Source of the DNA: a virus
Length of the DNA: 20,455 nucleotides
Reading direction: 5' to 3' (one strand)
Virus record (IMG/VR): IMGVR_UViG_3300045988_013649
Coordinates: 1 to 20,455 of that record
Notes under the pieces: generated by a model
Databases searched by the model: none
The model's input: the letters and a program-made list of their open reading frames with translations, nothing else
Told to the model about the DNA's origin: nothing
Shown here: positions 1-20,455 of the stretch, in pieces
How the letters are laid out: every line of letters starts with the position of its first letter
Numbering within the stretch: the first letter of the stretch is position 1
Position numbers and translations under genes: made by a program

Positions 1-28
1 TGGGCTCGGAGATGTGTATAAGAGACAG
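1..28. other. Illumina Nextera transposase adapter (library artefact)
   Basis: Bases 1-28, TGGGCTCGGAGATGTGTATAAGAGACAG, equal the 3' part of the Nextera Read-2 adapter. The 19-nt Tn5 mosaic end AGATGTGTATAAGAGACAG lies at 10-28. Confidence 0.97.
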
Positions 29-1914
29 TCACTGACTTTGCTCCATATATTTGTTGCTACAGTTAAGATAACAGACCAAATATTCGCTACGATTGTAGCT
101 ATGATTTCTACAATCGGCATGATAAATCCTAGTATAGTTGCAATAGCCGTTCCAACATATGTGATTACTGTACTTATAAATGAAATAATCCCACTTACAA
201 CACTTCCTACAACTGTTAGAATAGATGTTATTACAGGAATCATTTCAGTTATCACTGAGATAATCTTTTGAATAATTGCTAGAATCGGTGGTCCTACTAC
301 TGTAAGAATCTTTTGTGCTTGATTCACAATGTTTTGAATAACTTCAATAATCTTGCTTAATATATCTTTTGCGATAGGTTCAAGTGCAACTTTCATCTGC
401 TCAATTGCTTTTTTTACTTCATCAAATGCAGGCTTTAAGACTTTGGAAACTTGGTTAACGATATTTGTGATTCCACTTGTATCAATGCTACCAAATACGC
501 TTGAAATAACTTCACCGACTTTGGCAAACCCTTTTTGAATATCTTGTATAGCTAATGTAATTAATACAATGATACCGGAAAGAATAGGGGTAATAAGTTC
601 GCCGATTGGAGTAAATGAATCAAGAAATGCACGTCCTAAACCACTTAAAGCGTTCTTTAAGCCACCGTTTGCGATAGCCTTAACCTTATCCATTGTTCCG
701 GCTACATTGTTATATTCATCACCTACAGATGATAAAGATGTAATAAACTTAAGGTTGAAATCTTCTCCCATTGTGCCGAATGCAATACTTGCTTTGTTTA
801 ATGCTTCTTGTTGATTTGTTGTTTCCTTAATATCTTGGATGATTGCGTCTTGCACATCTTTTTGTGTTGCGCCACCTTCTTTATATGCTTGGAAAACTTC
901 TTTTGTCTTATCATTGAAACTATCTAATGATTTTTCGATAGTTCCGTCTGACATTCTTGTAGTAATTTCATTTACTGCGTCATGCGCTTTATCAAGGTTA
1001 TAAGAACCACTTTTTACACCATTTGTAATAGTTTGTAAATATTCTTCTGCCGAATATCCTGCTTGCTTGAATTTACCTGCGTATTCTGCAATATTATCAC
1101 CTAATTCTCCGGAATAATCCAAACCATTCTGAGCACCTTTTGCTATAAGGTCAAAAGCTTTTTCGGAACTGATTCCAAATTGTTCCATTAATTGTTTCGC
1201 ACCTCTTAAGGTCTCATTCTCATCCATTCCATAAGCGTCTCTTAATGTAATCAAATCCTCGGTCACATTCTTTAGGTCAACATCACTTATGCCTTGCATT
1301 TGTTGCTTGACTCTGCCCATCATATCGGCAACATCTGAAATATCTTCACCGAAATTATTAGACCAAACATCACGAGCAATGTTTTTAAATTTATTCATTT
1401 CATTACTTGAAGCACCTGTTTGAGCTTGGAATTTAGCCATAGCGTCATCTAATTCCATGGCTTGATTAACACCTGTCTTAATTGCTAATGCCATGCCACC
1501 GATAGCTCCTGCCACGGCAGTAACACCAACAACTCCACCAACGCCTAATCCTGTTAATGTTTCTGTGATTGCAGTAGCTTCCGGACTAATATTCTGAATC
1601 TTTCCTAATAGTCCGTCAAATCCACCTTGAATTGATTCTAATGCACTATTACCTACTTGTTTAAATACATCAAATTTAGAACCTGTTTCTGTTGTTTCTG
1701 TCTGTGTATTCTTTTGTTCGCTATTTAGCTTTCTTAATTCATCCGTAATCTTTGGTGGTGCTTTTGAACCCTCAGAACCTAACTTATCTATCGCATTTGA
1801 AGTATCTTTAATAGCATTTGTAGCTTTATTTGATACATCACTAACCGATTTAATACCATTTTCAAGACCACTTGTATCTATCTTTGTATCAAACTTTAAT
1901 GTTCCATCTGCTAT
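29..1914 (-). CDS. tail tape measure protein, C-terminally truncated by the contig edge
   Basis: I translated the minus frame from 1914 to base 1 and found no stop in 638 codons. It is absent from the ORF track because no stop is reached. The product reads ADGTLKFDTKIDTSGLENG...MELDDAMAKFQAQTGASSNEMNKF...GYSAEEYLQTITNGVKSGSYNLDKAHDAVNEITTRM. It has a Gly/Ala/Val TM-like segment and a long hydrophobic helical tail, and it lies downstream of the chaperone pair. The first 133 codons contain no ATG/GTG/TTG. ATA at 1912-1914 follows an in-frame TGA (1915-1917), with SD AAGGAGGTG at 1924-1932. Confidence 0.85.
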
Positions 1915-1934
1915 TCAATTTGCCACCTCCTTTT

Positions 1935-2498
1935 CTAAACATCAAAATATGAATCAAATTCATCTTTCATTTCTTGCTCCTCTAGAGTTAACTCGATTGG
2001 GAAAGACCATGCTTCTTTTGCTCTTTGATATGCTTTATCTTGTGTATCATTCTTTGAAGGCTTTTCGTACCCTCTAACACTCTTTGCATATCCCCACAAT
2101 GTAGAATCACCAACGATATTATTCGCCAATGCTAAGAACTTGTGCCAATGCATATCACATTCCGTTAAATCAATGCCGTAAAGTTGCATAAATGCCGAAT
2201 AAATATATTCCCCATCATGTACATAGTCTAATGTCTTAACGCCTGTAGAATCACTTCTAGGCGTACTAGAAGGGTTATATAAGAATTGCTCTAACTCTTT
2301 TAAAATATGCCCGTCTATGATAGGTGGTTCATCTACGAATAAATAAGAGCAATCTATTTCATCAACAACATGATTGTTGAATCGTTCTAATTCTTCATAG
2401 AATCGAATCCACAATCGAAAATCTGTATTTAATAAAATAGGCTCGCCATCTAGCGATTGTATGCTATTTGGCAAGCCTTTTATGCGTAAATCAATCAT
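1935..2498 (-). CDS. Gp15-like tail assembly chaperone (second chaperone ORF)
   Basis: This is a 187-aa ORF with an ATG start, overlapping the upstream stop as ATGA. It lies immediately upstream of the tape measure gene. The motif LLNTDFRLWIRFYEEL resembles the Phage_Gp15 family as I recall it. Confidence 0.7.
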   Translation of the reverse strand: MIDLRIKGLPNSIQSLDGEPILLNTDFRLWIRFYEELERFNNHVVDEIDCSYLFVDEPPIIDGHILKELEQFLYNPSSTPRSDSTGVKTLDYVHDGEYIYSAFMQLYGIDLTECDMHWHKFLALANNIVGDSTLWGYAKSVRGYEKPSKNDTQDKAYQRAKEAWSFPIELTLEEQEMKDEFDSYFDV

Positions 2499-2857
2499 TT
2501 CTTCGCCGAAATGCTAGAAACAGTCTTGCTTGCGTCAAGAAATTGCTTCATTCCATTTGTTCCGAATGTTGTTTTTAATTTCTTTTCTAACTGTTCAACC
2601 GTTTTCTTTGAATATTCATCATCAATCAAATTGACAATATACAATACTTCCATCAAATCAACTTGTTCAAAATCTGCACTTCCTAACATGCTTTCAATTT
2701 GTTCATCTGTTAATACTGTTTTCAGATAGTCGAATTTAGCTCGATATGCTTCTTCATGTGTAGCGTGAAATGCGTTACAAGCGTCCTCTGCTTTTAATAC
2801 TTCAATAGTCTTAGTTGGGATTTCATACTGTTTCCCTTCATATGTGATTCTATTCAT
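2495..2857 (-). CDS. tail assembly chaperone (gpG position)
   Basis: This is a 120-aa acidic ORF with an ATG start and SD AAGAGGT 5 nt upstream. It sits between the major tail gene and the Gp15-like gene. The function is assigned by position. Confidence 0.6.
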   Translation of the reverse strand: MNRITYEGKQYEIPTKTIEVLKAEDACNAFHATHEEAYRAKFDYLKTVLTDEQIESMLGSADFEQVDLMEVLYIVNLIDDEYSKKTVEQLEKKLKTTFGTNGMKQFLDASKTVSSISAKK

Positions 2858-2875
2858 GATTTACCTCTTCTTTCT

Positions 2876-3382
2876 TTATACTTCTGATGTACCTTCTGTA
2901 AATGTTACTGTTCCATCTGCTACCTTTGCAGTACCGACACGAATATCACTTGCAAAGTTAATGTTGAAGTTGATTTTTGAATCGACACCACTTAATGTGT
3001 CAAAGATTAATTTAGTGTCAACTTCCCACGCTTTATATCCTTTTGTTTTGTCTCCGTCAAACATGAATACAAGTAAAGCTTTTGTGTTTACTTCTTCATT
3101 GTCCGGAACGGATTTCATCATTTTTTCATAGATGTATTCGAAATCATCTTCACCTTTAATCATTGTTAAATCTTGTGCAATCTGAGGTGAATAACTCTTC
3201 AATGATTCTGTAGGATTCTTATCTGCGATAAAGTCATATGTCTCCGTTTCACTGTTAAATGAAATATCCAAAGTTGTAGACTTCTTGATACGCTTGTACC
3301 CTGTTCCCATTTCCAAGAACAAACCAATCATATACTTTTTGACTGTTTGTCCTACGCTTACTTCAGTTCCTTGAGTTGTTAT
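2876..3382 (-). CDS. major tail protein (start placed at ATA 3380-3382)
   Basis: The track ORF is 2876..3331, but its ATG has no SD. The frame is open back to 3385, just after an in-frame TAA at 3386-3388. SD AAAGGAG (3391-3397) lies 8 nt before the ATA. The product is a beta-rich ~168-aa protein in the canonical tail-tube position. Confidence 0.75.
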   Translation of the reverse strand: MTTQGTEVSVGQTVKKYMIGLFLEMGTGYKRIKKSTTLDISFNSETETYDFIADKNPTESLKSYSPQIAQDLTMIKGEDDFEYIYEKMMKSVPDNEEVNTKALLVFMFDGDKTKGYKAWEVDTKLIFDTLSGVDSKINFNINFASDIRVGTAKVADGTVTFTEGTSEV

Positions 3383-3801
3383 TAATTAAGCTCCTTTCTG
3401 TATTTAATTTGAATAGTTAATGCATATACTGCTTGACTATCCTCATTTGTGTATAGATATAAACCACTTGAAACGGAAACATCATCACAATATTTGTTTC
3501 CGTCTAGTTGTGGTAATTCTCCATTTAAATTCTTTTCGTCAATCCATTCTCCTAATTCTTCTAAGAAGGAATTGTTGTCTTGTCTCTCGGATTCAATCTG
3601 TGTATTCCTACGTGCTAGAAACGTATAGTATTCAGTACGCATTTGAGAGCCGTCAATGTATGTATCTACAATTGCGTTAGGTTCTTTGTATAACGCATAA
3701 GAGATAGCTTGTTGCGCTAAAACATCCGTTTCAATACGTTCATCTATCTGTATATTTCCATATCCATATAGCCATTGAATCAACGCTTTTGATACTGTCA
3801 T
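3382..3801 (-). CDS. neck / tail-completion protein (position-based)
   Basis: This is a 139-aa ORF with an ATG in an ATGA overlap with the upstream gene. SD GGAGGT lies 5 nt upstream. It is the last of four small genes between the capsid and tail tube genes. Confidence 0.6.
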   Translation of the reverse strand: MTVSKALIQWLYGYGNIQIDERIETDVLAQQAISYALYKEPNAIVDTYIDGSQMRTEYYTFLARRNTQIESERQDNNSFLEELGEWIDEKNLNGELPQLDGNKYCDDVSVSSGLYLYTNEDSQAVYALTIQIKYRKELN

Positions 3802-4160
3802 TCACTACCTCCTATCATTTGTTGTGCTTTCTTTAAGATTGTTTCTGCTCCGCCATTTCGCATAGCTTTTTCAAACCAATGGTCTGTTTTACCACCAACG
3901 AAATGAGCGCCCTCTTTGTTGTAATACCAACGTCTTGCATATGGAGCACTTGGTCCACCTTGCTTTACTAATCCGCTACCGATTTGAGTATTTCTTGTAG
4001 CCGAGTTGATTAATGCTCCTGTATCTCTAGGCGTATAAGGGGACATAAGCCTAATGACTTCAGAATCAATCATTTGTTGAACTCGTCCACGTTCTTCAAG
4101 TCCTCTTGATTGCTTAATTTGGGGAATTGATTCAACATCAAGTTTGACTTTCATTCCTAT
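3798..4160 (-). CDS. HK97 gp10-like head-tail joining protein
   Basis: The sequence MKVKLDVESIPQIKQ...SPYTPRDTGALINS...YARRWYYN fits the gp10-family pattern (P..TG.L..S). The start is either ATG at 4152-4154, 16 nt from GGGAGG, or ATA at 4158-4160, 10 nt from the SD and overlapping the upstream TAG as ATAG. The track start at 4232 is nested in the upstream gene. Confidence 0.65.
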   Translation of the reverse strand: MGMKVKLDVESIPQIKQSRGLEERGRVQQMIDSEVIRLMSPYTPRDTGALINSATRNTQIGSGLVKQGGPSAPYARRWYYNKEGAHFVGGKTDHWFEKAMRNGGAETILKKAQQMIGGSE

Positions 4161-4576
4161 TGACCGACAACCTCCCAATGCTTCAACATATCGACATTCG
4201 TACAATCTGTAACACTTTGAATCGTTGTCCATTTGTATTTCTTTTTAGCTTCATTGATTGATTTAATGTTAGATAAATCTTCTTCTACTTCTCCAAAGAA
4301 TACAAAATCTGTCTTATCTGTATTCAATGTGAAATGCTTTTGTTTCTCATCATTTGAAAGCTTTGCATATACGTAAGGTTCAACATATCCCTCACGATAT
4401 AGAATGGTAATATTTGTGGATGTGGCTATGCTCAGAATATTACCATTTGCAGTTCTAACAGTTGATTGTCTCCACATACATTTATCAAGTATAGAAGCTT
4501 GAAACCTATCTTCTCTTGTCAATGTGTCGTAGTAGTGATTTACAAGTGTAATTGAATCTTCAAAGAATCCTATCAT
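4157..4576 (-). CDS. head-closure / head-tail adaptor protein (position-based)
   Basis: The ATG at 4574-4576 forms an ATGA overlap with the upstream stop at 4573-4575. The product is 139 aa and begins MIGFFEDSITLVNHYYD. The track start at 4621 would overlap the upstream gene by 49 nt. Confidence 0.6.
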   Translation of the reverse strand: MIGFFEDSITLVNHYYDTLTREDRFQASILDKCMWRQSTVRTANGNILSIATSTNITILYREGYVEPYVYAKLSNDEKQKHFTLNTDKTDFVFFGEVEEDLSNIKSINEAKKKYKWTTIQSVTDCTNVDMLKHWEVVGQ

Positions 4577-4920
4577 AATGCAATCCATCTTTCTTTCATT
4601 AAATCTGTATCGCCTAGCCAAAAGGCTATAATATCCTCAAGCGTGTTTCTTTTGTCTGAATGAGTAGTGTTTATAAAGCTTTTGGAATATCCACCATTTG
4701 AAATACTTGATACACCATCAATTGAATCTTGAAAGATTACATTGTTTAAAACATCACAGATACAATCTTTTAGAGTGCTTTCGTTCTGTTCGTTAATAGA
4801 ATCAACATTCACGTACTTCAATACCATTGCTTCGGCTTTGTAAGAATACTGATTGAATTGATTTTCATCGAATTTAGGAAAATGGGAATTGTAATATTCC
4901 CAATCTAAAATATTGTTCAT
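4573..4920 (-). CDS. head-tail connector protein (position-based)
   Basis: The ATG is at 4918-4920 with SD AGGGGG 7 nt upstream. The product is 115 aa and begins MNNILDWEYYNSHFPKF. It is the first gene after the major capsid gene. Confidence 0.6.
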   Translation of the reverse strand: MNNILDWEYYNSHFPKFDENQFNQYSYKAEAMVLKYVNVDSINEQNESTLKDCICDVLNNVIFQDSIDGVSSISNGGYSKSFINTTHSDKRNTLEDIIAFWLGDTDLMKERWIAL

Positions 4921-5016
4921 TTTACAACCCCCTTTAATGCTATTTTTCTTTTTGAGGTTTACCTTTTTTAGGCTTTTCAACTTTAGAAGGATAACCCCAT
5001 CCAATTTCTGTAGCCA

Positions 5017-5886
5017 TTACTTAGCACTAGCAGATAAGTAAATACCTGCTACCTTATTTGCGTATACATCAACGATTCCATACTTACGATATTTCAATAC
5101 ATCTGAATCTGATTCAATGTTATTGCTTGCAGGAATTACATTTGAAACGGTGTGTTTATCCCATTTCATTACGGCAGGTTTATGAACAATCAAGAAGTTG
5201 ATTACGTGTCCATCTTCTGCCTTTTCGTATCCGCCATCTAACTCTGTATCTTTTCCACTCAACAATTTGATTTTTGTATAGAAACGACTAGCAGGTACAG
5301 GAACAACTTTTGCGAATCCTTGTAAAGCTTCACGAGATTTGTATGTATCTAATGCCTTAACGCCATTTAATAATGTAGGTGTAGCATACAAGATACGTTG
5401 TTCGCTAGGAACTTCATCTTCATCCATTTTAGTAGTTGCCGTTAATAATGCGCTCAAGAACTCTTCTGAAGTTGTATAATCTTCGGCAACTGTTGTGATT
5501 CCTGTTGTTCCGGCAATTTTAGCAAATGTATAAGCGTCTGCTTCCGGTGCTACCTTTGTACGCATTAATTCTGCTCCTGCCATACCGAACGCAATATTCA
5601 TTGATTCGGCATTGTCTTGTGTATCGACTGAGATTTTAGTTCCTCTATCATAGTCGAATGTAGCAGTTTTCCATTCTAACTTAACTGAGTTACCTGTATA
5701 ACCACTATTTCTATCATAGTTTCCTAAACCTTTGACTGAAATTTGTGGATAGATGATTTCTTTTGCGTTCGCTCCTGCTCGTACCATTGTAGCGTCTGCA
5801 TTTAAATCACCTGTTACTGAAGCTAACTTATACACCTCATCTAGATTTGAGACATACGTTTTAGCTAGTGCAATTTGATTTGGTAT
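5017..5886 (-). CDS. major capsid protein (start placed at ATA 5884-5886)
   Basis: The track ORF starts at GTG 5835, which has no SD. The frame is open to 5889, after an in-frame TAA at 5890-5892. SD AAGGAGG (5896-5902) lies 9 nt before the ATA. The extended N-terminus is IPNQIALAKTYVSNLDEVYKLASVTGDL. The body (GLGNYDRNSGYTGNSVKLEWKTATFDYDRGTKISVDTQDNAES) looks like a Firmicutes-phage capsid family, and the gene follows the scaffold gene. Confidence 0.85.
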   Translation of the reverse strand: MPNQIALAKTYVSNLDEVYKLASVTGDLNADATMVRAGANAKEIIYPQISVKGLGNYDRNSGYTGNSVKLEWKTATFDYDRGTKISVDTQDNAESMNIAFGMAGAELMRTKVAPEADAYTFAKIAGTTGITTVAEDYTTSEEFLSALLTATTKMDEDEVPSEQRILYATPTLLNGVKALDTYKSREALQGFAKVVPVPASRFYTKIKLLSGKDTELDGGYEKAEDGHVINFLIVHKPAVMKWDKHTVSNVIPASNNIESDSDVLKYRKYGIVDVYANKVAGIYLSASAK

Positions 5887-5900
5887 TAATTAAATCCTCC

Positions 5901-6485
5901 TTATTTCTTTTCTGTAGTTAAACCCATTGCTTGTCGCAATAATAAATCTTCGGCGTTTGGGTTTTCTCCTTGCCCACTGCTTCCAACGATATTTCCTGTT
6001 GCAGTAGGTCCTTTCTGTTCTTCTTCAAATAAGATTGGCTTATTTTCTTTCAAAGTCTTGAAAGCCTTGTCAATATCATTTGTTTGGTCTTTGGAATTTA
6101 GTAAATCATCATAATTGAATTGTGATTTTGCTAAATCGAAATCTTTACATCCGTATTCTTTAGCTTTTGCACTTAATACAGAATCAAGATTCATTTTGCT
6201 AATCTGAGTTTCATATGTAGTCTTTTGAGTGTCAATATCATTCGTCAATGTATTGATTTTATTTCTCAATTCTTCTACATCAACCCCATCATAGCTTTCC
6301 TTGAATTTATCAAAATTTTTTTGAATATCCTTTGCGTTGTTCTCTGCTAAAGATAGCTTTTCTTTTTGCTTATCGAACTCCGCAATCGTCTTATAGTTAT
6401 CATTTACTAGCTTTGTAACTGATTCCTCTTGTTCTTTGGTTAATTCAATGTTTGATTCTTTTAAAATTTCAATAATGTTTTTCAT
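5901..6485 (-). CDS. scaffolding protein
   Basis: This is a 194-aa acidic, coiled-coil protein with an ATG start and SD GGAGGG. It lies directly upstream of the capsid gene and resembles GP20-type scaffold proteins. Confidence 0.8.
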   Translation of the reverse strand: MKNIIEILKESNIELTKEQEESVTKLVNDNYKTIAEFDKQKEKLSLAENNAKDIQKNFDKFKESYDGVDVEELRNKINTLTNDIDTQKTTYETQISKMNLDSVLSAKAKEYGCKDFDLAKSQFNYDDLLNSKDQTNDIDKAFKTLKENKPILFEEEQKGPTATGNIVGSSGQGENPNAEDLLLRQAMGLTTEKK

Positions 6486-6562
6486 TTGCCCTCCTAAAGT
6501 ATTTTATAAACCGAATCTTCTCCGGTATGGTTTTGGCTAACTATATTTTAGCTTGAATAATA

Positions 6563-6577
6563 GCTCACAATGTGAGC
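6563..6577 (-). terminator. stem-loop GCTCAC-AUU-GUGAGC, 4 nt after the MuF-like stop (weak terminator or processing hairpin)
   Basis: The stem is a perfect 6-bp, G/C-containing stem. On the minus strand it is followed by TATTATT. The same stem sequence recurs at 15498-15512. Confidence 0.4.
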
Positions 6578-6580
6578 GTT

Positions 6581-7762
6581 TTAGCCAATTCTAAGCCTAT
6601 CGTTGTGAATTCTATCTCCCATTTCAGTACTGAAAGCTTTATACGTTGCATTTGCGTGTTTTAGCTTAATTTTTGCTTCTGTACTGCTTAATCCTTGATT
6701 GTCCAATAAGATTACTTCCCTTTTTAATGCTCTGATGTTTCTTTCAAGCTCTCTTTGATACTGTCTAGCTTTATATCCTTCATATTTTTTTCCTTGGAAT
6801 GTGAAAGGCTTTGTATCAATATTCTTTAACTGGTCTTTTGTGTAAGCGTAAGGCATATCAACATCCCAAACCGGTTGTGCAAAGTGTCTACATCCGTAAT
6901 CTTTTTCTTCTCCATGCGTTAACTCATACAAGCTAGGATATAGTTTCCCTTGCGTATCGTATCGTTTTCCTTGCCACTTCTTATGACTTGGACGTGCATT
7001 TGCGTGAGCGTCAAATTCATATACAGTAACTCCCAAATCTTTAGCACATTTATTGTTAATTTCTTGTGATGATTCCTTTTCTGCATACTGCATTTGTTGC
7101 CTTACCCATACATCCAAATTTCTTTTAACTCCTGTATCATATTCCACAATCTTTACGCCACTATTTGCTAACTTTGAAATAGCTTTTCTGCAAGAATCAT
7201 CAATCGTACATTTACCATCTACCACATTTTTAACTTCTTCTTGAACTACCTTTGTAAAGAATACAGGTAGTTTATCTTTACCGATTGCATATGTATTTGC
7301 GTTTGATTTAATGTACTTCTTCCAACGCTTTGCGGTATCTTTCTGTGGACTTCTATATAAATCCATTTTTAGTTTCTTTTTGACAGGTTTCCCACTTGCT
7401 TCTTTGATTAAATCAAGTGTACCTTGCTTATTTTCTTCAAAGTCCTTTTTCGATTCATTGATTACATCTTTTTTTAGACTTTTTGATTCTTTTTTTGTGA
7501 ATTTACGCAAATCTACTAGTGATTTTGCTAATATCTCATTAAATTTTGCGTTTTCTTCGGTGCTTTTTTCTAAAGCTTCACGAATTTTATTAGAAATGAA
7601 TATCATCATCCCTAATTCAAATACACTAGCACGCTTTACGCTTTTTCTTTCTCTTTCTTCAAGCTTTCTTCTTTTCTCAATCTGCTTTTGTAGACGTTCT
7701 TGTTTCCTTTGTTCTTGCCTTCTTTTACGTTCTTGTTCCCTTTGTTCTTCTTCGCTTAACAT
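6581..7762 (-). CDS. minor head protein, Mu F / SPP1 gp7-like (Phage_min_cap2-like C-terminus)
   Basis: This is a 393-aa ORF with an ATG start and SD AGGGGGT. It carries the motif DAHANARPSHKKWQGKRY, typical of the Mu F head-morphogenesis domain. The N-terminus is highly charged (EEEQREQERKRRQEQRK). Confidence 0.8.
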   Translation of the reverse strand: MLSEEEQREQERKRRQEQRKQERLQKQIEKRRKLEERERKSVKRASVFELGMMIFISNKIREALEKSTEENAKFNEILAKSLVDLRKFTKKESKSLKKDVINESKKDFEENKQGTLDLIKEASGKPVKKKLKMDLYRSPQKDTAKRWKKYIKSNANTYAIGKDKLPVFFTKVVQEEVKNVVDGKCTIDDSCRKAISKLANSGVKIVEYDTGVKRNLDVWVRQQMQYAEKESSQEINNKCAKDLGVTVYEFDAHANARPSHKKWQGKRYDTQGKLYPSLYELTHGEEKDYGCRHFAQPVWDVDMPYAYTKDQLKNIDTKPFTFQGKKYEGYKARQYQRELERNIRALKREVILLDNQGLSSTEAKIKLKHANATYKAFSTEMGDRIHNDRLRIG

Positions 7763-7781
7763 TTATATACCCCCTATAGAA

Positions 7782-7801
7782 AAAGGGCTTAAATGCCCTT
7801 T
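7782..7801 (-). terminator. rho-independent terminator after the fibre-like module
   Basis: On the minus strand the hairpin AAAGGGC-ATTTAA-GCCCTTT is followed by TTCTAT, so the U run is continuous with the stem. It lies between the XkdX-like stop (7811) and the MuF-like SD. Confidence 0.6.
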
Positions 7802-7810
7802 AAAACGCTT

Positions 7811-7966
7811 TTAAACTTCATTATTAAATTCAATTAATTCTTTATATTCTTTTTCGGTAAGCTTCCCTTTTTCAAAAGCTTGCTCAACCAAGAATAAATA
7901 TGAATCTTTGCTATACTTACCTTCGATAACTCTTTTCTTCTGATTACTCAAGATTCTGTACATCAT
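7811..7966 (-). CDS. XkdX-like small protein
   Basis: The internal ATG at 7964-7966 has SD GGAGGA 5 nt upstream. The product is 51 aa: MMYRILSNQKKRVIEGKYSKDSYLFLVEQAFEKGKLTEKEYKELIE. This matches the XkdX-family pattern (..KG.IT.EEY.EI) as I recall it. The track start at 7999 is nested in the upstream gene. Confidence 0.6.
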   Translation of the reverse strand: MMYRILSNQKKRVIEGKYSKDSYLFLVEQAFEKGKLTEKEYKELIEFNNEV

Positions 7967-8135
7967 TAACTTCCTCCGTTTCTTCCTCAGGTAATTCAAT
8001 ACCTGCCATGCATGCTACATACTGAGTGATGAATTTCTGATTTTCTAATTCGTCTTTTGTAGTTTGAACTTGTGAAGCTTGATACTCCTCTTGAGCTTGT
8101 CTTTCAATTGATGTCTCTAGTTGTTTGATTTTCAT
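7944..8135 (-). CDS. small acidic hypothetical protein (XkdW position)
   Basis: This is a 63-aa ORF with an ATG start and SD AAAGGAG 7 nt upstream. Confidence 0.6.
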   Translation of the reverse strand: MKIKQLETSIERQAQEEYQASQVQTTKDELENQKFITQYVACMAGIELPEEETEEVNDVQNLE

Positions 8136-8158
8136 TTAAAAGCTCCTTTCTATGCAAT

Positions 8159-9343
8159 CTATGCAATGCAAACAAGCGGACTGCAAGCAAACGCACTACT
8201 CGCATGGCTATTCGTGATAGTACCATTAGAGTACACAAGCCACGTATCATAAGCATTGTAGCGAACGGATGAACGCAAACGAACGCTCTGAGCCGATGTT
8301 TTATTTGCGACTGAGTATCCAATCATATTTGGATACTCAGTCAACCATTCACAAGGGATTGTACGTCCACTTCTTCTTTTCCAATAGGCGTGTACATCAC
8401 CTTCTCCACTCGTCTGTGGTTTGATGAACATCTGAGATAACGAAGGTAACGTAACGTAATCATATGTAATATCCTCTGCACCTTCATCATTTACAGTGTT
8501 GGCATAAGTAACTACCTTTACTTTTTTTAAGCAATTTAGCATTTTCTCGGGCATACCACAAAGGAATCCGTCTTTACCTGCTAATTGGTCAGGGCAAATA
8601 TCCCATTGGTCTTGTGGAGTCCACCATTGTCCTTTTGGTTTGCTTGAATTTAAGTACTGTCTTAAAACAGATGTTTTCCATCTGTTCCATCCATATGCCA
8701 TTTCTTGCATAGAATTTAAATTCCCACTTCTACTATCGTATTGTATTGTTCCTAGATTTGTTCCACCACTGCCAACAGTAACATTAACTGTTTCATTTAG
8801 CGTGATTCCATCTTTACCGTATGAATAAACCTTCCAACTTGATGGTGTGGTATCTGGTGCTCCGTAACATCCAGCTAATCTACCACCTTTTTCTACTGGT
8901 TTAGTCAATGTGAATTGGTAATTGATTCCTGGTTTAACATTGCTTCCCCATTCTTTCACAAAATCAAAATGATATGTTCCTACTGCTAATCCATTAGGGC
9001 ATGCTATAAAAGCCCTTTGGTGTGAGAATTGAATACCAAAAGGCAAAGTATAGTGCGATTGTAGCCACATTCCCGGAACTACTTCTCCGTCCTCTAAAGT
9101 TACATCTTCAAAGTGGTTTACTTGCCACGGAATATCATATTCCTTTAGCTCTGCGGTATCTGTCCATTTCTCGATTAATTGCGTACCAATTGCAAATGCT
9201 TTTTCACCCGCACCATCTGCAACGATTGTTTGAACACTATTCCAATCCATATTGGAATGTGCGATATTTGTTTGAGCAATTACAGATAAAGCTTTTGCAA
9301 TTTCTTGTCCTGTATATTCTGTTAGAATTCTTTTCTTACTCAT
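8159..9343 (-). CDS. putative receptor-binding / fibre distal protein
   Basis: This is a 394-aa ORF with an ATG start and SD GGAGGT. The C-terminal pattern SVRLRSSVRYNAYDTWLVYSNGTITNSHASSAFACSPLVCI resembles DUF6273-type ends (W.LRS...V...G....RP). The function is inferred from its neighbours. Confidence 0.5.
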   Translation of the reverse strand: MSKKRILTEYTGQEIAKALSVIAQTNIAHSNMDWNSVQTIVADGAGEKAFAIGTQLIEKWTDTAELKEYDIPWQVNHFEDVTLEDGEVVPGMWLQSHYTLPFGIQFSHQRAFIACPNGLAVGTYHFDFVKEWGSNVKPGINYQFTLTKPVEKGGRLAGCYGAPDTTPSSWKVYSYGKDGITLNETVNVTVGSGGTNLGTIQYDSRSGNLNSMQEMAYGWNRWKTSVLRQYLNSSKPKGQWWTPQDQWDICPDQLAGKDGFLCGMPEKMLNCLKKVKVVTYANTVNDEGAEDITYDYVTLPSLSQMFIKPQTSGEGDVHAYWKRRSGRTIPCEWLTEYPNMIGYSVANKTSAQSVRLRSSVRYNAYDTWLVYSNGTITNSHASSAFACSPLVCIA

Positions 9344-9545
9344 CGTCTACCTCCTGAACAATATATCCTTCTTCGTCTACAGATAAACCTAGTGCATCAA
9401 ATCTCTGCTTTAATGCACTGATTCCTAAAGCAGTATCTAATTGTTGTACTGTACATTTCTTTGTGCTTTCTTCATCTTCAATAATTAGTAAATTTTCTTT
9501 TTTTATGCCGTTTGAGCTAGGCAAATCTTCTATCTTTACTCCTAT
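9336..9545 (-). CDS. small fibre-anchor-like protein with N-terminal KIxDLP...TKK motif (start placed at ATA 9543-9545)
   Basis: The frame opens after TAG at 9549-9551. SD GGAGGG (9552-9557) lies 7 nt before the ATA. The product begins GVKIEDLPSSNGIKKENLLIIEDEESTKKCTVQQL, which resembles the common tail-fibre N-terminal motif. The track TTG start at 9524 cuts through that motif and is 14 nt from any SD. Confidence 0.6.
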   Translation of the reverse strand: MGVKIEDLPSSNGIKKENLLIIEDEESTKKCTVQQLDTALGISALKQRFDALGLSVDEEGYIVQEVDDE

Positions 9546-9548
9546 TCG

Positions 9549-10937
9549 CTACCCTCCATAATTGATATTTGCTTTAATATCATTTCCATTATTGAAATAT
9601 ATCTTTTTAACTTTTTTTATAACTCCGTTATCGTTATACCAAACCTTAGCTTGAATTAATTTCCCTGTATCAGAAATCATTTCTGCTAATAGAACATTTC
9701 CTTTTTTATCTGTTATTTCAAATCCATCTTTAGTTAAGATAGCTTCTTGATAATCAATAACATGATATGCAATCTTTGCTTGGTCTGCAGGTGTCGTAAA
9801 TCCCACGTTAGCGTAATCTGAAGGAGTGCCGAAATCATCTACAATTCTAATGTAGAATGTGTATATAGTTTCCGGTACTAAATCATCCACAACTAACTTT
9901 GTTTGCGTCTGTAAATCCTTCCATATTATTCCATCATATGAATACTGATAATAATATGAGTTTGCACCTTCTTTAATTTCAAAACCACTCCAAGTAAATG
10001 TAGCTCCAAACGGATTCAAATCTGTATAACTTACACTTCCTTTGCTAGGTTTATCCGGTTTGGTAGTTTTAAACACTACCTTTACTGAATCAGAAGGTGT
10101 GCTAAAGTTATCAACAATTCTTACATAATATGTATATTCAGTATTAGGGCTTAACCTTGATACTTCAAATCCTGTCCCTTTTGACCTATCTATCCAATTA
10201 TTATCATCAGTAGATGATTGATAATAATAATCTGTTGCACCTTCTTGAATGCTAAATCCACTCCATGAAATATAAGCAGATTTATAAGTAATATTAGAAG
10301 CTTCTACCTTTCCTGCTTTTGGCTTGTTTGGTTTCTGAGTCTTTATAAATTTGCTAACAGGATTTTCTAAAAGTACACTTGTATCTCCTCGGTATCTTAC
10401 ATAGCAATTTACCTCGTATTCTTTGTTTGGGGTTAATCCCTCAAATTTTCCTTCAGTGCCGATTTTAGAAGTCTTATCTAAAGTTGCTTTAATTGTGTAG
10501 AAATTATAAGGATTTGATTCCAAAGTAGCTTTATAACTTACAGAATTATAAGTACTGCTTAATTCAATATCTTTGATTTTCGGTATAGATATAGTAGCTG
10601 ATTCAGTTTGCAAACCACTTGCAGAAATATTTCCGAAGCTAGTACTAAAATATATATTTCTAGAATCTTCTCTATTATTCGTAGAAAATGAATACTCTAG
10701 TGTTCCACTAGCTAATGCCCACGTTCCTGCTCCACCTGTGTTTATGTTTACAGTATGGCTATTGTATCCAAAATAAATAACTGCTCCATTGTATTGCGTT
10801 GAGTTATTATAAAATGCGTGTTGTAGATAAATTGTATATGAAACTTTATGTTTAATGTTCGGATATGTTCCTTCTATGTAATTGCTACAATCTACACGAA
10901 AGCTAATTCCATGTATACCTGTATAATAAGTAGCCAT
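9549..10937 (-). CDS. structural protein with tandem FN3-like domains
   Basis: This is a 462-aa ORF with an ATG start and SD AGAGGTG. Two ~90-aa repeats (aa 202-292 and 293-382) each carry W..F...EGA..YYYQ....W..........L.P.T.YT.Y.RIVD.F.TPSD. A weaker third copy lies at aa ~120-200. The N-terminal domain is beta-rich and DUF859-like. Confidence 0.75.
   Translation of the reverse strand: MATYYTGIHGISFRVDCSNYIEGTYPNIKHKVSYTIYLQHAFYNNSTQYNGAVIYFGYNSHTVNINTGGAGTWALASGTLEYSFSTNNREDSRNIYFSTSFGNISASGLQTESATISIPKIKDIELSSTYNSVSYKATLESNPYNFYTIKATLDKTSKIGTEGKFEGLTPNKEYEVNCYVRYRGDTSVLLENPVSKFIKTQKPNKPKAGKVEASNITYKSAYISWSGFSIQEGATDYYYQSSTDDNNWIDRSKGTGFEVSRLSPNTEYTYYVRIVDNFSTPSDSVKVVFKTTKPDKPSKGSVSYTDLNPFGATFTWSGFEIKEGANSYYYQYSYDGIIWKDLQTQTKLVVDDLVPETIYTFYIRIVDDFGTPSDYANVGFTTPADQAKIAYHVIDYQEAILTKDGFEITDKKGNVLLAEMISDTGKLIQAKVWYNDNGVIKKVKKIYFNNGNDIKANINYGG
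9792..10334 (-). repeat. in-frame tandem duplication encoding two FN3-like modules
   Basis: Copy 1 (10062..10334) reads KPNKPKAGKVEASNITYKSAYISWSGFSIQEGATDYYYQ...YYVRIVDNFSTPSDSVKVVFKTT. Copy 2 (9792..10061) reads KPDKPSKGSVSYTDLNPFGATFTWSGFEIKEGANSYYYQ...FYIRIVDDFGTPSDYANVGFTT. Confidence 0.85.
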
Positions 10938-10940
10938 AAA

Positions 10941-11702
10941 CTACACCTCTAACTGAAAATAGAAATATCCTGCAGGACAAGTTTCTAAAGTTGGTACATC
11001 TGTACCTATCTTGTATTTAATTTCCTGTCTTGCTTTTAATTCCATCTGTTCTTTTTCTAAGTCTTGAATCATTAAAAGAAGCTTTCCACCTTCTCCTTCT
11101 CCAAGAACATCTTTAACAATTGCGAACCAATCATCCCATGCTTTTTGATTCTCTTGTATAGCTTTTGCGTATTCTTTTTTTGCTTCTGCTATTGCTTCTG
11201 CAAATTGGTTAAAGAATTGTGTTGTATCTATCTGCTTAATTGCGTTTGTAACAACTCCACATCTACTTGAATCTAATCTAGTATCAGTAATATCTGAGCC
11301 TTTAATTTCTGTTGAGTTACCTTGTACCTTTACAGTCGCTAAAACTAAATCATAGATAGAATCTGTTCTTGTGATTGATTCACTAGCTACTACACTAATA
11401 TTTCTATAAGAATCGTTGTCGTTTAATCTCAATACAATATTGTATGTCTTTGTGGAACTAGAATTTGTTAATGTGATGGTTTCGTCGTCTTTTTGCCAAT
11501 AGAACGCTCCATTAATGTTTGCTCGTCCTGCTTTAATTGTTAATGTTAAGCCTTGAGCTTTCTCAACTCTTAAATGGTCTGTACTAGAATCATCTACGAA
11601 CACGCCGTTTGTAAAGTAGCTTGAGAACAATCTTCTGAAAGCGTCATATAATACTAATCTATCACCATTTCTAGAGATGAATGGAAAATATGTTGTTGCT
11701 AT
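10941..11702 (-). CDS. tail-fibre-like protein (start placed at ATA 11700-11702)
   Basis: The track starts at TTG 11630. The frame is open to 11708, after an in-frame TGA at 11709-11711. The extended N-terminus is ATTYFPFISRNGDRLVLYDAFRRLFSSYFTNGVF, which matches the YFPF.S..GDR.Y.A..F...F..NGVF motif of prophage fibre proteins as I recall it. The ATA overlaps the portal TAG as ATAG. SD GGAGAGGAGG is at 11713-11722. Confidence 0.7.
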   Translation of the reverse strand: MATTYFPFISRNGDRLVLYDAFRRLFSSYFTNGVFVDDSSTDHLRVEKAQGLTLTIKAGRANINGAFYWQKDDETITLTNSSSTKTYNIVLRLNDNDSYRNISVVASESITRTDSIYDLVLATVKVQGNSTEIKGSDITDTRLDSSRCGVVTNAIKQIDTTQFFNQFAEAIAEAKKEYAKAIQENQKAWDDWFAIVKDVLGEGEGGKLLLMIQDLEKEQMELKARQEIKYKIGTDVPTLETCPAGYFYFQLEV

Positions 11703-13102
11703 TCTTCTTCATCCTCCTCTCCATCATCTTGAATTTCTTCATTTAATAACTCTGTTGCTTCTTCTTCAGTAAAGCCATATTGTTTCATGAAATACATAAT
11801 CTTTAATCTTGGAATATCAAATGTTAATGCGTCATTTCTTAACGCTTGTGCAGTGCTTTGCTTATCTTCGATATAAGTATCATCATAATCAATAGCAATG
11901 TCTAATGAATTAATATTAAGCTTTCTTCCTTGCGTTAATTCATAGAAGTATGCTATTGCTTGAATAATACCTTGAATATATGCAGTAGATTCTTTGCGTT
12001 GTGAGTTTACTTCCTTCATAGCGTCTTGATTCTCACCGATATATTCTGTTGCCGTTACGATTCTTCCACTCTCAAACGTGTATTTTTTTGTACCGAATCC
12101 AAACATCATAGATAAGATACTTAATGCAGTTTCTAACGACTGCACAACCTCTTGTGTTCTAACTGTTGGATTATATTCTTGCCATAAAGCTTTTTCTTCC
12201 GGCAACTTGTCTCTACCCAATTGCACGAAGATATTCTTTAATTGTGGATTCTGTTTCACTTTTCCGTTCTTGTCTTTCTGCATTAATGCTTCATTTACAA
12301 GAACGATTTTATCTGATTTCAATAAATCTCGATTCCACATTGTCATTGTCAAGTCAATTGTTTTCAAAGGAGCAATTGCACTCCAAATCTTAGGCAAGCC
12401 GTACCCTTGCATTTGTAAGTTGTTTACCTTTGCATTTCTCATAATTGCAAAAGGTTTAACCACATCTAATTGAACAATCTGAGCACGCTCTTTTATTTCC
12501 TCGCCTGTATCTTTGAAGTAATGTGTTTCTGCAATATATCTTTCGTCTTGTCCTTTTAAGAACATGACCATCACATATACTTTTTTTAACTTCTCATAAT
12601 TTACTCCAACGAAAGCTACCTCAACGATTTCATCATTGATAACAGTTAATGGGAGGATATTCATTGAATCACAATAGTTGATTCTGATTTCTCCTCCACT
12701 AAATGAACCATCTTCATAAATCTCGGCATTTGATACCGTCACATAAGCTCCTACTGTTCCGTTTGCAGACATTTGCTCAACTTGTTTCCTATACATTACA
12801 TCAAACCTATTCTTTGTTAGAATGTCTGAAATAATGTCATTTGTTGTACTGTCTTCAGTTGCGTTTATATCTAGGATTTCAATTAGGTTTGCGTCATCTT
12901 CGCATAAACGCTTTGCAAAGTCTGTCTTGTCTAGCGTGTATTCCTCATTGTTCAAGGTGTATGCCGTATGAAATTCTGTTTCGGTATTTGTGTACCACTT
13001 GTTGCACAATTCAATAATCTCAATTGCGTTTGTATCTACATAATACCCTCTATCGTTTAGGTAATTTTGAAACCACGGTCTACGTGTGTTAGATGTTTCT
13101 AT
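11699..13102 (-). CDS. portal protein, SPP1 gp6-like (start placed at ATA 13100-13102)
   Basis: The track starts at TTG 13009. The frame is open to 13105, directly after the terL TAA at 13106-13108. A perfect SD AAGGAGG (13109-13115) lies 6 nt before the ATA. The extended N-terminus is ETSNTRRPWFQNYLNDRGYYVDTNAIEIIELCNKWYTNTETEFH, which fits portal N-termini (..gy.v......I..W..WY.....FH). The protein is ~467 aa, has an acidic C-terminus, and follows terL. Confidence 0.88.
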   Translation of the reverse strand: METSNTRRPWFQNYLNDRGYYVDTNAIEIIELCNKWYTNTETEFHTAYTLNNEEYTLDKTDFAKRLCEDDANLIEILDINATEDSTTNDIISDILTKNRFDVMYRKQVEQMSANGTVGAYVTVSNAEIYEDGSFSGGEIRINYCDSMNILPLTVINDEIVEVAFVGVNYEKLKKVYVMVMFLKGQDERYIAETHYFKDTGEEIKERAQIVQLDVVKPFAIMRNAKVNNLQMQGYGLPKIWSAIAPLKTIDLTMTMWNRDLLKSDKIVLVNEALMQKDKNGKVKQNPQLKNIFVQLGRDKLPEEKALWQEYNPTVRTQEVVQSLETALSILSMMFGFGTKKYTFESGRIVTATEYIGENQDAMKEVNSQRKESTAYIQGIIQAIAYFYELTQGRKLNINSLDIAIDYDDTYIEDKQSTAQALRNDALTFDIPRLKIMYFMKQYGFTEEEATELLNEEIQDDGEEDEEE

Positions 13103-13105
13103 TTC

Positions 13106-14440
13106 TTACCTCCTTAAATCTATATATCCACTATGGGTTATAAATGTATAGCAGAACGAATCCCAATCATCATTGATATTGTTTACGTTCTCATCTATTG
13201 GAATGTCTTCCTTTTTATCCCATACCAATTCGCTTAATGCGTTTATTAAGTTCTTACAATGTTCTTCTATCTTTAGCCTACCTGTAACAAGTAAGCTATC
13301 AACCGTTATAGGACGGTCTGCAAGCTCATTCTTCTTAACTGGTGCAATTATACTTCCGTCTAATCCTTCGGCGTAAAAATAAGCTCTAAGCGTGTTTATA
13401 AGTGTATTTGAAGCACTATCCGGAAATATCCACTCTACATATCCGTAACATTCAACACAACGCTTATAGAACCTTACAAACGCTTTGCAAAACTTTGTTG
13501 CGTCTATTGCATTTGACTTTGCCATGTCTCCTTCATCAAGTGCCCACATATAATCCCAATCATTTGTAAACCCTGTTAAGTGCCATGAATACTTTGAGCC
13601 ATTGTCTCCAAAGTCAACACCTATGATTAAATGACTAAACCTTTTTCCTTTTTCATTCATCTTTTCTTTTAGACTCTGATATTTAAATAAATAAGGTTTG
13701 CAGTCATTTGCAAAATAAGGGAATACAAGTCCTTCGGCTTCTTCCCTTTGTCCTTTTATGTCTCTTTTGTAATAAACGCTATTCTTATCGTATGATTTCA
13801 AGACTGTTCTTATCTGCTCATCACTTAAAGAATAATTGTCAACTAAGGTGGTATGCCCATAGTTGTAACCATATGTAGAATCTTTATTCTGTTGCTCCTC
13901 ATGATATTTCAAGAAATCTGTGTAATACCAATGATTCTTGCCTTTTGGGTTTAAATCATGAAATATCTTTCTATCGCTTGACGCTATCGTTCTATCCATC
14001 ACTTCTTGTAGAAACTCAATGCAACAAAGGTTTGCTTCTGTTACATATGCCATTCCATAAGAATAACCATGTATTGCATTCTCTGAGCCTTTCTTAGCAC
14101 CACCGGCAAAGAATACAACCTTTTCTCCAACCTTTGTGTTGATGTAATAACAGTCTTTACCTTCATACTTTCCCACTTTGAATCTATTCGCAAAGTAGTT
14201 CTGCAATCCATATCCATTACAATCTCCAATATTAACACGTGCAGATGATGTATCTGTTCCTGCTATTAAATGGAACTTATCCGGATGTGTTTCTAAAGCA
14301 ATACAGAAAGCGTATGTATTTAATACATTCTTTCCGCCTCTTTTCCCACCTTCTAATACATTAAGCCATGAATCGAATGTTCTTTTAAGATAAGTTAATT
14401 GTTTTTGATTGAAAGGCGCAGGCTTATTCAAAATCTTCAA
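13106..14440 (-). CDS. terL: terminase large subunit (PBSX / Terminase_3-like)
   Basis: This is a 444-aa ORF starting at TTG 14438-14440, which is the first possible start after an in-frame TAG. It has a Walker-A-like LEGGKRGGKN and an N-terminal PFNQKQ motif. It overlaps the terS end. Confidence 0.9.
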   Translation of the reverse strand: MKILNKPAPFNQKQLTYLKRTFDSWLNVLEGGKRGGKNVLNTYAFCIALETHPDKFHLIAGTDTSSARVNIGDCNGYGLQNYFANRFKVGKYEGKDCYYINTKVGEKVVFFAGGAKKGSENAIHGYSYGMAYVTEANLCCIEFLQEVMDRTIASSDRKIFHDLNPKGKNHWYYTDFLKYHEEQQNKDSTYGYNYGHTTLVDNYSLSDEQIRTVLKSYDKNSVYYKRDIKGQREEAEGLVFPYFANDCKPYLFKYQSLKEKMNEKGKRFSHLIIGVDFGDNGSKYSWHLTGFTNDWDYMWALDEGDMAKSNAIDATKFCKAFVRFYKRCVECYGYVEWIFPDSASNTLINTLRAYFYAEGLDGSIIAPVKKNELADRPITVDSLLVTGRLKIEEHCKNLINALSELVWDKKEDIPIDENVNNINDDWDSFCYTFITHSGYIDLRR

Positions 14441-14813
14441 TTCTTCTTTCTTTTGCTACATCTGTAATCATAGCTTTATTAATTGCATTTACTTCTGAAG
14501 CGTCAAAATGTGTTTCTACCTTATCTGATTGACCTAGGAATTGTTTGCCTAAGAAAATAGCCATTGCAGGACTCTTTGAAGCTAGTTTAAATTGCGCTCT
14601 TCGTAACGAAATTCTTCCTTGTGCGCCGAACCTTTTTAAACATTCGGAGAAATCAGTTCCATATGTACGTTTGCACCATTTTGATAGTGTCTTATCTGTC
14701 GTGTTAAAAAAATAGCATACTTCTGCTTGCGTGCATTGAATAGCTAACAATTTTTCAAATTCTTCTTTGTCGAAATCCTTGTTAGGTCTTCCAACTTTTC
14801 CATTCGCTATTAT
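14424..14813 (-). CDS. terS: terminase small subunit with HTH (start placed at ATA 14811-14813)
   Basis: The body LAIQCTQAEVCYFFNTTDKTLSKWCKRTYG...ISLRRAQFKLASKSPAMAIFLGKQFLGQSD is a typical terS. The conserved N-terminal GRPNKDFDKEEFEKL lies upstream of the track TTG at 14750. The frame is open to 14825, after TAG at 14826-14828. The only start-like codons there are ATA ATA (14808-14813), 5 and 8 nt after SD AAAGGGG (14819-14825). Confidence 0.85.
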   Translation of the reverse strand: MIANGKVGRPNKDFDKEEFEKLLAIQCTQAEVCYFFNTTDKTLSKWCKRTYGTDFSECLKRFGAQGRISLRRAQFKLASKSPAMAIFLGKQFLGQSDKVETHFDASEVNAINKAMITDVAKERRIEDFE

Positions 14814-14953
14814 TACATCCCCTTTCTATATTTATCACTCAATATTTTTGGTGTGCAATGTTTCCAATCAACTTTGTGGTGCGTTCTTTTCGTAATGTGC
14901 GATGTCATTAATTTTTAATTTAATAATTTCCATTTTATTCCCCTTTTTTAAGC

Positions 14954-15199
14954 TCATAGAGCGTCATTTACATTTAGACAAGTATTTGTATTCTTGATGT
15001 ATTCATCAACGTATAATTCCTTTTTATCGCCGTTATACGTTACTTCATAATAATTATCCGTGCTCATAGCACTAATTAATGCTTTATTGTTTTGAAGTAC
15101 TTTAACCATCCATACAACGAACATTTCACTGATTGCAATATTTGGGTTTACTTGAAATACTGCCTTCATTGCTAATTCTTGAAATTCTCTTGAACCCAT
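14954..15199 (-). CDS. hypothetical protein
   Basis: This is an 81-aa ORF with an ATG start and a strong SD AAGGAGGAG 4 nt upstream. Confidence 0.65.
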   Translation of the reverse strand: MGSREFQELAMKAVFQVNPNIAISEMFVVWMVKVLQNNKALISAMSTDNYYEVTYNGDKKELYVDEYIKNTNTCLNVNDAL

Positions 15200-15222
15200 A
15201 TTCTCCTCCTTATTATTAAAAG

Positions 15223-15243
15223 AACCGAGACAAACGCTCGGTT
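15223..15243 (-). terminator. candidate intrinsic terminator downstream of the tRNA-like gene
   Basis: On the minus strand the hairpin AACCGAG-CGTTTGT-CTCGGTT has a 7-bp stem and is followed by CTTTTAATAA. Confidence 0.4.
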
Positions 15244-15397
15244 ATATACAAAAGCCTAATGGCATGCCTTATATTGTTGGTATTTAAATATATGATTTAG
15301 AGTGAATTAACGAATTTATATTTTGGCAGTCACAAATCACATTAATTTAGAAGTTATCATAAATTTAAGAAATATTAACCAATAGACTTTGTAAACA

Positions 15398-15473
15398 TGG
15401 TTGCAGGAGAAGGATTTGCACCATTCGACCTCTAGCTAATAAGACTAGTGAGCTACTACTGCTCTATCCTGCT
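15398..15473 (-). tRNA. tRNA-like gene, anticodon UAU (reads AUA), initiator-like acceptor and D arms; non-canonical T arm
   Basis: Hand-folded minus strand: AGCAGGA TA GAGC AGTAGTA GCTC A CTAGT CTTATTA GCTAG AGGTC GAA(T)GG TGCAAAT CCTTC TCCTGCA A CCA. All four stems form and the CCA is encoded. Anomalies are an A1xA72 mismatch, a bulged U in the T stem, G55 in the T loop, U37, and a short D loop with a single G. Confidence 0.55.
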
Positions 15474-15479
15474 AAAACA

Positions 15480-15488
15480 ATTATTACA
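15480..15488 (-). promoter_or_regulatory. candidate extended -10 promoter (TGTAATAAT) for the tRNA-like gene
   Basis: The minus-strand TGTAATAAT matches TGnTATAAT in 8 of 9 positions. Its last T is 7 nt upstream of tRNA position 1 (an A), so transcription could start at or next to the mature 5' end. I saw no convincing -35. Confidence 0.3.
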
Positions 15489-15496
15489 TGAAAAAA

Positions 15497-15513
15497 TGCT
15501 CACATTGTGAGCA
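15497..15513 (-). terminator. rho-independent terminator of the late-activator gene
   Basis: On the minus strand TGCTCAC-AAT-GTGAGCA has a 7-bp stem and is followed by TTTTTT. The TGA stop at 15500-15502 lies inside the stem. Confidence 0.7.
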
Positions 15514-15826
15514 CTTTCTTTAAATTCTTGTTTATTTTTCTTGGAATTTCTTCTCTTGCATAACCTACAATATTAGATGTCTTTTCTGCACTGAATCCCT
15601 TTATATATCTATACTCAATCATGGCTCGAGTCGTATCATCAAGTTGGCTTAATTTGTCTTTTACATAGTTCATTCTTCTTGCATAATCTGCATGAGCTAA
15701 GAATAGCTCGGCTTTTAAAGGATAAATTGCTTCATCCCTTTGTAACTCTGCTATCTTTTGCTCATAGTATGTATAAGATTGGCATTCACACAAGAAGTGT
15801 CGTTTTACATCTTCATAGGTGCTCAT
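15500..15826 (-). CDS. late-gene transcriptional activator, sigma-70 region-4-like HTH (RinA/ArpU/DUF1492-like)
   Basis: This is a 108-aa ORF with an ATG in an ATGA overlap. The C-terminal LDDTTRAMIEYRYIKGFSAEKTSNIVGYAREEIPRKINKNLKKV fits the region-4 HTH pattern. It sits in the canonical position just upstream of the terminase genes. Confidence 0.6.
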   Translation of the reverse strand: MSTYEDVKRHFLCECQSYTYYEQKIAELQRDEAIYPLKAELFLAHADYARRMNYVKDKLSQLDDTTRAMIEYRYIKGFSAEKTSNIVGYAREEIPRKINKNLKKVLTM

Positions 15827-16017
15827 GAACTGTATACCTTATACAATCTATCTTTTAATTCGCCAACTTCACTTCTTAATTTCTTGATTTCTTTAGCTTG
15901 AGTATGAATTGTTTCGTTTCTTTCTTTTATAGTCTGATTAAGCTTAATATTTGTCCTTCCTAATTTATTATTCTTTGAAATTAACTCTTTAATCCTTTCT
16001 TCATAATTCATTTCTAT
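15823..16017 (-). CDS. small coiled-coil hypothetical protein
   Basis: The track start GTG at 16024-16026 lies inside the SD (GGAGGTG) itself. ATA at 16015-16017 is 8 nt from the SD and ATG at 16009-16011 is 14 nt from it. All three are in frame, so the start is ambiguous. Confidence 0.6.
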   Translation of the reverse strand: MEMNYEERIKELISKNNKLGRTNIKLNQTIKERNETIHTQAKEIKKLRSEVGELKDRLYKVYSS

Positions 16018-16033
16018 TAAAGCCACCTCCGTA

Positions 16034-16621
16034 TTAATTTAATGTCTTTATAAAATCACAATATCGTTTTATATAGCTCCATTTGTTTGAATATTTGTAA
16101 TATTTGCTAGAATGCTCTCCTACACTTATTTGACTTATCCCTATAACATCTTTACTAGGAATTACTAATACATCTAAAACTTTTTCATCATCACTAAGTA
16201 TGTACAAGATATATATGTCGCAAGTTGGATATATTTTTTCTAAATTGAATGTGTAAAAGCTCCCATTCCTACCTCTGTATAAAGTACTCGCTTTCACATC
16301 AACTTTTACACATTCATTCACTAAAATATCATACGGATGTTTTGTAGACATTTTAATAGCTTCATATCCTTTATTCTCTATATAATCCATGAATTTCAAT
16401 TCATATTTTCTGCCGAAATTTGTTCTACTTGGTTTTGATTCTAAATGTAATTCTTTCGCTAAAGGAAACCATAAATTTCTTTTTGAAATTGCATTGCCTA
16501 ATTTTGAATCTCCATAGTATTCTTCAACTTCTCTTCTTGTAGGCATTCTGTTTAATCCTGTATCAATAATCATTTCTTTGATTTGTGATTTTATCTTTTC
16601 TTCTGTCCAGTGTTCTCTTAT
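16034..16621 (-). CDS. PD-(D/E)XK-like nuclease (possible free-standing homing endonuclease or resolvase)
   Basis: GRKYELKFMDYIENKGYEAIKMSTKHPYDILVNECVKVDVKAS gives an E...D...(D)xK arrangement like Hjc/restriction-fold nucleases. The frame is open upstream of ATG 16573, which has a poor SD, back to 16624. ATA at 16619-16621 lies 6 nt after GGAGGT (16627-16632). The extension reads REHWTEEKIKSQIKE. Confidence 0.55.
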   Translation of the reverse strand: MREHWTEEKIKSQIKEMIIDTGLNRMPTRREVEEYYGDSKLGNAISKRNLWFPLAKELHLESKPSRTNFGRKYELKFMDYIENKGYEAIKMSTKHPYDILVNECVKVDVKASTLYRGRNGSFYTFNLEKIYPTCDIYILYILSDDEKVLDVLVIPSKDVIGISQISVGEHSSKYYKYSNKWSYIKRYCDFIKTLN

Positions 16622-16674
16622 TAGTTACCTCCATTTTTTGACAATTTTATTCTATAGTTCGTCAAGCTATAGAA

Positions 16675-17157
16675 TTACTTAAAAGGTAAATCATCTGAAG
16701 CAATATTTAATCCGCTTTCAGTATATTCTTGTTGTGCAATTTGTTGAGTTAAGCTCGGTTGTGTATATGTGTTTTGAACGCCGTAAGCGTTGTTATTTGC
16801 TTGGTTTGGATATTGATATGCATTTACATTAGAACTGAAATTTTGCCCATTAGAAACGTTTTTAGGCGGTAATTGCACGTTGCTAGCGACAATTTCAGTG
16901 ATATAAATTCTTTGCCCTTGTTGGTTATCATAATTTCTAACGCTAATTCTTCCTTCAACTGTAACTAAATCACCTTTCTTGCAATACATATTCACAATAT
17001 CTGCTAATTTATTCCATGCTACACAATTAATAAAATCTGTAGTGTTATTATATCCATTTACTGCTACCGTAAATTTTGCTACGCTATTTCCATTTTGTGT
17101 TTTTGATAGTTCAACATCTTTAGTTAAGTGCCCTGCTATTACTGCTACATTAATCAT
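16675..17157 (-). CDS. ssb: single-stranded DNA-binding protein
   Basis: This is a 160-aa ORF with an OB-fold N-terminus (MINVAVIAGHLTKDVELSKTQNGNSVAKFTVAV...GDLVTVEGRI), a Gln/Asn-rich linker and the acidic tip DDLPF. It has an ATG start and SD GAGGAG. Confidence 0.95.
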   Translation of the reverse strand: MINVAVIAGHLTKDVELSKTQNGNSVAKFTVAVNGYNNTTDFINCVAWNKLADIVNMYCKKGDLVTVEGRISVRNYDNQQGQRIYITEIVASNVQLPPKNVSNGQNFSSNVNAYQYPNQANNNAYGVQNTYTQPSLTQQIAQQEYTESGLNIASDDLPFK

Positions 17158-17731
17158 TTTCTTTCTCCTCTACAATCTTTCTCCCACAATTTGGACAATA
17201 CTTAGGTCTGTAATCGTAAAAGAACCTTTCTCCATCATCTTCATCAATTTCAATTTGTTGATACTCACTCAATACAATTCCACAATTAGAACATTCAAAT
17301 TCATCAATTGAATCAAATTCTGATAAATTAGTACAAGTCTTTTCATCTAGCCATCCTAATTCCTCTGCTTGCTTGTCAATAGCTTTTAATAAAGCGTTAT
17401 TTATCGTATAAGCTTCATGGTCATCATACAATTCAACTTCTTTTTCTGTTAAATCAAATGTGATTTCAAAACAATGAAATGTTCCTTTTAGTGCTTTGGT
17501 ATATATTAATTTTTTTGAATCTAATTTTCTTGTAAATTCTAGCTTTTCAAATATTCCACTAGCAGTCATTTCTTCGTGTTTTGAATCTGCTTTATTAGCT
17601 AAATCTCTTAACAAGTCCATAAATTTAGACATTTCTTCCATAGTCGGCTTATATCCATCTTCTCTTTCTTCTCCACACATTAAGTGTAGTAATGTATCTA
17701 CTACTTTAATAGCTTTTTGATATTTATTCAT
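17150..17731 (-). CDS. hypothetical protein with C-terminal CxxC...CxxC zinc ribbon
   Basis: This is a 193-aa ORF with an ATG start. The zinc ribbon reads CSNCG...(27 aa)...CPNCG. Confidence 0.7.
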   Translation of the reverse strand: MNKYQKAIKVVDTLLHLMCGEEREDGYKPTMEEMSKFMDLLRDLANKADSKHEEMTASGIFEKLEFTRKLDSKKLIYTKALKGTFHCFEITFDLTEKEVELYDDHEAYTINNALLKAIDKQAEELGWLDEKTCTNLSEFDSIDEFECSNCGIVLSEYQQIEIDEDDGERFFYDYRPKYCPNCGRKIVEEKEND

Positions 17732-17741
17732 TTCATCACCC

Positions 17742-17915
17742 TTAATCTTCTTCTATATCGCATTTATCAATAGAGTTGATATTCATTTCGTCATCCACTA
17801 ATTCAACATCATCATAATCATAATTTTTAATTTTTCTTAGCGCTTCTTCTTTAGAACTTGCTTCTACAGTTCCAACATAAGTACATTCTCCATGTGCATA
17901 AAATTTATAATTCAT
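17742..17915 (-). CDS. small acidic hypothetical protein (57 aa; not in ORF track)
   Basis: I hand-translated it as MNYKFYAHGECTYVGTVEASSKEEALRKIKNYDYDDVELVDDEMNINSIDKCDIEED. The ATG is at 17913-17915 with SD AAGGAGA 8 nt upstream. It fills an otherwise empty 170-nt gap. Confidence 0.6.
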   Translation of the reverse strand: MNYKFYAHGECTYVGTVEASSKEEALRKIKNYDYDDVELVDDEMNINSIDKCDIEED

Positions 17916-18168
17916 ACGCTTTTATCTCCTTTTTTAATTCGTCAATAGCTTCTTTAACTTGCTTCAAGTCTAAATCTACATTGGCTACTAAATCTGCCAT
18001 TCTACAGTTTGAATAGCTCTGTAAAGCCGATTCTAGTGTTGTATGGTATGAGATAGGCTTTTGTACGTCTATCTCATTTCCTTCTTTATCCTTACCCTTC
18101 ACAAATGTTACAAGGGCGAATGAACCACCGTTAGAAGTGATTGCACAATTATTTTGTAATCTAATCAT
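17905..18168 (-). CDS. hypothetical protein
   Basis: The ATG at 18166-18168 lies 6 nt after AAGGAGA. The track TTG at 18174 abuts the SD. The product is 87 aa. Confidence 0.65.
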   Translation of the reverse strand: MIRLQNNCAITSNGGSFALVTFVKGKDKEGNEIDVQKPISYHTTLESALQSYSNCRMADLVANVDLDLKQVKEAIDELKKEIKAYEL

Positions 18169-18412
18169 TTTCAATCTCCTTTTTTATCAATTTCAATTCA
18201 TTCATAAAATATTCCATTCTATGAATTTCTTTTTCACGATGGTCTATTTTTTGAGCTAAATCAGTGTATTTATCTTCTATACTAACTAACGAATCTTTTA
18301 AGATTTTAGCTTTCAATTCCTCAAGTTCTTCATCTCTGAATTTATTTTCCATTCTAATTCTTTCTTGATAAACGATGATTAACTCATCAATTCTTTCTTC
18401 AATCATCTTCAT
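18161..18412 (-). CDS. coiled-coil hypothetical protein
   Basis: This is an 83-aa ORF with an ATG start, and it overlaps both neighbouring genes. Confidence 0.6.
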   Translation of the reverse strand: MKMIEERIDELIIVYQERIRMENKFRDEELEELKAKILKDSLVSIEDKYTDLAQKIDHREKEIHRMEYFMNELKLIKKEIEND

Positions 18413-18770
18413 CTTCTTCTTTCTGCTTCACTAATTCTTCATATTTATCGGCTATAAATCCATCCATTTCTTGTTTTGTGAACCCTAGATTTAATAATTC
18501 ATCTTTGTAATTCATTCCATAGGTCCATGAATCTATACTCAAATATTGCTCTAGTGAATAGACCTCAATATTTAACAATTTACAATTACTTTTTAGAATG
18601 TGTTGCTTATACTGGTCTATTTTTTCAGCCAAATCATTTTTTTCTTTTTTTGCTTGTGCAACATCTTCATTATGTGATTCTTGTTCCTTTTTTAGTGCTC
18701 CTTTTAAATACTCAACGTTAGACTTTAACAAATCATATGTTTTTAGTGACATTTGAACAAACCCTTCCAT
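18399..18770 (-). CDS. coiled-coil hypothetical protein
   Basis: This is a 123-aa ORF whose ATG overlaps the upstream stop as TAATG. Confidence 0.65.
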   Translation of the reverse strand: MEGFVQMSLKTYDLLKSNVEYLKGALKKEQESHNEDVAQAKKEKNDLAEKIDQYKQHILKSNCKLLNIEVYSLEQYLSIDSWTYGMNYKDELLNLGFTKQEMDGFIADKYEELVKQKEEDEDD

Positions 18771-18940
18771 TAAAAATCATCCTCCTCATTTGAATTGTCA
18801 TTAATAATTGCATTCCGCACATATTCAATACGTTCTCTGTATTCCTCTTTTGTGATTTCTGATAAAGGCTTTTTGAATGATGTAGGCAACAGTTTGAAAC
18901 CGAATTCTTTTTCAAATTCTTCTAAATCTTTTTCTGTCAT
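18770..18940 (-). CDS. small acidic hypothetical protein (56 aa; not in ORF track)
   Basis: I hand-translated it as MTEKDLEEFEKEFGFKLLPTSFKKPLSEITKEEYRERIEYVRNAIINDNSNEEDDF. The ATG is at 18938-18940 with SD AAAGAGGTG upstream, and the stop overlaps the next ATG. It replaces the track ORF 18733..18915. Confidence 0.65.
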   Translation of the reverse strand: MTEKDLEEFEKEFGFKLLPTSFKKPLSEITKEEYRERIEYVRNAIINDNSNEEDDF

Positions 18941-18942
18941 AC

Positions 18943-19173
18943 TTACACCTCTTTATCCACTTGCTTTCTTATGTTTCTTTTTAGAAATACAATCGTATTT
19001 TTTAACGATTCAATAACCTCTTTATCGTCTATATCATGTATATCATAAATAAACATAAGAGCCATTTCTAAGCCGTCCGATACTCCACTTCCATAAGTTG
19101 TACCTCTATTTTCGTATTCTTCCATTTTAAGAAACACAAAGTTTTCTATTTGTTTAATTTCTTCTTTTGTCAT
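18943..19173 (-). CDS. hypothetical protein
   Basis: This is a 76-aa ORF with an ATG start, tightly packed against its neighbours. Confidence 0.6.
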   Translation of the reverse strand: MTKEEIKQIENFVFLKMEEYENRGTTYGSGVSDGLEMALMFIYDIHDIDDKEVIESLKNTIVFLKRNIRKQVDKEV

Positions 19174-19185
19174 ACTTCAACATCC

Positions 19186-19554
19186 TCATCTGAATCCTTC
19201 TTTAATTAAACTCTTTACGAGATTTTCATATTCATCCGTAGACAAACATTTGAATTGATTGCAAAACACCATTGAATAATTATATTTGTTATTGATTTCT
19301 TGGAATTCTTCAAACGTCAGCTCAACATCCTCATTTTGTGGCATTTGAAATACAGAATTGTTTGAATGCTCTAAGCTATTTTGAATCTTATCTAAAACAT
19401 TTAAAGCTTTTTTGTGACTTGAATAAACACCTAGTTCAGTGCTACTTCTGTCAACATATCCGTATACGGTATACGTATCTTCACCAATATTAGGAAGAAC
19501 CTCAAATTCACTAACATTCACCAATACTTCTTTATTCTTACTTCTAATCCACAT
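19186..19554 (-). CDS. hypothetical protein
   Basis: This is a 122-aa ORF whose ATG overlaps the dUTPase stop as TAATG. Confidence 0.65.
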   Translation of the reverse strand: MWIRSKNKEVLVNVSEFEVLPNIGEDTYTVYGYVDRSSTELGVYSSHKKALNVLDKIQNSLEHSNNSVFQMPQNEDVELTFEEFQEINNKYNYSMVFCNQFKCLSTDEYENLVKSLIKEGFR

Positions 19555-20069
19555 TAGTACCCCTCCTTCAATCTTTGATAGTTGATTTTATTCTTTCCGC
19601 AATAAGCTTGATACACATCTTCGATTGTGAAGCCTAGGTATTCAGTTATTGCGGTTGCTCTTTCCAACTTGTTCCACTTCCATGAAACTAAATCAGAAAA
19701 AGCTACCGTTAACCCAAACTCGTTATTTCTCATAAGGCTTAATATATTTTTTGAATTTCTTTTAAATGTACAAGTATATTCAATCCCCTTTTCTCCGTTA
19801 ATGAAGTGATTCTGATAACTTAACAAGAAATGCCAAATATCAACTAACTCGCCTAAAACCTTTTCTTTATCAACAGGTGCTTGCGTTTTCTTCCACCAAC
19901 ACCAGTTTCCTTTTAATTCATGAGTCAATTCACCGACTTCATCTAGGATTGCGAAACTCAAATTCTTTTCATCAATTGTGTATAATCCGTATTCTTTCAT
20001 GATAGCTTCATCTAGTTTAGTTTGCATTTGAAGCATTTCTTTAATTAATTCAATATCTTTACTTGTCAT
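19554..20069 (-). CDS. dut: dimeric (all-alpha, MazG-like) dUTPase
   Basis: This is a 171-aa ORF. LDEAIMKEYGL...AILDEVGELTHELKGNWCWWKKTQAPVDKEKVLGELVDIWHFLLS matches the dUTPase_2 pattern (E.gEl......WK.Wk....d.e....E.vD..HFlLs). Confidence 0.8.
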   Translation of the reverse strand: MTSKDIELIKEMLQMQTKLDEAIMKEYGLYTIDEKNLSFAILDEVGELTHELKGNWCWWKKTQAPVDKEKVLGELVDIWHFLLSYQNHFINGEKGIEYTCTFKRNSKNILSLMRNNEFGLTVAFSDLVSWKWNKLERATAITEYLGFTIEDVYQAYCGKNKINYQRLKEGY

Positions 20070-20087
20070 ATTTATTTATCTCTCTTT

Positions 20088-20410
20088 CTATGCTCCTAAT
20101 ATTTCCCTTCTCACTCGTTCCATTTCCTTATGTACATCTGCATACGATTGATTGCTTTCTTGTACATAGAATTTAGAATCAAGTTTTACAGGCTTGTTCT
20201 TATTTCTTTTCATCCATTCATCATGTACCCACTTCTGAATCACAAGTGAATGGTTTTTGTATTTCTTTCCACTCGTTTCAATATATTCATCTAATATCTT
20301 TATATGCTCATCCAATGAATCACTATATAAATCTAATAGGTGTGTGTGTTCTTTATCTGTTAATAGAACGTGTGAATATTCACCGTATTTGTGTTTGTGC
20401 GTACATACAC
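20088..20410 (-). CDS. replication-associated protein, C-terminal fragment (5' end lost at contig edge)
   Basis: HVLLTDKEHTHLLDLYSDSLDEHIKILDEYIETSGKKYKNHSLVIQKWV resembles the conserved phage C-terminal domain found on DnaD-like replication proteins (..LT.EEY..L.......I..LD.Y....GKKYKS....I..W). The first 15 residues of the track ORF (MLRSLVGSEMCIRDS) are translated adapter. Confidence 0.5.
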
Positions 20411-20455
20411 TGTCTCTTATACACATCTCCGAGCCCACGAGACTCCTGAGCATCT
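20410..20455. other. Illumina Nextera adapter read-through with i7 index (library artefact)
   Basis: CTGTCTCTTATACACATCT (20410-20428) is followed by CCGAGCCCACGAGAC, then TCCTGAGC, then ATCT. This is the mosaic end, the Read-2 adapter, an 8-nt index I recall as N704, and the start of the P7 sequence. Confidence 0.97.

Follow-up and report, generated by a model that had tools for sequence, protein, structure and literature searches.

A phage-encoded initiator-type tRNA with anticodon UAU and ATA start codons in a temperate siphovirus of the human gut

The question raised by this locus is whether the genes of the main virion proteins of a phage really open at ATA and, if so, what reads this codon as a start. 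The window analysed here (20,455 nt, one strand) covers positions 1 to 20,455 of the IMG/VR record IMGVR_UViG_3300045988_013649, and corresponds to most of a temperate siphovirus (prophage) of human-gut Bacillota. All its genes lie on the minus strand, so that the plus strand reads TAT at the ATA sites, and TAA, TAG and TGA all serve as stops. An initial annotation had placed the starts of seven structural genes at ATA codons preceded by a Shine-Dalgarno (SD) motif and had called this usage unexpected; this observation is correct, but the annotation gave no cause for it, the tRNA described below lying outside the coordinates that it covered.

The seven ATA codons, their SD motifs and spacings (Table 1) and an A at position -1 (7/7) were all recovered when the sites were read on the minus strand, and the downstream canonical starts indeed lack an SD. 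The range of 50-95 nt given for the gaps that these downstream starts would leave is too low for the tape measure protein (TMP), in which the codons without a canonical start amount to about 400 nt. The gene product labelled as fibre-like matched “head protein” families of PHROG. The use of ATG by the early genes is nearly but not fully general, as at least one gene upstream of the tRNA, that of the 194-aa protein, opens at ATA; in relatives, so do one replication-module gene and, on the downstream side of the tRNA, the genes of Dit and holin. The ATA at 16015-16017 is ambiguous as a start because an ATG lies two codons downstream. As for the ATA at 4236-4238, it was rejected as a start, a stop being present between ATA and ATG in some relatives.

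Table 1. Features of the window, with the ATA start sites and their conservation (first canonical starts of the seven structural genes were located by stop-to-stop analysis)
Feature	Position	Strand	ATA start	SD (spacing)	First canonical start (codons in)	ATA in relatives	Matches and remarks
Tape measure protein (TMP) gene	29..1914	-	1912-1914, directly after in-frame TGA	GGAGG (11 nt)	preceded by 133 open codons	33/33	3' part missing; PHROG tape-measure families, Pfam PhageMin_Tail
Putative major tail protein (MTP) gene	2876..3382	-	3380-3382	AAAGGAG (8 nt)	18	32/35	assigned by position; phrog_3099 (no known function)
Major capsid protein (MCP) gene	5017..5886	-	5884-5886	AAGGAGG (9 nt)	18	42/42 (at least 80% identity)	phrog_422
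69-aa protein (DLP69) gene	9336..9545	-	9543-9545	GGAGG (7 nt)	8 (TTG, without SD)	7 ATA, 1 ATG at same codon	function unknown; no PHROG or Pfam profile match
Head protein / head-fibre-like gene	10941..11702	-	11700-11702	GAGGAGG (10 nt)	26	66/66	phrog_1220 “head protein”
Portal protein gene	11699..13102	-	13100-13102	AAGGAGG (6 nt)	32	69/69	phrog_533 portal
Small terminase (terS) gene	14424..14813	-	ATA ATA 14808-14813	AAAGGGG (5 and 8 nt)	25	17/17 (window's allele)	PHROG terS families
DUF6275 gene	14954-15199						first gene of late operon
Terminator-like hairpin	15223..15243	-					7-pair stem then T-run; between tRNA and first late-operon gene
Predicted initiator-type tRNA, anticodon UAU	15398..15473	-					73 nt + encoded CCA
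Anticodon UAU	15439..15441	-					loop CUUAUUA, U at position 37; read directly from sequence
Terminator-like hairpin	15497-15513						overlaps end of 108-aa gene
108-aa gene	15500..15826	-					directly upstream of tRNA; phrog_1740 “RNA polymerase sigma factor”, E = 4.6e-4
Candidate ATA-start small gene	15823..16017	-	16015-16017	GGAGG (8 nt)		38/38, three different upstream contexts	
Additional ATA-start gene	16034..16618	-	16616-16618	GGAGG (6 nt)	15 (ATG, without SD)	13/13	194 aa; phrog_28936 (residues 3-193), function unknown

Conservation of the ATA codons was scored in independently assembled relatives (summary range 32-69 relatives). The comparison of homologue N-termini proposed with the initial annotation places the ATG of distant homologues at exactly the ATA codon, and supports its claim that the genes begin at the SD-preceded ATA and not at the downstream TTG, GTG or ATG. 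For MCP, the window N-terminus IPNQIALAKTY corresponds to MPNxIxLAKNY in 61 homologues of 50-80% identity, which have ATG at the same codon (tally: 61 ATG versus 42+1 ATA). For TMP, IADGTLKFDTK aligns with MADGSLIFDTK of a homologue, and the N-terminus of distant homologues is M-A-(A)-D-G-S-L. The alignments between PHROG profiles and the ATA-start proteins begin at about profile position 3; MCP residues 3-288 match positions 3-294 of the 297 of phrog_422, and residues 3-229 of the head protein match positions 8-257 of its profile. One and the same codon may also be ATA in one relative and ATG in another that is almost identical, as seen for MTP (ATG in L016), for DLP69 and for terS, whose other alleles open with ATA-GCA-AGA-AAA (L016) or ATG-GCA-AGA-AAA (L022); two relatives with a 3-nt shift in MTP still have an ATA. 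In terS of the window, either codon of the ATA ATA pair could be the start, and DLP69 is the weakest of the seven cases.

For a tally of start codons, a site was retained when the codon followed an in-frame stop by at most 12 codons, an SD with 5/6 or more matched lay 4-11 nt away, neither the stretch preceding the codon nor the next 8 codons held a canonical start, and the ORF spanned 70 codons or more. Of the 15 sites retained in the window 6 were ATA, against 189/508 in 35 close relatives and 8/224 in 45 distant ones, an excess that is more than chance. At least eight genes are, on these comparisons, predicted to be AUA-started: those of terS, portal, head protein, the 69-aa protein, MCP, MTP, TMP and the 194-aa protein.

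A tRNA whose anticodon is fully complementary to AUA lies immediately before the packaging and structural operon, between it and the 108-aa gene, a probable late-gene regulator with a weak sigma-factor-like match. It scores 48.8 bits with the Rfam tRNA model (gathering score 29); ARAGORN did not call it in the window, and labelled the copy of one relative (L013) as “tRNA-Ile (tat)”. The window copy carries initiator features (A1xA72 mismatch, G2:C71, C3:G70, A73, A11:U24, G30:C40), and the annotated phage genes most similar to it are all tRNA-Met, none being tRNA-Ile. The window copy was aligned with 11 other UAU copies and the verified sequence of E. coli tRNAfMet, 13 sequences in all. The cloverleaf is preserved in 95% of the cells of this alignment, and 11 pairs are changed on both sides; G2:C71, C3:G70, A11:U24 and G30:C40 occur in 13/13, and 11/13 have no pair at 1:72. 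Three compensatory pair changes separate the variants in the anticodon stem, and the 9 sequence variants found in the clade share one invariant anticodon loop. Of the three G:C pairs of the anticodon stem, the window copy keeps a single one (A29:U41, G30:C40, U31.G39), natural au/GC/gu variants of this 3GC rule being on record; further oddities are U37, a bulged base in the T stem, a T loop UGCAAAU and a D loop without GG. Judged from its sequence, this tRNA has an initiator-type body that is conserved with compensatory changes.

The distribution of this tRNA was then compared with that of the start codons. In IMG/VR, 35 contigs carry a 24-nt core of the tRNA; among them are 28 of the 35 contigs with an MCP of the ATA clade, and most of the remaining ATA-clade contigs stop short of the place expected for the tRNA; in the contig sequence examined for L017 and L026, which have an ATA-start MCP, no tRNA was found. 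In a lineage with an MCP 54% and a terL 48% identical to those of the window (L153/L142), a C1xA72 tRNA(UAU) lies directly upstream of terS, and terS, portal and MCP open at ATA; the portal gene of L153 reads TGA|ATA-GAA-GAT-TGC, the ATG-using homologues having M-E-G/S-C. The ATG-using relatives have either no tRNA or a late-operon initiator-like tRNA(CAU), which is mismatched at 1x72 and has an anticodon stem with GGG:CCC. An unrelated gut-phage group carries an initiator-like tRNA(CAG) between terL-like and portal genes, and its terL-like, portal, MCP and TMP genes open at CTG. With the same site criteria, ATA and CTG were counted 189 and 2 times in UAU phages, 0 and 15 times in CAG phages, and 8 and 3 times among the 224 sites of other phages. 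The same tRNA search pattern with anticodon AAU or GAU gave 0 matches, and several other metagenome UAU copies had no ATA starts in their short flanks. Across phage lineages the start codon thus covaries with the phage anticodon in three states (CAU-ATG, UAU-ATA, CAG-CTG). These lineages are only partly independent, GGU-CUnnnUA-GCC being common to the anticodon arms of the UAU and the CAG tRNAs.

The phage-encoded initiator-type tRNA(UAU) is thus probably what reads the AUA starts of at least eight phage genes, and is the likely cause of the ATA starts. The phage tRNA would be transcribed, charged, probably formylated, and brought to the ribosomal P site like tRNAfMet, serving in initiation rather than elongation; there it would pair perfectly with AUA behind a normal Shine-Dalgarno, which would make AUA a cognate start for these genes in the infected or induced cell. 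AUA inside genes would still be read as isoleucine by the host elongator tRNA. The amino acid carried by the tRNA, presumably also the N-terminal residue of the ATA-start proteins, is most likely Ile, since MetRS depends on C34 and the anticodon is recognised by IleRS.

Alternatively, host tRNAfMet (CAU) could read the ATA starts with a mismatch at the third position and the aid of strong SDs, and the phage tRNA would be an elongator supplement for the many internal Ile-AUA codons, a reading considered as unlikely. S. aureus has native AUA starts with extended SDs that, read by the normal initiator, give about 10-30% of AUG expression (PMC13009471), and in vitro an AUA mRNA with an optimised context equalled the activity of an AUG mRNA (PMC5499595). 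ATA accounts for 94 of the 421 internal Ile codons of the window, the ARAGORN label is Ile, and one relative (L136) has a similar initiator-like tRNA(UAU), with U1:A72 paired, that adjoins ATG-start head genes. However, the lack of a 1:72 pair, the Fmt determinants G2:C71 and C3:G70, A11:U24, U37 and the tRNA-Met nature of the nearest annotated relatives are unexpected for an Ile elongator, and the sole elongator-type tRNA(UAU) seen (L059) goes with an MCP that starts at ATG. Reading by host tRNAfMet also leaves unexplained the initiator-like tRNA(CAG) with CTG starts in a separate phage group and the CAU versions in ATG-using relatives, and it would be odd if more than 40 relatives had retained a start of 10-30% efficiency for their capsid, tail and portal genes without ever going back to ATG.

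It is very improbable that the genes start at the downstream canonical codons, with the upstream open frame as an untranslated leader, as in the public gene calls for a relative (L143: MCP of 272 aa, portal of 436 aa, TMP of 719 aa). This is contradicted by the alignments, the upstream residues being homologous to PHROG profiles and to the N-termini of ATG-starting relatives, some of which have ATG at the very same codon; the downstream starts have no SD, and TMP would lose 133 conserved codons. No more credible is a reassignment of AUA to methionine in the host-phage system, with ATA as another Met and start codon as in mitochondria (PMC11775629), since in homologue alignments internal ATA is matched by I (39%), V and L, like ATT and ATC, and not by M, whereas ATG is matched by M; internal ATA thus remains an Ile codon, with no code change inside genes. 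Nextera adapter at both contig ends indicates that the contig was not cleaned, but a sequencing, assembly or base-modification artefact of ATG can practically be dismissed, as these ATA codons are found again in dozens of contigs, assembled by different programs from different metagenomes, ordinary ATG starts are seen in the adjacent genes, and the effect is specific to codon and position.

Compared with bacterial initiator tRNAs (tRNAfMet, e.g. E. coli metZWV/metY; PMC5389676), the proposed initiator shares the lack of a Watson-Crick 1:72 pair, G2:C71, C3:G70, A73-CCA, the D stem GAGC/GCUC (A11:U24), the variable loop AGGUC and G30:C40. It differs in being phage-encoded, in its anticodon (UAU, not CAU), in A1xA72 instead of C1xA72 and U37 instead of A37, in its altered D and T loops, and in the three G:C pairs, cut to 1 (window copy) or 2 (variant). 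In E. coli, initiator tRNAs with a mutated anticodon start translation at the matching non-AUG codons and determine the N-terminal residue (bioRxiv 10.1101/2021.05.25.445580), and orthogonal initiators have been engineered, such as the amber-initiating i-tRNA(CUA) and i-tRNA(AAC) for GUU starts (bioRxiv 10.1101/2021.05.25.445580, 10.64898/2025.12.21.695813). These also combine an initiator body with a changed anticodon, which the complementary start and the N-terminal residue follow, but they are laboratory constructs of E. coli, whereas the phage tRNA is natural, conserved in its lineage and paralleled by altered starts in many essential genes. Non-AUG starts that attenuate expression and are read by tRNAfMet also occur natively, as with AUU/AUA of infC. 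In S. aureus, ccpN and citZ have native AUA starts behind a strong SD (PMC13009471), and thus show AUA used in this way in a Bacillota species; unlike these single, low-expressed regulatory genes without a dedicated tRNA, the phage has at least eight such genes, including those of the most abundant virion proteins, and a cognate tRNA. Mitochondrial tRNA-Met (f5C34) initiates at AUA (PMC11775629), likewise through a tRNA able to pair with this codon, but one tRNA serves there for initiation and elongation and AUA is Met, whereas in the phage AUA is Ile internally and a separate initiator-type tRNA is added.

Stop-codon recoding of gut phages through phage-encoded suppressor tRNAs was reportedly described by Borges et al. 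in 2022. This phenomenon is also treated in PMC10879173. In such recoding too a phage tRNA gives a codon a role that is absent in the uninfected host, mainly in lytic and structural genes, but a stop becomes sense in elongation, whereas in the present phage it is the start codon that differs, the code inside genes is unchanged and the tRNA is of initiator type. VapC toxins are known to cut tRNAfMet. Phage tRNAs with anticodon-loop changes evade host anticodon nucleases, and phages generally avoid encoding tRNA-fMet where the anticodon itself is the nuclease target (PMC10264068). The phage initiator-like tRNAs similarly have unusual anticodon loops (CCCAUAA, UUCAUGC, UUCAUUC, CUUAUUA, CUCAGUA), but a joint change of anticodon and start codon is not described in that work.

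A literature search found no paper describing a phage initiator tRNA matched to ATA starts, and the tRNA(UAU) with its ATA-start genes looks like a natural private start-codon system that has not been described before. A clean early/late switch is unsupported, because the 194-aa gene and the replication-module gene of relatives are also ATA-started. The selective benefit may be an escape from host nucleases that cut tRNAfMet. It may also be a translational lock, by which virion genes would stay silent without the phage tRNA; translation of lytic and structural genes may depend on a phage tRNA here as in stop-recoding phages.

Seven genes of the window, encoding the tape measure protein (TMP), the putative major tail protein (MTP), the major capsid protein (MCP), a 69-aa protein (DLP69), a head protein, the portal and terS, had been proposed in the initial annotation to open at an ATA codon behind a Shine-Dalgarno (SD) motif. 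The seven ATA codons lie on the minus strand where they had been placed, with SD motifs, spacings and an A at position -1 all as described, and the frame at these sites is open for 8 to 133 codons ahead of the first ATG, GTG or TTG. Homologue N-termini also line up with the ATA codon, which was the check proposed: IPNQIALAKTY of the MCP corresponds to MPNxIxLAKNY in ATG-start relatives, TMP reads I-A-D-G-T-L in the window and M-A-(A)-D-G-S-L in distant homologues, and the first few positions of the PHROG profiles (capsid, head protein, tail, portal) match the first residues after ATA.

Conservation was assessed on 80 fetched viral loci with capsid relatives, 35 of them close (at least 92% identical) and 45 others. 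The first MCP codon was ATA in 35 of the 35 close loci, and ATG stood at exactly the homologous codon in 44 of the 45 others (54-66% identical); in the remaining one (L069) the MCP alignment begins only at residue 3. Start codons were then counted per gene with all loci pooled. The homologous MCP start was ATA in 42 loci (at least 80% identity) and in one more at 54% identity (L153), and ATG in 61 (50-80% identity). ATA opened TMP in 33 of 33 relatives, the portal in 69 of 69, the head protein in 66 of 66, the window's allele of terS in 17 of 17 and MTP in 32 of 35 (one had ATG at the same codon); for DLP69 the relatives had ATA seven times and ATG once. Between other terS alleles, ATA-GCA-AGA-AAA is exchanged for ATG-GCA-AGA-AAA. 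In a start-codon-blind tally of SD-proximal codons, each opening a long ORF that lacked any nearby canonical start, ATA made up 6 of 15 in the window, 189 of 508 in the close clade and 8 of 224 in distant relatives. Two further ATA starts in the window are likely (see the table). In relatives, ATA also appears to open the genes for Dit and holin, which lie beyond the window, and one gene of the replication module. The ATA at 4236-4238 was rejected as a start, relatives having a stop between it and the ATG.

The ATA starts are neither a change of code nor an artefact, and the same start codons recur in contigs of many metagenomes and assemblers. Reassignment of AUA to methionine was rejected, internal ATA aligning with I, V and L like ATT and ATC, while ATG aligns with M. 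TGA as a sense codon extending the TMP frame upstream was likewise rejected: that extension offers only an SD-abutting GTG, and other genes open after TAA or TAG. The 28 complete window genes end in TAA (16), TAG (6) or TGA (6), and all three terminate.

The long reading frames of the window, whose G+C content is about 33%, are found on the minus strand only, and its features are listed in the following table.

Features of the window
Feature	Position	Strand	Remark
Nextera transposase adapter	1-28 and 20410-20455		AGATGTGTATAAGAGACAG at 10-28; its reverse complement with index-primer sequence at 20410-20455
Early genes	20.4-kb end of window	-	including dUTPase-like protein and SSB
ATA start, likely, well supported	16616-16618		
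ATA start, likely, ambiguous	16015-16017		
Small sigma-like gene	15826-15500	-	followed by an intergenic stretch, then the DUF6275 gene
Extended -10-like TGTAATAAT	15474-15497		by eye; 8-16 nt upstream of tRNA 5' end, directly past terminator hairpin
tRNA(UAU), including encoded CCA	15398-15473	-	Rfam tRNA model
terS, terL, portal	after DUF6275 gene, in transcription order	-	
terL	13106-14440	-	TTG start at 14440, overlapping terS end; ATG start in other clade terL alleles
Head protein, two large accessory proteins, MuF-like minor head protein	after portal	-	
Scaffold, major capsid, connectors	after MuF-like protein	-	
Major tail, two chaperones, tape measure (first 637 codons)	low-coordinate end	-	

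The presence of an integrase and a cI-like repressor in its relatives shows the phage to be temperate. A holin is recognisable in the phage group; an endolysin domain was looked for and none was found. Mosaicism is seen in the packaging module: phages that are otherwise near-identical have between them at least three terS alleles, 43-68% identical. There was no close GenBank phage, and every megablast match of the window to unrelated phages was due to the adapter at the contig ends, which is also the source of a spurious 'MLRSLVGSEMCIRDS' ORF start and of a spurious 'LLYTSPSP' end of the tape measure. By MCP, Eggerthella phage PMBT5 (47%) and Ruminococcus phage RG-TP1 (42%) come nearest among isolates. 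The host search among genome contigs gave only distant prophages with MCP identity of at most 67% (Lachnospiraceae, other Clostridia and one 'Tenericutes' MAG), and the contigs reached by exact-protein look-up were all of 20-50 kb and had no host flank.

Between the sigma-like gene and the late operon lies a tRNA gene whose anticodon, UAU, is complementary to AUA. ARAGORN called no tRNA in the window and a 'tRNA-Ile (tat)' in one relative; the Rfam tRNA model recovered the same gene in the window (hit at 15473-15401, minus strand, 48.8 bits). It starts about 20 nt past the hairpin ending the sigma-like gene and is followed by a spacer of about 150 nt, a second hairpin and then the late operon. 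A sigma-70 promoter scan upstream of it gave no consensus match; the -10-like motif of the table, which also precedes the tRNA copy of a related phage (L013), is a possible dedicated tRNA promoter with no -35 element. Genes for IF3-like proteins, Fmt or aminoacyl-tRNA synthetases were not seen among the window's early proteins, which include dUTPase-like, SSB and sigma-like proteins.

Thirteen tRNAs were aligned, with E. coli tRNAfMet (verified against 5,426 genomes) as the comparison sequence; 95% of cells agree with the cloverleaf and 11 pairs show changes in both partners, far above shuffled and slid controls. Initiators are defined by a purine 11:pyrimidine 24 pair in the D stem. This stem is GAGC/GCUC in the window tRNA, and A11:U24 is present in 13 of 13 aligned tRNAs, the orientation being reversed in the elongator tRNAs of two loci (L139 and L059). 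Position 1:72 is unpaired in 11 of the 13, E. coli tRNAfMet among them, and in the window copy is A1xA72, which cmscan marks as non-canonical; G2:C71 and C3:G70 occur in all 13, and the window copy encodes A73-CCA and has the variable loop AGGUC. The tRNA(UAU) thus matches E. coli tRNAfMet in its unpaired 1:72, 2:71 and 3:70 pairs, A73-CCA, D stem and variable loop. The mismatch combined with pairs 2:71 and 3:70 is the formyltransferase determinant, and the three G:C pairs of the initiator anticodon stem (29:41, 30:40, 31:39) are a P-site feature (PMC5389676). Unlike in tRNAfMet, this last stem is incomplete (A:U, G:C, U.G in the window copy; G:C, G:C, U.G, one pair short of the E. coli stem, in a variant on 7 contigs), G30:C40 being its sole invariant pair among the 13 tRNAs; natural initiators with an au/GC/gu stem exist (PMC5389676). 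The anticodon also differs, being UAU in all copies and not CAU. The two versions of tRNA(UAU) differ by three compensatory pair changes, around an invariant anticodon loop CUUAUUA.

The window tRNA deviates in its weakened three-G:C stem, in U37, in a bulge of the T stem and in altered D and T loops; the related L140-type copy is normal in these respects. From that copy (L140, 7928-8002) to the window tRNA, the D loop goes from AGUGGUG to AGUAGUA, the T loop from UUCAAAU to UGCAAAU, and a bulged base is gained in the T stem. The changes of GG to AG in the D loop and of UUC to UGC in the T loop, occurring jointly, may compensate for each other, and the elbow contacts may have changed in a coordinated way.

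An alternative reading, which retains some weight, is that the host initiator reads ATA and that the phage tRNA is an Ile elongator. It keeps this weight because in S. aureus AUA with a strong SD can yield 10-30% of AUG output with the normal initiator (PMC13009471). The phage tRNA has its UAU anticodon in common with elongator tRNA-Ile(UAU), and lacks the body traits of the latter, namely a paired 1:72, an elongator D stem and a purine 37 (in the phage A1xA72, A11:U24 and U37). A paired 1:72 is needed for EF-Tu. In BLAST comparisons with 50,697 annotated phage records, the best matches fell on tRNA-Met wherever a feature was annotated, so that the closest annotated relatives are tRNA-Met, not tRNA-Ile. 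A genuine elongator-type tRNA(UAU) is that of L059, with G1:C72 and a GCTC...GAGC D stem.

The distribution of the phage tRNA was then compared with that of the ATA starts. A 24-nt core of tRNA(UAU) was found on 35 IMG/VR contigs; 28 of these belong to the set of 35 capsid contigs of the ATA clade. Most of the clade contigs without the core stop short of the expected place of the tRNA; L017 and L026 have an ATA-start capsid and no tRNA in the DNA examined. The former (IMGVR_UViG_3300029219_000010) has an ATA-start capsid, with neither portal, terL or terS homologues nor the tRNA in 10 kb upstream, so that it is a mosaic relative or else an assembly chimera.

A pattern search combining an initiator-type D stem and the anticodon TAT gave further IMG/VR copies and 58 in metagenomes. 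One lineage (L142 and L153; identity to the window 54% for MCP, 61% for portal and 48% for terL) carries a C1xA72 tRNA(UAU) directly upstream of terS and opens at ATA its terS, portal (TGA followed by ATA-GAA-GAT-TGC) and capsid (ATA-GCA-AAC-AGT, IANSIALSKNYV), with the first canonical start 93, 8 and 23 codons in, respectively. Further contigs of the L142 tRNA type numbered none in IMG/VR and one in metagenomes (L153). Not every UAU copy accompanies ATA starts, as L136, a phage of 29% G+C, has an initiator-like tRNA(UAU) (915-990) with U1:A72 paired, and ATG-start terminase, portal and capsid. Two other contigs (L196, 9388-9543; L178, 1478-1633) carry a near-canonical initiator body with anticodon UAU, C1xA72 and all three G:C pairs intact, 8 nt from a tRNA read by ARAGORN with the four-base anticodon 'tgaa'. 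Read with code 11, the first of these (from a 96-kb contig, 34% G+C) yields very few long ORFs, suggesting stop-codon recoding in that phage.

Many ATG-using relatives carry in their late operon an initiator-like tRNA(CAU) whose anticodon stem is GGG:CCC, whose positions 1x72 are mismatched and whose anticodon loop is odd, and tRNA(UAU) therefore looks derived from a phage initiator tRNA common in the group. The carriers, all distant relatives with ATG-start capsids, are L042 (4110-4183), L049, L055, L068 (9259-9332), L070-L074, L077, L082 (4392-4466) and L083, and include prophages of [Clostridium] asparagiforme and Enterocloster lavalensis; their mismatches are UxU, GxG and GxA, and their anticodon loops CCCAUAA, UUCAUGC, UUCAUAC and UUCAUUC.

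The same pattern search gave no initiator-like tRNA with anticodon AAU or GAU in IMG/VR, and 18 matches with CAA, CAC or CAG. Eight of these 18 are one tRNA(CAG), on contigs of a separate group of human-gut phages, located between terL-like and portal genes, with C1xA72, G2:C71, C3:G70 and A11:U24, and with U31.G39 and U37 as in the UAU tRNAs (contigs L205, L209, L210, L214, L218 and L219; for example, L210 has the tRNA at 5863-5938 and genes at 4087, 6184 and 8269). Several genes of these phages open at an SD-preceded CTG, which lies 109 codons before the first canonical start in the terL-like gene, 36 in the portal, 23 in the capsid (LPYNNQIELAKS) and 53 in the tape measure; other genes are likewise CTG-opened. 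The tally gave ATA 189 and CTG 2 in UAU-tRNA phages, ATA 0 and CTG 15 in CAG-tRNA phages, and ATA 8 and CTG 3 at the 224 sites of other relatives. The start codon thus tracks, in three states, the anticodon of the initiator-like tRNA that the phage itself carries, and this match is the main reason for favouring the mechanism proposed below over coincidence.

Other initiator-type bodies with anticodon CAC, CAA or CAG were found on L206, L207, L211, L212, L213, L215, L216/L217 and L220 (37-69% G+C); the start-codon scan treats GTG and TTG as canonical and is thus blind to their enrichment in such contigs. A CAC initiator-like tRNA is seemingly interrupted past the variable loop in L203 (about 1867-1950) and in L208 (about 1221-1300), where a second anticodon-arm-like segment (GCGTGG-CTCATAA-CCACG) follows; an intron, a fusion or a tandem fragment could account for this.

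On this evidence we think it probable that some temperate gut phages run a natural orthogonal initiation, in which a phage initiator tRNA with a re-targeted anticodon (UAU; CAG elsewhere; possibly CAC or CAA) makes AUA or CUG the private start codon of virion and other lytic genes. Most likely, transcription of the prophage in lytic growth would yield tRNA(UAU), which, once charged and after formylation by the host's Fmt, would be brought to the P site and there form Watson-Crick pairs with all three bases of an AUA preceded by an ordinary SD. Recognition by MetRS depends on C34 and that by IleRS on the anticodon, so that the predicted first residue of ATA-start proteins is likely Ile. Anticodon-mutant initiators work in the laboratory, and the N-terminal residue follows the anticodon (bioRxiv 10.1101/2021.05.25.445580). 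One possible benefit, which fits the data, is escape from host nucleases or toxins that cut tRNAfMet; VapC cuts tRNAfMet, and phage tRNAs often have loop changes near nuclease sites (PMC10264068). This idea fits the unusual anticodon loops of all these phage initiators. Another possible benefit compatible with the data is a translational lock on lytic and virion genes in lysogens; there is no support for a strict switch from early to late genes, as ATA starts also occur in a few genes upstream of the tRNA.

Like the suppressor-tRNA recoding of phage lytic genes, orthogonal initiation would match the anticodon of a phage tRNA to a codon in a non-standard role (UAU with ATA; CAG with CTG); there, however, an in-frame stop is read as sense, whereas here the start codon is non-standard and all stops terminate. 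Attenuating starts of the infC type concern isolated regulatory genes of low expression and have no dedicated tRNA, whereas here at least eight genes, including capsid, tail, portal and tape measure, are concerned and a cognate tRNA is present. To our knowledge, all known natural bacterial initiator tRNAs have the anticodon CAU, and non-AUG starts are read by this same initiator through mismatches. The full-text literature searched, in which coverage of subscription journals is thin, describes engineered orthogonal initiators, attenuating AUA starts of native genes, initiation at AUA in mitochondria and recoding by phage suppressor tRNAs, and no description was found there of a natural non-CAU initiator tRNA or of ATA- or CTG-start regulons in phages.

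Public gene calls shorten MCP, portal, TMP, Dit and terS of the ATA-start lineage, and database proteins of this lineage are without their true N-termini. In one ENA contig (L143, k119_25212) the calls are MCP 272 aa, portal 436 aa, TMP 719 aa and Dit 257 aa, with the terS region reduced to a 46-aa fragment. Standard callers truncate or miss ATA-start genes, and virome protein catalogues therefore contain systematic N-terminal errors for these lineages; the phage tRNA(UAU) is labelled Ile by tRNA annotators. If orthogonal initiation is true, private-start genes would be translatable independently of the host tRNAfMet, and their products would have non-Met N-termini (formyl-Ile with the UAU tRNA, formyl-Leu with the CAG tRNA). 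A natural non-CAU initiator combined with start changes in essential phage genes would then be the initiation counterpart of stop-codon recoding, and a natural exception to a supposed universal, a comparable system having so far been engineered by synthetic biologists.

Follow-up and report, generated by a model that had tools for sequence, protein, structure and literature searches.

Conserved ATA starts of virion genes and an initiator-like tRNA(UAU) in a clade of gut phages: possible natural recoding of a start codon

The window analyzed in the current work (the whole stretch of 20,455 nucleotides that makes up viral record IMGVR_UViG_3300045988_013649) contains a major capsid gene which almost certainly initiates at an ATA codon (positions 5886-5884, minus strand) and not at ATG, an assignment for which no N-terminal peptide or initiation-footprint data are available. 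The same window encodes a tRNA with the anticodon UAU. We consider it probable that this phage-encoded tRNA is an initiator that decodes AUA starts positioned by a Shine-Dalgarno (SD) sequence, the capsid start included; this mechanism is inferred, no experimental data being at hand. With somewhat less assurance, we favor the reading that natural start-codon recoding has taken place, i.e. that in a clade of temperate gut phages an initiator tRNA has changed its anticodon from CAU to UAU and that roughly one third of the strong-SD genes, above all those for virion and lysis proteins, have moved from ATG to ATA, which would establish an orthogonal, private initiation channel. The window derives from a gut prophage, a temperate siphovirus probably of Holdemanella, the host being taken as such because the RefSeq names of capsid-cluster members give Holdemanella. 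No host flank was reached from the 101.8-kb contig L087 or by means of the proteins encoded at the window ends, and no close relative was found among GTDB representative genomes (the best being at 69% for a partial match and at 67% for a full-length one).

The start of the major capsid gene

Read 5' to 3' on the minus strand, the region preceding the capsid gene consists of the scaffold stop codon (TAA, 5903-5901), the SD motif GGAGG (5900-5896), ATT, a second TAA (5892-5890) which is in frame with the capsid gene, TTA (5889-5887) and the ATA codon, itself followed by CCA AAT CAA ATT GCA. The preliminary description of this DNA had given the same order of elements and had placed the capsid start at ATA; the minus-strand reading bears out the order, and the start is supported by the alignment of homologue ATG codons, by the PHROG profile and by its invariance in relatives, as detailed below. 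The features concerned are as follows:

5884-5886, minus strand: ATA start codon of the major capsid gene, aligned with homologue ATGs and invariant in 45 close relatives
5896-5900, minus strand: Shine-Dalgarno sequence GGAGG, 9 nt 5' of the capsid ATA (spacer of 8-9 nt in relatives)
5017-5886, minus strand: coding sequence (CDS) of the major capsid protein, 289 codons from ATA, with a phrog_422 match

From ATA the frame is uninterrupted through GTG 5835-5833, which is the sole canonical start for this gene in the program-made list of open reading frames (ORFs), to the stop codon at 5019-5017. The N-terminal extension upstream of this GTG, which translates as IPNQIALAKTYVSNLDE-VYK, does run into the listed ORF as had been supposed, and the gene comprises 289 codons counted from ATA versus 272 in the version that starts at GTG 5835. 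The preliminary description had further pointed to a 10-mer, TTAATTAATA, common to the capsid and major tail starts. Both occurrences are real (5884-5893 and 3380-3389, each on the minus strand), but their sharing is not significant by itself, with 0.51 matches expected and at least two matches obtained in 12 of 100 shuffles; it is the arrangement of SD and ATA, and not the shared 10-mer, that is beyond chance.

Since a megablast search of GenBank phages with the capsid region as query returned no match, protein-level searches were needed for the identification of capsid homologues. In tblastn searches the matches to phage capsids start at residue 1-2, and the alignment with capsid homologues, which had been proposed earlier as a check on the ATA start, places the ATG of every annotated or alignable homologue exactly on the ATA codon of the window, PMBT5, RG-TP1 and 45 IMG/VR relatives all carrying ATG at this position. 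The 17 residues removed by the GTG call are conserved in these homologues: the distant ones display the N-terminal motif MPNxIxLAKNY..LDEVYK (generalized as M[AP]NxIxLAK..LDEVYK), and the conservation, which lies within the family profile, extends down to 47-54% identity. When translated from ATA, the protein matches the phrog_422 major head protein profile with E=2.3e-65 (residues 3-288 against profile positions 3-294 of 297), and with this full-length match and the scaffold-then-capsid gene order (the upstream gene matching Pfam Phage_scaffold with E=3.9e-22) it is an HK97-type major head protein (PHROG 422).

Close relatives, defined by a capsid identity of at least 92% and comprising 35 IMG/VR contigs and 10 metagenome contigs from independent gut metagenomes of different studies, carry ATA at the capsid start in 45 cases out of 45, and never ATT or ATC. 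Among them the spacer and the second codon vary while the ATA stays fixed, and spacer length shifts between 8 and 9 nt, yet GGAGG and ATA are both retained.

The listed ORF might nevertheless be correct, with translation starting at GTG 5835 (or ATG 5787) and the 17 upstream codons being untranslated remnants, given that gene callers consistently choose a downstream GTG, ATG or TTG and that the public members of the capsid cluster are, among those listed, 256, 272, 275 or 283 amino acids long. We regard this as very improbable, since inspection of the sequence upstream of GTG 5835 (..TCTAGATGAG) revealed no SD at usable spacing, in agreement with the earlier claim that this codon lacks a purine-rich sequence upstream, whereas a perfect SD is directed at ATA. 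Furthermore, the valine encoded by this GTG is an internal conserved residue within DEVYK, specified in homologues by GTC, GTA or GTT, and the residues upstream of it are part of the conserved family profile. At 90% identity the capsid cluster comprises 1224 members, and all 15 of the members listed are N-terminally truncated (256-283 versus 289 amino acids), the RefSeq entries WP_337526991.1 and WP_288536604.1 being among those listed; the portal, tape measure, tail, Dit and small terminase (TerS) genes are likewise truncated in annotation. The ATA starts reveal a systematic annotation error, with gene finders missing starts of this type.

ATA starts in other genes and in related phages

Besides the capsid gene, an ATA start accompanied by an SD is present in the genes for the portal, head protein, TerS, major tail protein and tape measure and in a gene of no known function (hereafter gene 16621), such that at least six further genes of the window almost certainly start at ATA in the manner of the capsid gene:

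1912-1914, minus strand: ATA start of the tape measure gene (which extends past the window), AGGAGG plus 11 nt
3380-3382, minus strand: ATA start of the major-tail-like gene (CDS 2876-3382), AGGAG plus 8 nt
11700-11702, minus strand: ATA start of the head protein gene (CDS 10941-11702), overlapping the portal stop codon as ATAG
13100-13102, minus strand: ATA start of the portal gene (CDS 11699-13102), AAGGAGG plus 6 nt
14811-14813, minus strand: probable ATA start of the small terminase gene (CDS 14424-14813; ATA ATA), from the TerS context in relatives
16619-16621, minus strand: ATA start of gene 16621, an early or middle gene (CDS 16034-16621), GGAGG plus 6 nt

That the major tail gene might share the capsid type of start had been hinted at in the preliminary description, and rightly so: it also begins at ATA (3382-3380); 80 related loci have ATA there as well, and one contig has ATG at the identical site and in the same context. 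The start is ATA in all related loci for the tape measure (82/82), head protein (100/100), portal (81/81) and gene 16621 (10/10), and the TerS alleles of relatives have either ATA or ATG in the same context. Profile matches precede the first canonical start in the capsid, portal, head protein, tail protein and gene 16621; thus, the head protein matches phrog_1220 from residue 3, the portal matches phrog_533 from residue 22 (ahead of its first TTG at codon 32) and gene 16621 matches phrog_28936 from residue 4 (its first ATG occurring only at codon 17). Within the first 100 codons of the tape measure orthologue no ATG, GTG or TTG was present. Genes with an ATG start, for their part, remain ATG across all relatives.

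Triplets located 5-10 nt after GGAGG or AGGAG were counted, only where a long ORF follows. Behind such strong SDs the relatives of the phage have 362 ATA, 289 ATG and 99 ATT, ATA being the commonest triplet, versus 64 ATA, 337 ATG and 66 ATT in more distant relatives (Fisher p=2e-39 for the ATA excess in close as compared to distant relatives). The strong-SD sites of a complete relative genome comprise 18 with ATG, four with GTG or TTG and 12 with ATA only, and about one third of the strong-SD genes in the phage use an AUA start. These are mostly virion and lysis genes, namely those for TerS, portal, head protein, capsid, major tail protein, tape measure, Dit, holin and lysin.

The tRNA(UAU) gene and its co-occurrence with ATA starts

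The tRNA gene, which was absent from the observations of the preliminary description, is positioned just 5' of the late operon and is flanked by terminator-like hairpins:

15398-15473, minus strand: initiator-type tRNA with anticodon UAU (15441-15439), A1xA72 mismatch and encoded CCA (Rfam RF00005)
15497-15513, strand not assigned: palindromic terminator-like hairpin directly 5' of the tRNA
15223-15243, minus strand: terminator-like hairpin separating the tRNA from the first gene of the late operon

In the window the gene scores 48.8 bits against Rfam RF00005 (gathering score 29), with the 1:72 pair marked as non-standard. ARAGORN did not call the window copy and calls the corresponding gene tRNA(tat) in contigs L019, L088 and L089. 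A simple promoter scan around the gene detected no promoter on the minus strand, and no formyltransferase, IF3-like protein or aminoacyl-tRNA synthetase was found among the window genes. The gene upstream of the tRNA has a weak sigma-factor-like match.

All 10 variants of the tRNA have A1xA72 as their 1:72 mismatch, and the formylation determinants G2:C71 and C3:G70 are invariant among them. Equally invariant is the A11:U24 pair of the D stem, which is a criterion of bacterial initiator tRNAs, and the D stem (GAGC/GCTC) is the same as in E. coli metZ and in phage initiator-type tRNAs. Three pairs of the anticodon stem show double compensatory changes. Two initiator criteria are failed: the anticodon is not CAU, the anticodon loop being CU-UAU-UA in all 67 copies found, and the three G:C pairs (29:41, 30:40 and 31:39) are incomplete, with A29:U41, G30:C40 and U31.G39 in the window allele, G:C, G:C and U.G in the other allele, and G30:C40 as the sole invariant pair. 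The three-G:C anticodon stem is considered important for P-site selection, and some mycoplasmas are also without the full set (PMC3017606). Other atypical features of tRNA(UAU) are U37, a UGCAAAU T loop (G55) and a short D loop. The criteria for an elongator tRNA-Ile(UAU), i.e. a paired 1:72 position and a purine at 37, are failed as well, the corresponding positions being A x A and U37. In other tRNAs a 1x72 mismatch excludes EF-Tu and, together with 2:71 and 3:70, directs formylation (PMC3017606), and the formylation of tRNA(UAU) is inferred because it combines this mismatch with G2:C71 and C3:G70. Strictly speaking, the molecule is no tRNAfMet; it is initiator-like for another codon, its expression, charging and formylation being inferences.

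With respect to its origin, the matches of tRNA(UAU) in E. coli are to tRNA-Met genes only (median of four places per genome), with 80% identity to metZWV, the match inspected being the metZWV three-gene cluster between mltA and amiC. Phage-database records that annotate the matched site all name tRNA-Met. Distant capsid relatives carry comparable phage tRNAfMet(CAU) genes, whose products have 1x72 mismatches, the three G:C pairs and A11:U24, and many GenBank phages have similar tRNA-Met genes, the window tRNA evidently being of the same stock. As its anticodon is UAU and not CAU, it should serve AUA rather than AUG starts. A search of IMG/VR for initiator tRNAs with a canonical stem and a non-C34 anticodon (GCTCGTCGGGCTDNNAACCCGA) gave 0 matches.

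ATA starts track tRNA(UAU) across lineages. The tRNA was found in 30 of 35 clade contigs, four of the five lacking it being too short to reach the gene; the clade contigs of L023 and L032 gave no match to the tRNA pattern. None of the 45 relatives whose capsid gene starts at ATG possesses tRNA(UAU), and several of them carry an initiator-type tRNA(CAU) instead. Among phages that share the dUTPase neighborhood and have similar GC, loci with tRNA(UAU) display 74 ATA versus 235 ATG, and loci without it 27 versus 636 (Fisher p=1.3e-19). A second lineage (L290/L286), the capsid of which is only 54% identical to that of the window, possesses a tRNA(UAU) with a canonical C1xA72 mismatch and has ATA starts for TerS, portal and capsid. 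No enrichment of ATA starts accompanies a tRNA(UAU) with an initiator-like body and a paired C1:G72 (8 contigs), and the short stretches available for two contigs with UAU initiator-like tRNAs, L279 (U1:A72) and L282 (C1xU72), contain no obvious ATA starts.

Decoding of AUA starts and its implications

In the mechanism that we propose, tRNA(UAU) would be a descendant of tRNAfMet in which the anticodon changed from CAU to UAU, and it would be expressed, aminoacylated, formylated and brought to the P site, all of which is inferred. Capsid translation would then begin at ATA 5886-5884 as set by the GGAGG located 9 nt upstream, where the P-site tRNA(UAU) is predicted to pair perfectly with AUA; the presence of the phage tRNA would therefore allow efficient translation of the AUA-start genes, again by inference. 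Precedent exists in anticodon-mutant initiator tRNAs, which start at cognate non-AUG codons, metY(CUA) yielding fGln at UAG (PMC3017606; PMC11744186). The initiating amino acid is more likely Ile than Met, through recognition of UAU by IleRS, for which no aminoacylation data exist, and the recoded proteins may begin with formyl-Ile. The biological purpose is likewise inferred: the private initiation channel could gate late-protein synthesis, or could sustain synthesis independently of the host initiator where host initiation is impaired.

The AUA starts could also be real and be read by the host fMet-tRNA(CAU) through a third-position mismatch assisted by strong SDs, with tRNA(UAU) otherwise employed, such as for internal AUA decoding or as a nuclease-resistant decoy. 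Every ATA start indeed lies behind a strong SD at good spacing, and in an optimized E. coli in vitro system the activity of an AUA mRNA was equal to that of an AUG mRNA (PMC5499595), so that the host initiator tRNA might suffice. Moreover, 82 internal ATA codons within the window are available for decoding, and a decoy role is in line with the proposal that phage tRNAs with an altered anticodon loop escape host tRNA nucleases (PMC10264068). However, AUA initiation in vivo has been reported at 0.1-1% of AUG (PMC11744186), which renders such reading implausible for the most abundant virion proteins. The ATA enrichment is furthermore confined to genomes with tRNA(UAU), including the lineage with 54% capsid identity, and is missing in phages of similar GC and shared neighborhood that lack this tRNA, and the 1x72 mismatch speaks against its use in elongation. 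Decoding by the host initiator is accordingly considered unlikely, albeit not negligible.

If AUA were methionine everywhere, as in a mitochondrion-like code, ATA would also be expected in place of ATG at starts; this possibility is virtually nil. Such reassignment was rejected since internal ATA codons have I (36%), V (20%) and L (11%) as alignment partners, resembling ATT and ATC, with Met missing from the eight commonest, whereas M accounts for 35% of the partners of ATG. Given these partners of internal ATA codons, the elongation code is unchanged. It is scarcely more credible that the ATA codons represent sequencing, assembly or base-modification errors for ATG, or the decay of a defective prophage, even though the window, a raw contig, carries a terminal Nextera adapter: at least seven genes are affected, in a conserved gene-specific pattern with intact ORFs, and the complementary anticodon is encoded in cis. 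Sequencing error and base modification were rejected in particular, as 45 independent assemblies agree on ATA and ATG is read normally where the context is similar.

Initiation at AUA by tRNA(UAU), which remains the preferred reading, differs from systems known to date. ATA is included among the permitted starts of translation table 11, and bacterial near-cognate starts (GUG, UUG and the rare AUU or AUA, infC AUU being an example) are similar in that a non-AUG codon is positioned by an SD. The AUA and AUU starts known so far occur rarely, are down-regulating as a rule and are decoded by the normal initiator, whereas the phage has ATA on its most highly expressed virion genes, at about the frequency of ATG behind strong SDs, and also encodes a cognate initiator-like tRNA. 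In mitochondria, AUA initiation proceeds through a single tRNAMet with a modified C34 that pairs with A at the third codon position; AUA is Met in elongation too, one tRNA serving both tasks. In the phage, in contrast, AUA stays Ile internally and the initiator-like tRNA is separate and dedicated.

Engineered anticodon-mutant initiators (metY(CUA) for amber starts, orthogonal initiation) likewise combine a tRNAfMet body with a complementary non-AUG start, retaining the 1x72 mismatch and the formylation determinants while the new anticodon sets the amino acid, e.g. fGln (PMC3017606; PMC11744186). These are laboratory-built, whereas tRNA(UAU) is natural, phage-encoded and paired with at least 10 genes with co-evolved start codons, and differs from them by partial loss of the three-G:C motif and by a U at position 37. 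Stop-codon recoding in gut phages (crAss-like and others) is comparable in that a phage tRNA alters codon reading, mostly in late or lytic genes, and in that the genomes are also mis-annotated by standard gene callers (PMC10879173; PMC11210395). Suppressor recoding concerns termination and elongation, where TAG or TGA becomes a sense codon, whereas the tRNA(UAU) system would act at initiation.

No prior description of a phage initiator tRNA(UAU) or of ATA starts in phages was found in the literature, of which subscription papers were under-covered. If true, and we incline to the view that it is, this would, as far as we could find, be the first case in bacteria or phages of a natural initiator tRNA with an anticodon other than CAU. 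Phage gene finders should check for non-CAU initiator-like tRNAs and permit the corresponding start codon. The system would be the initiation-side counterpart to suppressor-tRNA recoding of stop codons, and a natural orthogonal initiation system of the kind that synthetic biologists had to engineer. It suggests that a virus equipped with a tRNA of its own can recode start codons, and not stop codons alone, for private use, and it provides a testable prediction on how phages may gate or protect the translation of their late genes.

The capsid start codon

The start of the major capsid gene, which the gene annotation places at GTG 5835, lies in a region that reads on the minus strand ...GAAATAA GGAGG ATTTAATTA ATA CCA AAT CAA... 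and comprises the following elements (SD, Shine-Dalgarno sequence):

5903-5901, minus strand: stop TAA of the scaffold gene
5900-5896, minus strand: SD GGAGG
5892-5890, minus strand: in-frame TAA ahead of the capsid ATA, followed by TTA
5886-5884, minus strand: capsid ATA, directly after TTA

From this ATA, a frame that includes GTG 5835-5833 continues uninterrupted until its stop codon at 5019-5017, and the only near-cognate codons between the in-frame TAA and GTG 5835 are the ATA itself (9 nt after the SD) and ATT 5874 (21 nt after it). The upstream gene encodes a Pfam Phage_scaffold protein, and residues 3-288 of the ORF read from ATA match positions 3-294 (of 297) of a PHROG major-head-protein profile (E=2.3e-65).

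A tblastn search of the capsid against GenBank phages returned 63 records, with alignments opening at query residue 1 or 2, and the annotated ATG of the homologues compared (Eggerthella phage PMBT5, Ruminococcus phage RG-TP1 and bajarodcaudo virus 4) coincides with the window's ATA codon exactly, or is one residue off in one gapped alignment. The 17 residues following the start are conserved (MANSITKFKAYTSMLDEVYKLAS and MPNAITKF..DEVYKLAS in homologues versus IPNQIALAKTYVSNLDEVYKLAS in the window), and the valine at the annotated GTG corresponds to the internal V conserved in DEVYK, for which homologues use GTC, GTA or GTT. ATA occupies the start codon in 35/35 IMG/VR contigs whose capsid is at least 92% identical (the ATA clade) and in 10 further metagenome contigs from different studies, while ATG is found in 45/45 IMG/VR contigs with at most 66% identity (the ATG clade). 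Within the ATA group the spacer between SD and ATA varies (ATTTAATTA, ATTAATTA or ATATAATTA), as does the second codon (CCA, GCA or GCG), and ATT or ATC never substitutes for ATA, a constancy which argues, as far as sequence comparison permits, that the ATA is under selection as a start codon. The proposal in the preliminary description that the capsid gene starts at ATA is upheld by these alignments and is, in our judgement, very likely correct. The 10-mer TTAATTAATA that it reported is indeed common to the capsid start and to positions 3380-3389; taken alone, the sharing carries no statistical weight (0.51 occurrences expected; at least two in 12/100 shuffles).

Sequencing error was considered as a source of the capsid ATA, and is excluded by the same constancy despite a variable spacer and second codon.

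The window represents a temperate siphovirus module of 33.7% GC, and the RefSeq members of its capsid and tail-completion clusters are named 'hypothetical protein [Holdemanella sp.]', Holdemanella being a member of the Erysipelotrichaceae. The 90%-identity capsid cluster holds 1224 members; since those listed are all 256-283 aa in length, all of these listed members are truncated. Called genes in ten contigs are equally truncated (portal 436 aa, tape measure 719-837 aa, tail protein 144 or 151 aa). At the 5' end of the minus strand (20410-20453) lies CTCAGGAGTCTCGTGGGCTCGGAGATGTGTATAAGAGACAG, an Illumina Nextera transposase adapter. The window therefore seems to be a raw assembly contig in which the adapter was left untrimmed, and a 121-aa 'ORF' (20088-20453) starts within this adapter.

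ATA starts beyond the capsid gene

When all minus-strand ORFs were scanned, with a separate look at the tape measure gene, the layout of an SD followed by ATA was found in six more genes, in which the first canonical start lies 16-31 codons downstream of the ATA:

16621, minus strand: gene 16621, ATA start, strong SD
14813, minus strand: TerS (small terminase), ATA start, strong SD
13102, minus strand: portal, ATA start, strong SD
11702, minus strand: head protein, ATA start, strong SD, overlapping the portal stop
3382, minus strand: major-tail-like gene, ATA start, strong SD
1914, minus strand: tape measure, ATA start, strong SD

In the portal, head protein, gene 16621 and tail gene, the region matched by a profile already starts before the first canonical start codon. 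Across related loci, which are partly redundant in these per-gene counts, ATA is present in 81/81 for the portal, 100/100 for the head protein, 82/82 for the tape measure and 80 for the tail gene, where one contig has ATG at this site instead; genes starting with ATG keep it in relatives (scaffold 85/85, minor capsid 88/88, tail completion 83/83).

Start variants were observed in two of these genes: the major tail start is ATG, not ATA, in the related locus L022/L247 (IMGVR_UViG_3300045988_064919), in an identical context (AAAGGAGTTTAATTA ATG GCA), and TerS alleles of the same context have ATG in loci L089 and L093 and ATA in L013. These are natural ATG/ATA interchanges. The ATAG overlap of portal stop and head-protein start (11699-11702, minus strand), a counterpart of the common ATGA start/stop overlap, suggests translational coupling. 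The large terminase (TerL) probably starts at TTG 14431 (minus strand, site 14431-14440, TTG AAT AAG CCT), a codon that is ATG in other clade members and is aligned, in more distant relatives, with the ATG that opens M-N-K-P-A-P; only a weak purine-rich stretch precedes it, and it overlaps the TerS end.

A complete relative genome of 37,889 bp, built from overlapping loci with zero mismatches, contains behind GGAGG/AGGAG 18 ATG, 4 GTG/TTG and 12 ATA-only sites, the last adding Dit, holin, GH25 lysin and a few early genes. Counts of the triplets lying 5-10 nt downstream of a strong SD and ahead of a long ORF differed between the clades (p=2e-39).

Start triplets behind a strong SD in capsid loci
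ATA clade: ATA 362, ATG 289, ATT 99
ATG clade: ATA 64, ATG 337, ATT 66

A general AUA-to-Met code is excluded, because the 82 internal ATA codons in 26 genes align with I, V and L, as ATT and ATC do.

The tRNA(UAU) gene and its distribution

ARAGORN called no tRNA on the window. In three relatives it called a 'tRNA-Ile(tat)' approximately 9.3 kb upstream of the capsid gene, and the same 76-nt sequence is present in the window:

15473-15398, minus strand: tRNA(UAU) gene

It scores 48.8 bits against the Rfam tRNA model (gathering score 29), with the 1:72 pair flagged as non-standard, and 94% of its cloverleaf cells are paired. The A1xA72 mismatch occurs in 10/10 sequence variants, the acceptor stem has G2:C71 and C3:G70, the D stem (GAGC/GCTC) gives A11:U24, the 3' end is A73 with an encoded CCA, and the anticodon loop CU-UAU-UA is found in 67/67 copies. 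The anticodon stem exists as two alleles, CTAGT/GCTAG and TCGGT/GCCGA, separated by three double compensatory changes. Non-canonical are U37, a T loop UGCAAAU with a short D loop, and the three G:C anticodon-stem pairs, of which only G30:C40 is invariant (29:41 is A:U or G:C, and 31:39 is U.G).

BLAST against 5,426 E. coli genomes matched tRNA-Met genes only (80% identity, median four places per genome), and the match inspected was a three-gene cluster between mltA and amiC, known as metZWV, the initiator genes. Every GenBank phage record annotating the matched site calls it tRNA-Met. EF-Tu is excluded from initiator tRNA by the 1x72 mismatch, which also acts together with 2:71 and 3:70 to direct formylation (PMC3017606). 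Judged from anatomy, matches and initiator determinants, the window tRNA is of predicted initiator type in its body, with an anticodon complementary to AUA.

The gene is flanked on both sides by terminator-like hairpins and lies just upstream of the late operon. Directly upstream of it, a 108-aa gene (15500-15826, minus strand) has a weak sigma-factor match (phrog_1740, RNA polymerase sigma factor family, E=4.6e-4), and on this slight basis could be a late-gene activator.

The exact tRNA(UAU) pattern was found in 35 IMG/VR contigs, including 30/35 of the ATA-clade capsid contigs, and in none of the ATG-clade contigs. Four of the five ATA-clade contigs without a match end before the tRNA position; those of loci L023 and L032 are unresolved. 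Several ATG-clade contigs instead have an initiator-type tRNA(CAU) with U1xU72 and full 3GC pairs. This phage group thus seems to carry an initiator tRNA habitually, with the anticodon switched in the ATA clade. Among 77 contigs of similar GC sharing the window's dUTPase neighbourhood, ATA usage also differed with the presence of tRNA(UAU) (Fisher p=1.3e-19).

Start triplets in dUTPase-neighbourhood loci
With tRNA(UAU), n=20: ATA 74, ATG 235, ATT 33
Without tRNA(UAU), n=57: ATA 27, ATG 636, ATT 96

A relaxed pattern search recovered further UAU tRNAs with an A11:U24 body. Eight IMG/VR contigs (approximately 49% GC) have a paired C1:G72 and no ATA-start enrichment seen nearby, and act as a useful negative control. 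A second lineage, with canonical C1xA72, UAU anticodon, U37 and a normal T loop, is represented by locus L286 and the 10.3-kb metagenome contig OKRT01001577.1 (L290). The latter has SD-preceded ATA starts in TerS, portal, capsid (AGGAG, 9 nt, then ATA GCA AAC AGT = IANSIALSKNYV) and two more genes, and ATG starts in scaffold, minor capsid and TerL. Since its capsid shares only 54% identity with that of the window, yet ATG-start relatives are closer (61-67%), tRNA(UAU) is a better predictor of ATA starts than capsid phylogeny. In loci L279 (U1:A72) and L282 (C1xU72) no clear ATA starts were found in the short stretches available.

The C1:G72 contigs (L280, L281, L283-L285, L287-L289; e.g. L280 9554-9595, minus strand), several of approximately 59 kb, encode an initiator-like body (A11:U24, TCGGG/CCCGA 3GC stem) with a fully paired acceptor end and U73, which may be an initiator-derived elongator for AUA. 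The tRNA(CAU) type occurs in L048, L055, L061, L074, L076-L080, L083, L098 and L099 (e.g. L061 2648-2722), and in these distant relatives combines U1xU72 and 3GC pairs with unusual anticodon-loop positions (C33, G37, C38, U32); its bearers are Lachnospiraceae-type prophages with ATG-start capsids, including [Clostridium] asparagiforme and Enterocloster lavalensis. Clustered host tRNA genes border phages that have the dUTPase-like early gene in common: the cluster reads Ser(GCU)-Asp(GUC)-Gly(GCC) within the first 420 nt of L172, L176 and L185, and only Asp and Gly are visible in L232 (first 230 nt). This cluster is probably their integration site, which could help to identify hosts of this phage group.

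Decoding of the AUA starts

Sequence evidence shows where the start lies and that it is conserved, the recurrence of the pattern in several genes, the existence and anatomy of the tRNA, and its co-occurrence with ATA starts. For the tRNA to account for these starts it would have to be expressed, charged and formylated, and would then be used in the P site at AUA; these steps are inferred, and the full tRNA-based mechanism is considered likely, with appreciable doubt remaining. MetRS is strongly dependent on C34. B. subtilis can grow with a U34 mutant of tRNA1-Ile, whose binding is strong to AUA and only weak to AUG (PMC3919564). For these two reasons formyl-Ile is plausible as the initiating residue, which would make the 'I' of the preliminary description literal. 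With a CUA anticodon, metY initiates at UAG with formyl-Gln (noted in PMC3017606).

The main rival explanation is that AUA starts are read by the host's fMet-tRNA. AUA equalled AUG in an optimised in-vitro system (PMC5499595), which would allow such reading, but its in-vivo activity is reported as 0.1-1% of that of AUG (PMC11744186), and the phage tRNA is favoured over host fMet-tRNA because the co-occurrence of tRNA(UAU) and ATA starts is lineage-specific.

A full-text literature search of incomplete coverage brought up no account of phages with a natural non-CAU initiator tRNA, nor of ATA-start usage of this kind. The closest known systems are initiator tRNAs given a mutant anticodon in the laboratory, recoding of stop codons by suppressor tRNAs in gut phages (PMC10879173, PMC11210395), rare near-cognate starts, phage-borne tRNAfMet(CAU) and mitochondrial AUA initiation. 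If the inferred mechanism holds, it belongs with tRNA-mediated recoding by phages, here acting on the initiation side.

Follow-up and report, generated by a model that had tools for sequence, protein, structure and literature searches.

ATA as the probable initiation codon of the portal gene and of further late genes in a phage genome

The portal gene of the phage analyzed here raises the question of where its translation begins. In the 20,455-nucleotide stretch of DNA that was analyzed ("the window"; IMG/VR virus record IMGVR_UViG_3300045988_013649, positions 1 to 20,455), ORF and gene callers start this gene at a TTG codon (13007..13009; all features described below lie on the minus strand), which gives a product of 436 amino acids. 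An earlier note, made from the sequence alone, had proposed instead that the gene begins at an ATA located 6 nt behind a perfect AAGGAGG, directly after the stop codon of the large terminase gene, and this layout was confirmed at 13115-13100, where the minus strand reads GAT TTA AGG AGG TAA GAA ATA GAA ACA TCT AAC ACA CGT AGA CCG TGG. The extended Shine-Dalgarno (SD) sequence AAGGAGG (13109..13115) consists of the last two sense codons of terL, AGG AGG, and the preceding A-A; it is followed by the terL stop TAA (13106..13108), a GAA (13103..13105) and the ATA (13100..13102), the spacer being TAAGAA. The terL gene itself (13106..14440; TTG start; Pfam Terminase_3 / Terminase_6N, phrog_2) lies immediately upstream of the portal gene. 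The earlier note did not mention that the terL stop and the portal gene share one frame in the window, a relation that does not hold in relatives.

From the ATA to the TTG at 13009-13007, the frame stays open for 31 codons (93 nt) that include no ATG, GTG or TTG; as had been claimed, the only codons there that differ from ATG by one base are the ATA and three ATT codons (13027, 13021 and 13018) just before the TTG. The 30 codons that follow the ATA (13010..13099) lack a canonical start and encode ETSNTRRPWFQNYLNDRGYYVDTNAIEIIE, the N-terminal peptide quoted in the earlier note, and are homologous to the N termini of related portals. Redelimited from the ATA, the portal gene (11699..13102) comprises 467 codons and a stop, and the TTG becomes an internal leucine codon at about residue 32-33. 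The two starts predict different peptides: an ATA-started portal would contain ETSNTR, RPWFQNYLNDR and GYYVDTNAIEIIELCNK, the last of which spans the TTG site, whereas a TTG-started portal would have MCNKWYTNTETEFHTAYTLNNEEYTLDK as its N-terminal peptide.

Comparison with homologous portals locates the start at the ATA. Homologues that begin at the residue equivalent to the TTG, the outcome that the earlier note had set against its own proposal, were not what was found: portal homologues reach ∼29 to 35 residues upstream of that position, and 86 of 120 sampled homologues begin with a methionine that lies at or close to the ATA position, 29 residues before a conserved W-Y motif. Proteins that start at the TTG exist only as gene-caller products made from the same ATA-type DNA (cluster P0001, 1,406 members). 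In relatives, the ATA falls exactly on Met1 of ATG-starting homologues (IEDCIRNFLNKQGY vs MENCVTNFLQKKGY), as in I-E-D-C-I-R-N-F-L-N-K-Q-G-Y of ATA-type relatives vs M-E-N-C-V-T-N-F-L-Q-K-K-G-Y of ATG-type relatives. Alignment to portal family profiles, the check proposed in the earlier note, likewise points upstream of the TTG. The phrog_533 alignment (E value of 4.2e-55; query 23-466 / profile 27-485 of 495) begins 10 residues upstream of the TTG, and the TIGR01542 alignment (query 56-460 / profile 55-469, with the ATA as residue 1) pairs query residue 56 with profile residue 55. Judging from these alignments, the conservation of the ATA and the predicted structure described below, the ATA at 13102-13100 is almost certainly the true portal start.

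The ATA and its SD sequence are kept in 40/40 near-identical contigs from independent assemblies (ENA, Logan and IMG/VR), with AAGGAGG invariant in these close relatives. Both are also kept in about ten further lineages at 52-83% identity, with the SD 6 to 9 nt upstream (L003 at 83%; L192 and L042 at 61%; L194 at 59%; L043 and L150-152 at 58%; L044 and L153-155 at 55%; L196 at 54%; L045 at 53%; L197 at 52%), so that the claim of conservation covers relatives down to 52% identity whose DNA was read. Directly before the portal ATA of L003 and L042 stands an in-frame stop (TAG or TGA). Among close relatives, 15 of the 22 variable sites in the 30 codons after the ATA are third positions, and 11 of the 17 variable codons are purely synonymous, a pattern which indicates that this stretch is coding and under purifying selection. 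Nevertheless, ATA is not obligatory for the portal family, because canonical-start portals are nested among the ATA ones in a neighbor-joining tree and two syntenic relatives, L278 and L279, have ATG at all of the genes that start with ATA in the window. The ATA is followed after 4 codons by an ATG in L197 and after 8 to 13 codons by a TTG in several relatives; in these genomes, the start could in principle be downstream of the ATA. Separately, in prophage relatives from Lachnospiraceae, AGG is invariant at the position of the portal start and apparently also at that of terS; one portal of this AGG type is that of Roseburia lenta NSJ-9 (L064).

The nearest relatives outside metagenomes are remote. 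No match to terL and portal together was found by megablast among 50,697 phage records, and by tblastn the nearest cultured phages reach no more than 52% (capsid) and 42% (TerL) identity, too distant for any curated annotation or N-terminal sequencing to be borrowed from them. Relatives in GTDB genomes are found only at ≤49% identity and are mostly Lachnospiraceae prophages. The only named match in the TerL search was Amedibacillus sp. YH-ame6 (65%). The nearest relative in a cultured genome is a prophage of Amedibacillus (Erysipelotrichaceae), located in GCA_053848845.1 on contig JBSPEZ010000008.1.

The earlier note had likened the N-terminal peptide to the usual helix of an SPP1-type portal, and this likeness holds only in part: the gene encodes a portal according to phrog_533 and the predicted fold, whereas by sequence it belongs with the A118-type / phrog_533 portals and not with SPP1. 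The TIGR01542 score of 73.6 bits (E value of 1.3e-20) does not reach the curated cutoff of 277.2 bits, and the protein is thus, by sequence, a relative of the A118 type and not an equivalog. Pfam PF05133 (SPP1_portal) did not match the window portal even at an E value of ≤1, although precomputed matches to it exist for some portal homologues, and a profile search of PDB sequences with the portal gave no match. With the Pfam and PDB-sequence profiles silent, identification depends on the PHROG, TIGRFAM and fold searches. The structure model (pLDDT of 75.7, pTM of 0.70) matched the 80alpha portal (8v8b, E value of 1e-11) and SPP1 gp6 (7z4w, E value of 9e-11, TM of 0.55) in Foldseek, a likeness to gp6 that is one of fold and is shared with other portals. 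Known A118-type portals (TIGR01542, phrog_533), together with the SPP1 gp6 / 80alpha fold, resemble the window portal in the order terS-terL-portal, in the PHROG match and in the predicted fold. Conversely, known members of the A118 and SPP1 types start with ATG, and the window portal falls below the TIGR01542 cutoff and lacks a Pfam SPP1_portal match. In the model, helices are predicted with a pLDDT of ∼90 at residues 10-18 and 25-38.

The portal gene does not stand alone. The small terminase gene terS (14424..14813), called from a TTG at 14750 downstream of the GRPNK motif, appears to start at a tandem ATA-ATA (14813 or 14810) after AAAGGGGA, and its relatives start at ATA, as in (ATA)AKGKYKEW. 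The ATA of a head-protein gene (10941..11702; phrog_1220, query 3-229 / profile 8-257) overlaps the portal stop in the configuration ATAG; it is kept in 38/38 relatives, and the called TTG corresponds to residue 25. The ATA of the major capsid gene (5017..5886; phrog_422, query 3-288 / profile 3-294 of 297), 9 nt after AAGGAGG, is kept in 35/35 relatives, and (ATA)PNQIALAKTY aligns with MPNNI.LAKNY of 44 ATG-starting homologues. In a structural-module gene (2876..3382; phrog_3099), the ATA and the upstream stop overlap as TAATA, the PHROG alignment already begins before the first ATG, and (ATA)TTQGTEVSVGQ corresponds to MATSGTEVAVGQ in L278. The tape-measure gene (1..1914), which runs off the window, has an ATA at 1914-1912 with an in-frame TGA directly upstream and an AAGGAGG that ends 11 nt before it; (ATA)ADGTLKFDTKI corresponds to MADGTLLFETKL and MSDGTLKFDTKL in L278 and L279. 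Finally, in a gene without an assigned function (16034..16621; phrog_28936, which covers query 4-194), the ATA lies 6 nt after GGAGG, and the first ATG is residue 17. Three further ATA starts are possible: GGAGGTGGCTTTA followed by ATA GAA ATG (15823..16017), suggested by sequence context only; GGAGGGTAGCGA followed by the ATA of a 69-codon ORF (9336..9545), found in only two related loci; and an ATA that overlaps the upstream stop as ATAG (3798..4160), which is ambiguous, with an ATG at 4232 as the alternative.

Thus, besides the portal gene, an ATA start is almost certain for at least six more late genes, that of the major capsid protein among them. The set comprises terS, the portal, the head protein, the major capsid protein, the tape measure and two genes of unassigned function. 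In the late block of packaging and structural genes, ATA regularly serves as a start codon (at least 7 of ∼20 genes), and because the portal gene is one of at least seven, the explanation cannot be specific to portals. ATA starts were found in 0 of the 11 early genes vs 6 to 8 of the 19 late genes (Fisher P = 0.06 to 0.014), and the noncanonical starts of this phage are ATA only, never ATT or ATC.

Motif counts alone are weak evidence of this pattern. AAGGAGG occurs five times in the window (2.1 expected, both strands), and each copy lies on the coding strand a short distance before a gene start; GGAGG-N4-10-ATA occurs seven times (3.1 expected; 5 of 100 shuffles reach 7), each time on the coding strand where a stop-to-stop ORF has its 5' end. 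It is the placement, together with the comparative evidence, that makes the pattern nonrandom. Each ATA-started gene has an above-average SD, and the mean energy of the SD/anti-SD duplex is -13.6 kcal/mol for ATA genes vs -10.1 kcal/mol for ATG genes (one-sided P = 0.009).

Taken together, the reading that we favor, with a probability of roughly 85%, is that the portal is translated from the ATA as a protein of 467 residues by ordinary, SD-directed initiation and that ATA serves regularly in the late block. The extended SD located 6 nt upstream would position the 30S subunit, and the ordinary initiator fMet-tRNA (anticodon CAU) would read AUA despite a third-base mismatch. By analogy with the cellular AUA starts discussed below, initiation with fMet-tRNA is the probable mode, and the host would tolerate AUA well enough for a capsid gene. 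The arrangement may, furthermore, tie late-protein synthesis to the stringency of initiation (IF3, ppGpp and nutrient state).

Several simpler accounts of the ATA starts were rejected. Reassignment of AUA to methionine, as in a mitochondrial-type code, conflicts with the internal ATA codons of the portal gene, which are isoleucine: they align with I, V and L (66%, 18% and 8%), and ATA occurs at 16 per 1,000 codons, about a quarter of all isoleucine codons. Mutational pressure toward AT fails because ATA start use does not track GC content; L279, at 28% GC, has only ATG, whereas L194, at 42% GC, has an ATA portal. Translational coupling is not required, given that the distance between the terL stop and the portal start, 3 nt in the window, is 116 nt in L043 and 173 nt in L044 and that no gene lies directly upstream of the ATA starts of terS and the gene at 16621 in the window. 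A weak start that keeps the 12-copy portal scarce was rejected as the sole reason, as the capsid and tape-measure genes also use ATA.

The closest known parallel to the favored reading is a set of Staphylococcus aureus genes whose AUA starts are directed by an extended SD. In S. aureus, infC, ccpN and citZ initiate at AUA with an extended SD at 10-30% of the efficiency of AUG, and more strongly in rich medium; near-cognate reading of these natural AUA starts by fMet-tRNA has been shown, cvfC1 starts at AUU, and the ccpN AUA is also conserved in Bacillus subtilis (Nat Commun 2026, PMC13009471). The low-GC Bacillota setting, AUA at the initiator methionine position, a long and strong SD with a normal spacer, conservation of the noncanonical codon among relatives and misannotation by standard callers are common to both. 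At the portal gene, the sequence displays AUA at the initiator methionine position, the extended SD with its 6-nt spacer, and conservation of codon and SD alike. The S. aureus cases, however, are confined to four separate regulatory genes of the cell, whose expression AUA limits to 10-30%, whereas the phage pattern takes in about a third of the late genes, including that for the most abundant virion protein, in a clade of uncultured gut phages.

Escherichia coli infC and pcnB, whose AUU starts are sensitive to IF3, share with the phage genes a start one base from AUG and initiation-factor stringency as a route to regulation; they differ in the codon, in being single host genes and in having a demonstrated autoregulatory loop, none being evident for the phage structural genes. 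Gut phages such as crAss-like and Lak phages reassign TAG or TGA in late genes by means of suppressor tRNAs, a recoding that has been proposed to time late-gene translation. In both cases, nonstandard reading of the code is concentrated in late and structural genes and breaks gene calling; recoding in those phages concerns elongation and termination, whereas the phage described here departs from the standard in its initiation codon only and keeps a standard code for elongation. Searches of the literature for ATA/AUA starts in phages or in Erysipelotrichaceae, and for AGG as a natural bacterial start, returned nothing relevant.

In another alternative, AUA is read efficiently by a dedicated host or phage mechanism, such as an AUA-reading initiator-like tRNA or a relaxed IF3/30S checkpoint, perhaps switched on late. 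A capsid gene needs very high output, and AUA gives 10-30% of AUG in S. aureus and a mere 1-2% in E. coli in vivo (bioRxiv 063800); the latter value looks too weak for a major capsid protein, which leaves an unusually permissive host or some additional aid. The exclusive use of ATA, without ATT or ATC, its confinement to the late block, its independence of GC content and the use of another single codon, AGG, at the same site in the Lachnospiraceae prophages would also fit such a mechanism. However, no tRNA gene was found in the 20-kb window, internal ATA codons are ordinary isoleucine codons, and the stronger SDs of the ATA genes are exactly what the ordinary near-cognate model predicts. In vitro, AUA performs as well as AUG when the initiation region is optimized, and both ppGpp and nutrient limitation lower initiation from non-AUG codons (PMC5499595). 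We consider a dedicated mechanism unlikely, and it is still the strongest competitor of near-cognate initiation by fMet-tRNA.

A start at the TTG at 13009, with the 93 nt upstream of it an open but untranslated leader, is far less probable. This TTG is the first canonical start in frame, and the public clusters P0001 (1,406 members) and P0003 are annotated from it or from a shorter form. Against this, no SD precedes the TTG; the stretch upstream of it varies at third positions and by synonymous changes and is homologous, as protein, to the N termini of ATG-starting portals. A TTG start would also cut the second of the confidently predicted helices, and the leucine at this site is not a conserved start, other relatives being called at different downstream codons.

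Two further alternatives are more improbable still. The shared frame of the terL stop and the portal gene in the window, with a single stop codon between them, would permit TAA readthrough or a frameshift that joins TerL and portal without a separate portal start, and the AGG-AGG before the terL stop resembles known shift-prone sites. This fusion was rejected on the varying frames and extra stops among relatives: the frame relation of the terL stop and the portal gene is 0, 1 or 2, a second in-frame stop stands directly before the ATA in L003 and L042, and the long spacers of L043 and L044 intervene; furthermore, TAA is an ordinary stop throughout the window. Initiation at one of the three in-frame ATT codons has the precedent of AUU starts in E. 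coli infC and pcnB and S. aureus cvfC1, but these codons lack an upstream SD, lie inside the second predicted helix, follow residues that are conserved as protein and are replaced by ATC or other codons in relatives. Least credible of all, a recent inactivating ATG-to-ATA mutation or an assembly error that leaves the portal crippled would need only a single transition and has a precedent in E. coli rpoS, where the same change lowers expression (PMC12864459), but it is refuted by the conservation of ATA in 40 independent assemblies and about ten divergent lineages, by the purifying selection on the portal ORF and by the same pattern in six other genes.

If ATA, and AGG in the prophage relatives, work as starts, the consequences extend beyond one gene. 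Because gene callers allow only ATG, GTG and TTG, they remove N termini from thousands of database entries; among metagenomic sequences, portal, capsid, terminase and tape-measure proteins would be truncated or misstarted in thousands of cases, the 1,406-member portal cluster alone being called from an internal TTG, and this would degrade protein families, structure predictions and phage taxonomy. Tentatively, and with rather more doubt than confidence, we suggest a clade of uncultured gut Bacillota phages in which AUA is routine for about a third of the late genes and whose one representative in a cultured genome is the Amedibacillus prophage, alongside Lachnospiraceae prophages that use AGG at this site and apparently also at terS. 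Start-codon repertoires may then have widened in specific host lineages; a capsid protein made from AUA would imply that AUA serves some gut Bacillota as a far better start than it does E. coli. Alternatively, the phages may deliberately tie late-protein synthesis, and hence virion production, to the initiation stringency and growth state of the host, which would be an initiation-level counterpart of the stop-codon recoding of late genes. The pattern would, moreover, carry the extended-SD/AUA initiation described for S. aureus beyond a few regulatory genes to an entire viral expression program.

The gene downstream of the large terminase gene (terL) on the minus strand encodes a portal of the A118/phrog_533 kind. 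In profile comparisons, the ORF matches PHROG 533 (portal protein) with an E value of 4e-55 and NCBIfam TIGR01542 (A118-type portal) at 73.6 bits, far under the equivalog cut-off; a profile search of PDB sequences yielded zero matches. An AlphaFold model built from 21 homologues (pLDDT 75.7) was found by structure search to match the solved portals of 80alpha, SaPI1, Douge, T7 and SPP1 (gp6), the last (7z4w) with an E value of 9e-11 and a TM score of 0.55. The designation "SPP1-type" in the earlier note thus holds at the level of the fold only, given that Pfam SPP1_portal has no match to the window protein.

The minus strand reads GAT TTA AGG AGG TAA GAA ATA GAA ACA TCT AAC ACA CGT AGA CCG TGG across the junction of the two genes. 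A Shine-Dalgarno (SD) sequence, AAGGAGG (13115-13109), is followed by the terL stop codon TAA (13108-13106), the single codon GAA and the ATA (13102-13100) that the earlier note proposed as the portal start; the mechanical ORF list chose the TTG at 13009, which gives a 436-aa protein. The description in that note, with AAGGAGG and then ATA directly after the terL stop, is exact, and the minus-strand reading confirms the 31 open codons from ATA to TTG. These include no ATG, GTG or TTG; the only one-base neighbors of ATG among them are the ATA itself and three ATT codons, located just before the TTG. The terL stop and the portal also share a reading frame in the window, a feature not previously mentioned. 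All five AAGGAGG motifs of the window lie on the coding strand, each just 5' of a gene start.

The N termini of homologues, the DNA of relatives, the coding signature and the structure model are four independent lines of evidence that agree, and the portal therefore almost certainly starts upstream of the TTG, specifically at the ATA. Among the 120 best portal homologues, 86 have an initial Met that precedes a conserved W-Y motif by exactly 29 residues and thus does not sit at the equivalent of the TTG, which precedes that motif by only 4. Alignments to family profiles point the same way: that of PHROG opens 10 residues before the TTG, and with ATA counted as residue 1, query residue 56 pairs with TIGR01542 position 55. 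In the model, helices are predicted at residues 10-18 and 25-38 (pLDDT about 90), and a start at the TTG, residue 33, would cut the second. Across 30 distinct haplotypes of the close relatives, third positions account for 15 of the 22 variable sites after the ATA, and 11 of the 17 variable codons differ purely synonymously.

The arrangement AAGGAGG-TAAGAA-ATA-GAA is kept in all 40 near-identical contigs, a set made up of the window, one ENA contig and 38 from IMG/VR, with a G-to-A change in the spacer as the sole difference in the SD-to-ATA segment. Among more divergent loci, L003 (83%) reads AAGGAGGTAAATAG|ATA GAA, where the codon immediately 5' of the ATA is an in-frame TAG, and L042 (61%) reads AAGGAGGTAAGTGA|ATA GAA GAT TGC, preceded directly by an in-frame TGA; its I-E-D-C-I-R-N-F-L-N-K-Q-G-Y pairs one to one with the M-E-N-C-V-T-N-F-L-Q-K-K-G-Y found in homologues that start with ATG. 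An SD, 5-9 nt and an ATA at, or at most one codon from, the position equivalent to Met1 are found in L192 (61%), L194 (59%), L043 and L150-152 (58%), L044 and L153-155 (55%), L196 (54%), L045 (53%) and L197 (52%). In each of these ATA-type relatives, the gene caller picked either a TTG, GTG or ATG further downstream or an ATG far upstream.

Several other readings of the junction were rejected. Coupling to terL termination is not required for the start: in two relatives the genes are separated by spacers of 116 and 173 nt, and the small terminase gene (terS) and the 16621 gene of the window have ATA starts without a gene directly upstream. A TerL-portal fusion produced by readthrough or frameshifting would fit the shared frame in the window, but the terL stop and the portal stand in frame relation 0, 1 or 2 depending on the relative, two relatives carry an extra in-frame stop immediately before the ATA, and the same two spacers separate the genes. 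Reassignment of AUA to Met is contradicted by the internal ATA codons of the portal, which pair with I, V or L in homologues; across the window genes ATA is an ordinary Ile codon (16 per 1,000 codons). A phage-encoded tRNA is likewise rejected for the window, which contains none. A pseudogene or assembly error is excluded by conservation and purifying selection.

The portal cluster P0001, with 1,406 member sequences, is called from an internal TTG, and an nr entry is even shorter. Many N-terminally truncated portals were also noted in public collections, in the clusters P0003, P0014, P0016, P0021, P0025-P0034, P0038 and P0042, with calls beginning at an internal TTG, GTG or ATG that lies as many as about 100 residues in, evidently because of the non-canonical start.

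When all minus-strand ORFs were scanned for SD-backed starts and followed up, the ATA-plus-SD arrangement was found to recur in other window genes. The major capsid gene starts at ATA 5886, 9 nt after AAGGAGG: (ATA)PNQIALAKTY pairs with MPNNI.LAKNY of 44 ATG-starting homologues (49-66% identity), the phrog_422 alignment opens with residue 3 on profile position 3, and the ATA is kept in 35 of 35 close relatives. For the tape measure gene (ATA 1914, TGA directly upstream), (ATA)ADGTLKFDTKI corresponds to MADGTLLFETKL and MSDGTLKFDTKL in syntenic relatives, and for the gene at 3382 (phrog_3099; ATA 3382), (ATA)TTQGTEVSVGQ corresponds to MATSGTEVAVGQ. PHROG alignments open at residues 2-8 of the head protein (ATA 11702, which shares an ATAG with the portal stop; called start, a TTG at residue 25) and at residue 4 of the 16621 product (phrog_28936; ATA 16621; first ATG at residue 17). 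In terS (ATA 14813 or 14810), a GRPNK motif is encoded 5' of the called TTG, and the gene starts as (ATA)AKGKYKEW in L042, L044, L045 and L196. ATA starts at 16017, 9545 and 4160 are three further possible candidates, all of these genes being on the minus strand. Where ATA starts overlap the upstream stop codon, as ATAG (11699-11702 and 4157-4160) or TAATA (3380-3384), they mirror the well-known ATGA and TAATG overlaps. In two of the close-relative loci L198-L233, the ATA of the 3382 homologue is lost by a 3-nt deletion (AGGAGCTTAA|TTA ACA ACT), and no obvious start codon remains there. In L003, a gene upstream of terS (607-1080) encodes the queuosine-precursor transporter QueT (PF06177) and may start at an SD-backed ATA (619) rather than the called ATG 649.

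All ATA starts in the window fall in the packaging and structural block, with 0 of 11 upstream genes against 6-8 of 19 late-block genes (Fisher p = 0.06 to 0.014). Predicted SD/anti-SD pairing is stronger for ATA genes than for ATG genes (means, -13.6 versus -10.1 kcal/mol; one-sided Mann-Whitney, p = 0.009). Capsid and terS genes are also ATA-started in the Amedibacillus prophage L196 and contigs L042-L044; in L278 and L279, which are syntenic relatives, ATG is the start throughout. In a neighbor-joining tree, canonical-start portals are nested among ATA portals. GC content was rejected as the cause, ATG alone being used at 28% GC and an ATA portal occurring at 42%. The sole named genome with a member of the clade is Amedibacillus sp. 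YH-ame6, family Erysipelotrichaceae.

In most relatives, as judged from L042-L045, L196, L278 and L279, a Phage_min_cap2 gene directly follows the portal. At this place the window type carries additional genes (8159-11702 in the window), namely those for the 253-aa head protein (phrog_1220), for a 462-aa protein that contains internal repeats and for a 394-aa protein, plus a 69-codon ORF. Nextera/Tn5 adapter remnants are present at both window ends (1-33 and 20420-20453; CTGTCTCTTATACACATCTCCGAGCCCA at one, CTCGTGGGCTCGGAGATGTGTATAAGAGACAG at the other), which makes the window a complete, untrimmed contig; adapter sequence contributes part of the N terminus of the "ORF" at 20453 (MLRSLVGSEMCIRDS).

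More distant portal relatives (42-49% identity), mostly Lachnospiraceae prophages in MAGs together with the isolate Roseburia lenta NSJ-9 (L064), show another non-canonical codon. In 23 prophage loci (L051, L059-L061, L063, L064, L069-L072, L074, L076-L079, L082, L084, L089, L092, L093, L097, L099 and L105), the codon equivalent to Met1 is invariably AGG, never AGA or CGN, with a GGAG-type SD 5-9 nt upstream and no ATG, GTG or TTG nearby; the start region is at about 2480-2520 in most. In L061 and L070, an in-frame TAA directly precedes the AGG, and taGGAGGcaTAA|AGG GAA AAC TGT gives RENCV against MENCV. These loci form three to four groups among ATG relatives in a neighbor-joining tree. AGG may not be limited to the portal in such prophages, because an SD plus AGG with no canonical start close by also occurs at terS-like and other ORFs (L060:640, L076:781, L082:659 and L089:3915), that of L082 having no canonical start within its first 70 codons. 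Literature searches turned up no natural AGG start in bacteria. Finally, the portal of the viral contig L190 (IMGVR_UViG_3300029762_000216) has ACG at this position (gaGGAGaagaac|ACG GAA GTA TGT), a single case that could be an error or another start one base from ATG.

At the portal ATA, we infer that initiation is by fMet-tRNA: the SD would position the 30S subunit at the AUA, the standard initiator tRNA would read it with a third-base mismatch, and the long SD would make up for the weak codon. The most likely mechanism is the one documented for infC, ccpN and citZ of S. aureus by initiation-site ribosome profiling and reporters, where every such AUA site has an extended SD, the ccpN start is common to S. 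aureus and B. subtilis, and output relative to AUG is about 10% when the medium is poor and can reach 30% when it is rich (PMC13009471). In E. coli, AUA yields 1-2% of AUG in vivo (bioRxiv 063800); in extracts, an AUA mRNA with an optimized initiation region performs like AUG, but ppGpp and nutrient limitation selectively lower the output of non-AUG starts (PMC5499595). Individual AUA or AUU starts with a strong SD are already known; the present analysis shows where the start lies, that it is conserved and that ATA use correlates with SD strength. No report was found of a phage or bacterial operon with ATA starts in roughly one-third of its late genes, capsid included, nor of such starts in Erysipelotrichaceae or the phages that infect them. 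A dedicated factor for AUA initiation is improbable. A weak start that keeps the portal scarce is not the whole story, because the capsid gene also uses ATA. The host may initiate unusually well on AUA, or the phage may accept, or exploit, an initiation step that tracks host physiology.

Follow-up and report, generated by a model that had tools for sequence, protein, structure and literature searches.

An initiator-type tRNA with anticodon UAU and ATA-started virion genes in human-gut phages: an apparent private start codon

Introduction

Can a phage carry its own start codon together with the tRNA that reads it? The question is raised by a 20,455-nt stretch of viral DNA (IMG/VR record IMGVR_UViG_3300045988_013649, positions 1 to 20,455; hereafter the window), in which a tRNA-like gene with anticodon UAU lies between a regulator-like gene and the terminase genes, and in which several packaging, head and tail genes appear to open with ATA behind an SD sequence. 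Natural initiator tRNAs, as far as we are aware, have all been described with CAU as their anticodon, and we know of dedicated initiation outside the AUG-family codons only from engineered tRNAs. Our literature search found no prior description of a natural AUA-reading initiator tRNA accompanied by ATA starts. The UAU tRNA and the ATA starts of this human-gut phage family look like a natural private start codon that has not been reported before.

Results

An initiator-type tRNA gene with anticodon UAU

The tRNA gene was the sole RNA-family match in the window (Rfam RF00005). Its body, positions 15401-15473 on the minus strand, reached 48.8 bits (gathering score 29; E = 7e-8), and a CCA end is encoded 3′ of it (15400-15398). 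This match and the initiator features described below bear out the earlier note, made from the letters of the window, which had read its only tRNA-like gene as an initiator with anticodon UAU. ARAGORN called no tRNA on the window, probably because of the bulged T-stem (GAA[U]GG/CCUUC) and the T-loop UGCAAAU; it does call close variants in related loci (L013 and L116-L119).

The anticodon loop is CUUAUUA, which gives the anticodon UAU, in every clade member. A 1:72 mismatch disfavours EF-Tu binding, A73 counts among the determinants of initiator formylation, and A11:U24 in the D-stem is diagnostic of the bacterial initiator tRNA. The window tRNA has an A1.A72 mismatch in place of a Watson-Crick 1:72 pair, the formylase determinants G2:C71, C3:G70 and A73, and a purine11:pyrimidine24 pair, A11:U24. 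Its anticodon stem (A29:U41, G30:C40, U31.G39) departs from the three G:C pairs at 29:41, 30:40 and 31:39 that are one initiator criterion, just as UAU departs from the anticodon CAU that is another. Homologues vary in this stem, with G29:C41 in L027, L118, L119 and L234 and C31:G39 in L013, and across them the number of canonical G:C pairs in the UAU tRNA is one or two out of three. Published work gives the initiator criteria at 1:72 (unpaired), 2:71 and 3:70, describes natural au/GC/gu anticodon-stem variants and reports G30:C40 as the essential initiator pair of that stem (PMC5389676); relative to these natural variants, the third pair of the window tRNA is reversed in purine-pyrimidine orientation.

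Position 37 is a U. The hallmarks of an elongator tRNA-Ile(UAU), namely a paired 1:72, Y11:R24 and a purine (t6A) at position 37, are replaced here by A1.A72, A11:U24 and U37. The window-type tRNA could nevertheless be weak or unusual, given its bulged T-stem, G55, U37 and a D-loop without GG; the T-arm is canonical in the relatives L118 and L191.

Compensatory changes were found at 12 pairs among 17 tRNA homologues. In this set, pairing is complete (100%) in acceptor pairs 2-7, the D-stem and the anticodon stem, and 16 of the 17 sequences have no pair at 1:72, with six different base combinations; G2:C71, C3:G70, A73, A11:U24 and G30:C40 are invariant across the aligned sequences. The UAU tRNA is present on 35 IMG/VR contigs and about 34 metagenome contigs. 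On this evidence, the tRNA is of the initiator type and under selection.

Table 1. Features of the window that bear on the tRNA and the ATA starts.
Feature	Position	Strand	Start codon and context	Basis or remark
195-aa gene, no assigned function	16034..16621	-	SD (TGGAGGT)-ATA	phrog_28936 match from residue 4
Putative late transcription regulator, 108 aa	15500..15826	-	ATG	Sub-threshold sigma-70 region 4 similarity; gene position
Terminator-like hairpin (GTGCTCACA-ATG-TGAGCA) with T-run	15491..15516	-		Directly after the regulator gene; conserved across the clade
Extended -10-like motif TGTAATAAT, candidate tRNA promoter	15480..15488	-		6-7 nt before tRNA position 1; promoter role putative
Initiator-type tRNA gene, anticodon UAU, encoded CCA	15398..15473	-		Rfam RF00005, sequence reading, homologue covariation
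GC-rich terminator-like hairpin with T-run	15223..15243	-		Just before the SD of the gene that follows the tRNA
Small DUF6275 gene	14954..15199	-	ATG, strong SD	Pfam PF19791, E 7e-25
Terminase small subunit, terS	14424..14810	-	SD (AAAGGGGA)-ATA	PHROG terS; start 14810 (or 14813)
Terminase large subunit, terL	13106..14440	-	TTG, overlapping the terS end	PHROG and Pfam terminase matches
Portal protein	11699..13102	-	AAGGAGGT-N5-ATA, one codon past the terL stop	phrog_533
Head protein	10941..11702	-	SD-ATA	phrog_1220 match from residue 3
69-aa gene	9336..9545	-	GGAGGG-N6-ATA	SD-ATA start
Major capsid protein	5017..5886	-	AAGGAGGA-N8-ATA	phrog_422, residue 3 aligned to profile position 3
120-aa head-tail gene	3798..4160	-	ATA, ambiguous	ATA at optimal spacing from GGGAGGT; ATG two codons downstream
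168-aa tail protein, likely major tail protein	2876..3382	-	AAAGGAG-N8-ATA	SD-ATA start
Tape measure protein	1..1914	-	AAAGGAGGTG-N9-ATA, directly past a TGA stop	PHROG and Pfam; gene runs off the window

ATA codons as gene starts

Eight SD-ATA starts are clear in the window (16621, 14810, 13102, 11702, 9545, 5886, 3382 and 1914; Table 1). Each lies 0-5 codons past an in-frame stop, with the next ATG, GTG or TTG 7-133 codons downstream (20 in terS, 31 in the portal gene and 133 in the tape measure gene), and the predicted SD pairing ranges from -8 to -13 kcal/mol. Two further ATA codons, at 16017 and 4160, are ambiguous, with an ATG two codons later; for the head-tail gene at 4160 this ATG is missing in some clade members (ATA GGT ATC...). 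PHROG profile matches of the ATA-start proteins begin at profile positions 3-8. All ORFs of the window are intact under table 11, and the unusual codon sits only at gene position 1. The proposal that packaging, head, tail and fibre genes lack canonical starts stood in part: terS and the portal, head, capsid, tail and tape measure genes begin with ATA, whereas terL begins with TTG, and ATG opens the scaffold gene, the genes at 7762, 9343 and 10937 (large variable fibre-like) and several head-tail genes. The ATA-start gene at 16621, moreover, lies upstream of both the regulator and the tRNA.

Comparison with relatives aligned these codons with canonical starts. Codon 1 of the capsid gene is ATA in 39/39 clade loci, and the homologous codon is ATG in 45/45 IMG/VR relatives and in 17/19 genome relatives, the remaining two being alignment offsets, in which the match begins a few residues late and the sequence as displayed has an ATG next to it. 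The motif P/A-N-x-I is conserved after this codon. ATA is likewise kept in the portal gene (44/44 clade loci), the head protein gene (43 loci, even at only 60% protein identity), the tape measure gene (32 loci) and the tail protein gene (30 loci), and is conserved in the 195-aa gene among relatives and in terS, other clade alleles of which begin with ATA or ATG. ATA and ATG exchange at the same codon, behind identical SDs, in the tail protein gene (ATG in L016) and in a 202-aa gene (L017 versus contig 058288). About ten genes have gone from ATG to ATA with their strong SDs kept, including the distal tail protein gene and a few early-side genes.

When SD-preceded codons at the head of long ORFs without a nearby canonical start were counted, ATA ranked first in the clade (221 sites) and was not enriched in either sister clade; 1.9 Mb of sister loci held only one or two credible ATA starts. 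No ATA starts were found in about 100 related or neighbouring phage loci without the tRNA, including sisters with equally strong SDs. The view that the ATA codons are true gene starts, homologous to the ATG starts of relatives, is strongly supported by these alignments.

Co-occurrence of the tRNA and the ATA starts

Of 35 contigs with an ATA-start capsid gene, 29 bear the UAU tRNA. Five of those without it stop short of its expected position, and the sixth is a hybrid, for which the tRNA-bearing fragment is a separate contig. The earlier note had counted related phages with ATA starts but no such tRNA as a refutation of its hypothesis; none of the informative related contigs was of this kind, and the two features occur together across lineages. 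In the sister phage L066, a lone credible ATA start was seen on a short contig that shows no tRNA. Among 66 sister loci, no UAU initiator-type tRNA was found and 12 had CAU initiators, which in L042, L055 and L121 occupy the same slot, between the late-regulator and terminase genes.

The pairing recurs at a distance. L205/L119 carry a homologous tRNA with C1.A72 and the loop CUUAUUA, and SD-ATA opens their terS, portal and capsid genes and two more; their capsid is 53% identical to that of the window, and many ATG lineages lie between the two on the tree. L234 combines a G1.A72 tRNA with an ATA-start portal gene. UAU initiator-like tRNAs without ATA starts in the available sequence occur in L116 (U1:A72) and L117/L263 (in a tRNA array). 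The elongator-type tRNA(UAU) genes of L137 and L059 differ from the window tRNA, and the starts there are ATG. The core idea, an initiator-type UAU tRNA paired with real SD-ATA starts, is strongly supported by this distribution.

A proposed mechanism of AUA initiation

Sequence comparison makes it probable that the tRNA of this phage is an initiator dedicated to AUA. Such a tRNA could have arisen from a phage-borne tRNA-fMet-like gene through a C34-to-U change, turning CAU into UAU. By analogy with known initiators, its 1:72 mismatch, G2:C71, C3:G70 and A73 would allow formylation and exclusion from elongation, and the retained G30:C40, which matters more for P-site licensing than any other anticodon-stem pair, would serve initiation. 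In the ribosomal P site the tRNA would pair fully with AUA; combined with poor reading of AUA by the host initiator, this pairing would make an efficient start dependent on the phage tRNA. At AUA, the host initiator reaches 1-2% of its AUG level in E. coli in vivo (10.1101/063800), and an unmodified UAU anticodon gives strong AUA and weak AUG binding on B. subtilis ribosomes (PMC3919564). An engineered initiator with a changed anticodon initiates only at the complementary codon, bearing the new amino acid both as such and formylated (10.64898/2025.12.21.695813). The phage tRNA would most likely be charged with Ile and then formylated, in which case the ATA-start proteins would begin with (formyl-)Ile, not Met. 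Once its initiation region had been optimized, an mRNA starting with AUA behaved like its AUG counterpart in vitro with normal E. coli components (PMC5499595), so strong SDs might permit some use of the host initiator.

In its full form, the proposal is one of natural orthogonal initiation, towards which we lean on balance. The tRNA would be the first natural initiator with an anticodon other than CAU. About ten proteins, most of them virion proteins, would begin at AUA, probably with formyl-isoleucine instead of methionine, in dependence on the phage tRNA and independently of host tRNA-fMet. A single anticodon change would have been followed by ATG-to-ATA replacements, and the system would have spread between lineages with distant capsids. 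Candidate payoffs are insulation of the virion genes where the tRNA is lacking, delayed or dosed expression, and independence from host tRNA-fMet.

Gene order and the timing of late expression

The order described earlier, namely regulator, terminator, tRNA, terminator, small gene and ATA-start terS, was confirmed on both flanks of the tRNA, with the hairpin and T-run behind the regulator gene placed at 15497-15513, and the hairpin downstream of the tRNA is conserved in all clade members inspected. The label of late activator fared less well. Late regulators of Gram-positive phages (RinA/ArpU/DUF1492/DUF722/sigma region 4-like) typically lie upstream of terS, and the position of the gene agrees with this, but the family matches of its product are all sub-threshold: a PHROG sigma factor at E 4.6e-4, Sigma70_r4 at E 0.01 with 15.7 bits against a cut-off of 24.1, and NCBIfam sigma models with scores far below their cut-offs. 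Positional equivalents in sister phages gave weak matches to DUF1492 and DUF722. The extended -10-like motif is conserved as TGN[A/G]ATAAT in divergent members (the window, L108, L010, L118 and L257), and a two-hexamer promoter scan did not detect it; its placement directly before the tRNA suggests that the tRNA may be an independent transcription unit.

The gene order had led to the suggestion that the tRNA is made only after the late activator, so that AUA-start genes stay silent until late, a translational timer atop transcription. We regard this as possible yet doubtful. The tRNA does sit exactly at the early/late boundary, and the late-side enrichment of ATA starts stands: they are about five times commoner there (139/486, or 28.6%, versus 32/545, or 5.9%, on the early side, in counts from related loci, for which a p-value overstates independence), and one near-complete genome has about 11/27 late versus 1/40 early. 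Stop-codon recoding of late genes in other phages offers a parallel. However, ATA also opens genes on the early side (the one that precedes the activator, one whose product reads IKFVIKG..., and replication-organizer-like genes), and many late genes of the same operon keep ATG or TTG. The conserved -10-like motif may give the tRNA its own, activator-independent promoter, the activator assignment is weak, and little timing information would be added if the tRNA were co-transcribed with the late mRNA.

Alternative explanations

A defence-related reading keeps the same mechanism and differs in its purpose: UAU would remove a nuclease target and free the virion genes from host tRNA-fMet, and possibly from MetRS. 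Phage initiators with altered loops would then replace tRNA-fMet that is cleaved or depleted by, for example, VapC-like anticodon nucleases. A published hypothesis holds that anticodon-loop changes in phage tRNAs evade anticodon nucleases, and VapC-LT2 targets tRNA-fMet (PMC10264068). The odd loops of phage CAU initiators agree with it, with C33 in L042 and G37/C38 in L055 among the sisters and U37 in place of A37 on 41 IMG/VR contigs. We nonetheless consider this reading unlikely, as it is purely inferential and as ATA opens no more than a subset of genes, leaving the many ATG genes in need of host tRNA-fMet.

It is improbable that host fMet-tRNA-fMet (CAU) starts at near-cognate AUA by means of strong SDs, tuning expression, with the tRNA(UAU) serving an unrelated role such as AUA elongation. 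The cell-free equivalence of AUA and AUG cited above favours such a view, as do the ARAGORN label on homologous tRNAs, "tRNA-Ile(tat)", and the similar tRNA of L116. AUA is also an ordinary internal codon of these genes, with 87 among 400 Ile codons. Yet its share of Ile codons is 15% in late genes, 27.5% in early genes and lowest, at 10%, in ATA-start genes, a depletion that counts against an elongator role of the tRNA. The in vivo level of AUA initiation is hard to square with major capsid and major tail proteins, and the lack of ATA starts in the loci without the tRNA also speaks against the host initiator. So do the conserved 1:72 mismatch and A11:U24, the homology to CAU initiators, and the ATG starts of the relatives that have elongator tRNA(UAU) genes.

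That ATA is a sequencing or assembly error for ATG, or the tRNA a mis-sequenced host tRNA-fMet, has almost no probability and is effectively refuted: the assembly of the window was left untrimmed, with a Nextera adapter at either end, and errors could account for a few singleton "perfect tRNA-fMet with UAU" matches on short contigs from metagenomes (L250, L238), but dozens of assemblies made independently in several projects (IMG/VR, ENA, GenBank WGS, Logan) show these very ATA codons and this tRNA, amid flanking variation and compensatory tRNA changes and with ATG starts staying ATG.

Comparison with known systems

The dedicated-initiator reading can be set beside several known systems. crAss-like and Lak phages combine suppressor tRNAs with in-frame stop recoding concentrated in late/lytic genes, and resemble the present phages in having a non-standard phage tRNA and matching codon use biased to late/structural genes, whose translation would in both cases hinge on the phage supplying that tRNA. 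Stop recoding, however, reassigns a stop in elongation, whereas the ATA system would use a sense codon (AUA, Ile) as a start, with all stops standard, internal AUA left as an ordinary codon and no in-frame stops of the recoding kind. In mitochondria, AUA is both Met and a start, and a single CAU tRNA-Met reads it via a modified C34; the likeness lies in the use for initiation, whereas the phage has a separate UAU initiator beside the standard code.

Engineered E. coli initiators (tRNA-fMet CUA at UAG, with its reporter in PMC5389676; i-tRNA-AAC at GUU) similarly pair a changed anticodon with a complementary non-AUG start behind a normal SD, and they carry, in formylated form, the amino acid that corresponds to the new anticodon (10.64898/2025.12.21.695813). 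They are laboratory constructs that act on one reporter gene and meet charging and formylation bottlenecks. The phage tRNA, in contrast, is natural and conserved, shows compensatory evolution, would serve about ten essential phage genes with co-evolved starts, and has U37 and an incomplete set of G:C anticodon-stem pairs (one or two of three).

CAU initiators of sister and other phages (L042, L055, L068, L077, L121; L273-L313) share with the window tRNA a homologous body, the 1:72 mismatch, G2:C71, C3:G70, A73, A11:U24 and the variable loop AGGUC, and U37 is common among phage ones. They differ in having three G:C anticodon-stem pairs (L042, L055, L068, L077) or, in the U37-type set, two to three, and the phages that carry them use ATG, GTG or TTG in all genes inspected. 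Elongator tRNA-Ile(UAU), known from Mycoplasma mobile and a B. subtilis tilS-deletion suppressor, also reads AUA with UAU and makes IleRS the probable charger; on Firmicute ribosomes, U34 without modification disfavours AUG (PMC3919564). Unlike the window tRNA, with its initiator features and U37, the elongator has a paired 1:72 and an ordinary D-stem and decodes internal codons.

Implications for phage biology and annotation

If the proposed mechanism is correct, the CAU rule would be broken and phage stop-codon recoding would have a counterpart in initiation. The tRNA would offer synthetic biology a ready, evolution-tuned orthogonal initiator for Gram-positive hosts, and the clade would be a concrete test system for why many phages carry initiator tRNAs, often with odd anticodon loops. 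Annotation is affected as well, since standard gene callers shorten or miss ATA-start genes: the calls for L270 give a portal protein of 436 aa instead of 467, a capsid protein of 272 instead of 289 and a terS of 46 aa. The clade is common in public human-gut data, where two 90%-identity protein clusters have 764 and 680 members.

ATA codons at gene start positions

Eight ORFs of the window, in which all genes lie on the minus strand, have a strong SD followed at normal spacing by ATA, 0–5 codons past an in-frame upstream stop (see the table). Predicted SD pairing at these sites is −8 to −13 kcal/mol, equal to that of the best ATG genes, and the nearest downstream ATG, GTG or TTG lies 7–133 codons away and lacks an SD. 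Profile HMM alignments of the ATA-start proteins begin at profile positions 3–8. The ATA codons are genuine start positions, as comparison with relatives shows most decisively. The capsid gene opens with ATA in 39 of 39 close-clade loci (92–100% identity), and the aligned codon is ATG in all 45 more distant IMG/VR relatives (54–66% identity) and in 17 of the 19 relatives taken from genomes; for the remaining two the alignment is offset and an ATG lies in the adjoining sequence. The residues after this codon are conserved in both groups. ATA is also conserved in the portal (44 loci), head protein (43 loci, also where the proteins share only 60% identity), tape measure (32 loci) and tail protein (30 loci) genes. 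ATA and ATG are exchanged at the identical codon behind identical SDs in the tail protein gene of locus L016, and in a 202-aa gene when contig L017 is compared with contig 058288, which comprises loci L010 and L107.

In a census of SD-preceded codons that open long ORFs without a nearby canonical start, ATA was dominant in the clade (221 sites), the runners-up being merely its in-frame neighbours, and it was not enriched in either sister clade. Across 108 sister and neighbour loci (1.9 Mb), just one or two credible ATA starts were found. A sister-clade phage whose capsid gene starts with ATG, on the 8.9-kb contig L066, has an apparent SD-ATA start (GTAGGTGA) at 8190 (+) in its homologue of window gene 4160; the close relatives L063, L065 and L058 have ATG at the homologous start.

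Features of the window, with the ATA codons considered as starts
Feature	Position	Strand	Remark
Early-type genes	20453 down to ~16700	-	ATG starts
Head-tail morphogenesis module	after early genes	-	terS, terL, portal, head protein, variable genes, scaffold, major capsid, head-tail genes, tail protein, tape measure
SD-ATA start	16621	-
ATA, ambiguous	16017	-	ATG two codons on
Regulator-like gene	15500-15826	-	followed by hairpin with T-run, then tRNA
Initiator-type tRNA	15401-15473	-	Rfam match
Conserved motif region	15223-15330	-	AAATACCAACA...GGCAT...TTAGGCTTT
Second hairpin	15223-15243	-	between tRNA and small DUF6275 gene; terS next
Putative ParB-like remnant	14868-14933	-	21-codon ORF, MEIIKLKINDIAHYEKNAPQS*
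SD-ATA start, terS	14810	-
terS end/terL overlap	14424-14440	-	17 nt
SD-ATA start, portal	13102	-
SD-ATA start, head protein	11702	-
SD-ATA start	9545	-
SD-ATA start, capsid	5886	-
ATA, ambiguous	4160	-	ATG two codons on
SD-ATA start, tail protein	3382	-
SD-ATA start, tape measure	1914	-
Nextera adapter	1-28		TGGGCTCGGAGATGTGTATAAGAGACAG
Nextera adapter	20411-20455		CTGTCTCTTATACACATCTCCGAGCCCACGAGAC and index-like TCCTGAGC

An initiator-type tRNA with a UAU anticodon

The window contains a single clear Rfam tRNA match (48.8 bits against a threshold of 29), with CCA encoded directly after its 3′ end: AGCAGGA-UA-GAGC-AGUAGUA-GCUC-A-CUAGU-CUUAUUA-GCUAG-AGGUC-GAA(U)GG-UGCAAAU-CCUUC-UCCUGCA-A-CCA. 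ARAGORN reported no tRNA in the window, a false negative that is overruled by the Rfam match and the covariation analysis and is attributable to the bulged T-stem and unusual T-loop. The tRNA has a UAU anticodon and an A.A mismatch at position 1:72, as well as G2:C71, C3:G70, A73 and A11:U24, with A29:U41, G30:C40 and U31.G39 in the anticodon stem. Folding of this single sequence was uninformative (z = −0.96). Eight variants occur within the clade, and divergent homologues were found in L118/L191 (canonical T-arm), L119/L205 (C1.A72) and L234 (G1.A72); the CUUAUUA loop and U31.G39 are common to all of them.

We aligned the UAU tRNA homologues with the CAU tRNAs of sister phages (17 sequences). 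The cloverleaf is 95% paired in this alignment, with compensatory changes at 12 pairs, and the observed values were reached by none of 500 shuffles. Position 1:72 is unpaired in 16 of the 17 tRNAs through six different base combinations, a pattern that would be expected from selection for the mismatch itself and not for a particular sequence, while G2:C71, C3:G70, A11:U24 and G30:C40 are invariant. The formylase recognizes initiators mainly by the 1:72 mismatch and the 2:71 and 3:70 pairs, G30 is the essential P-site licensing element, and natural initiators with au/GC/gu anticodon stems exist (PMC5389676). The earlier note, which had described an initiator-like tRNA with anticodon UAU, was correct on this gene and on its flanks (regulator-like gene, hairpin with T-run, tRNA, hairpin, small gene, terS).

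Co-occurrence of the tRNA and ATA starts

A survey of relatives, as the earlier note had proposed, revealed that UAU initiator-like tRNAs and ATA-start structural genes co-occur: the tRNA is present on 29 of 35 IMG/VR contigs with an ATA capsid start. The six others are candidates for what that note had named as evidence against its hypothesis, namely ATA starts kept where the tRNA is absent. Five of them (L012, L019, L024, L026 and L031) end before the position of the tRNA in their relatives. L017, the only other one, is a hybrid involving an unrelated group of 45-kb phages, and its sample also yielded a separate 6-kb contig with the tRNA. A search with a covariance model built from the tRNA alignment detected UAU initiator-type tRNAs in none of 66 sister loci, and the six tRNA-less contigs gave no hit. 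In the lineage of loci L205 and L119, terS, portal, capsid and two further genes have SD-ATA, and the tRNA carries the classical C1.A72 mismatch. The capsid of this lineage shares only 53% identity with that of the window, and many ATG lineages lie between them on the capsid tree; the ATA trait therefore follows the tRNA and not capsid phylogeny. Elongator-type tRNA(UAU) genes in the ATG-type relatives L137 and L059 are not accompanied by ATA starts.

At 745–900 of L137, a Ruminococcaceae contig and distant capsid relative, the elongator-type tRNA(UAU) gene adjoins an amber-suppressor-like tRNA(CUA) gene labelled Pyl by ARAGORN; this may point to stop-codon recoding in that phage. The 42–47 kb phages L154, L167, L168, L182 and L189, an unrelated group, have a portal-like gene in common with the hybrid L017; their contigs end at a tRNA-Asp(GTC) gene, probably a prophage attachment site.

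Proposed initiation at AUA and competing explanations

A phage initiator tRNA that would read AUA is well supported by comparative genomics. IleRS would most likely charge the window tRNA, since the main identity element is the anticodon and MetRS requires C34. Formylation would follow, and the tRNA would base-pair with AUA at the P site. Three published findings support the feasibility of this scheme. On B. subtilis ribosomes, binding of an unmodified UAU anticodon is strong at AUA and weak at AUG (PMC3919564). An engineered initiator with a changed anticodon starts only at the codon complementary to it, using the new amino acid and the formylated version of it (10.64898/2025.12.21.695813). 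With the normal E. coli initiator, AUA in vivo yields only 1–2% of AUG (10.1101/063800). When the initiation region was optimized, however, AUA matched AUG in vitro (PMC5499595), so some use of the host initiator is possible.

An alternative rationale for the switch to UAU is that it may allow evasion of tRNA-fMet-targeting nucleases. Such evasion is suggested by the odd anticodon loops seen in phage initiator tRNAs, and nuclease escape by phage tRNAs is a published hypothesis (PMC10264068). We rejected the reading that the tRNA merely supplies AUA decoding for elongation in late genes, because codon usage runs the other way: the share of ATA among Ile codons is 27.5% in early genes but 15% in late genes and 10% in ATA-start genes. 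The depletion of internal AUA, counted genome-wide in contig 058288, possibly reflects the codon bias of highly expressed genes or avoidance of spurious initiation at internal AUA. We also rejected stop-codon recoding or readthrough as the explanation of the apparently missing starts, since every ORF is intact under table 11 and has its own SD.

Genomic context and possible temporal control

The earlier note had proposed that AUA initiation, with the tRNA made after a late activator, adds a layer of temporal control to the late module. This layer is plausible but only partly supported. On the late side of the tRNA, 139 of 486 genes begin with ATA, compared with 32 of 545 on the early side, an enrichment counted in related loci that are not independent; one near-complete genome has about 11 of 27 late and 1 of 40 early. 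However, early-side genes also include ATA starts, and many late genes retain ATG or TTG. The regulator assignment itself comes from sub-threshold profile matches. The tRNA may be an independent transcription unit: it sits after the terminator of the regulator gene, a conserved TGN[A/G]ATAAT motif lies 6–7 nt before its first base, and in L234 a terminator directly follows it. This extended −10-like motif was read from the alignment by eye; a two-hexamer promoter scan near the tRNA gave nothing convincing.

The motif downstream of the tRNA is conserved between the window and the homologous regions of L036, L118 and L191, and a conserved GC hairpin and T-run follow it directly 5′ of the SD of the first post-tRNA gene; together these could form a late promoter with an attenuator or an antitermination site. 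The 21-codon ORF at 14868–14933 looks like a truncated remnant of a ParB-like gene, which is full length at the equivalent position in the relatives L118 (8493), L225 and L234 (...KPYENNPR...). Further downstream, terL has a TTG start without a recognizable SD and overlaps the end of terS, which suggests translational coupling to the ATA-initiated terS; terL output may thus also depend indirectly on the tRNA.

Origin and other phage initiator-like tRNAs

Sister phages carry bona fide CAU initiator tRNAs with three G:C pairs, and those of L042, L055 and L121 occupy the equivalent slot between a small regulator-like gene and terminase. A further 41 IMG/VR phage contigs (L273–L313) encode an initiator-type tRNA with anticodon CAU but U37 (loop CUCAUUA) and very diverse 1:72 mismatches (C.U, A.C, A.A, U.U, C.A). 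Phage-borne initiator tRNAs with non-host-like anticodon loops appear widespread. Some of the U37 type share an xGCAGGA...UCCUGCx backbone, and the window tRNA would be derivable from such a CAU/U37 initiator by one C34-to-U change.

Other initiator-like UAU tRNAs, of the A37 type, were observed in L117/L263, L116, L197, L210, L227, L238 and L250; those of L250 and L238 have near-perfect tRNA-fMet bodies with three G:C pairs, and that of L117 lies within a tRNA array. Their available sequence, some of it on contigs that are too short, showed no ATA starts. These tRNAs could represent independent instances, be elongators or result from sequencing errors in host genes, and they were left out of the core claim.

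Distribution and annotation

The clade is common in human-gut data. Megablast of 13000–17000 against GenBank phages gave no match, and a protein search found relatives at ≤52% identity only, the best of which, MT835795, is ATG-type and has no tRNA. Among species-representative genomes, the host search returned only sister-clade prophages of Lachnospiraceae and other Clostridia (47–69% capsid identity); exact protein matches were confined to ENA and Logan metagenome contigs, and the homologue search reached named genomes at 40% identity only (Amedibacillus). In open-access papers and bioRxiv full text, we found no description of a natural non-CAU initiator tRNA or of phage ATA start-codon usage.

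Standard gene calls truncate ATA-start genes, which would keep the phenomenon hidden. In L270, an ENA contig (ERZ27300091), the public calls shorten every ATA-start gene (portal, 436 of 467 aa; head protein, 229 of 253; capsid, 272 of 289; tail protein, 144 of 168; terS called at 46 aa) and leave unexplained gaps that hold strong SDs. Both ends of the window itself carry Illumina Nextera adapter, indicating that the contig was assembled from untrimmed reads, and the first ORF, at 20453 (MLRSLVGSEMCIRDS...), is partly adapter sequence.

Follow-up and report, generated by a model that had tools for sequence, protein, structure and literature searches.

A UAU-anticodon tRNA with an initiator-type body accompanies ATA start codons in a temperate gut phage

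Dedicated pairs of an initiator tRNA and a non-AUG start codon have hitherto been known from engineering only. Anticodon-switched initiator tRNAs were reportedly the subject of classical work by Schulman and RajBhandary, and the engineered forms include the amber initiator tRNA-fMet(CUA), i-tRNA(AAC), and anticodon-switched tRNA-fMet species that start proteins with Ile, Val, or Phe. Orthogonal initiator tRNAs are also presented as engineered in two bioRxiv reports (10.1101/2021.05.25.445580 and 10.64898/2025.12.21.695813). Here we describe what is probably such a pair in the genome of a temperate gut phage, based on a 20,455-nt stretch of DNA (IMG/VR record IMGVR_UViG_3300045988_013649; hereafter, the window) and its relatives. 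Like the engineered initiators, the phage tRNA combines an initiator body with a changed anticodon, and the complementary non-AUG codon lies behind a Shine-Dalgarno (SD) site; unlike those laboratory constructs, it is natural, conserved across diverged phages, and matched to start codons in essential structural genes, and it would add a fourth pairing position (U37 with A at position -1). A full-text literature search found no earlier description of a dedicated non-AUG initiator tRNA with recoded starts.

Other described systems resemble this one in part. The crAss-like and Lak phages switch genetic code by recoding stop codons with phage-encoded suppressor tRNAs, and there, as here, a phage tRNA makes translatable a class of genes that the uninfected host reads poorly or not at all; suppressor recoding, however, concerns in-frame stops and elongation, whereas the phage UAU tRNA concerns start codons and initiation. 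Stop recoding does not apply to the window, whose genes are open under table 11 and whose tRNA anticodon is not complementary to a stop codon. Elongator tRNA-Ile(UAU), known from Mycoplasma mobile, a Bacillus subtilis tilS suppressor, and phage T4, shares the UAU anticodon but differs in body, in the 1:72 pair, and at position 37. In animal mitochondria, tRNA-Met with a modified wobble base (f5C34) reads both AUA and AUG at initiation, so that AUA is a true start codon and the wobble position is altered, as in the phage; the mitochondrial tRNA is nevertheless a single species for initiation and elongation in an organelle with a changed code, whereas the phage tRNA would be an additional initiator, reserved for that role, whose U34 is encoded in the genome of a bacterial virus.

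The tRNA gene occupies positions 15398 to 15473 on the minus strand, and its assignment as an initiator-type gene draws on sequence, Rfam, covariation within its family, and identity to Escherichia coli metZ. It reads AGCAGGA UA GAGC AGUAGUA GCUC A CUAGU CUUAUUA GCUAG from acceptor to anticodon stem and AGGUC GAA(U)GG UGCAAAU CCUUC UCCUGCA A CCA from the variable loop to the 3' end. The 76-nt cloverleaf with encoded CCA that had been folded by hand was reproduced from the sequence, and the Rfam tRNA model RF00005 (gathering threshold, 29 bits) matched it over its full length at 48.8 bits (E = 7e-8), next to 49 to 56 bits for the copies in relatives. The tRNA was found in about 100 related loci. 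Across 14 variants, cloverleaf pairing is 99.6% and 12 pairs have changed on both sides, a combination of pairing and compensation matched by 0 of 500 shuffles, while slid controls are about 45% paired; the compensatory changes fall in three stems, and every variable stem has them. Among 27 contigs, the element is 98.9% conserved (100% over tRNA positions 1 to 50), compared to 63% in the downstream spacer. The gene is thus genuine and under selective constraint. ARAGORN did not detect the window copy, and its single-sequence folding energy is unexceptional (z = -0.96). We do not take the ARAGORN miss as a refutation because the program calls the copies of relatives, as tRNA-Ile(tat), including one variant (L033) with the same T arm as the window copy. 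Both results, along with the noncanonical T arm, G55, U37, and weak anticodon stem of the window copy, would suit a decaying, functionless pseudogene or the remnant of an integration site. Such a remnant would hardly show invariant positions 1 to 50 beside a diverged spacer, compensatory substitutions in every variable stem, a retained CCA, and persistence in a lineage about 50% identical in protein, and the gene is not adjacent to the integrase; we therefore consider this explanation highly improbable.

The body of the tRNA is of the initiator type. A 1:72 mismatch disfavors EF-Tu binding, as established for E. coli, and A73 and A11:U24 are further determinants of formylation. The features singled out in the initial annotation (A1xA72, G2:C71, C3:G70, discriminator A73, and A11:U24) are all present in the window tRNA. 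Across the family, 13/14 variants have a mismatch at 1:72, four of which (L038, L083, L109, and L116) have C1xA72 exactly as in tRNA-fMet, and G2:C71, C3:G70, A73, and the D stem with A11:U24 are invariant in 14/14; the E. coli elongators in our alignment have the 11:24 arrangement opposite to purine11:pyrimidine24. The 1:72 mismatch and pairs 2:71 and 3:70 are the formyltransferase determinants (PMC5389676). When the family was aligned explicitly to E. coli metZ, metT, ileX, and ileV, the window tRNA was 67% identical to metZ and 51 to 53% identical to the other three, and the family ranged from 67 to 77% and from 47 to 56%, respectively. With the E. coli initiators (metZ/W/V/Y), the window tRNA shares the 1:72 mismatch, G2:C71, C3:G70, A73, A11:U24, and G30:C40, as well as a D arm of sequence GAGCAG..GUAGCUC, AGGUC in the variable loop, and a 3' end GCAACCA that includes the encoded CCA. 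The two differ in the anticodon and position 37 (UAU and U37 in the window tRNA, CAU and A37 in tRNA-fMet) and in that the window tRNA is phage encoded and matched to AUA starts, whereas tRNA-fMet is matched to AUG.

The anticodon loop, CUUAUUA, gives anticodon UAU and U at position 37, as first read from the sequence, and all family members carry UAU. Several features had been held to argue against a functional tRNA, and these objections are largely answered. Only G30:C40 is kept of the three anticodon-stem G:C pairs of tRNA-fMet, the window copy having A29:U41/G30:C40/U31-G39 where tRNA-fMet has G:C at each of 29:41, 30:40, and 31:39; variants L033, L037, and L038 keep two (GC/GC/UG, likewise with U31-G39), and G30:C40 is retained in 13/14 variants. 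In E. coli, G30:C40 alone suffices, and natural au/GC/gu initiators are known (PMC5389676). The bulged T stem and G55 are indeed present in the window copy. The D loop had been described as having a single G; the loop AGUAGUA holds two, although only one stands at the G18G19 position. The window lineage departs from tRNA-fMet in its bulged T stem and in an elbow with A18 and G55. These changes could weaken the elbow, but they are lineage specific: in sister variants L037 and L038, whose anticodon loop is that of the window copy, the T arm is canonical and the D loop has GG. We rejected a shifted reading of the loop as a UUA (ochre) anticodon because the phage genes have no in-frame stops. Contigs that encode UAU initiators with a CUUAUAA loop, for which a quadruplet model would pair A37 with U at -1, hardly use SD sites, are GC rich, or look TAG recoded.

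At least seven genes in the window start at ATA behind an SD site at the top of their reading frame, with an SD spacing of 5 to 10 nt, an in-frame stop 0 to 5 codons upstream, and no canonical start nearby; in every case, PHROG homology extends upstream of the first ATG, GTG, or TTG. All are on the minus strand. The small terminase subunit gene (terS; 14424 to 14813) begins AAAGGGGAUGUA-AUA-AUA-GCG, with the first canonical start 21 codons downstream; its phrog_309 match starts at residue 17, upstream of the TTG, its ATA is kept in 17/17 relatives, and public gene calls reduce it to a 46-aa fragment. The portal gene (11699 to 13102) has its ATA behind AAGGAGGU at a spacing of 5, with an in-frame stop two codons upstream and PHROG homology that reaches upstream of the TTG; the ATA and the A at -1 are present in 76/76 relatives, and standard gene callers give 436 aa in place of 467. 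The adjoining head protein gene (phrog_1220; 10941 to 11702) starts at an ATA that overlaps the stop codon of the portal gene in the sequence AUAG, its product matches profile positions 8 to 257 with residues 3 to 229, and 71/71 relatives keep both the ATA and the A at -1. The major head protein gene (phrog_422; 5017 to 5886) has its ATA behind AAGGAGG and an in-frame TAA two codons upstream; residues 3 to 288 match positions 3 to 294 of 297, and standard callers shorten the capsid protein from 289 to 272 aa. Pfam matches are recorded for neither the shortened portal nor the shortened capsid product.

A gene at 2876 to 3382 (minus strand) has its ATA behind AAGGAG and its first ATG at residue 18, and residues 12 to 167 match positions 6 to 169 of 171 in phrog_3099; the function of this family is unassigned, but the position after the head genes makes a tail protein likely. 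A small open reading frame (ORF) at 9336 to 9545 (minus strand) starts at ATA behind GGAGG, a codon that is ATG in one relative. In the early/middle region, the gene of a phrog_28936 protein (16034 to 16621, minus strand) starts at ATA behind GGAGGU, gains 17 profile positions over an ATG-start version, and keeps its ATA in 18/18 relatives. Two further minus-strand starts are ambiguous: 15823 to 16017 (SD-ATA-GAA-ATG; ATA at 16017 or ATG at 16011) and 3798 to 4160 (SD-ATA-GGA-ATG), although an orthologue of the latter in one relative (L087) has an ATA start and no nearby ATG. A strict restriction of ATA starts to late genes fails, given this early/middle gene and the ATA starts of two genes found in relatives, one for a replication initiator and the other for a RusA-like resolvase.

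We also compared phages that carry the tRNA with homologous phages that lack it. In noncarriers, in which neither Rfam nor ARAGORN found such a tRNA, ATG sits exactly at the aligned codon (MANxI... versus ATA-CCA-AAT...). In alignments, the ATA of the capsid gene falls on Met1 in PMBT5, RG-TP1, MT835795, MT835475, MT837006, and bajarodcaudo virus 4, whose homologues begin ATG-GCx-AAC, and terS of L087 (ATA-GCT-AAA-GGA) aligns to ATG-GCG-AAA-GGT in RG-TP1. By a top-of-ORF test, which replaced a too noisy statistic on any triplet 5 to 9 nt after an SD site, ATA-only starts account for 14/33 ORFs in carriers and 2/85 in noncarriers (those two being dubious); these co-occurrence statistics are not independent because the carrier lineages are only two to three and related. 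In the L087 lineage, the tRNA and the ATA starts are alike retained at 48% TerL, 62% portal, and 54% capsid identity. ATA starts thus co-occur with the UAU initiator tRNA. A BLAST search of INPHARED with the region and its surrounding 6.5 kb had as its sole match the tRNA-Met of Mycobacterium phage Phabba, and therefore no close cultured relative is found there; two scans of 185,579 representative genomes gave zero matches and no prophage copy.

U37 of the tRNA matches the A at -1 of the ATA starts. This A stands at 18/19 nonredundant ATA starts; the corresponding figures are 40/68 for ATG starts and 26% for ATA codons within genes (p = 6e-10). Pairing of position 37 with -1 has been demonstrated experimentally with A37U and A37G tRNA-fMet (Hollerer and Jeschek 2023, PMC10018350, where Esposito et al. 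2003 is cited on the same quadruplet pairing); the A37U variants preferred A or G at -1. As in those studies, the nucleotide following the anticodon complements the one preceding the start codon; they found modest modulation around A37:U(-1), whereas U37:A(-1) is near-invariant at natural starts here. These data also bear on whether the tRNA is an ordinary elongator tRNA-Ile(UAU) that serves internal AUA codons, with the AUA starts read inefficiently or context-dependently by host tRNA-fMet. The ARAGORN label of the relatives, the anticodon itself, a density of 15.8 internal AUA codons per 1,000 in this AT-rich phage, and the precedent of AUA-reading tRNAs in phages such as T4 are in keeping with an elongator, and RG-TP1 has an elongator tRNA-Asn in the same genomic slot. 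Another contig (L148) encodes a UAU tRNA with a comparable scaffold (U1:A72, A37) yet has no ATA starts, and a normal initiator can use AUA in vitro (PMC5499595). An elongator would nonetheless be expected to have a Watson-Crick 1:72 pair rather than a mismatch in nearly all variants, and more than 51 to 53% identity to ileV and ileX in place of an initiator-type body and D arm. It would also be expected to have a base at position 37 that can form the t6A37 typical of ANN-reading elongators, which U37 cannot. Nor would it account for a U37 matched to the starts and not to internal codons, or for ATA starts limited to phages with this tRNA, and we judge it unlikely.

The proposal in the initial annotation of an initiator-like tRNA that reads AUA is supported by the likeness of the body to tRNA-fMet, the initiator determinants, and the AUA-start genes. 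We consider it probable that the tRNA is a functional phage initiator in which the CAU anticodon has become UAU and that the phage has converted a number of its own genes from AUG to AUA starts. The converted genes would be those for the small terminase, portal, head protein, major capsid protein, and likely tail protein, along with the replication initiator and RusA-like resolvase in relatives. Recognition by MetRS depends heavily on C34, and that by E. coli IleRS makes use of t6A37, a modification that U37 cannot carry, so that neither is a straightforward choice as the charging enzyme. The tRNA would be transcribed from the lytic operon and aminoacylated, more likely with isoleucine by IleRS but possibly with methionine. 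Its 1:72 mismatch, G2:C71, and C3:G70 would allow formylation by the host formyltransferase (PMC5389676), IF2 would bring it to the 30S P site, and G30:C40 would take it past the check by IF3 and 16S rRNA. There, U34-A35-U36 together with U37 would pair with a four-base signal, A-AUA, and the outcome would be efficient initiation at codons poorly read by host tRNA-fMet (CAU, A37). In vivo, AUA with the normal initiator is put at about 1 to 2% of AUG in work cited in PMC5499595, a level too low to be plausible for the capsid protein and the rest of the major virion proteins; in vitro, AUA mRNA can compete effectively with AUG on the normal initiator (PMC5499595), and host tRNA-fMet might therefore contribute.

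The benefit to the phage may lie in a translational lock or threshold on the lytic genes of a temperate phage or in insulation against a host that controls or attacks the initiator tRNA, or there may have been neutral drift from ATG to ATA under AT pressure, after which the tRNA would have become indispensable. More tentatively, A-AUA read by U34-A35-U36-U37 could form a private, host-orthogonal start code, with capsid, portal, terminase, and further virion proteins probably begun by formyl-isoleucine in place of formyl-methionine and with a lock or timer on the lytic program, a possibility that we favor less than not; the phage would then need an RNA of its own to translate key lytic genes, and the system would prove by natural example that quadruplet pairing at initiation can become near-obligatory. 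Phage tRNAs with mutated anticodon loops have also been proposed, in what PMC10264068 presents, to evade tRNA-targeting defenses. By analogy, the phage tRNA might be a replacement initiator whose anticodon stem-loop escapes a tRNA-fMet-targeting nuclease or toxin (VapC type), or a decoy, with the ATA starts being secondary. The changes do cluster in the anticodon stem-loop (31:39, 34, and 37), and a temperate phage would encounter host toxin-antitoxin systems. A replacement initiator, however, should retain CAU for the majority of starts, which are AUG, and for charging by MetRS, while the consistent UAU and the A-AUA sites conserved down to 50% protein identity point to dedicated decoding, and the neighborhood shows no link to a nuclease or toxin; we think evasion very unlikely as the explanation.

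If a functional phage initiator with recoded starts is confirmed, it would be the first natural dedicated non-AUG initiator tRNA of this kind, a viral "start-codon recoding." Standard gene callers shorten every ATA-start gene, and programs that search for tRNAs either miss this one or take it for an Ile tRNA. Pipelines therefore do not see the phenomenon, which could have a wider distribution. The match of U37 with A at -1 offers natural covariation for the long-debated extended codon-anticodon interaction at initiation, and the au/GC/ug anticodon stem would be one tolerated in an initiator. The starting amino acid of these proteins and the handling of a cognate AUA:UAU pair by IF3 become testable, and the phage could supply an evolution-tested orthogonal pair of initiator and start signal for Gram-positive hosts.

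The gene had been placed between the late activator and terS and flanked by terminator-like hairpins; the hairpins stand, but a DUF6275 gene intervenes before terS. One hairpin (15491 to 15513, minus strand; palindrome at 15497 to 15513, UGCUCAC-AAU-GUGAGCA followed by U6) overlaps the stop codon of the upstream gene and ends 17 nt before the 5' end of the tRNA, and the other (15223 to 15243, minus strand) lies about 155 nt downstream of the tRNA, immediately before the DUF6275 gene. A promoter scan gave no sigma-70-like site directly upstream of the tRNA. Pfam and PHROG searches of the neighbors and of the early region of a relative (L009) returned no formyltransferase, deformylase, aminoacyl-tRNA synthetase, or tRNA-modifying enzyme, and therefore no phage-encoded partner of the tRNA was found. 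The 108-aa gene upstream (15500 to 15826, minus strand, ATG start) has no Pfam hit; its phrog_1740 match (E = 4.6e-4) suggests a putative late regulator that is weakly sigma-factor-like, and the corresponding position in RG-TP1 is occupied by a sigma-like regulator.

A tRNA gene lies on the minus strand at 15398-15473. It comprises an AGCAGGA/UCCUGCA acceptor stem, UA, a GAGC/GCUC D stem around an AGUAGUA loop, A, a CUAGU/GCUAG anticodon stem closing a CUUAUUA loop, an AGGUC variable loop, a GAA(U)GG/CCUUC T stem around UGCAAAU, discriminator A, and CCA. The features listed in the initial annotation are all present: the A1xA72 mismatch, G2:C71, C3:G70, A73, A11:U24, a UAU anticodon with U37, G30:C40 as the only one of the three initiator G:C pairs kept, a bulged T stem, G55, and an encoded CCA. 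The Rfam tRNA covariance model, suggested there as a check, matches the full length at 48.8 bits (E = 7e-8; gathering score, 29); ARAGORN calls no tRNA in the window, and the folding energy of this single sequence is ordinary (z = -0.96). Gene order, all on the minus strand, is SSB, phrog_28936, a small ORF, a 108-aa weakly sigma-like gene, the tRNA, a DUF6275 gene, terS and terL (small and large terminase subunits), portal, and then head and tail genes. The proposed placement between a late activator and terS holds insofar as the weakly sigma-like gene precedes the tRNA; the DUF6275 gene intervenes before terS. Terminator-like hairpins flank the tRNA as described, at 15497-15513 (with a U run) and at 15223-15243. 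No close relative of the window phage was found among cultured phages. Inside the head-morphogenesis block, the genes for the head protein and the minor capsid protein have two large ORFs between them, one encoding a 462-aa fn3-domain protein (9549-10937) and the other a 394-aa DUF6273 protein (8159-9343); such genes are unusual in this position.

Searching IMG/VR and metagenomes by pattern yielded about 100 loci with the element. In the 27 contigs with full flanks, conservation is 100% at tRNA positions 1 to 50, 96% in the upstream coding flank, and 63% in the downstream spacer. Stems differ among variants sharing the CUUAUUA loop, with anticodon stems CUAGU/GCUAG, UCGGU/GCCGA, or UUGGU/GCCAA and acceptor stems AGCAGGA or CGCAAGG. 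Across a 14-sequence alignment, cloverleaf pairing is 99.6% (reached by 0 of 500 shuffles; slid controls are ∼45% paired), and 12 of 20 pairs have changed on both sides. This conservation and the both-sided pair changes indicate a gene under selection, and we therefore reject its reading as a relic. In one variant (L037), the T arm is entirely canonical (GGAGG-UUCAAAU-CCUUC) and the D loop contains GG; two others (L038 and L087) have C1xA72, identical there to bacterial tRNA-fMet. Relative to the first of these (7928-8003 in its contig; G18, U55, no bulge), the window tRNA (15398-15473) shows two joint changes, A for G at D-loop position 18 and G for U at T-loop position 55, and its lineage has also gained a bulged T-stem nucleotide, variously U, C, or G; these joint changes may represent compensatory remodeling of the tRNA elbow, the region contacted by IF3. 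ARAGORN labels all CUUAUUA-loop relatives "tRNA-Ile (tat)," the label that standard annotation would put on the family.

No variation occurs in the 14-variant family at G2:C71, C3:G70, or A73 or anywhere in the D stem, A11:U24 included, and the 1:72 mismatch and G30:C40 each occur in 13 of 14 variants. Aligned with real E. coli genes from NC_000913.3, the family is 67 to 77% identical to initiator metZ and 47 to 56% identical to elongators metT, ileX (CAU), and ileV (GAU). The 1:72 mismatch and the 2:71 and 3:70 pairs form the formyltransferase determinant (PMC5389676). An elongator tRNA-Ile identity is unlikely, as a paired 1:72, A37, and an Ile-type body are all missing. By sequence, the phage tRNA would work like tRNA-fMet, but it is not filed as such because two of the features that define tRNA-fMet, a CAU anticodon and three G:C pairs, are absent; its closest functional analogues are engineered orthogonal initiator tRNAs. 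The single G:C pair, which the initial annotation had counted against function, is real but not disqualifying for the au/GC/ug stem of the window tRNA, since the middle pair G30:C40, or G30 alone, is enough in E. coli and natural initiators with an au/GC/gu stem exist (PMC5389676). The annotated tRNA-Met of Mycobacterium phage Phabba (L001, 1502-1576) shares 79% identity with the window element. It combines initiator-type features (A1xC72, G2:C71, C3:G70, A11:U24, A73, CAU) with a CUAGC/GCUAG anticodon stem without the three G:C pairs.

We scanned stop-to-stop frames on the gene strand for AUA starts. In affected ORFs, the first canonical start lies 17 to 31 codons in and has no ribosome-binding site, and the top of the frame carries a strong Shine-Dalgarno (SD) site followed 5 to 10 nt later by ATA. 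Such minus-strand starts are found in portal (ATA at 13102; uuuAAGGAGGuaagaa AUA), the major head protein (5886; aAAGGAGGauuuaauua AUA, with an in-frame UAA two codons upstream), a head protein (11702; AUAG overlapping the portal stop), terS (14813; AAAGGGGAUGUA AUA AUA), and, each as an SD and then AUA, a phrog_3099 protein that is likely a tail protein (3382), a small ORF (9545), and phrog_28936 (16621); sites 16017 and 4160 are ambiguous because ATG occurs two codons after the ATA. With ATA as the start codon, homology reaches past the canonical start, on its upstream side, in every protein: the capsid match to phrog_422 begins at profile position 3 of 297, the head protein match to phrog_1220 begins at position 8, and the portal, phrog_3099, phrog_28936, and terS matches all lengthen. 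The capsid start ATA-CCA-AAT-CAA-ATT aligns its ATA exactly with the ATG of ATG-GCx-AAC in homologues (N termini M-A-N-x-I... and M-P-N-A-I...) from six phages (Eggerthella phage PMBT5, Ruminococcus phage RG-TP1, MT835795, MT835475, MT837006, and bajarodcaudo virus 4), and terS begins ATG-GCG-AAA-GGT-AAA-TAT in RG-TP1 versus ATA-GCT-AAA-GGA-AAG-TAT in the L087/L038 lineage. ATA is kept at all orthologous portal (76/76) and head protein (71/71) sites and at other sites (18/18, 17/17, and 12/12); one relative has ATG in its place at one site. Every ATA-start gene is truncated in public gene calls for the window phage (portal, 436 versus 467 aa; capsid, 272 versus 289 aa; head protein, 229 versus 253 aa; terS, a 46-aa fragment), and no Pfam hit is recorded there for the shortened portal and capsid products. 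Six of the seven window ATA starts are in packaging, head, and tail genes. In relatives, a replication initiator and a RusA-like resolvase are also ATA started, so a simple late-genes-only switch is unsupported, and we reject it in its strict form.

AUA starts co-occur with the tRNA. We applied a fixed ORF rule (frame of at least 80 codons, in-frame stop no more than 5 codons upstream, SD 5 to 9 nt upstream), with ATA-only ORFs having no canonical start within two codons. Carriers of the tRNA (the window phage, L096, L125, and L087) have 14 ATA-only ORFs and 19 with a canonical start, versus 2 and 83 in eight non-carriers (∼205 kb) in which neither ARAGORN nor the Rfam model found a UAU initiator-type tRNA (Fisher p = 1e-7, for lineages that are few, related, and not independent). 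One of the two non-carrier cases is on the noncoding strand, and the other has U at -1. The L087/L038 lineage, 48% identical to the window phage in TerL, 62% in portal, and 54% in capsid, retains the C1xA72 version of the tRNA immediately upstream of terS and has "uga/uaa AUA" starts in terS, portal, capsid, and two other genes, and RG-TP1 has canonical starts and an ordinary tRNA-Asn(GUU) in the same slot. Within the window clade, the tRNA is present in every locus with enough upstream sequence; where it seems to be missing, the cause is a contig end, an insertion of 3 kb, or one mismatch.

Certain phages closely related to the window phage carry inserted DNA that separates the DUF6275 gene from terS (L146, 1214-3339; L147, 1224-3349) and contains genes for ParB_N and QueT-family (queuosine-precursor transporter) proteins along with a 224-aa ORF. 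This insertion accounts for a distance of >5 kb between the tRNA and the portal gene in some contigs. The RG-TP1 elongator tRNA-Asn(GUU) (L137, 5725-5799) sits between a sigma-like regulator and terS, which marks this site as a recurrent tRNA cargo position; in the same phage, a GP20-b RNA motif (12429-12492) precedes the scaffold gene. Of the relatives that lack the tRNA, the closest by capsid, MT835795 (L134), contains a pair of type II hammerhead ribozymes and one RAGATH-28 RNA (241-312, 895-968, and 8186-8277).

U37 has a matching base at the ATA starts. A is at -1 in 18 of 19 nonredundant ATA starts (binomial p = 6e-10; the exception resembles an internal codon), in 40 of 68 ATG starts of the same phages, and in 26% of internal in-frame ATA codons, and it is invariant among orthologues of the ATA-start genes. 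In E. coli, tRNA-fMet position 37 pairs with mRNA position -1, with complementarity raising translation in a test of ∼45,000 mRNAs that also used the tRNA variants A37U and A37G (Hollerer and Jeschek, NAR 2023, PMC10018350). Phage U37 and A(-1) are the predicted natural complementary counterpart of this pairing. A U37:A(-1) pair would reinforce a codon-anticodon helix made entirely of A:U, and A(-1) would turn ATA sites away from the host initiator, whose A37 favors U at -1. At +4, G occurs at 14 of the 19 ATA starts (p = 0.002; e.g., window sites 13102, 11702, and 9545), mostly in GCN Ala codons, and at 12 of 68 ATG starts, where A dominates; this may be the known Ala-2 bias of highly expressed genes or may be a context requirement of the UAU initiator.

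The best explanation, and on sequence comparison a probable one, is that a phage-encoded AUA-reading initiator tRNA serves recoded A-AUA start sites; this supports the initial annotation's interpretation and extends it with AUA starts that accompany the tRNA and match it at 37/-1. The tRNA would be transcribed from the lytic operon (no promoter-like site for it was found), charged, formylated by host Fmt, delivered by IF2, and passed through the IF3 checkpoint via G30:C40, and A-AUA would form four base pairs with UAUU. Given the strong dependence of MetRS on C34, charging with Ile by IleRS seems more likely than charging with Met, and classical tRNA-fMet with a switched anticodon initiated with Ile. 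However, E. coli IleRS uses t6A37, and t6A cannot form on U37. The host initiator could also contribute in part: AUA with the normal initiator yields only ∼1 to 2% of AUG in vivo (cited in PMC5499595), but one in vitro study found AUA competitive in the infA context (PMC5499595), which makes some host contribution possible. Plausible payoffs of a phage AUA initiator are a translational lock or threshold on lytic functions, a bypass of tRNA-fMet-directed host control or attack (insulation), and neutral ATG-to-ATA drift under AT pressure after the tRNA arose, rendering it indispensable. The phage family is temperate: a compared locus (L009, reverse strand, 1-2406) encodes a tyrosine integrase and, divergently transcribed, a cI-like HTH repressor. 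A search of 185,579 representative genomes yielded no prophage copy of the tRNA. Conceptual parallels are mitochondrial AUA initiation and the recoding of stop codons by phages that use suppressor tRNAs; full-text literature searches turned up no account of a natural initiator tRNA(UAU) in a phage or of AUA starts in phages.

Other metagenomic and viral contigs also contain UAU tRNAs that combine an initiator-like body with A37. Diverse, often GC-rich contigs (L080-L131 and L149-L152) carry canonical-looking initiator tRNAs with a single C34-to-U change and CUUAUAA loops (CUUAUCA in L084), several with truncated acceptor ends (L093, L098, and L118); these may be functional, pseudogenes, or further AUA-start systems. 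An unrelated AT-rich, SD-using gut phage (L148, IMGVR_UViG_3300045988_058182) has a UAU tRNA (915-987) that shares the scaffold (UUGGU/GCCAA anticodon stem, GAGC/GCUC D stem) but differs in its paired U1:A72 and A37, and this phage uses canonical starts only, including those of terL, portal, and capsid. At L109 1559-1633 and L126 9388-9462, a tRNA with an 8-nt anticodon loop, called "tRNA-??? (tgaa)" by ARAGORN, adjoins, at 8 nt, a UAU initiator-bodied tRNA with three G:C pairs, C1xA72, and A37. In L126, a 95.8-kb metagenomic contig, TAG is the sole interruption in many ORFs, and these have no start codons, a pattern suggestive of a TAG-recoded phage.
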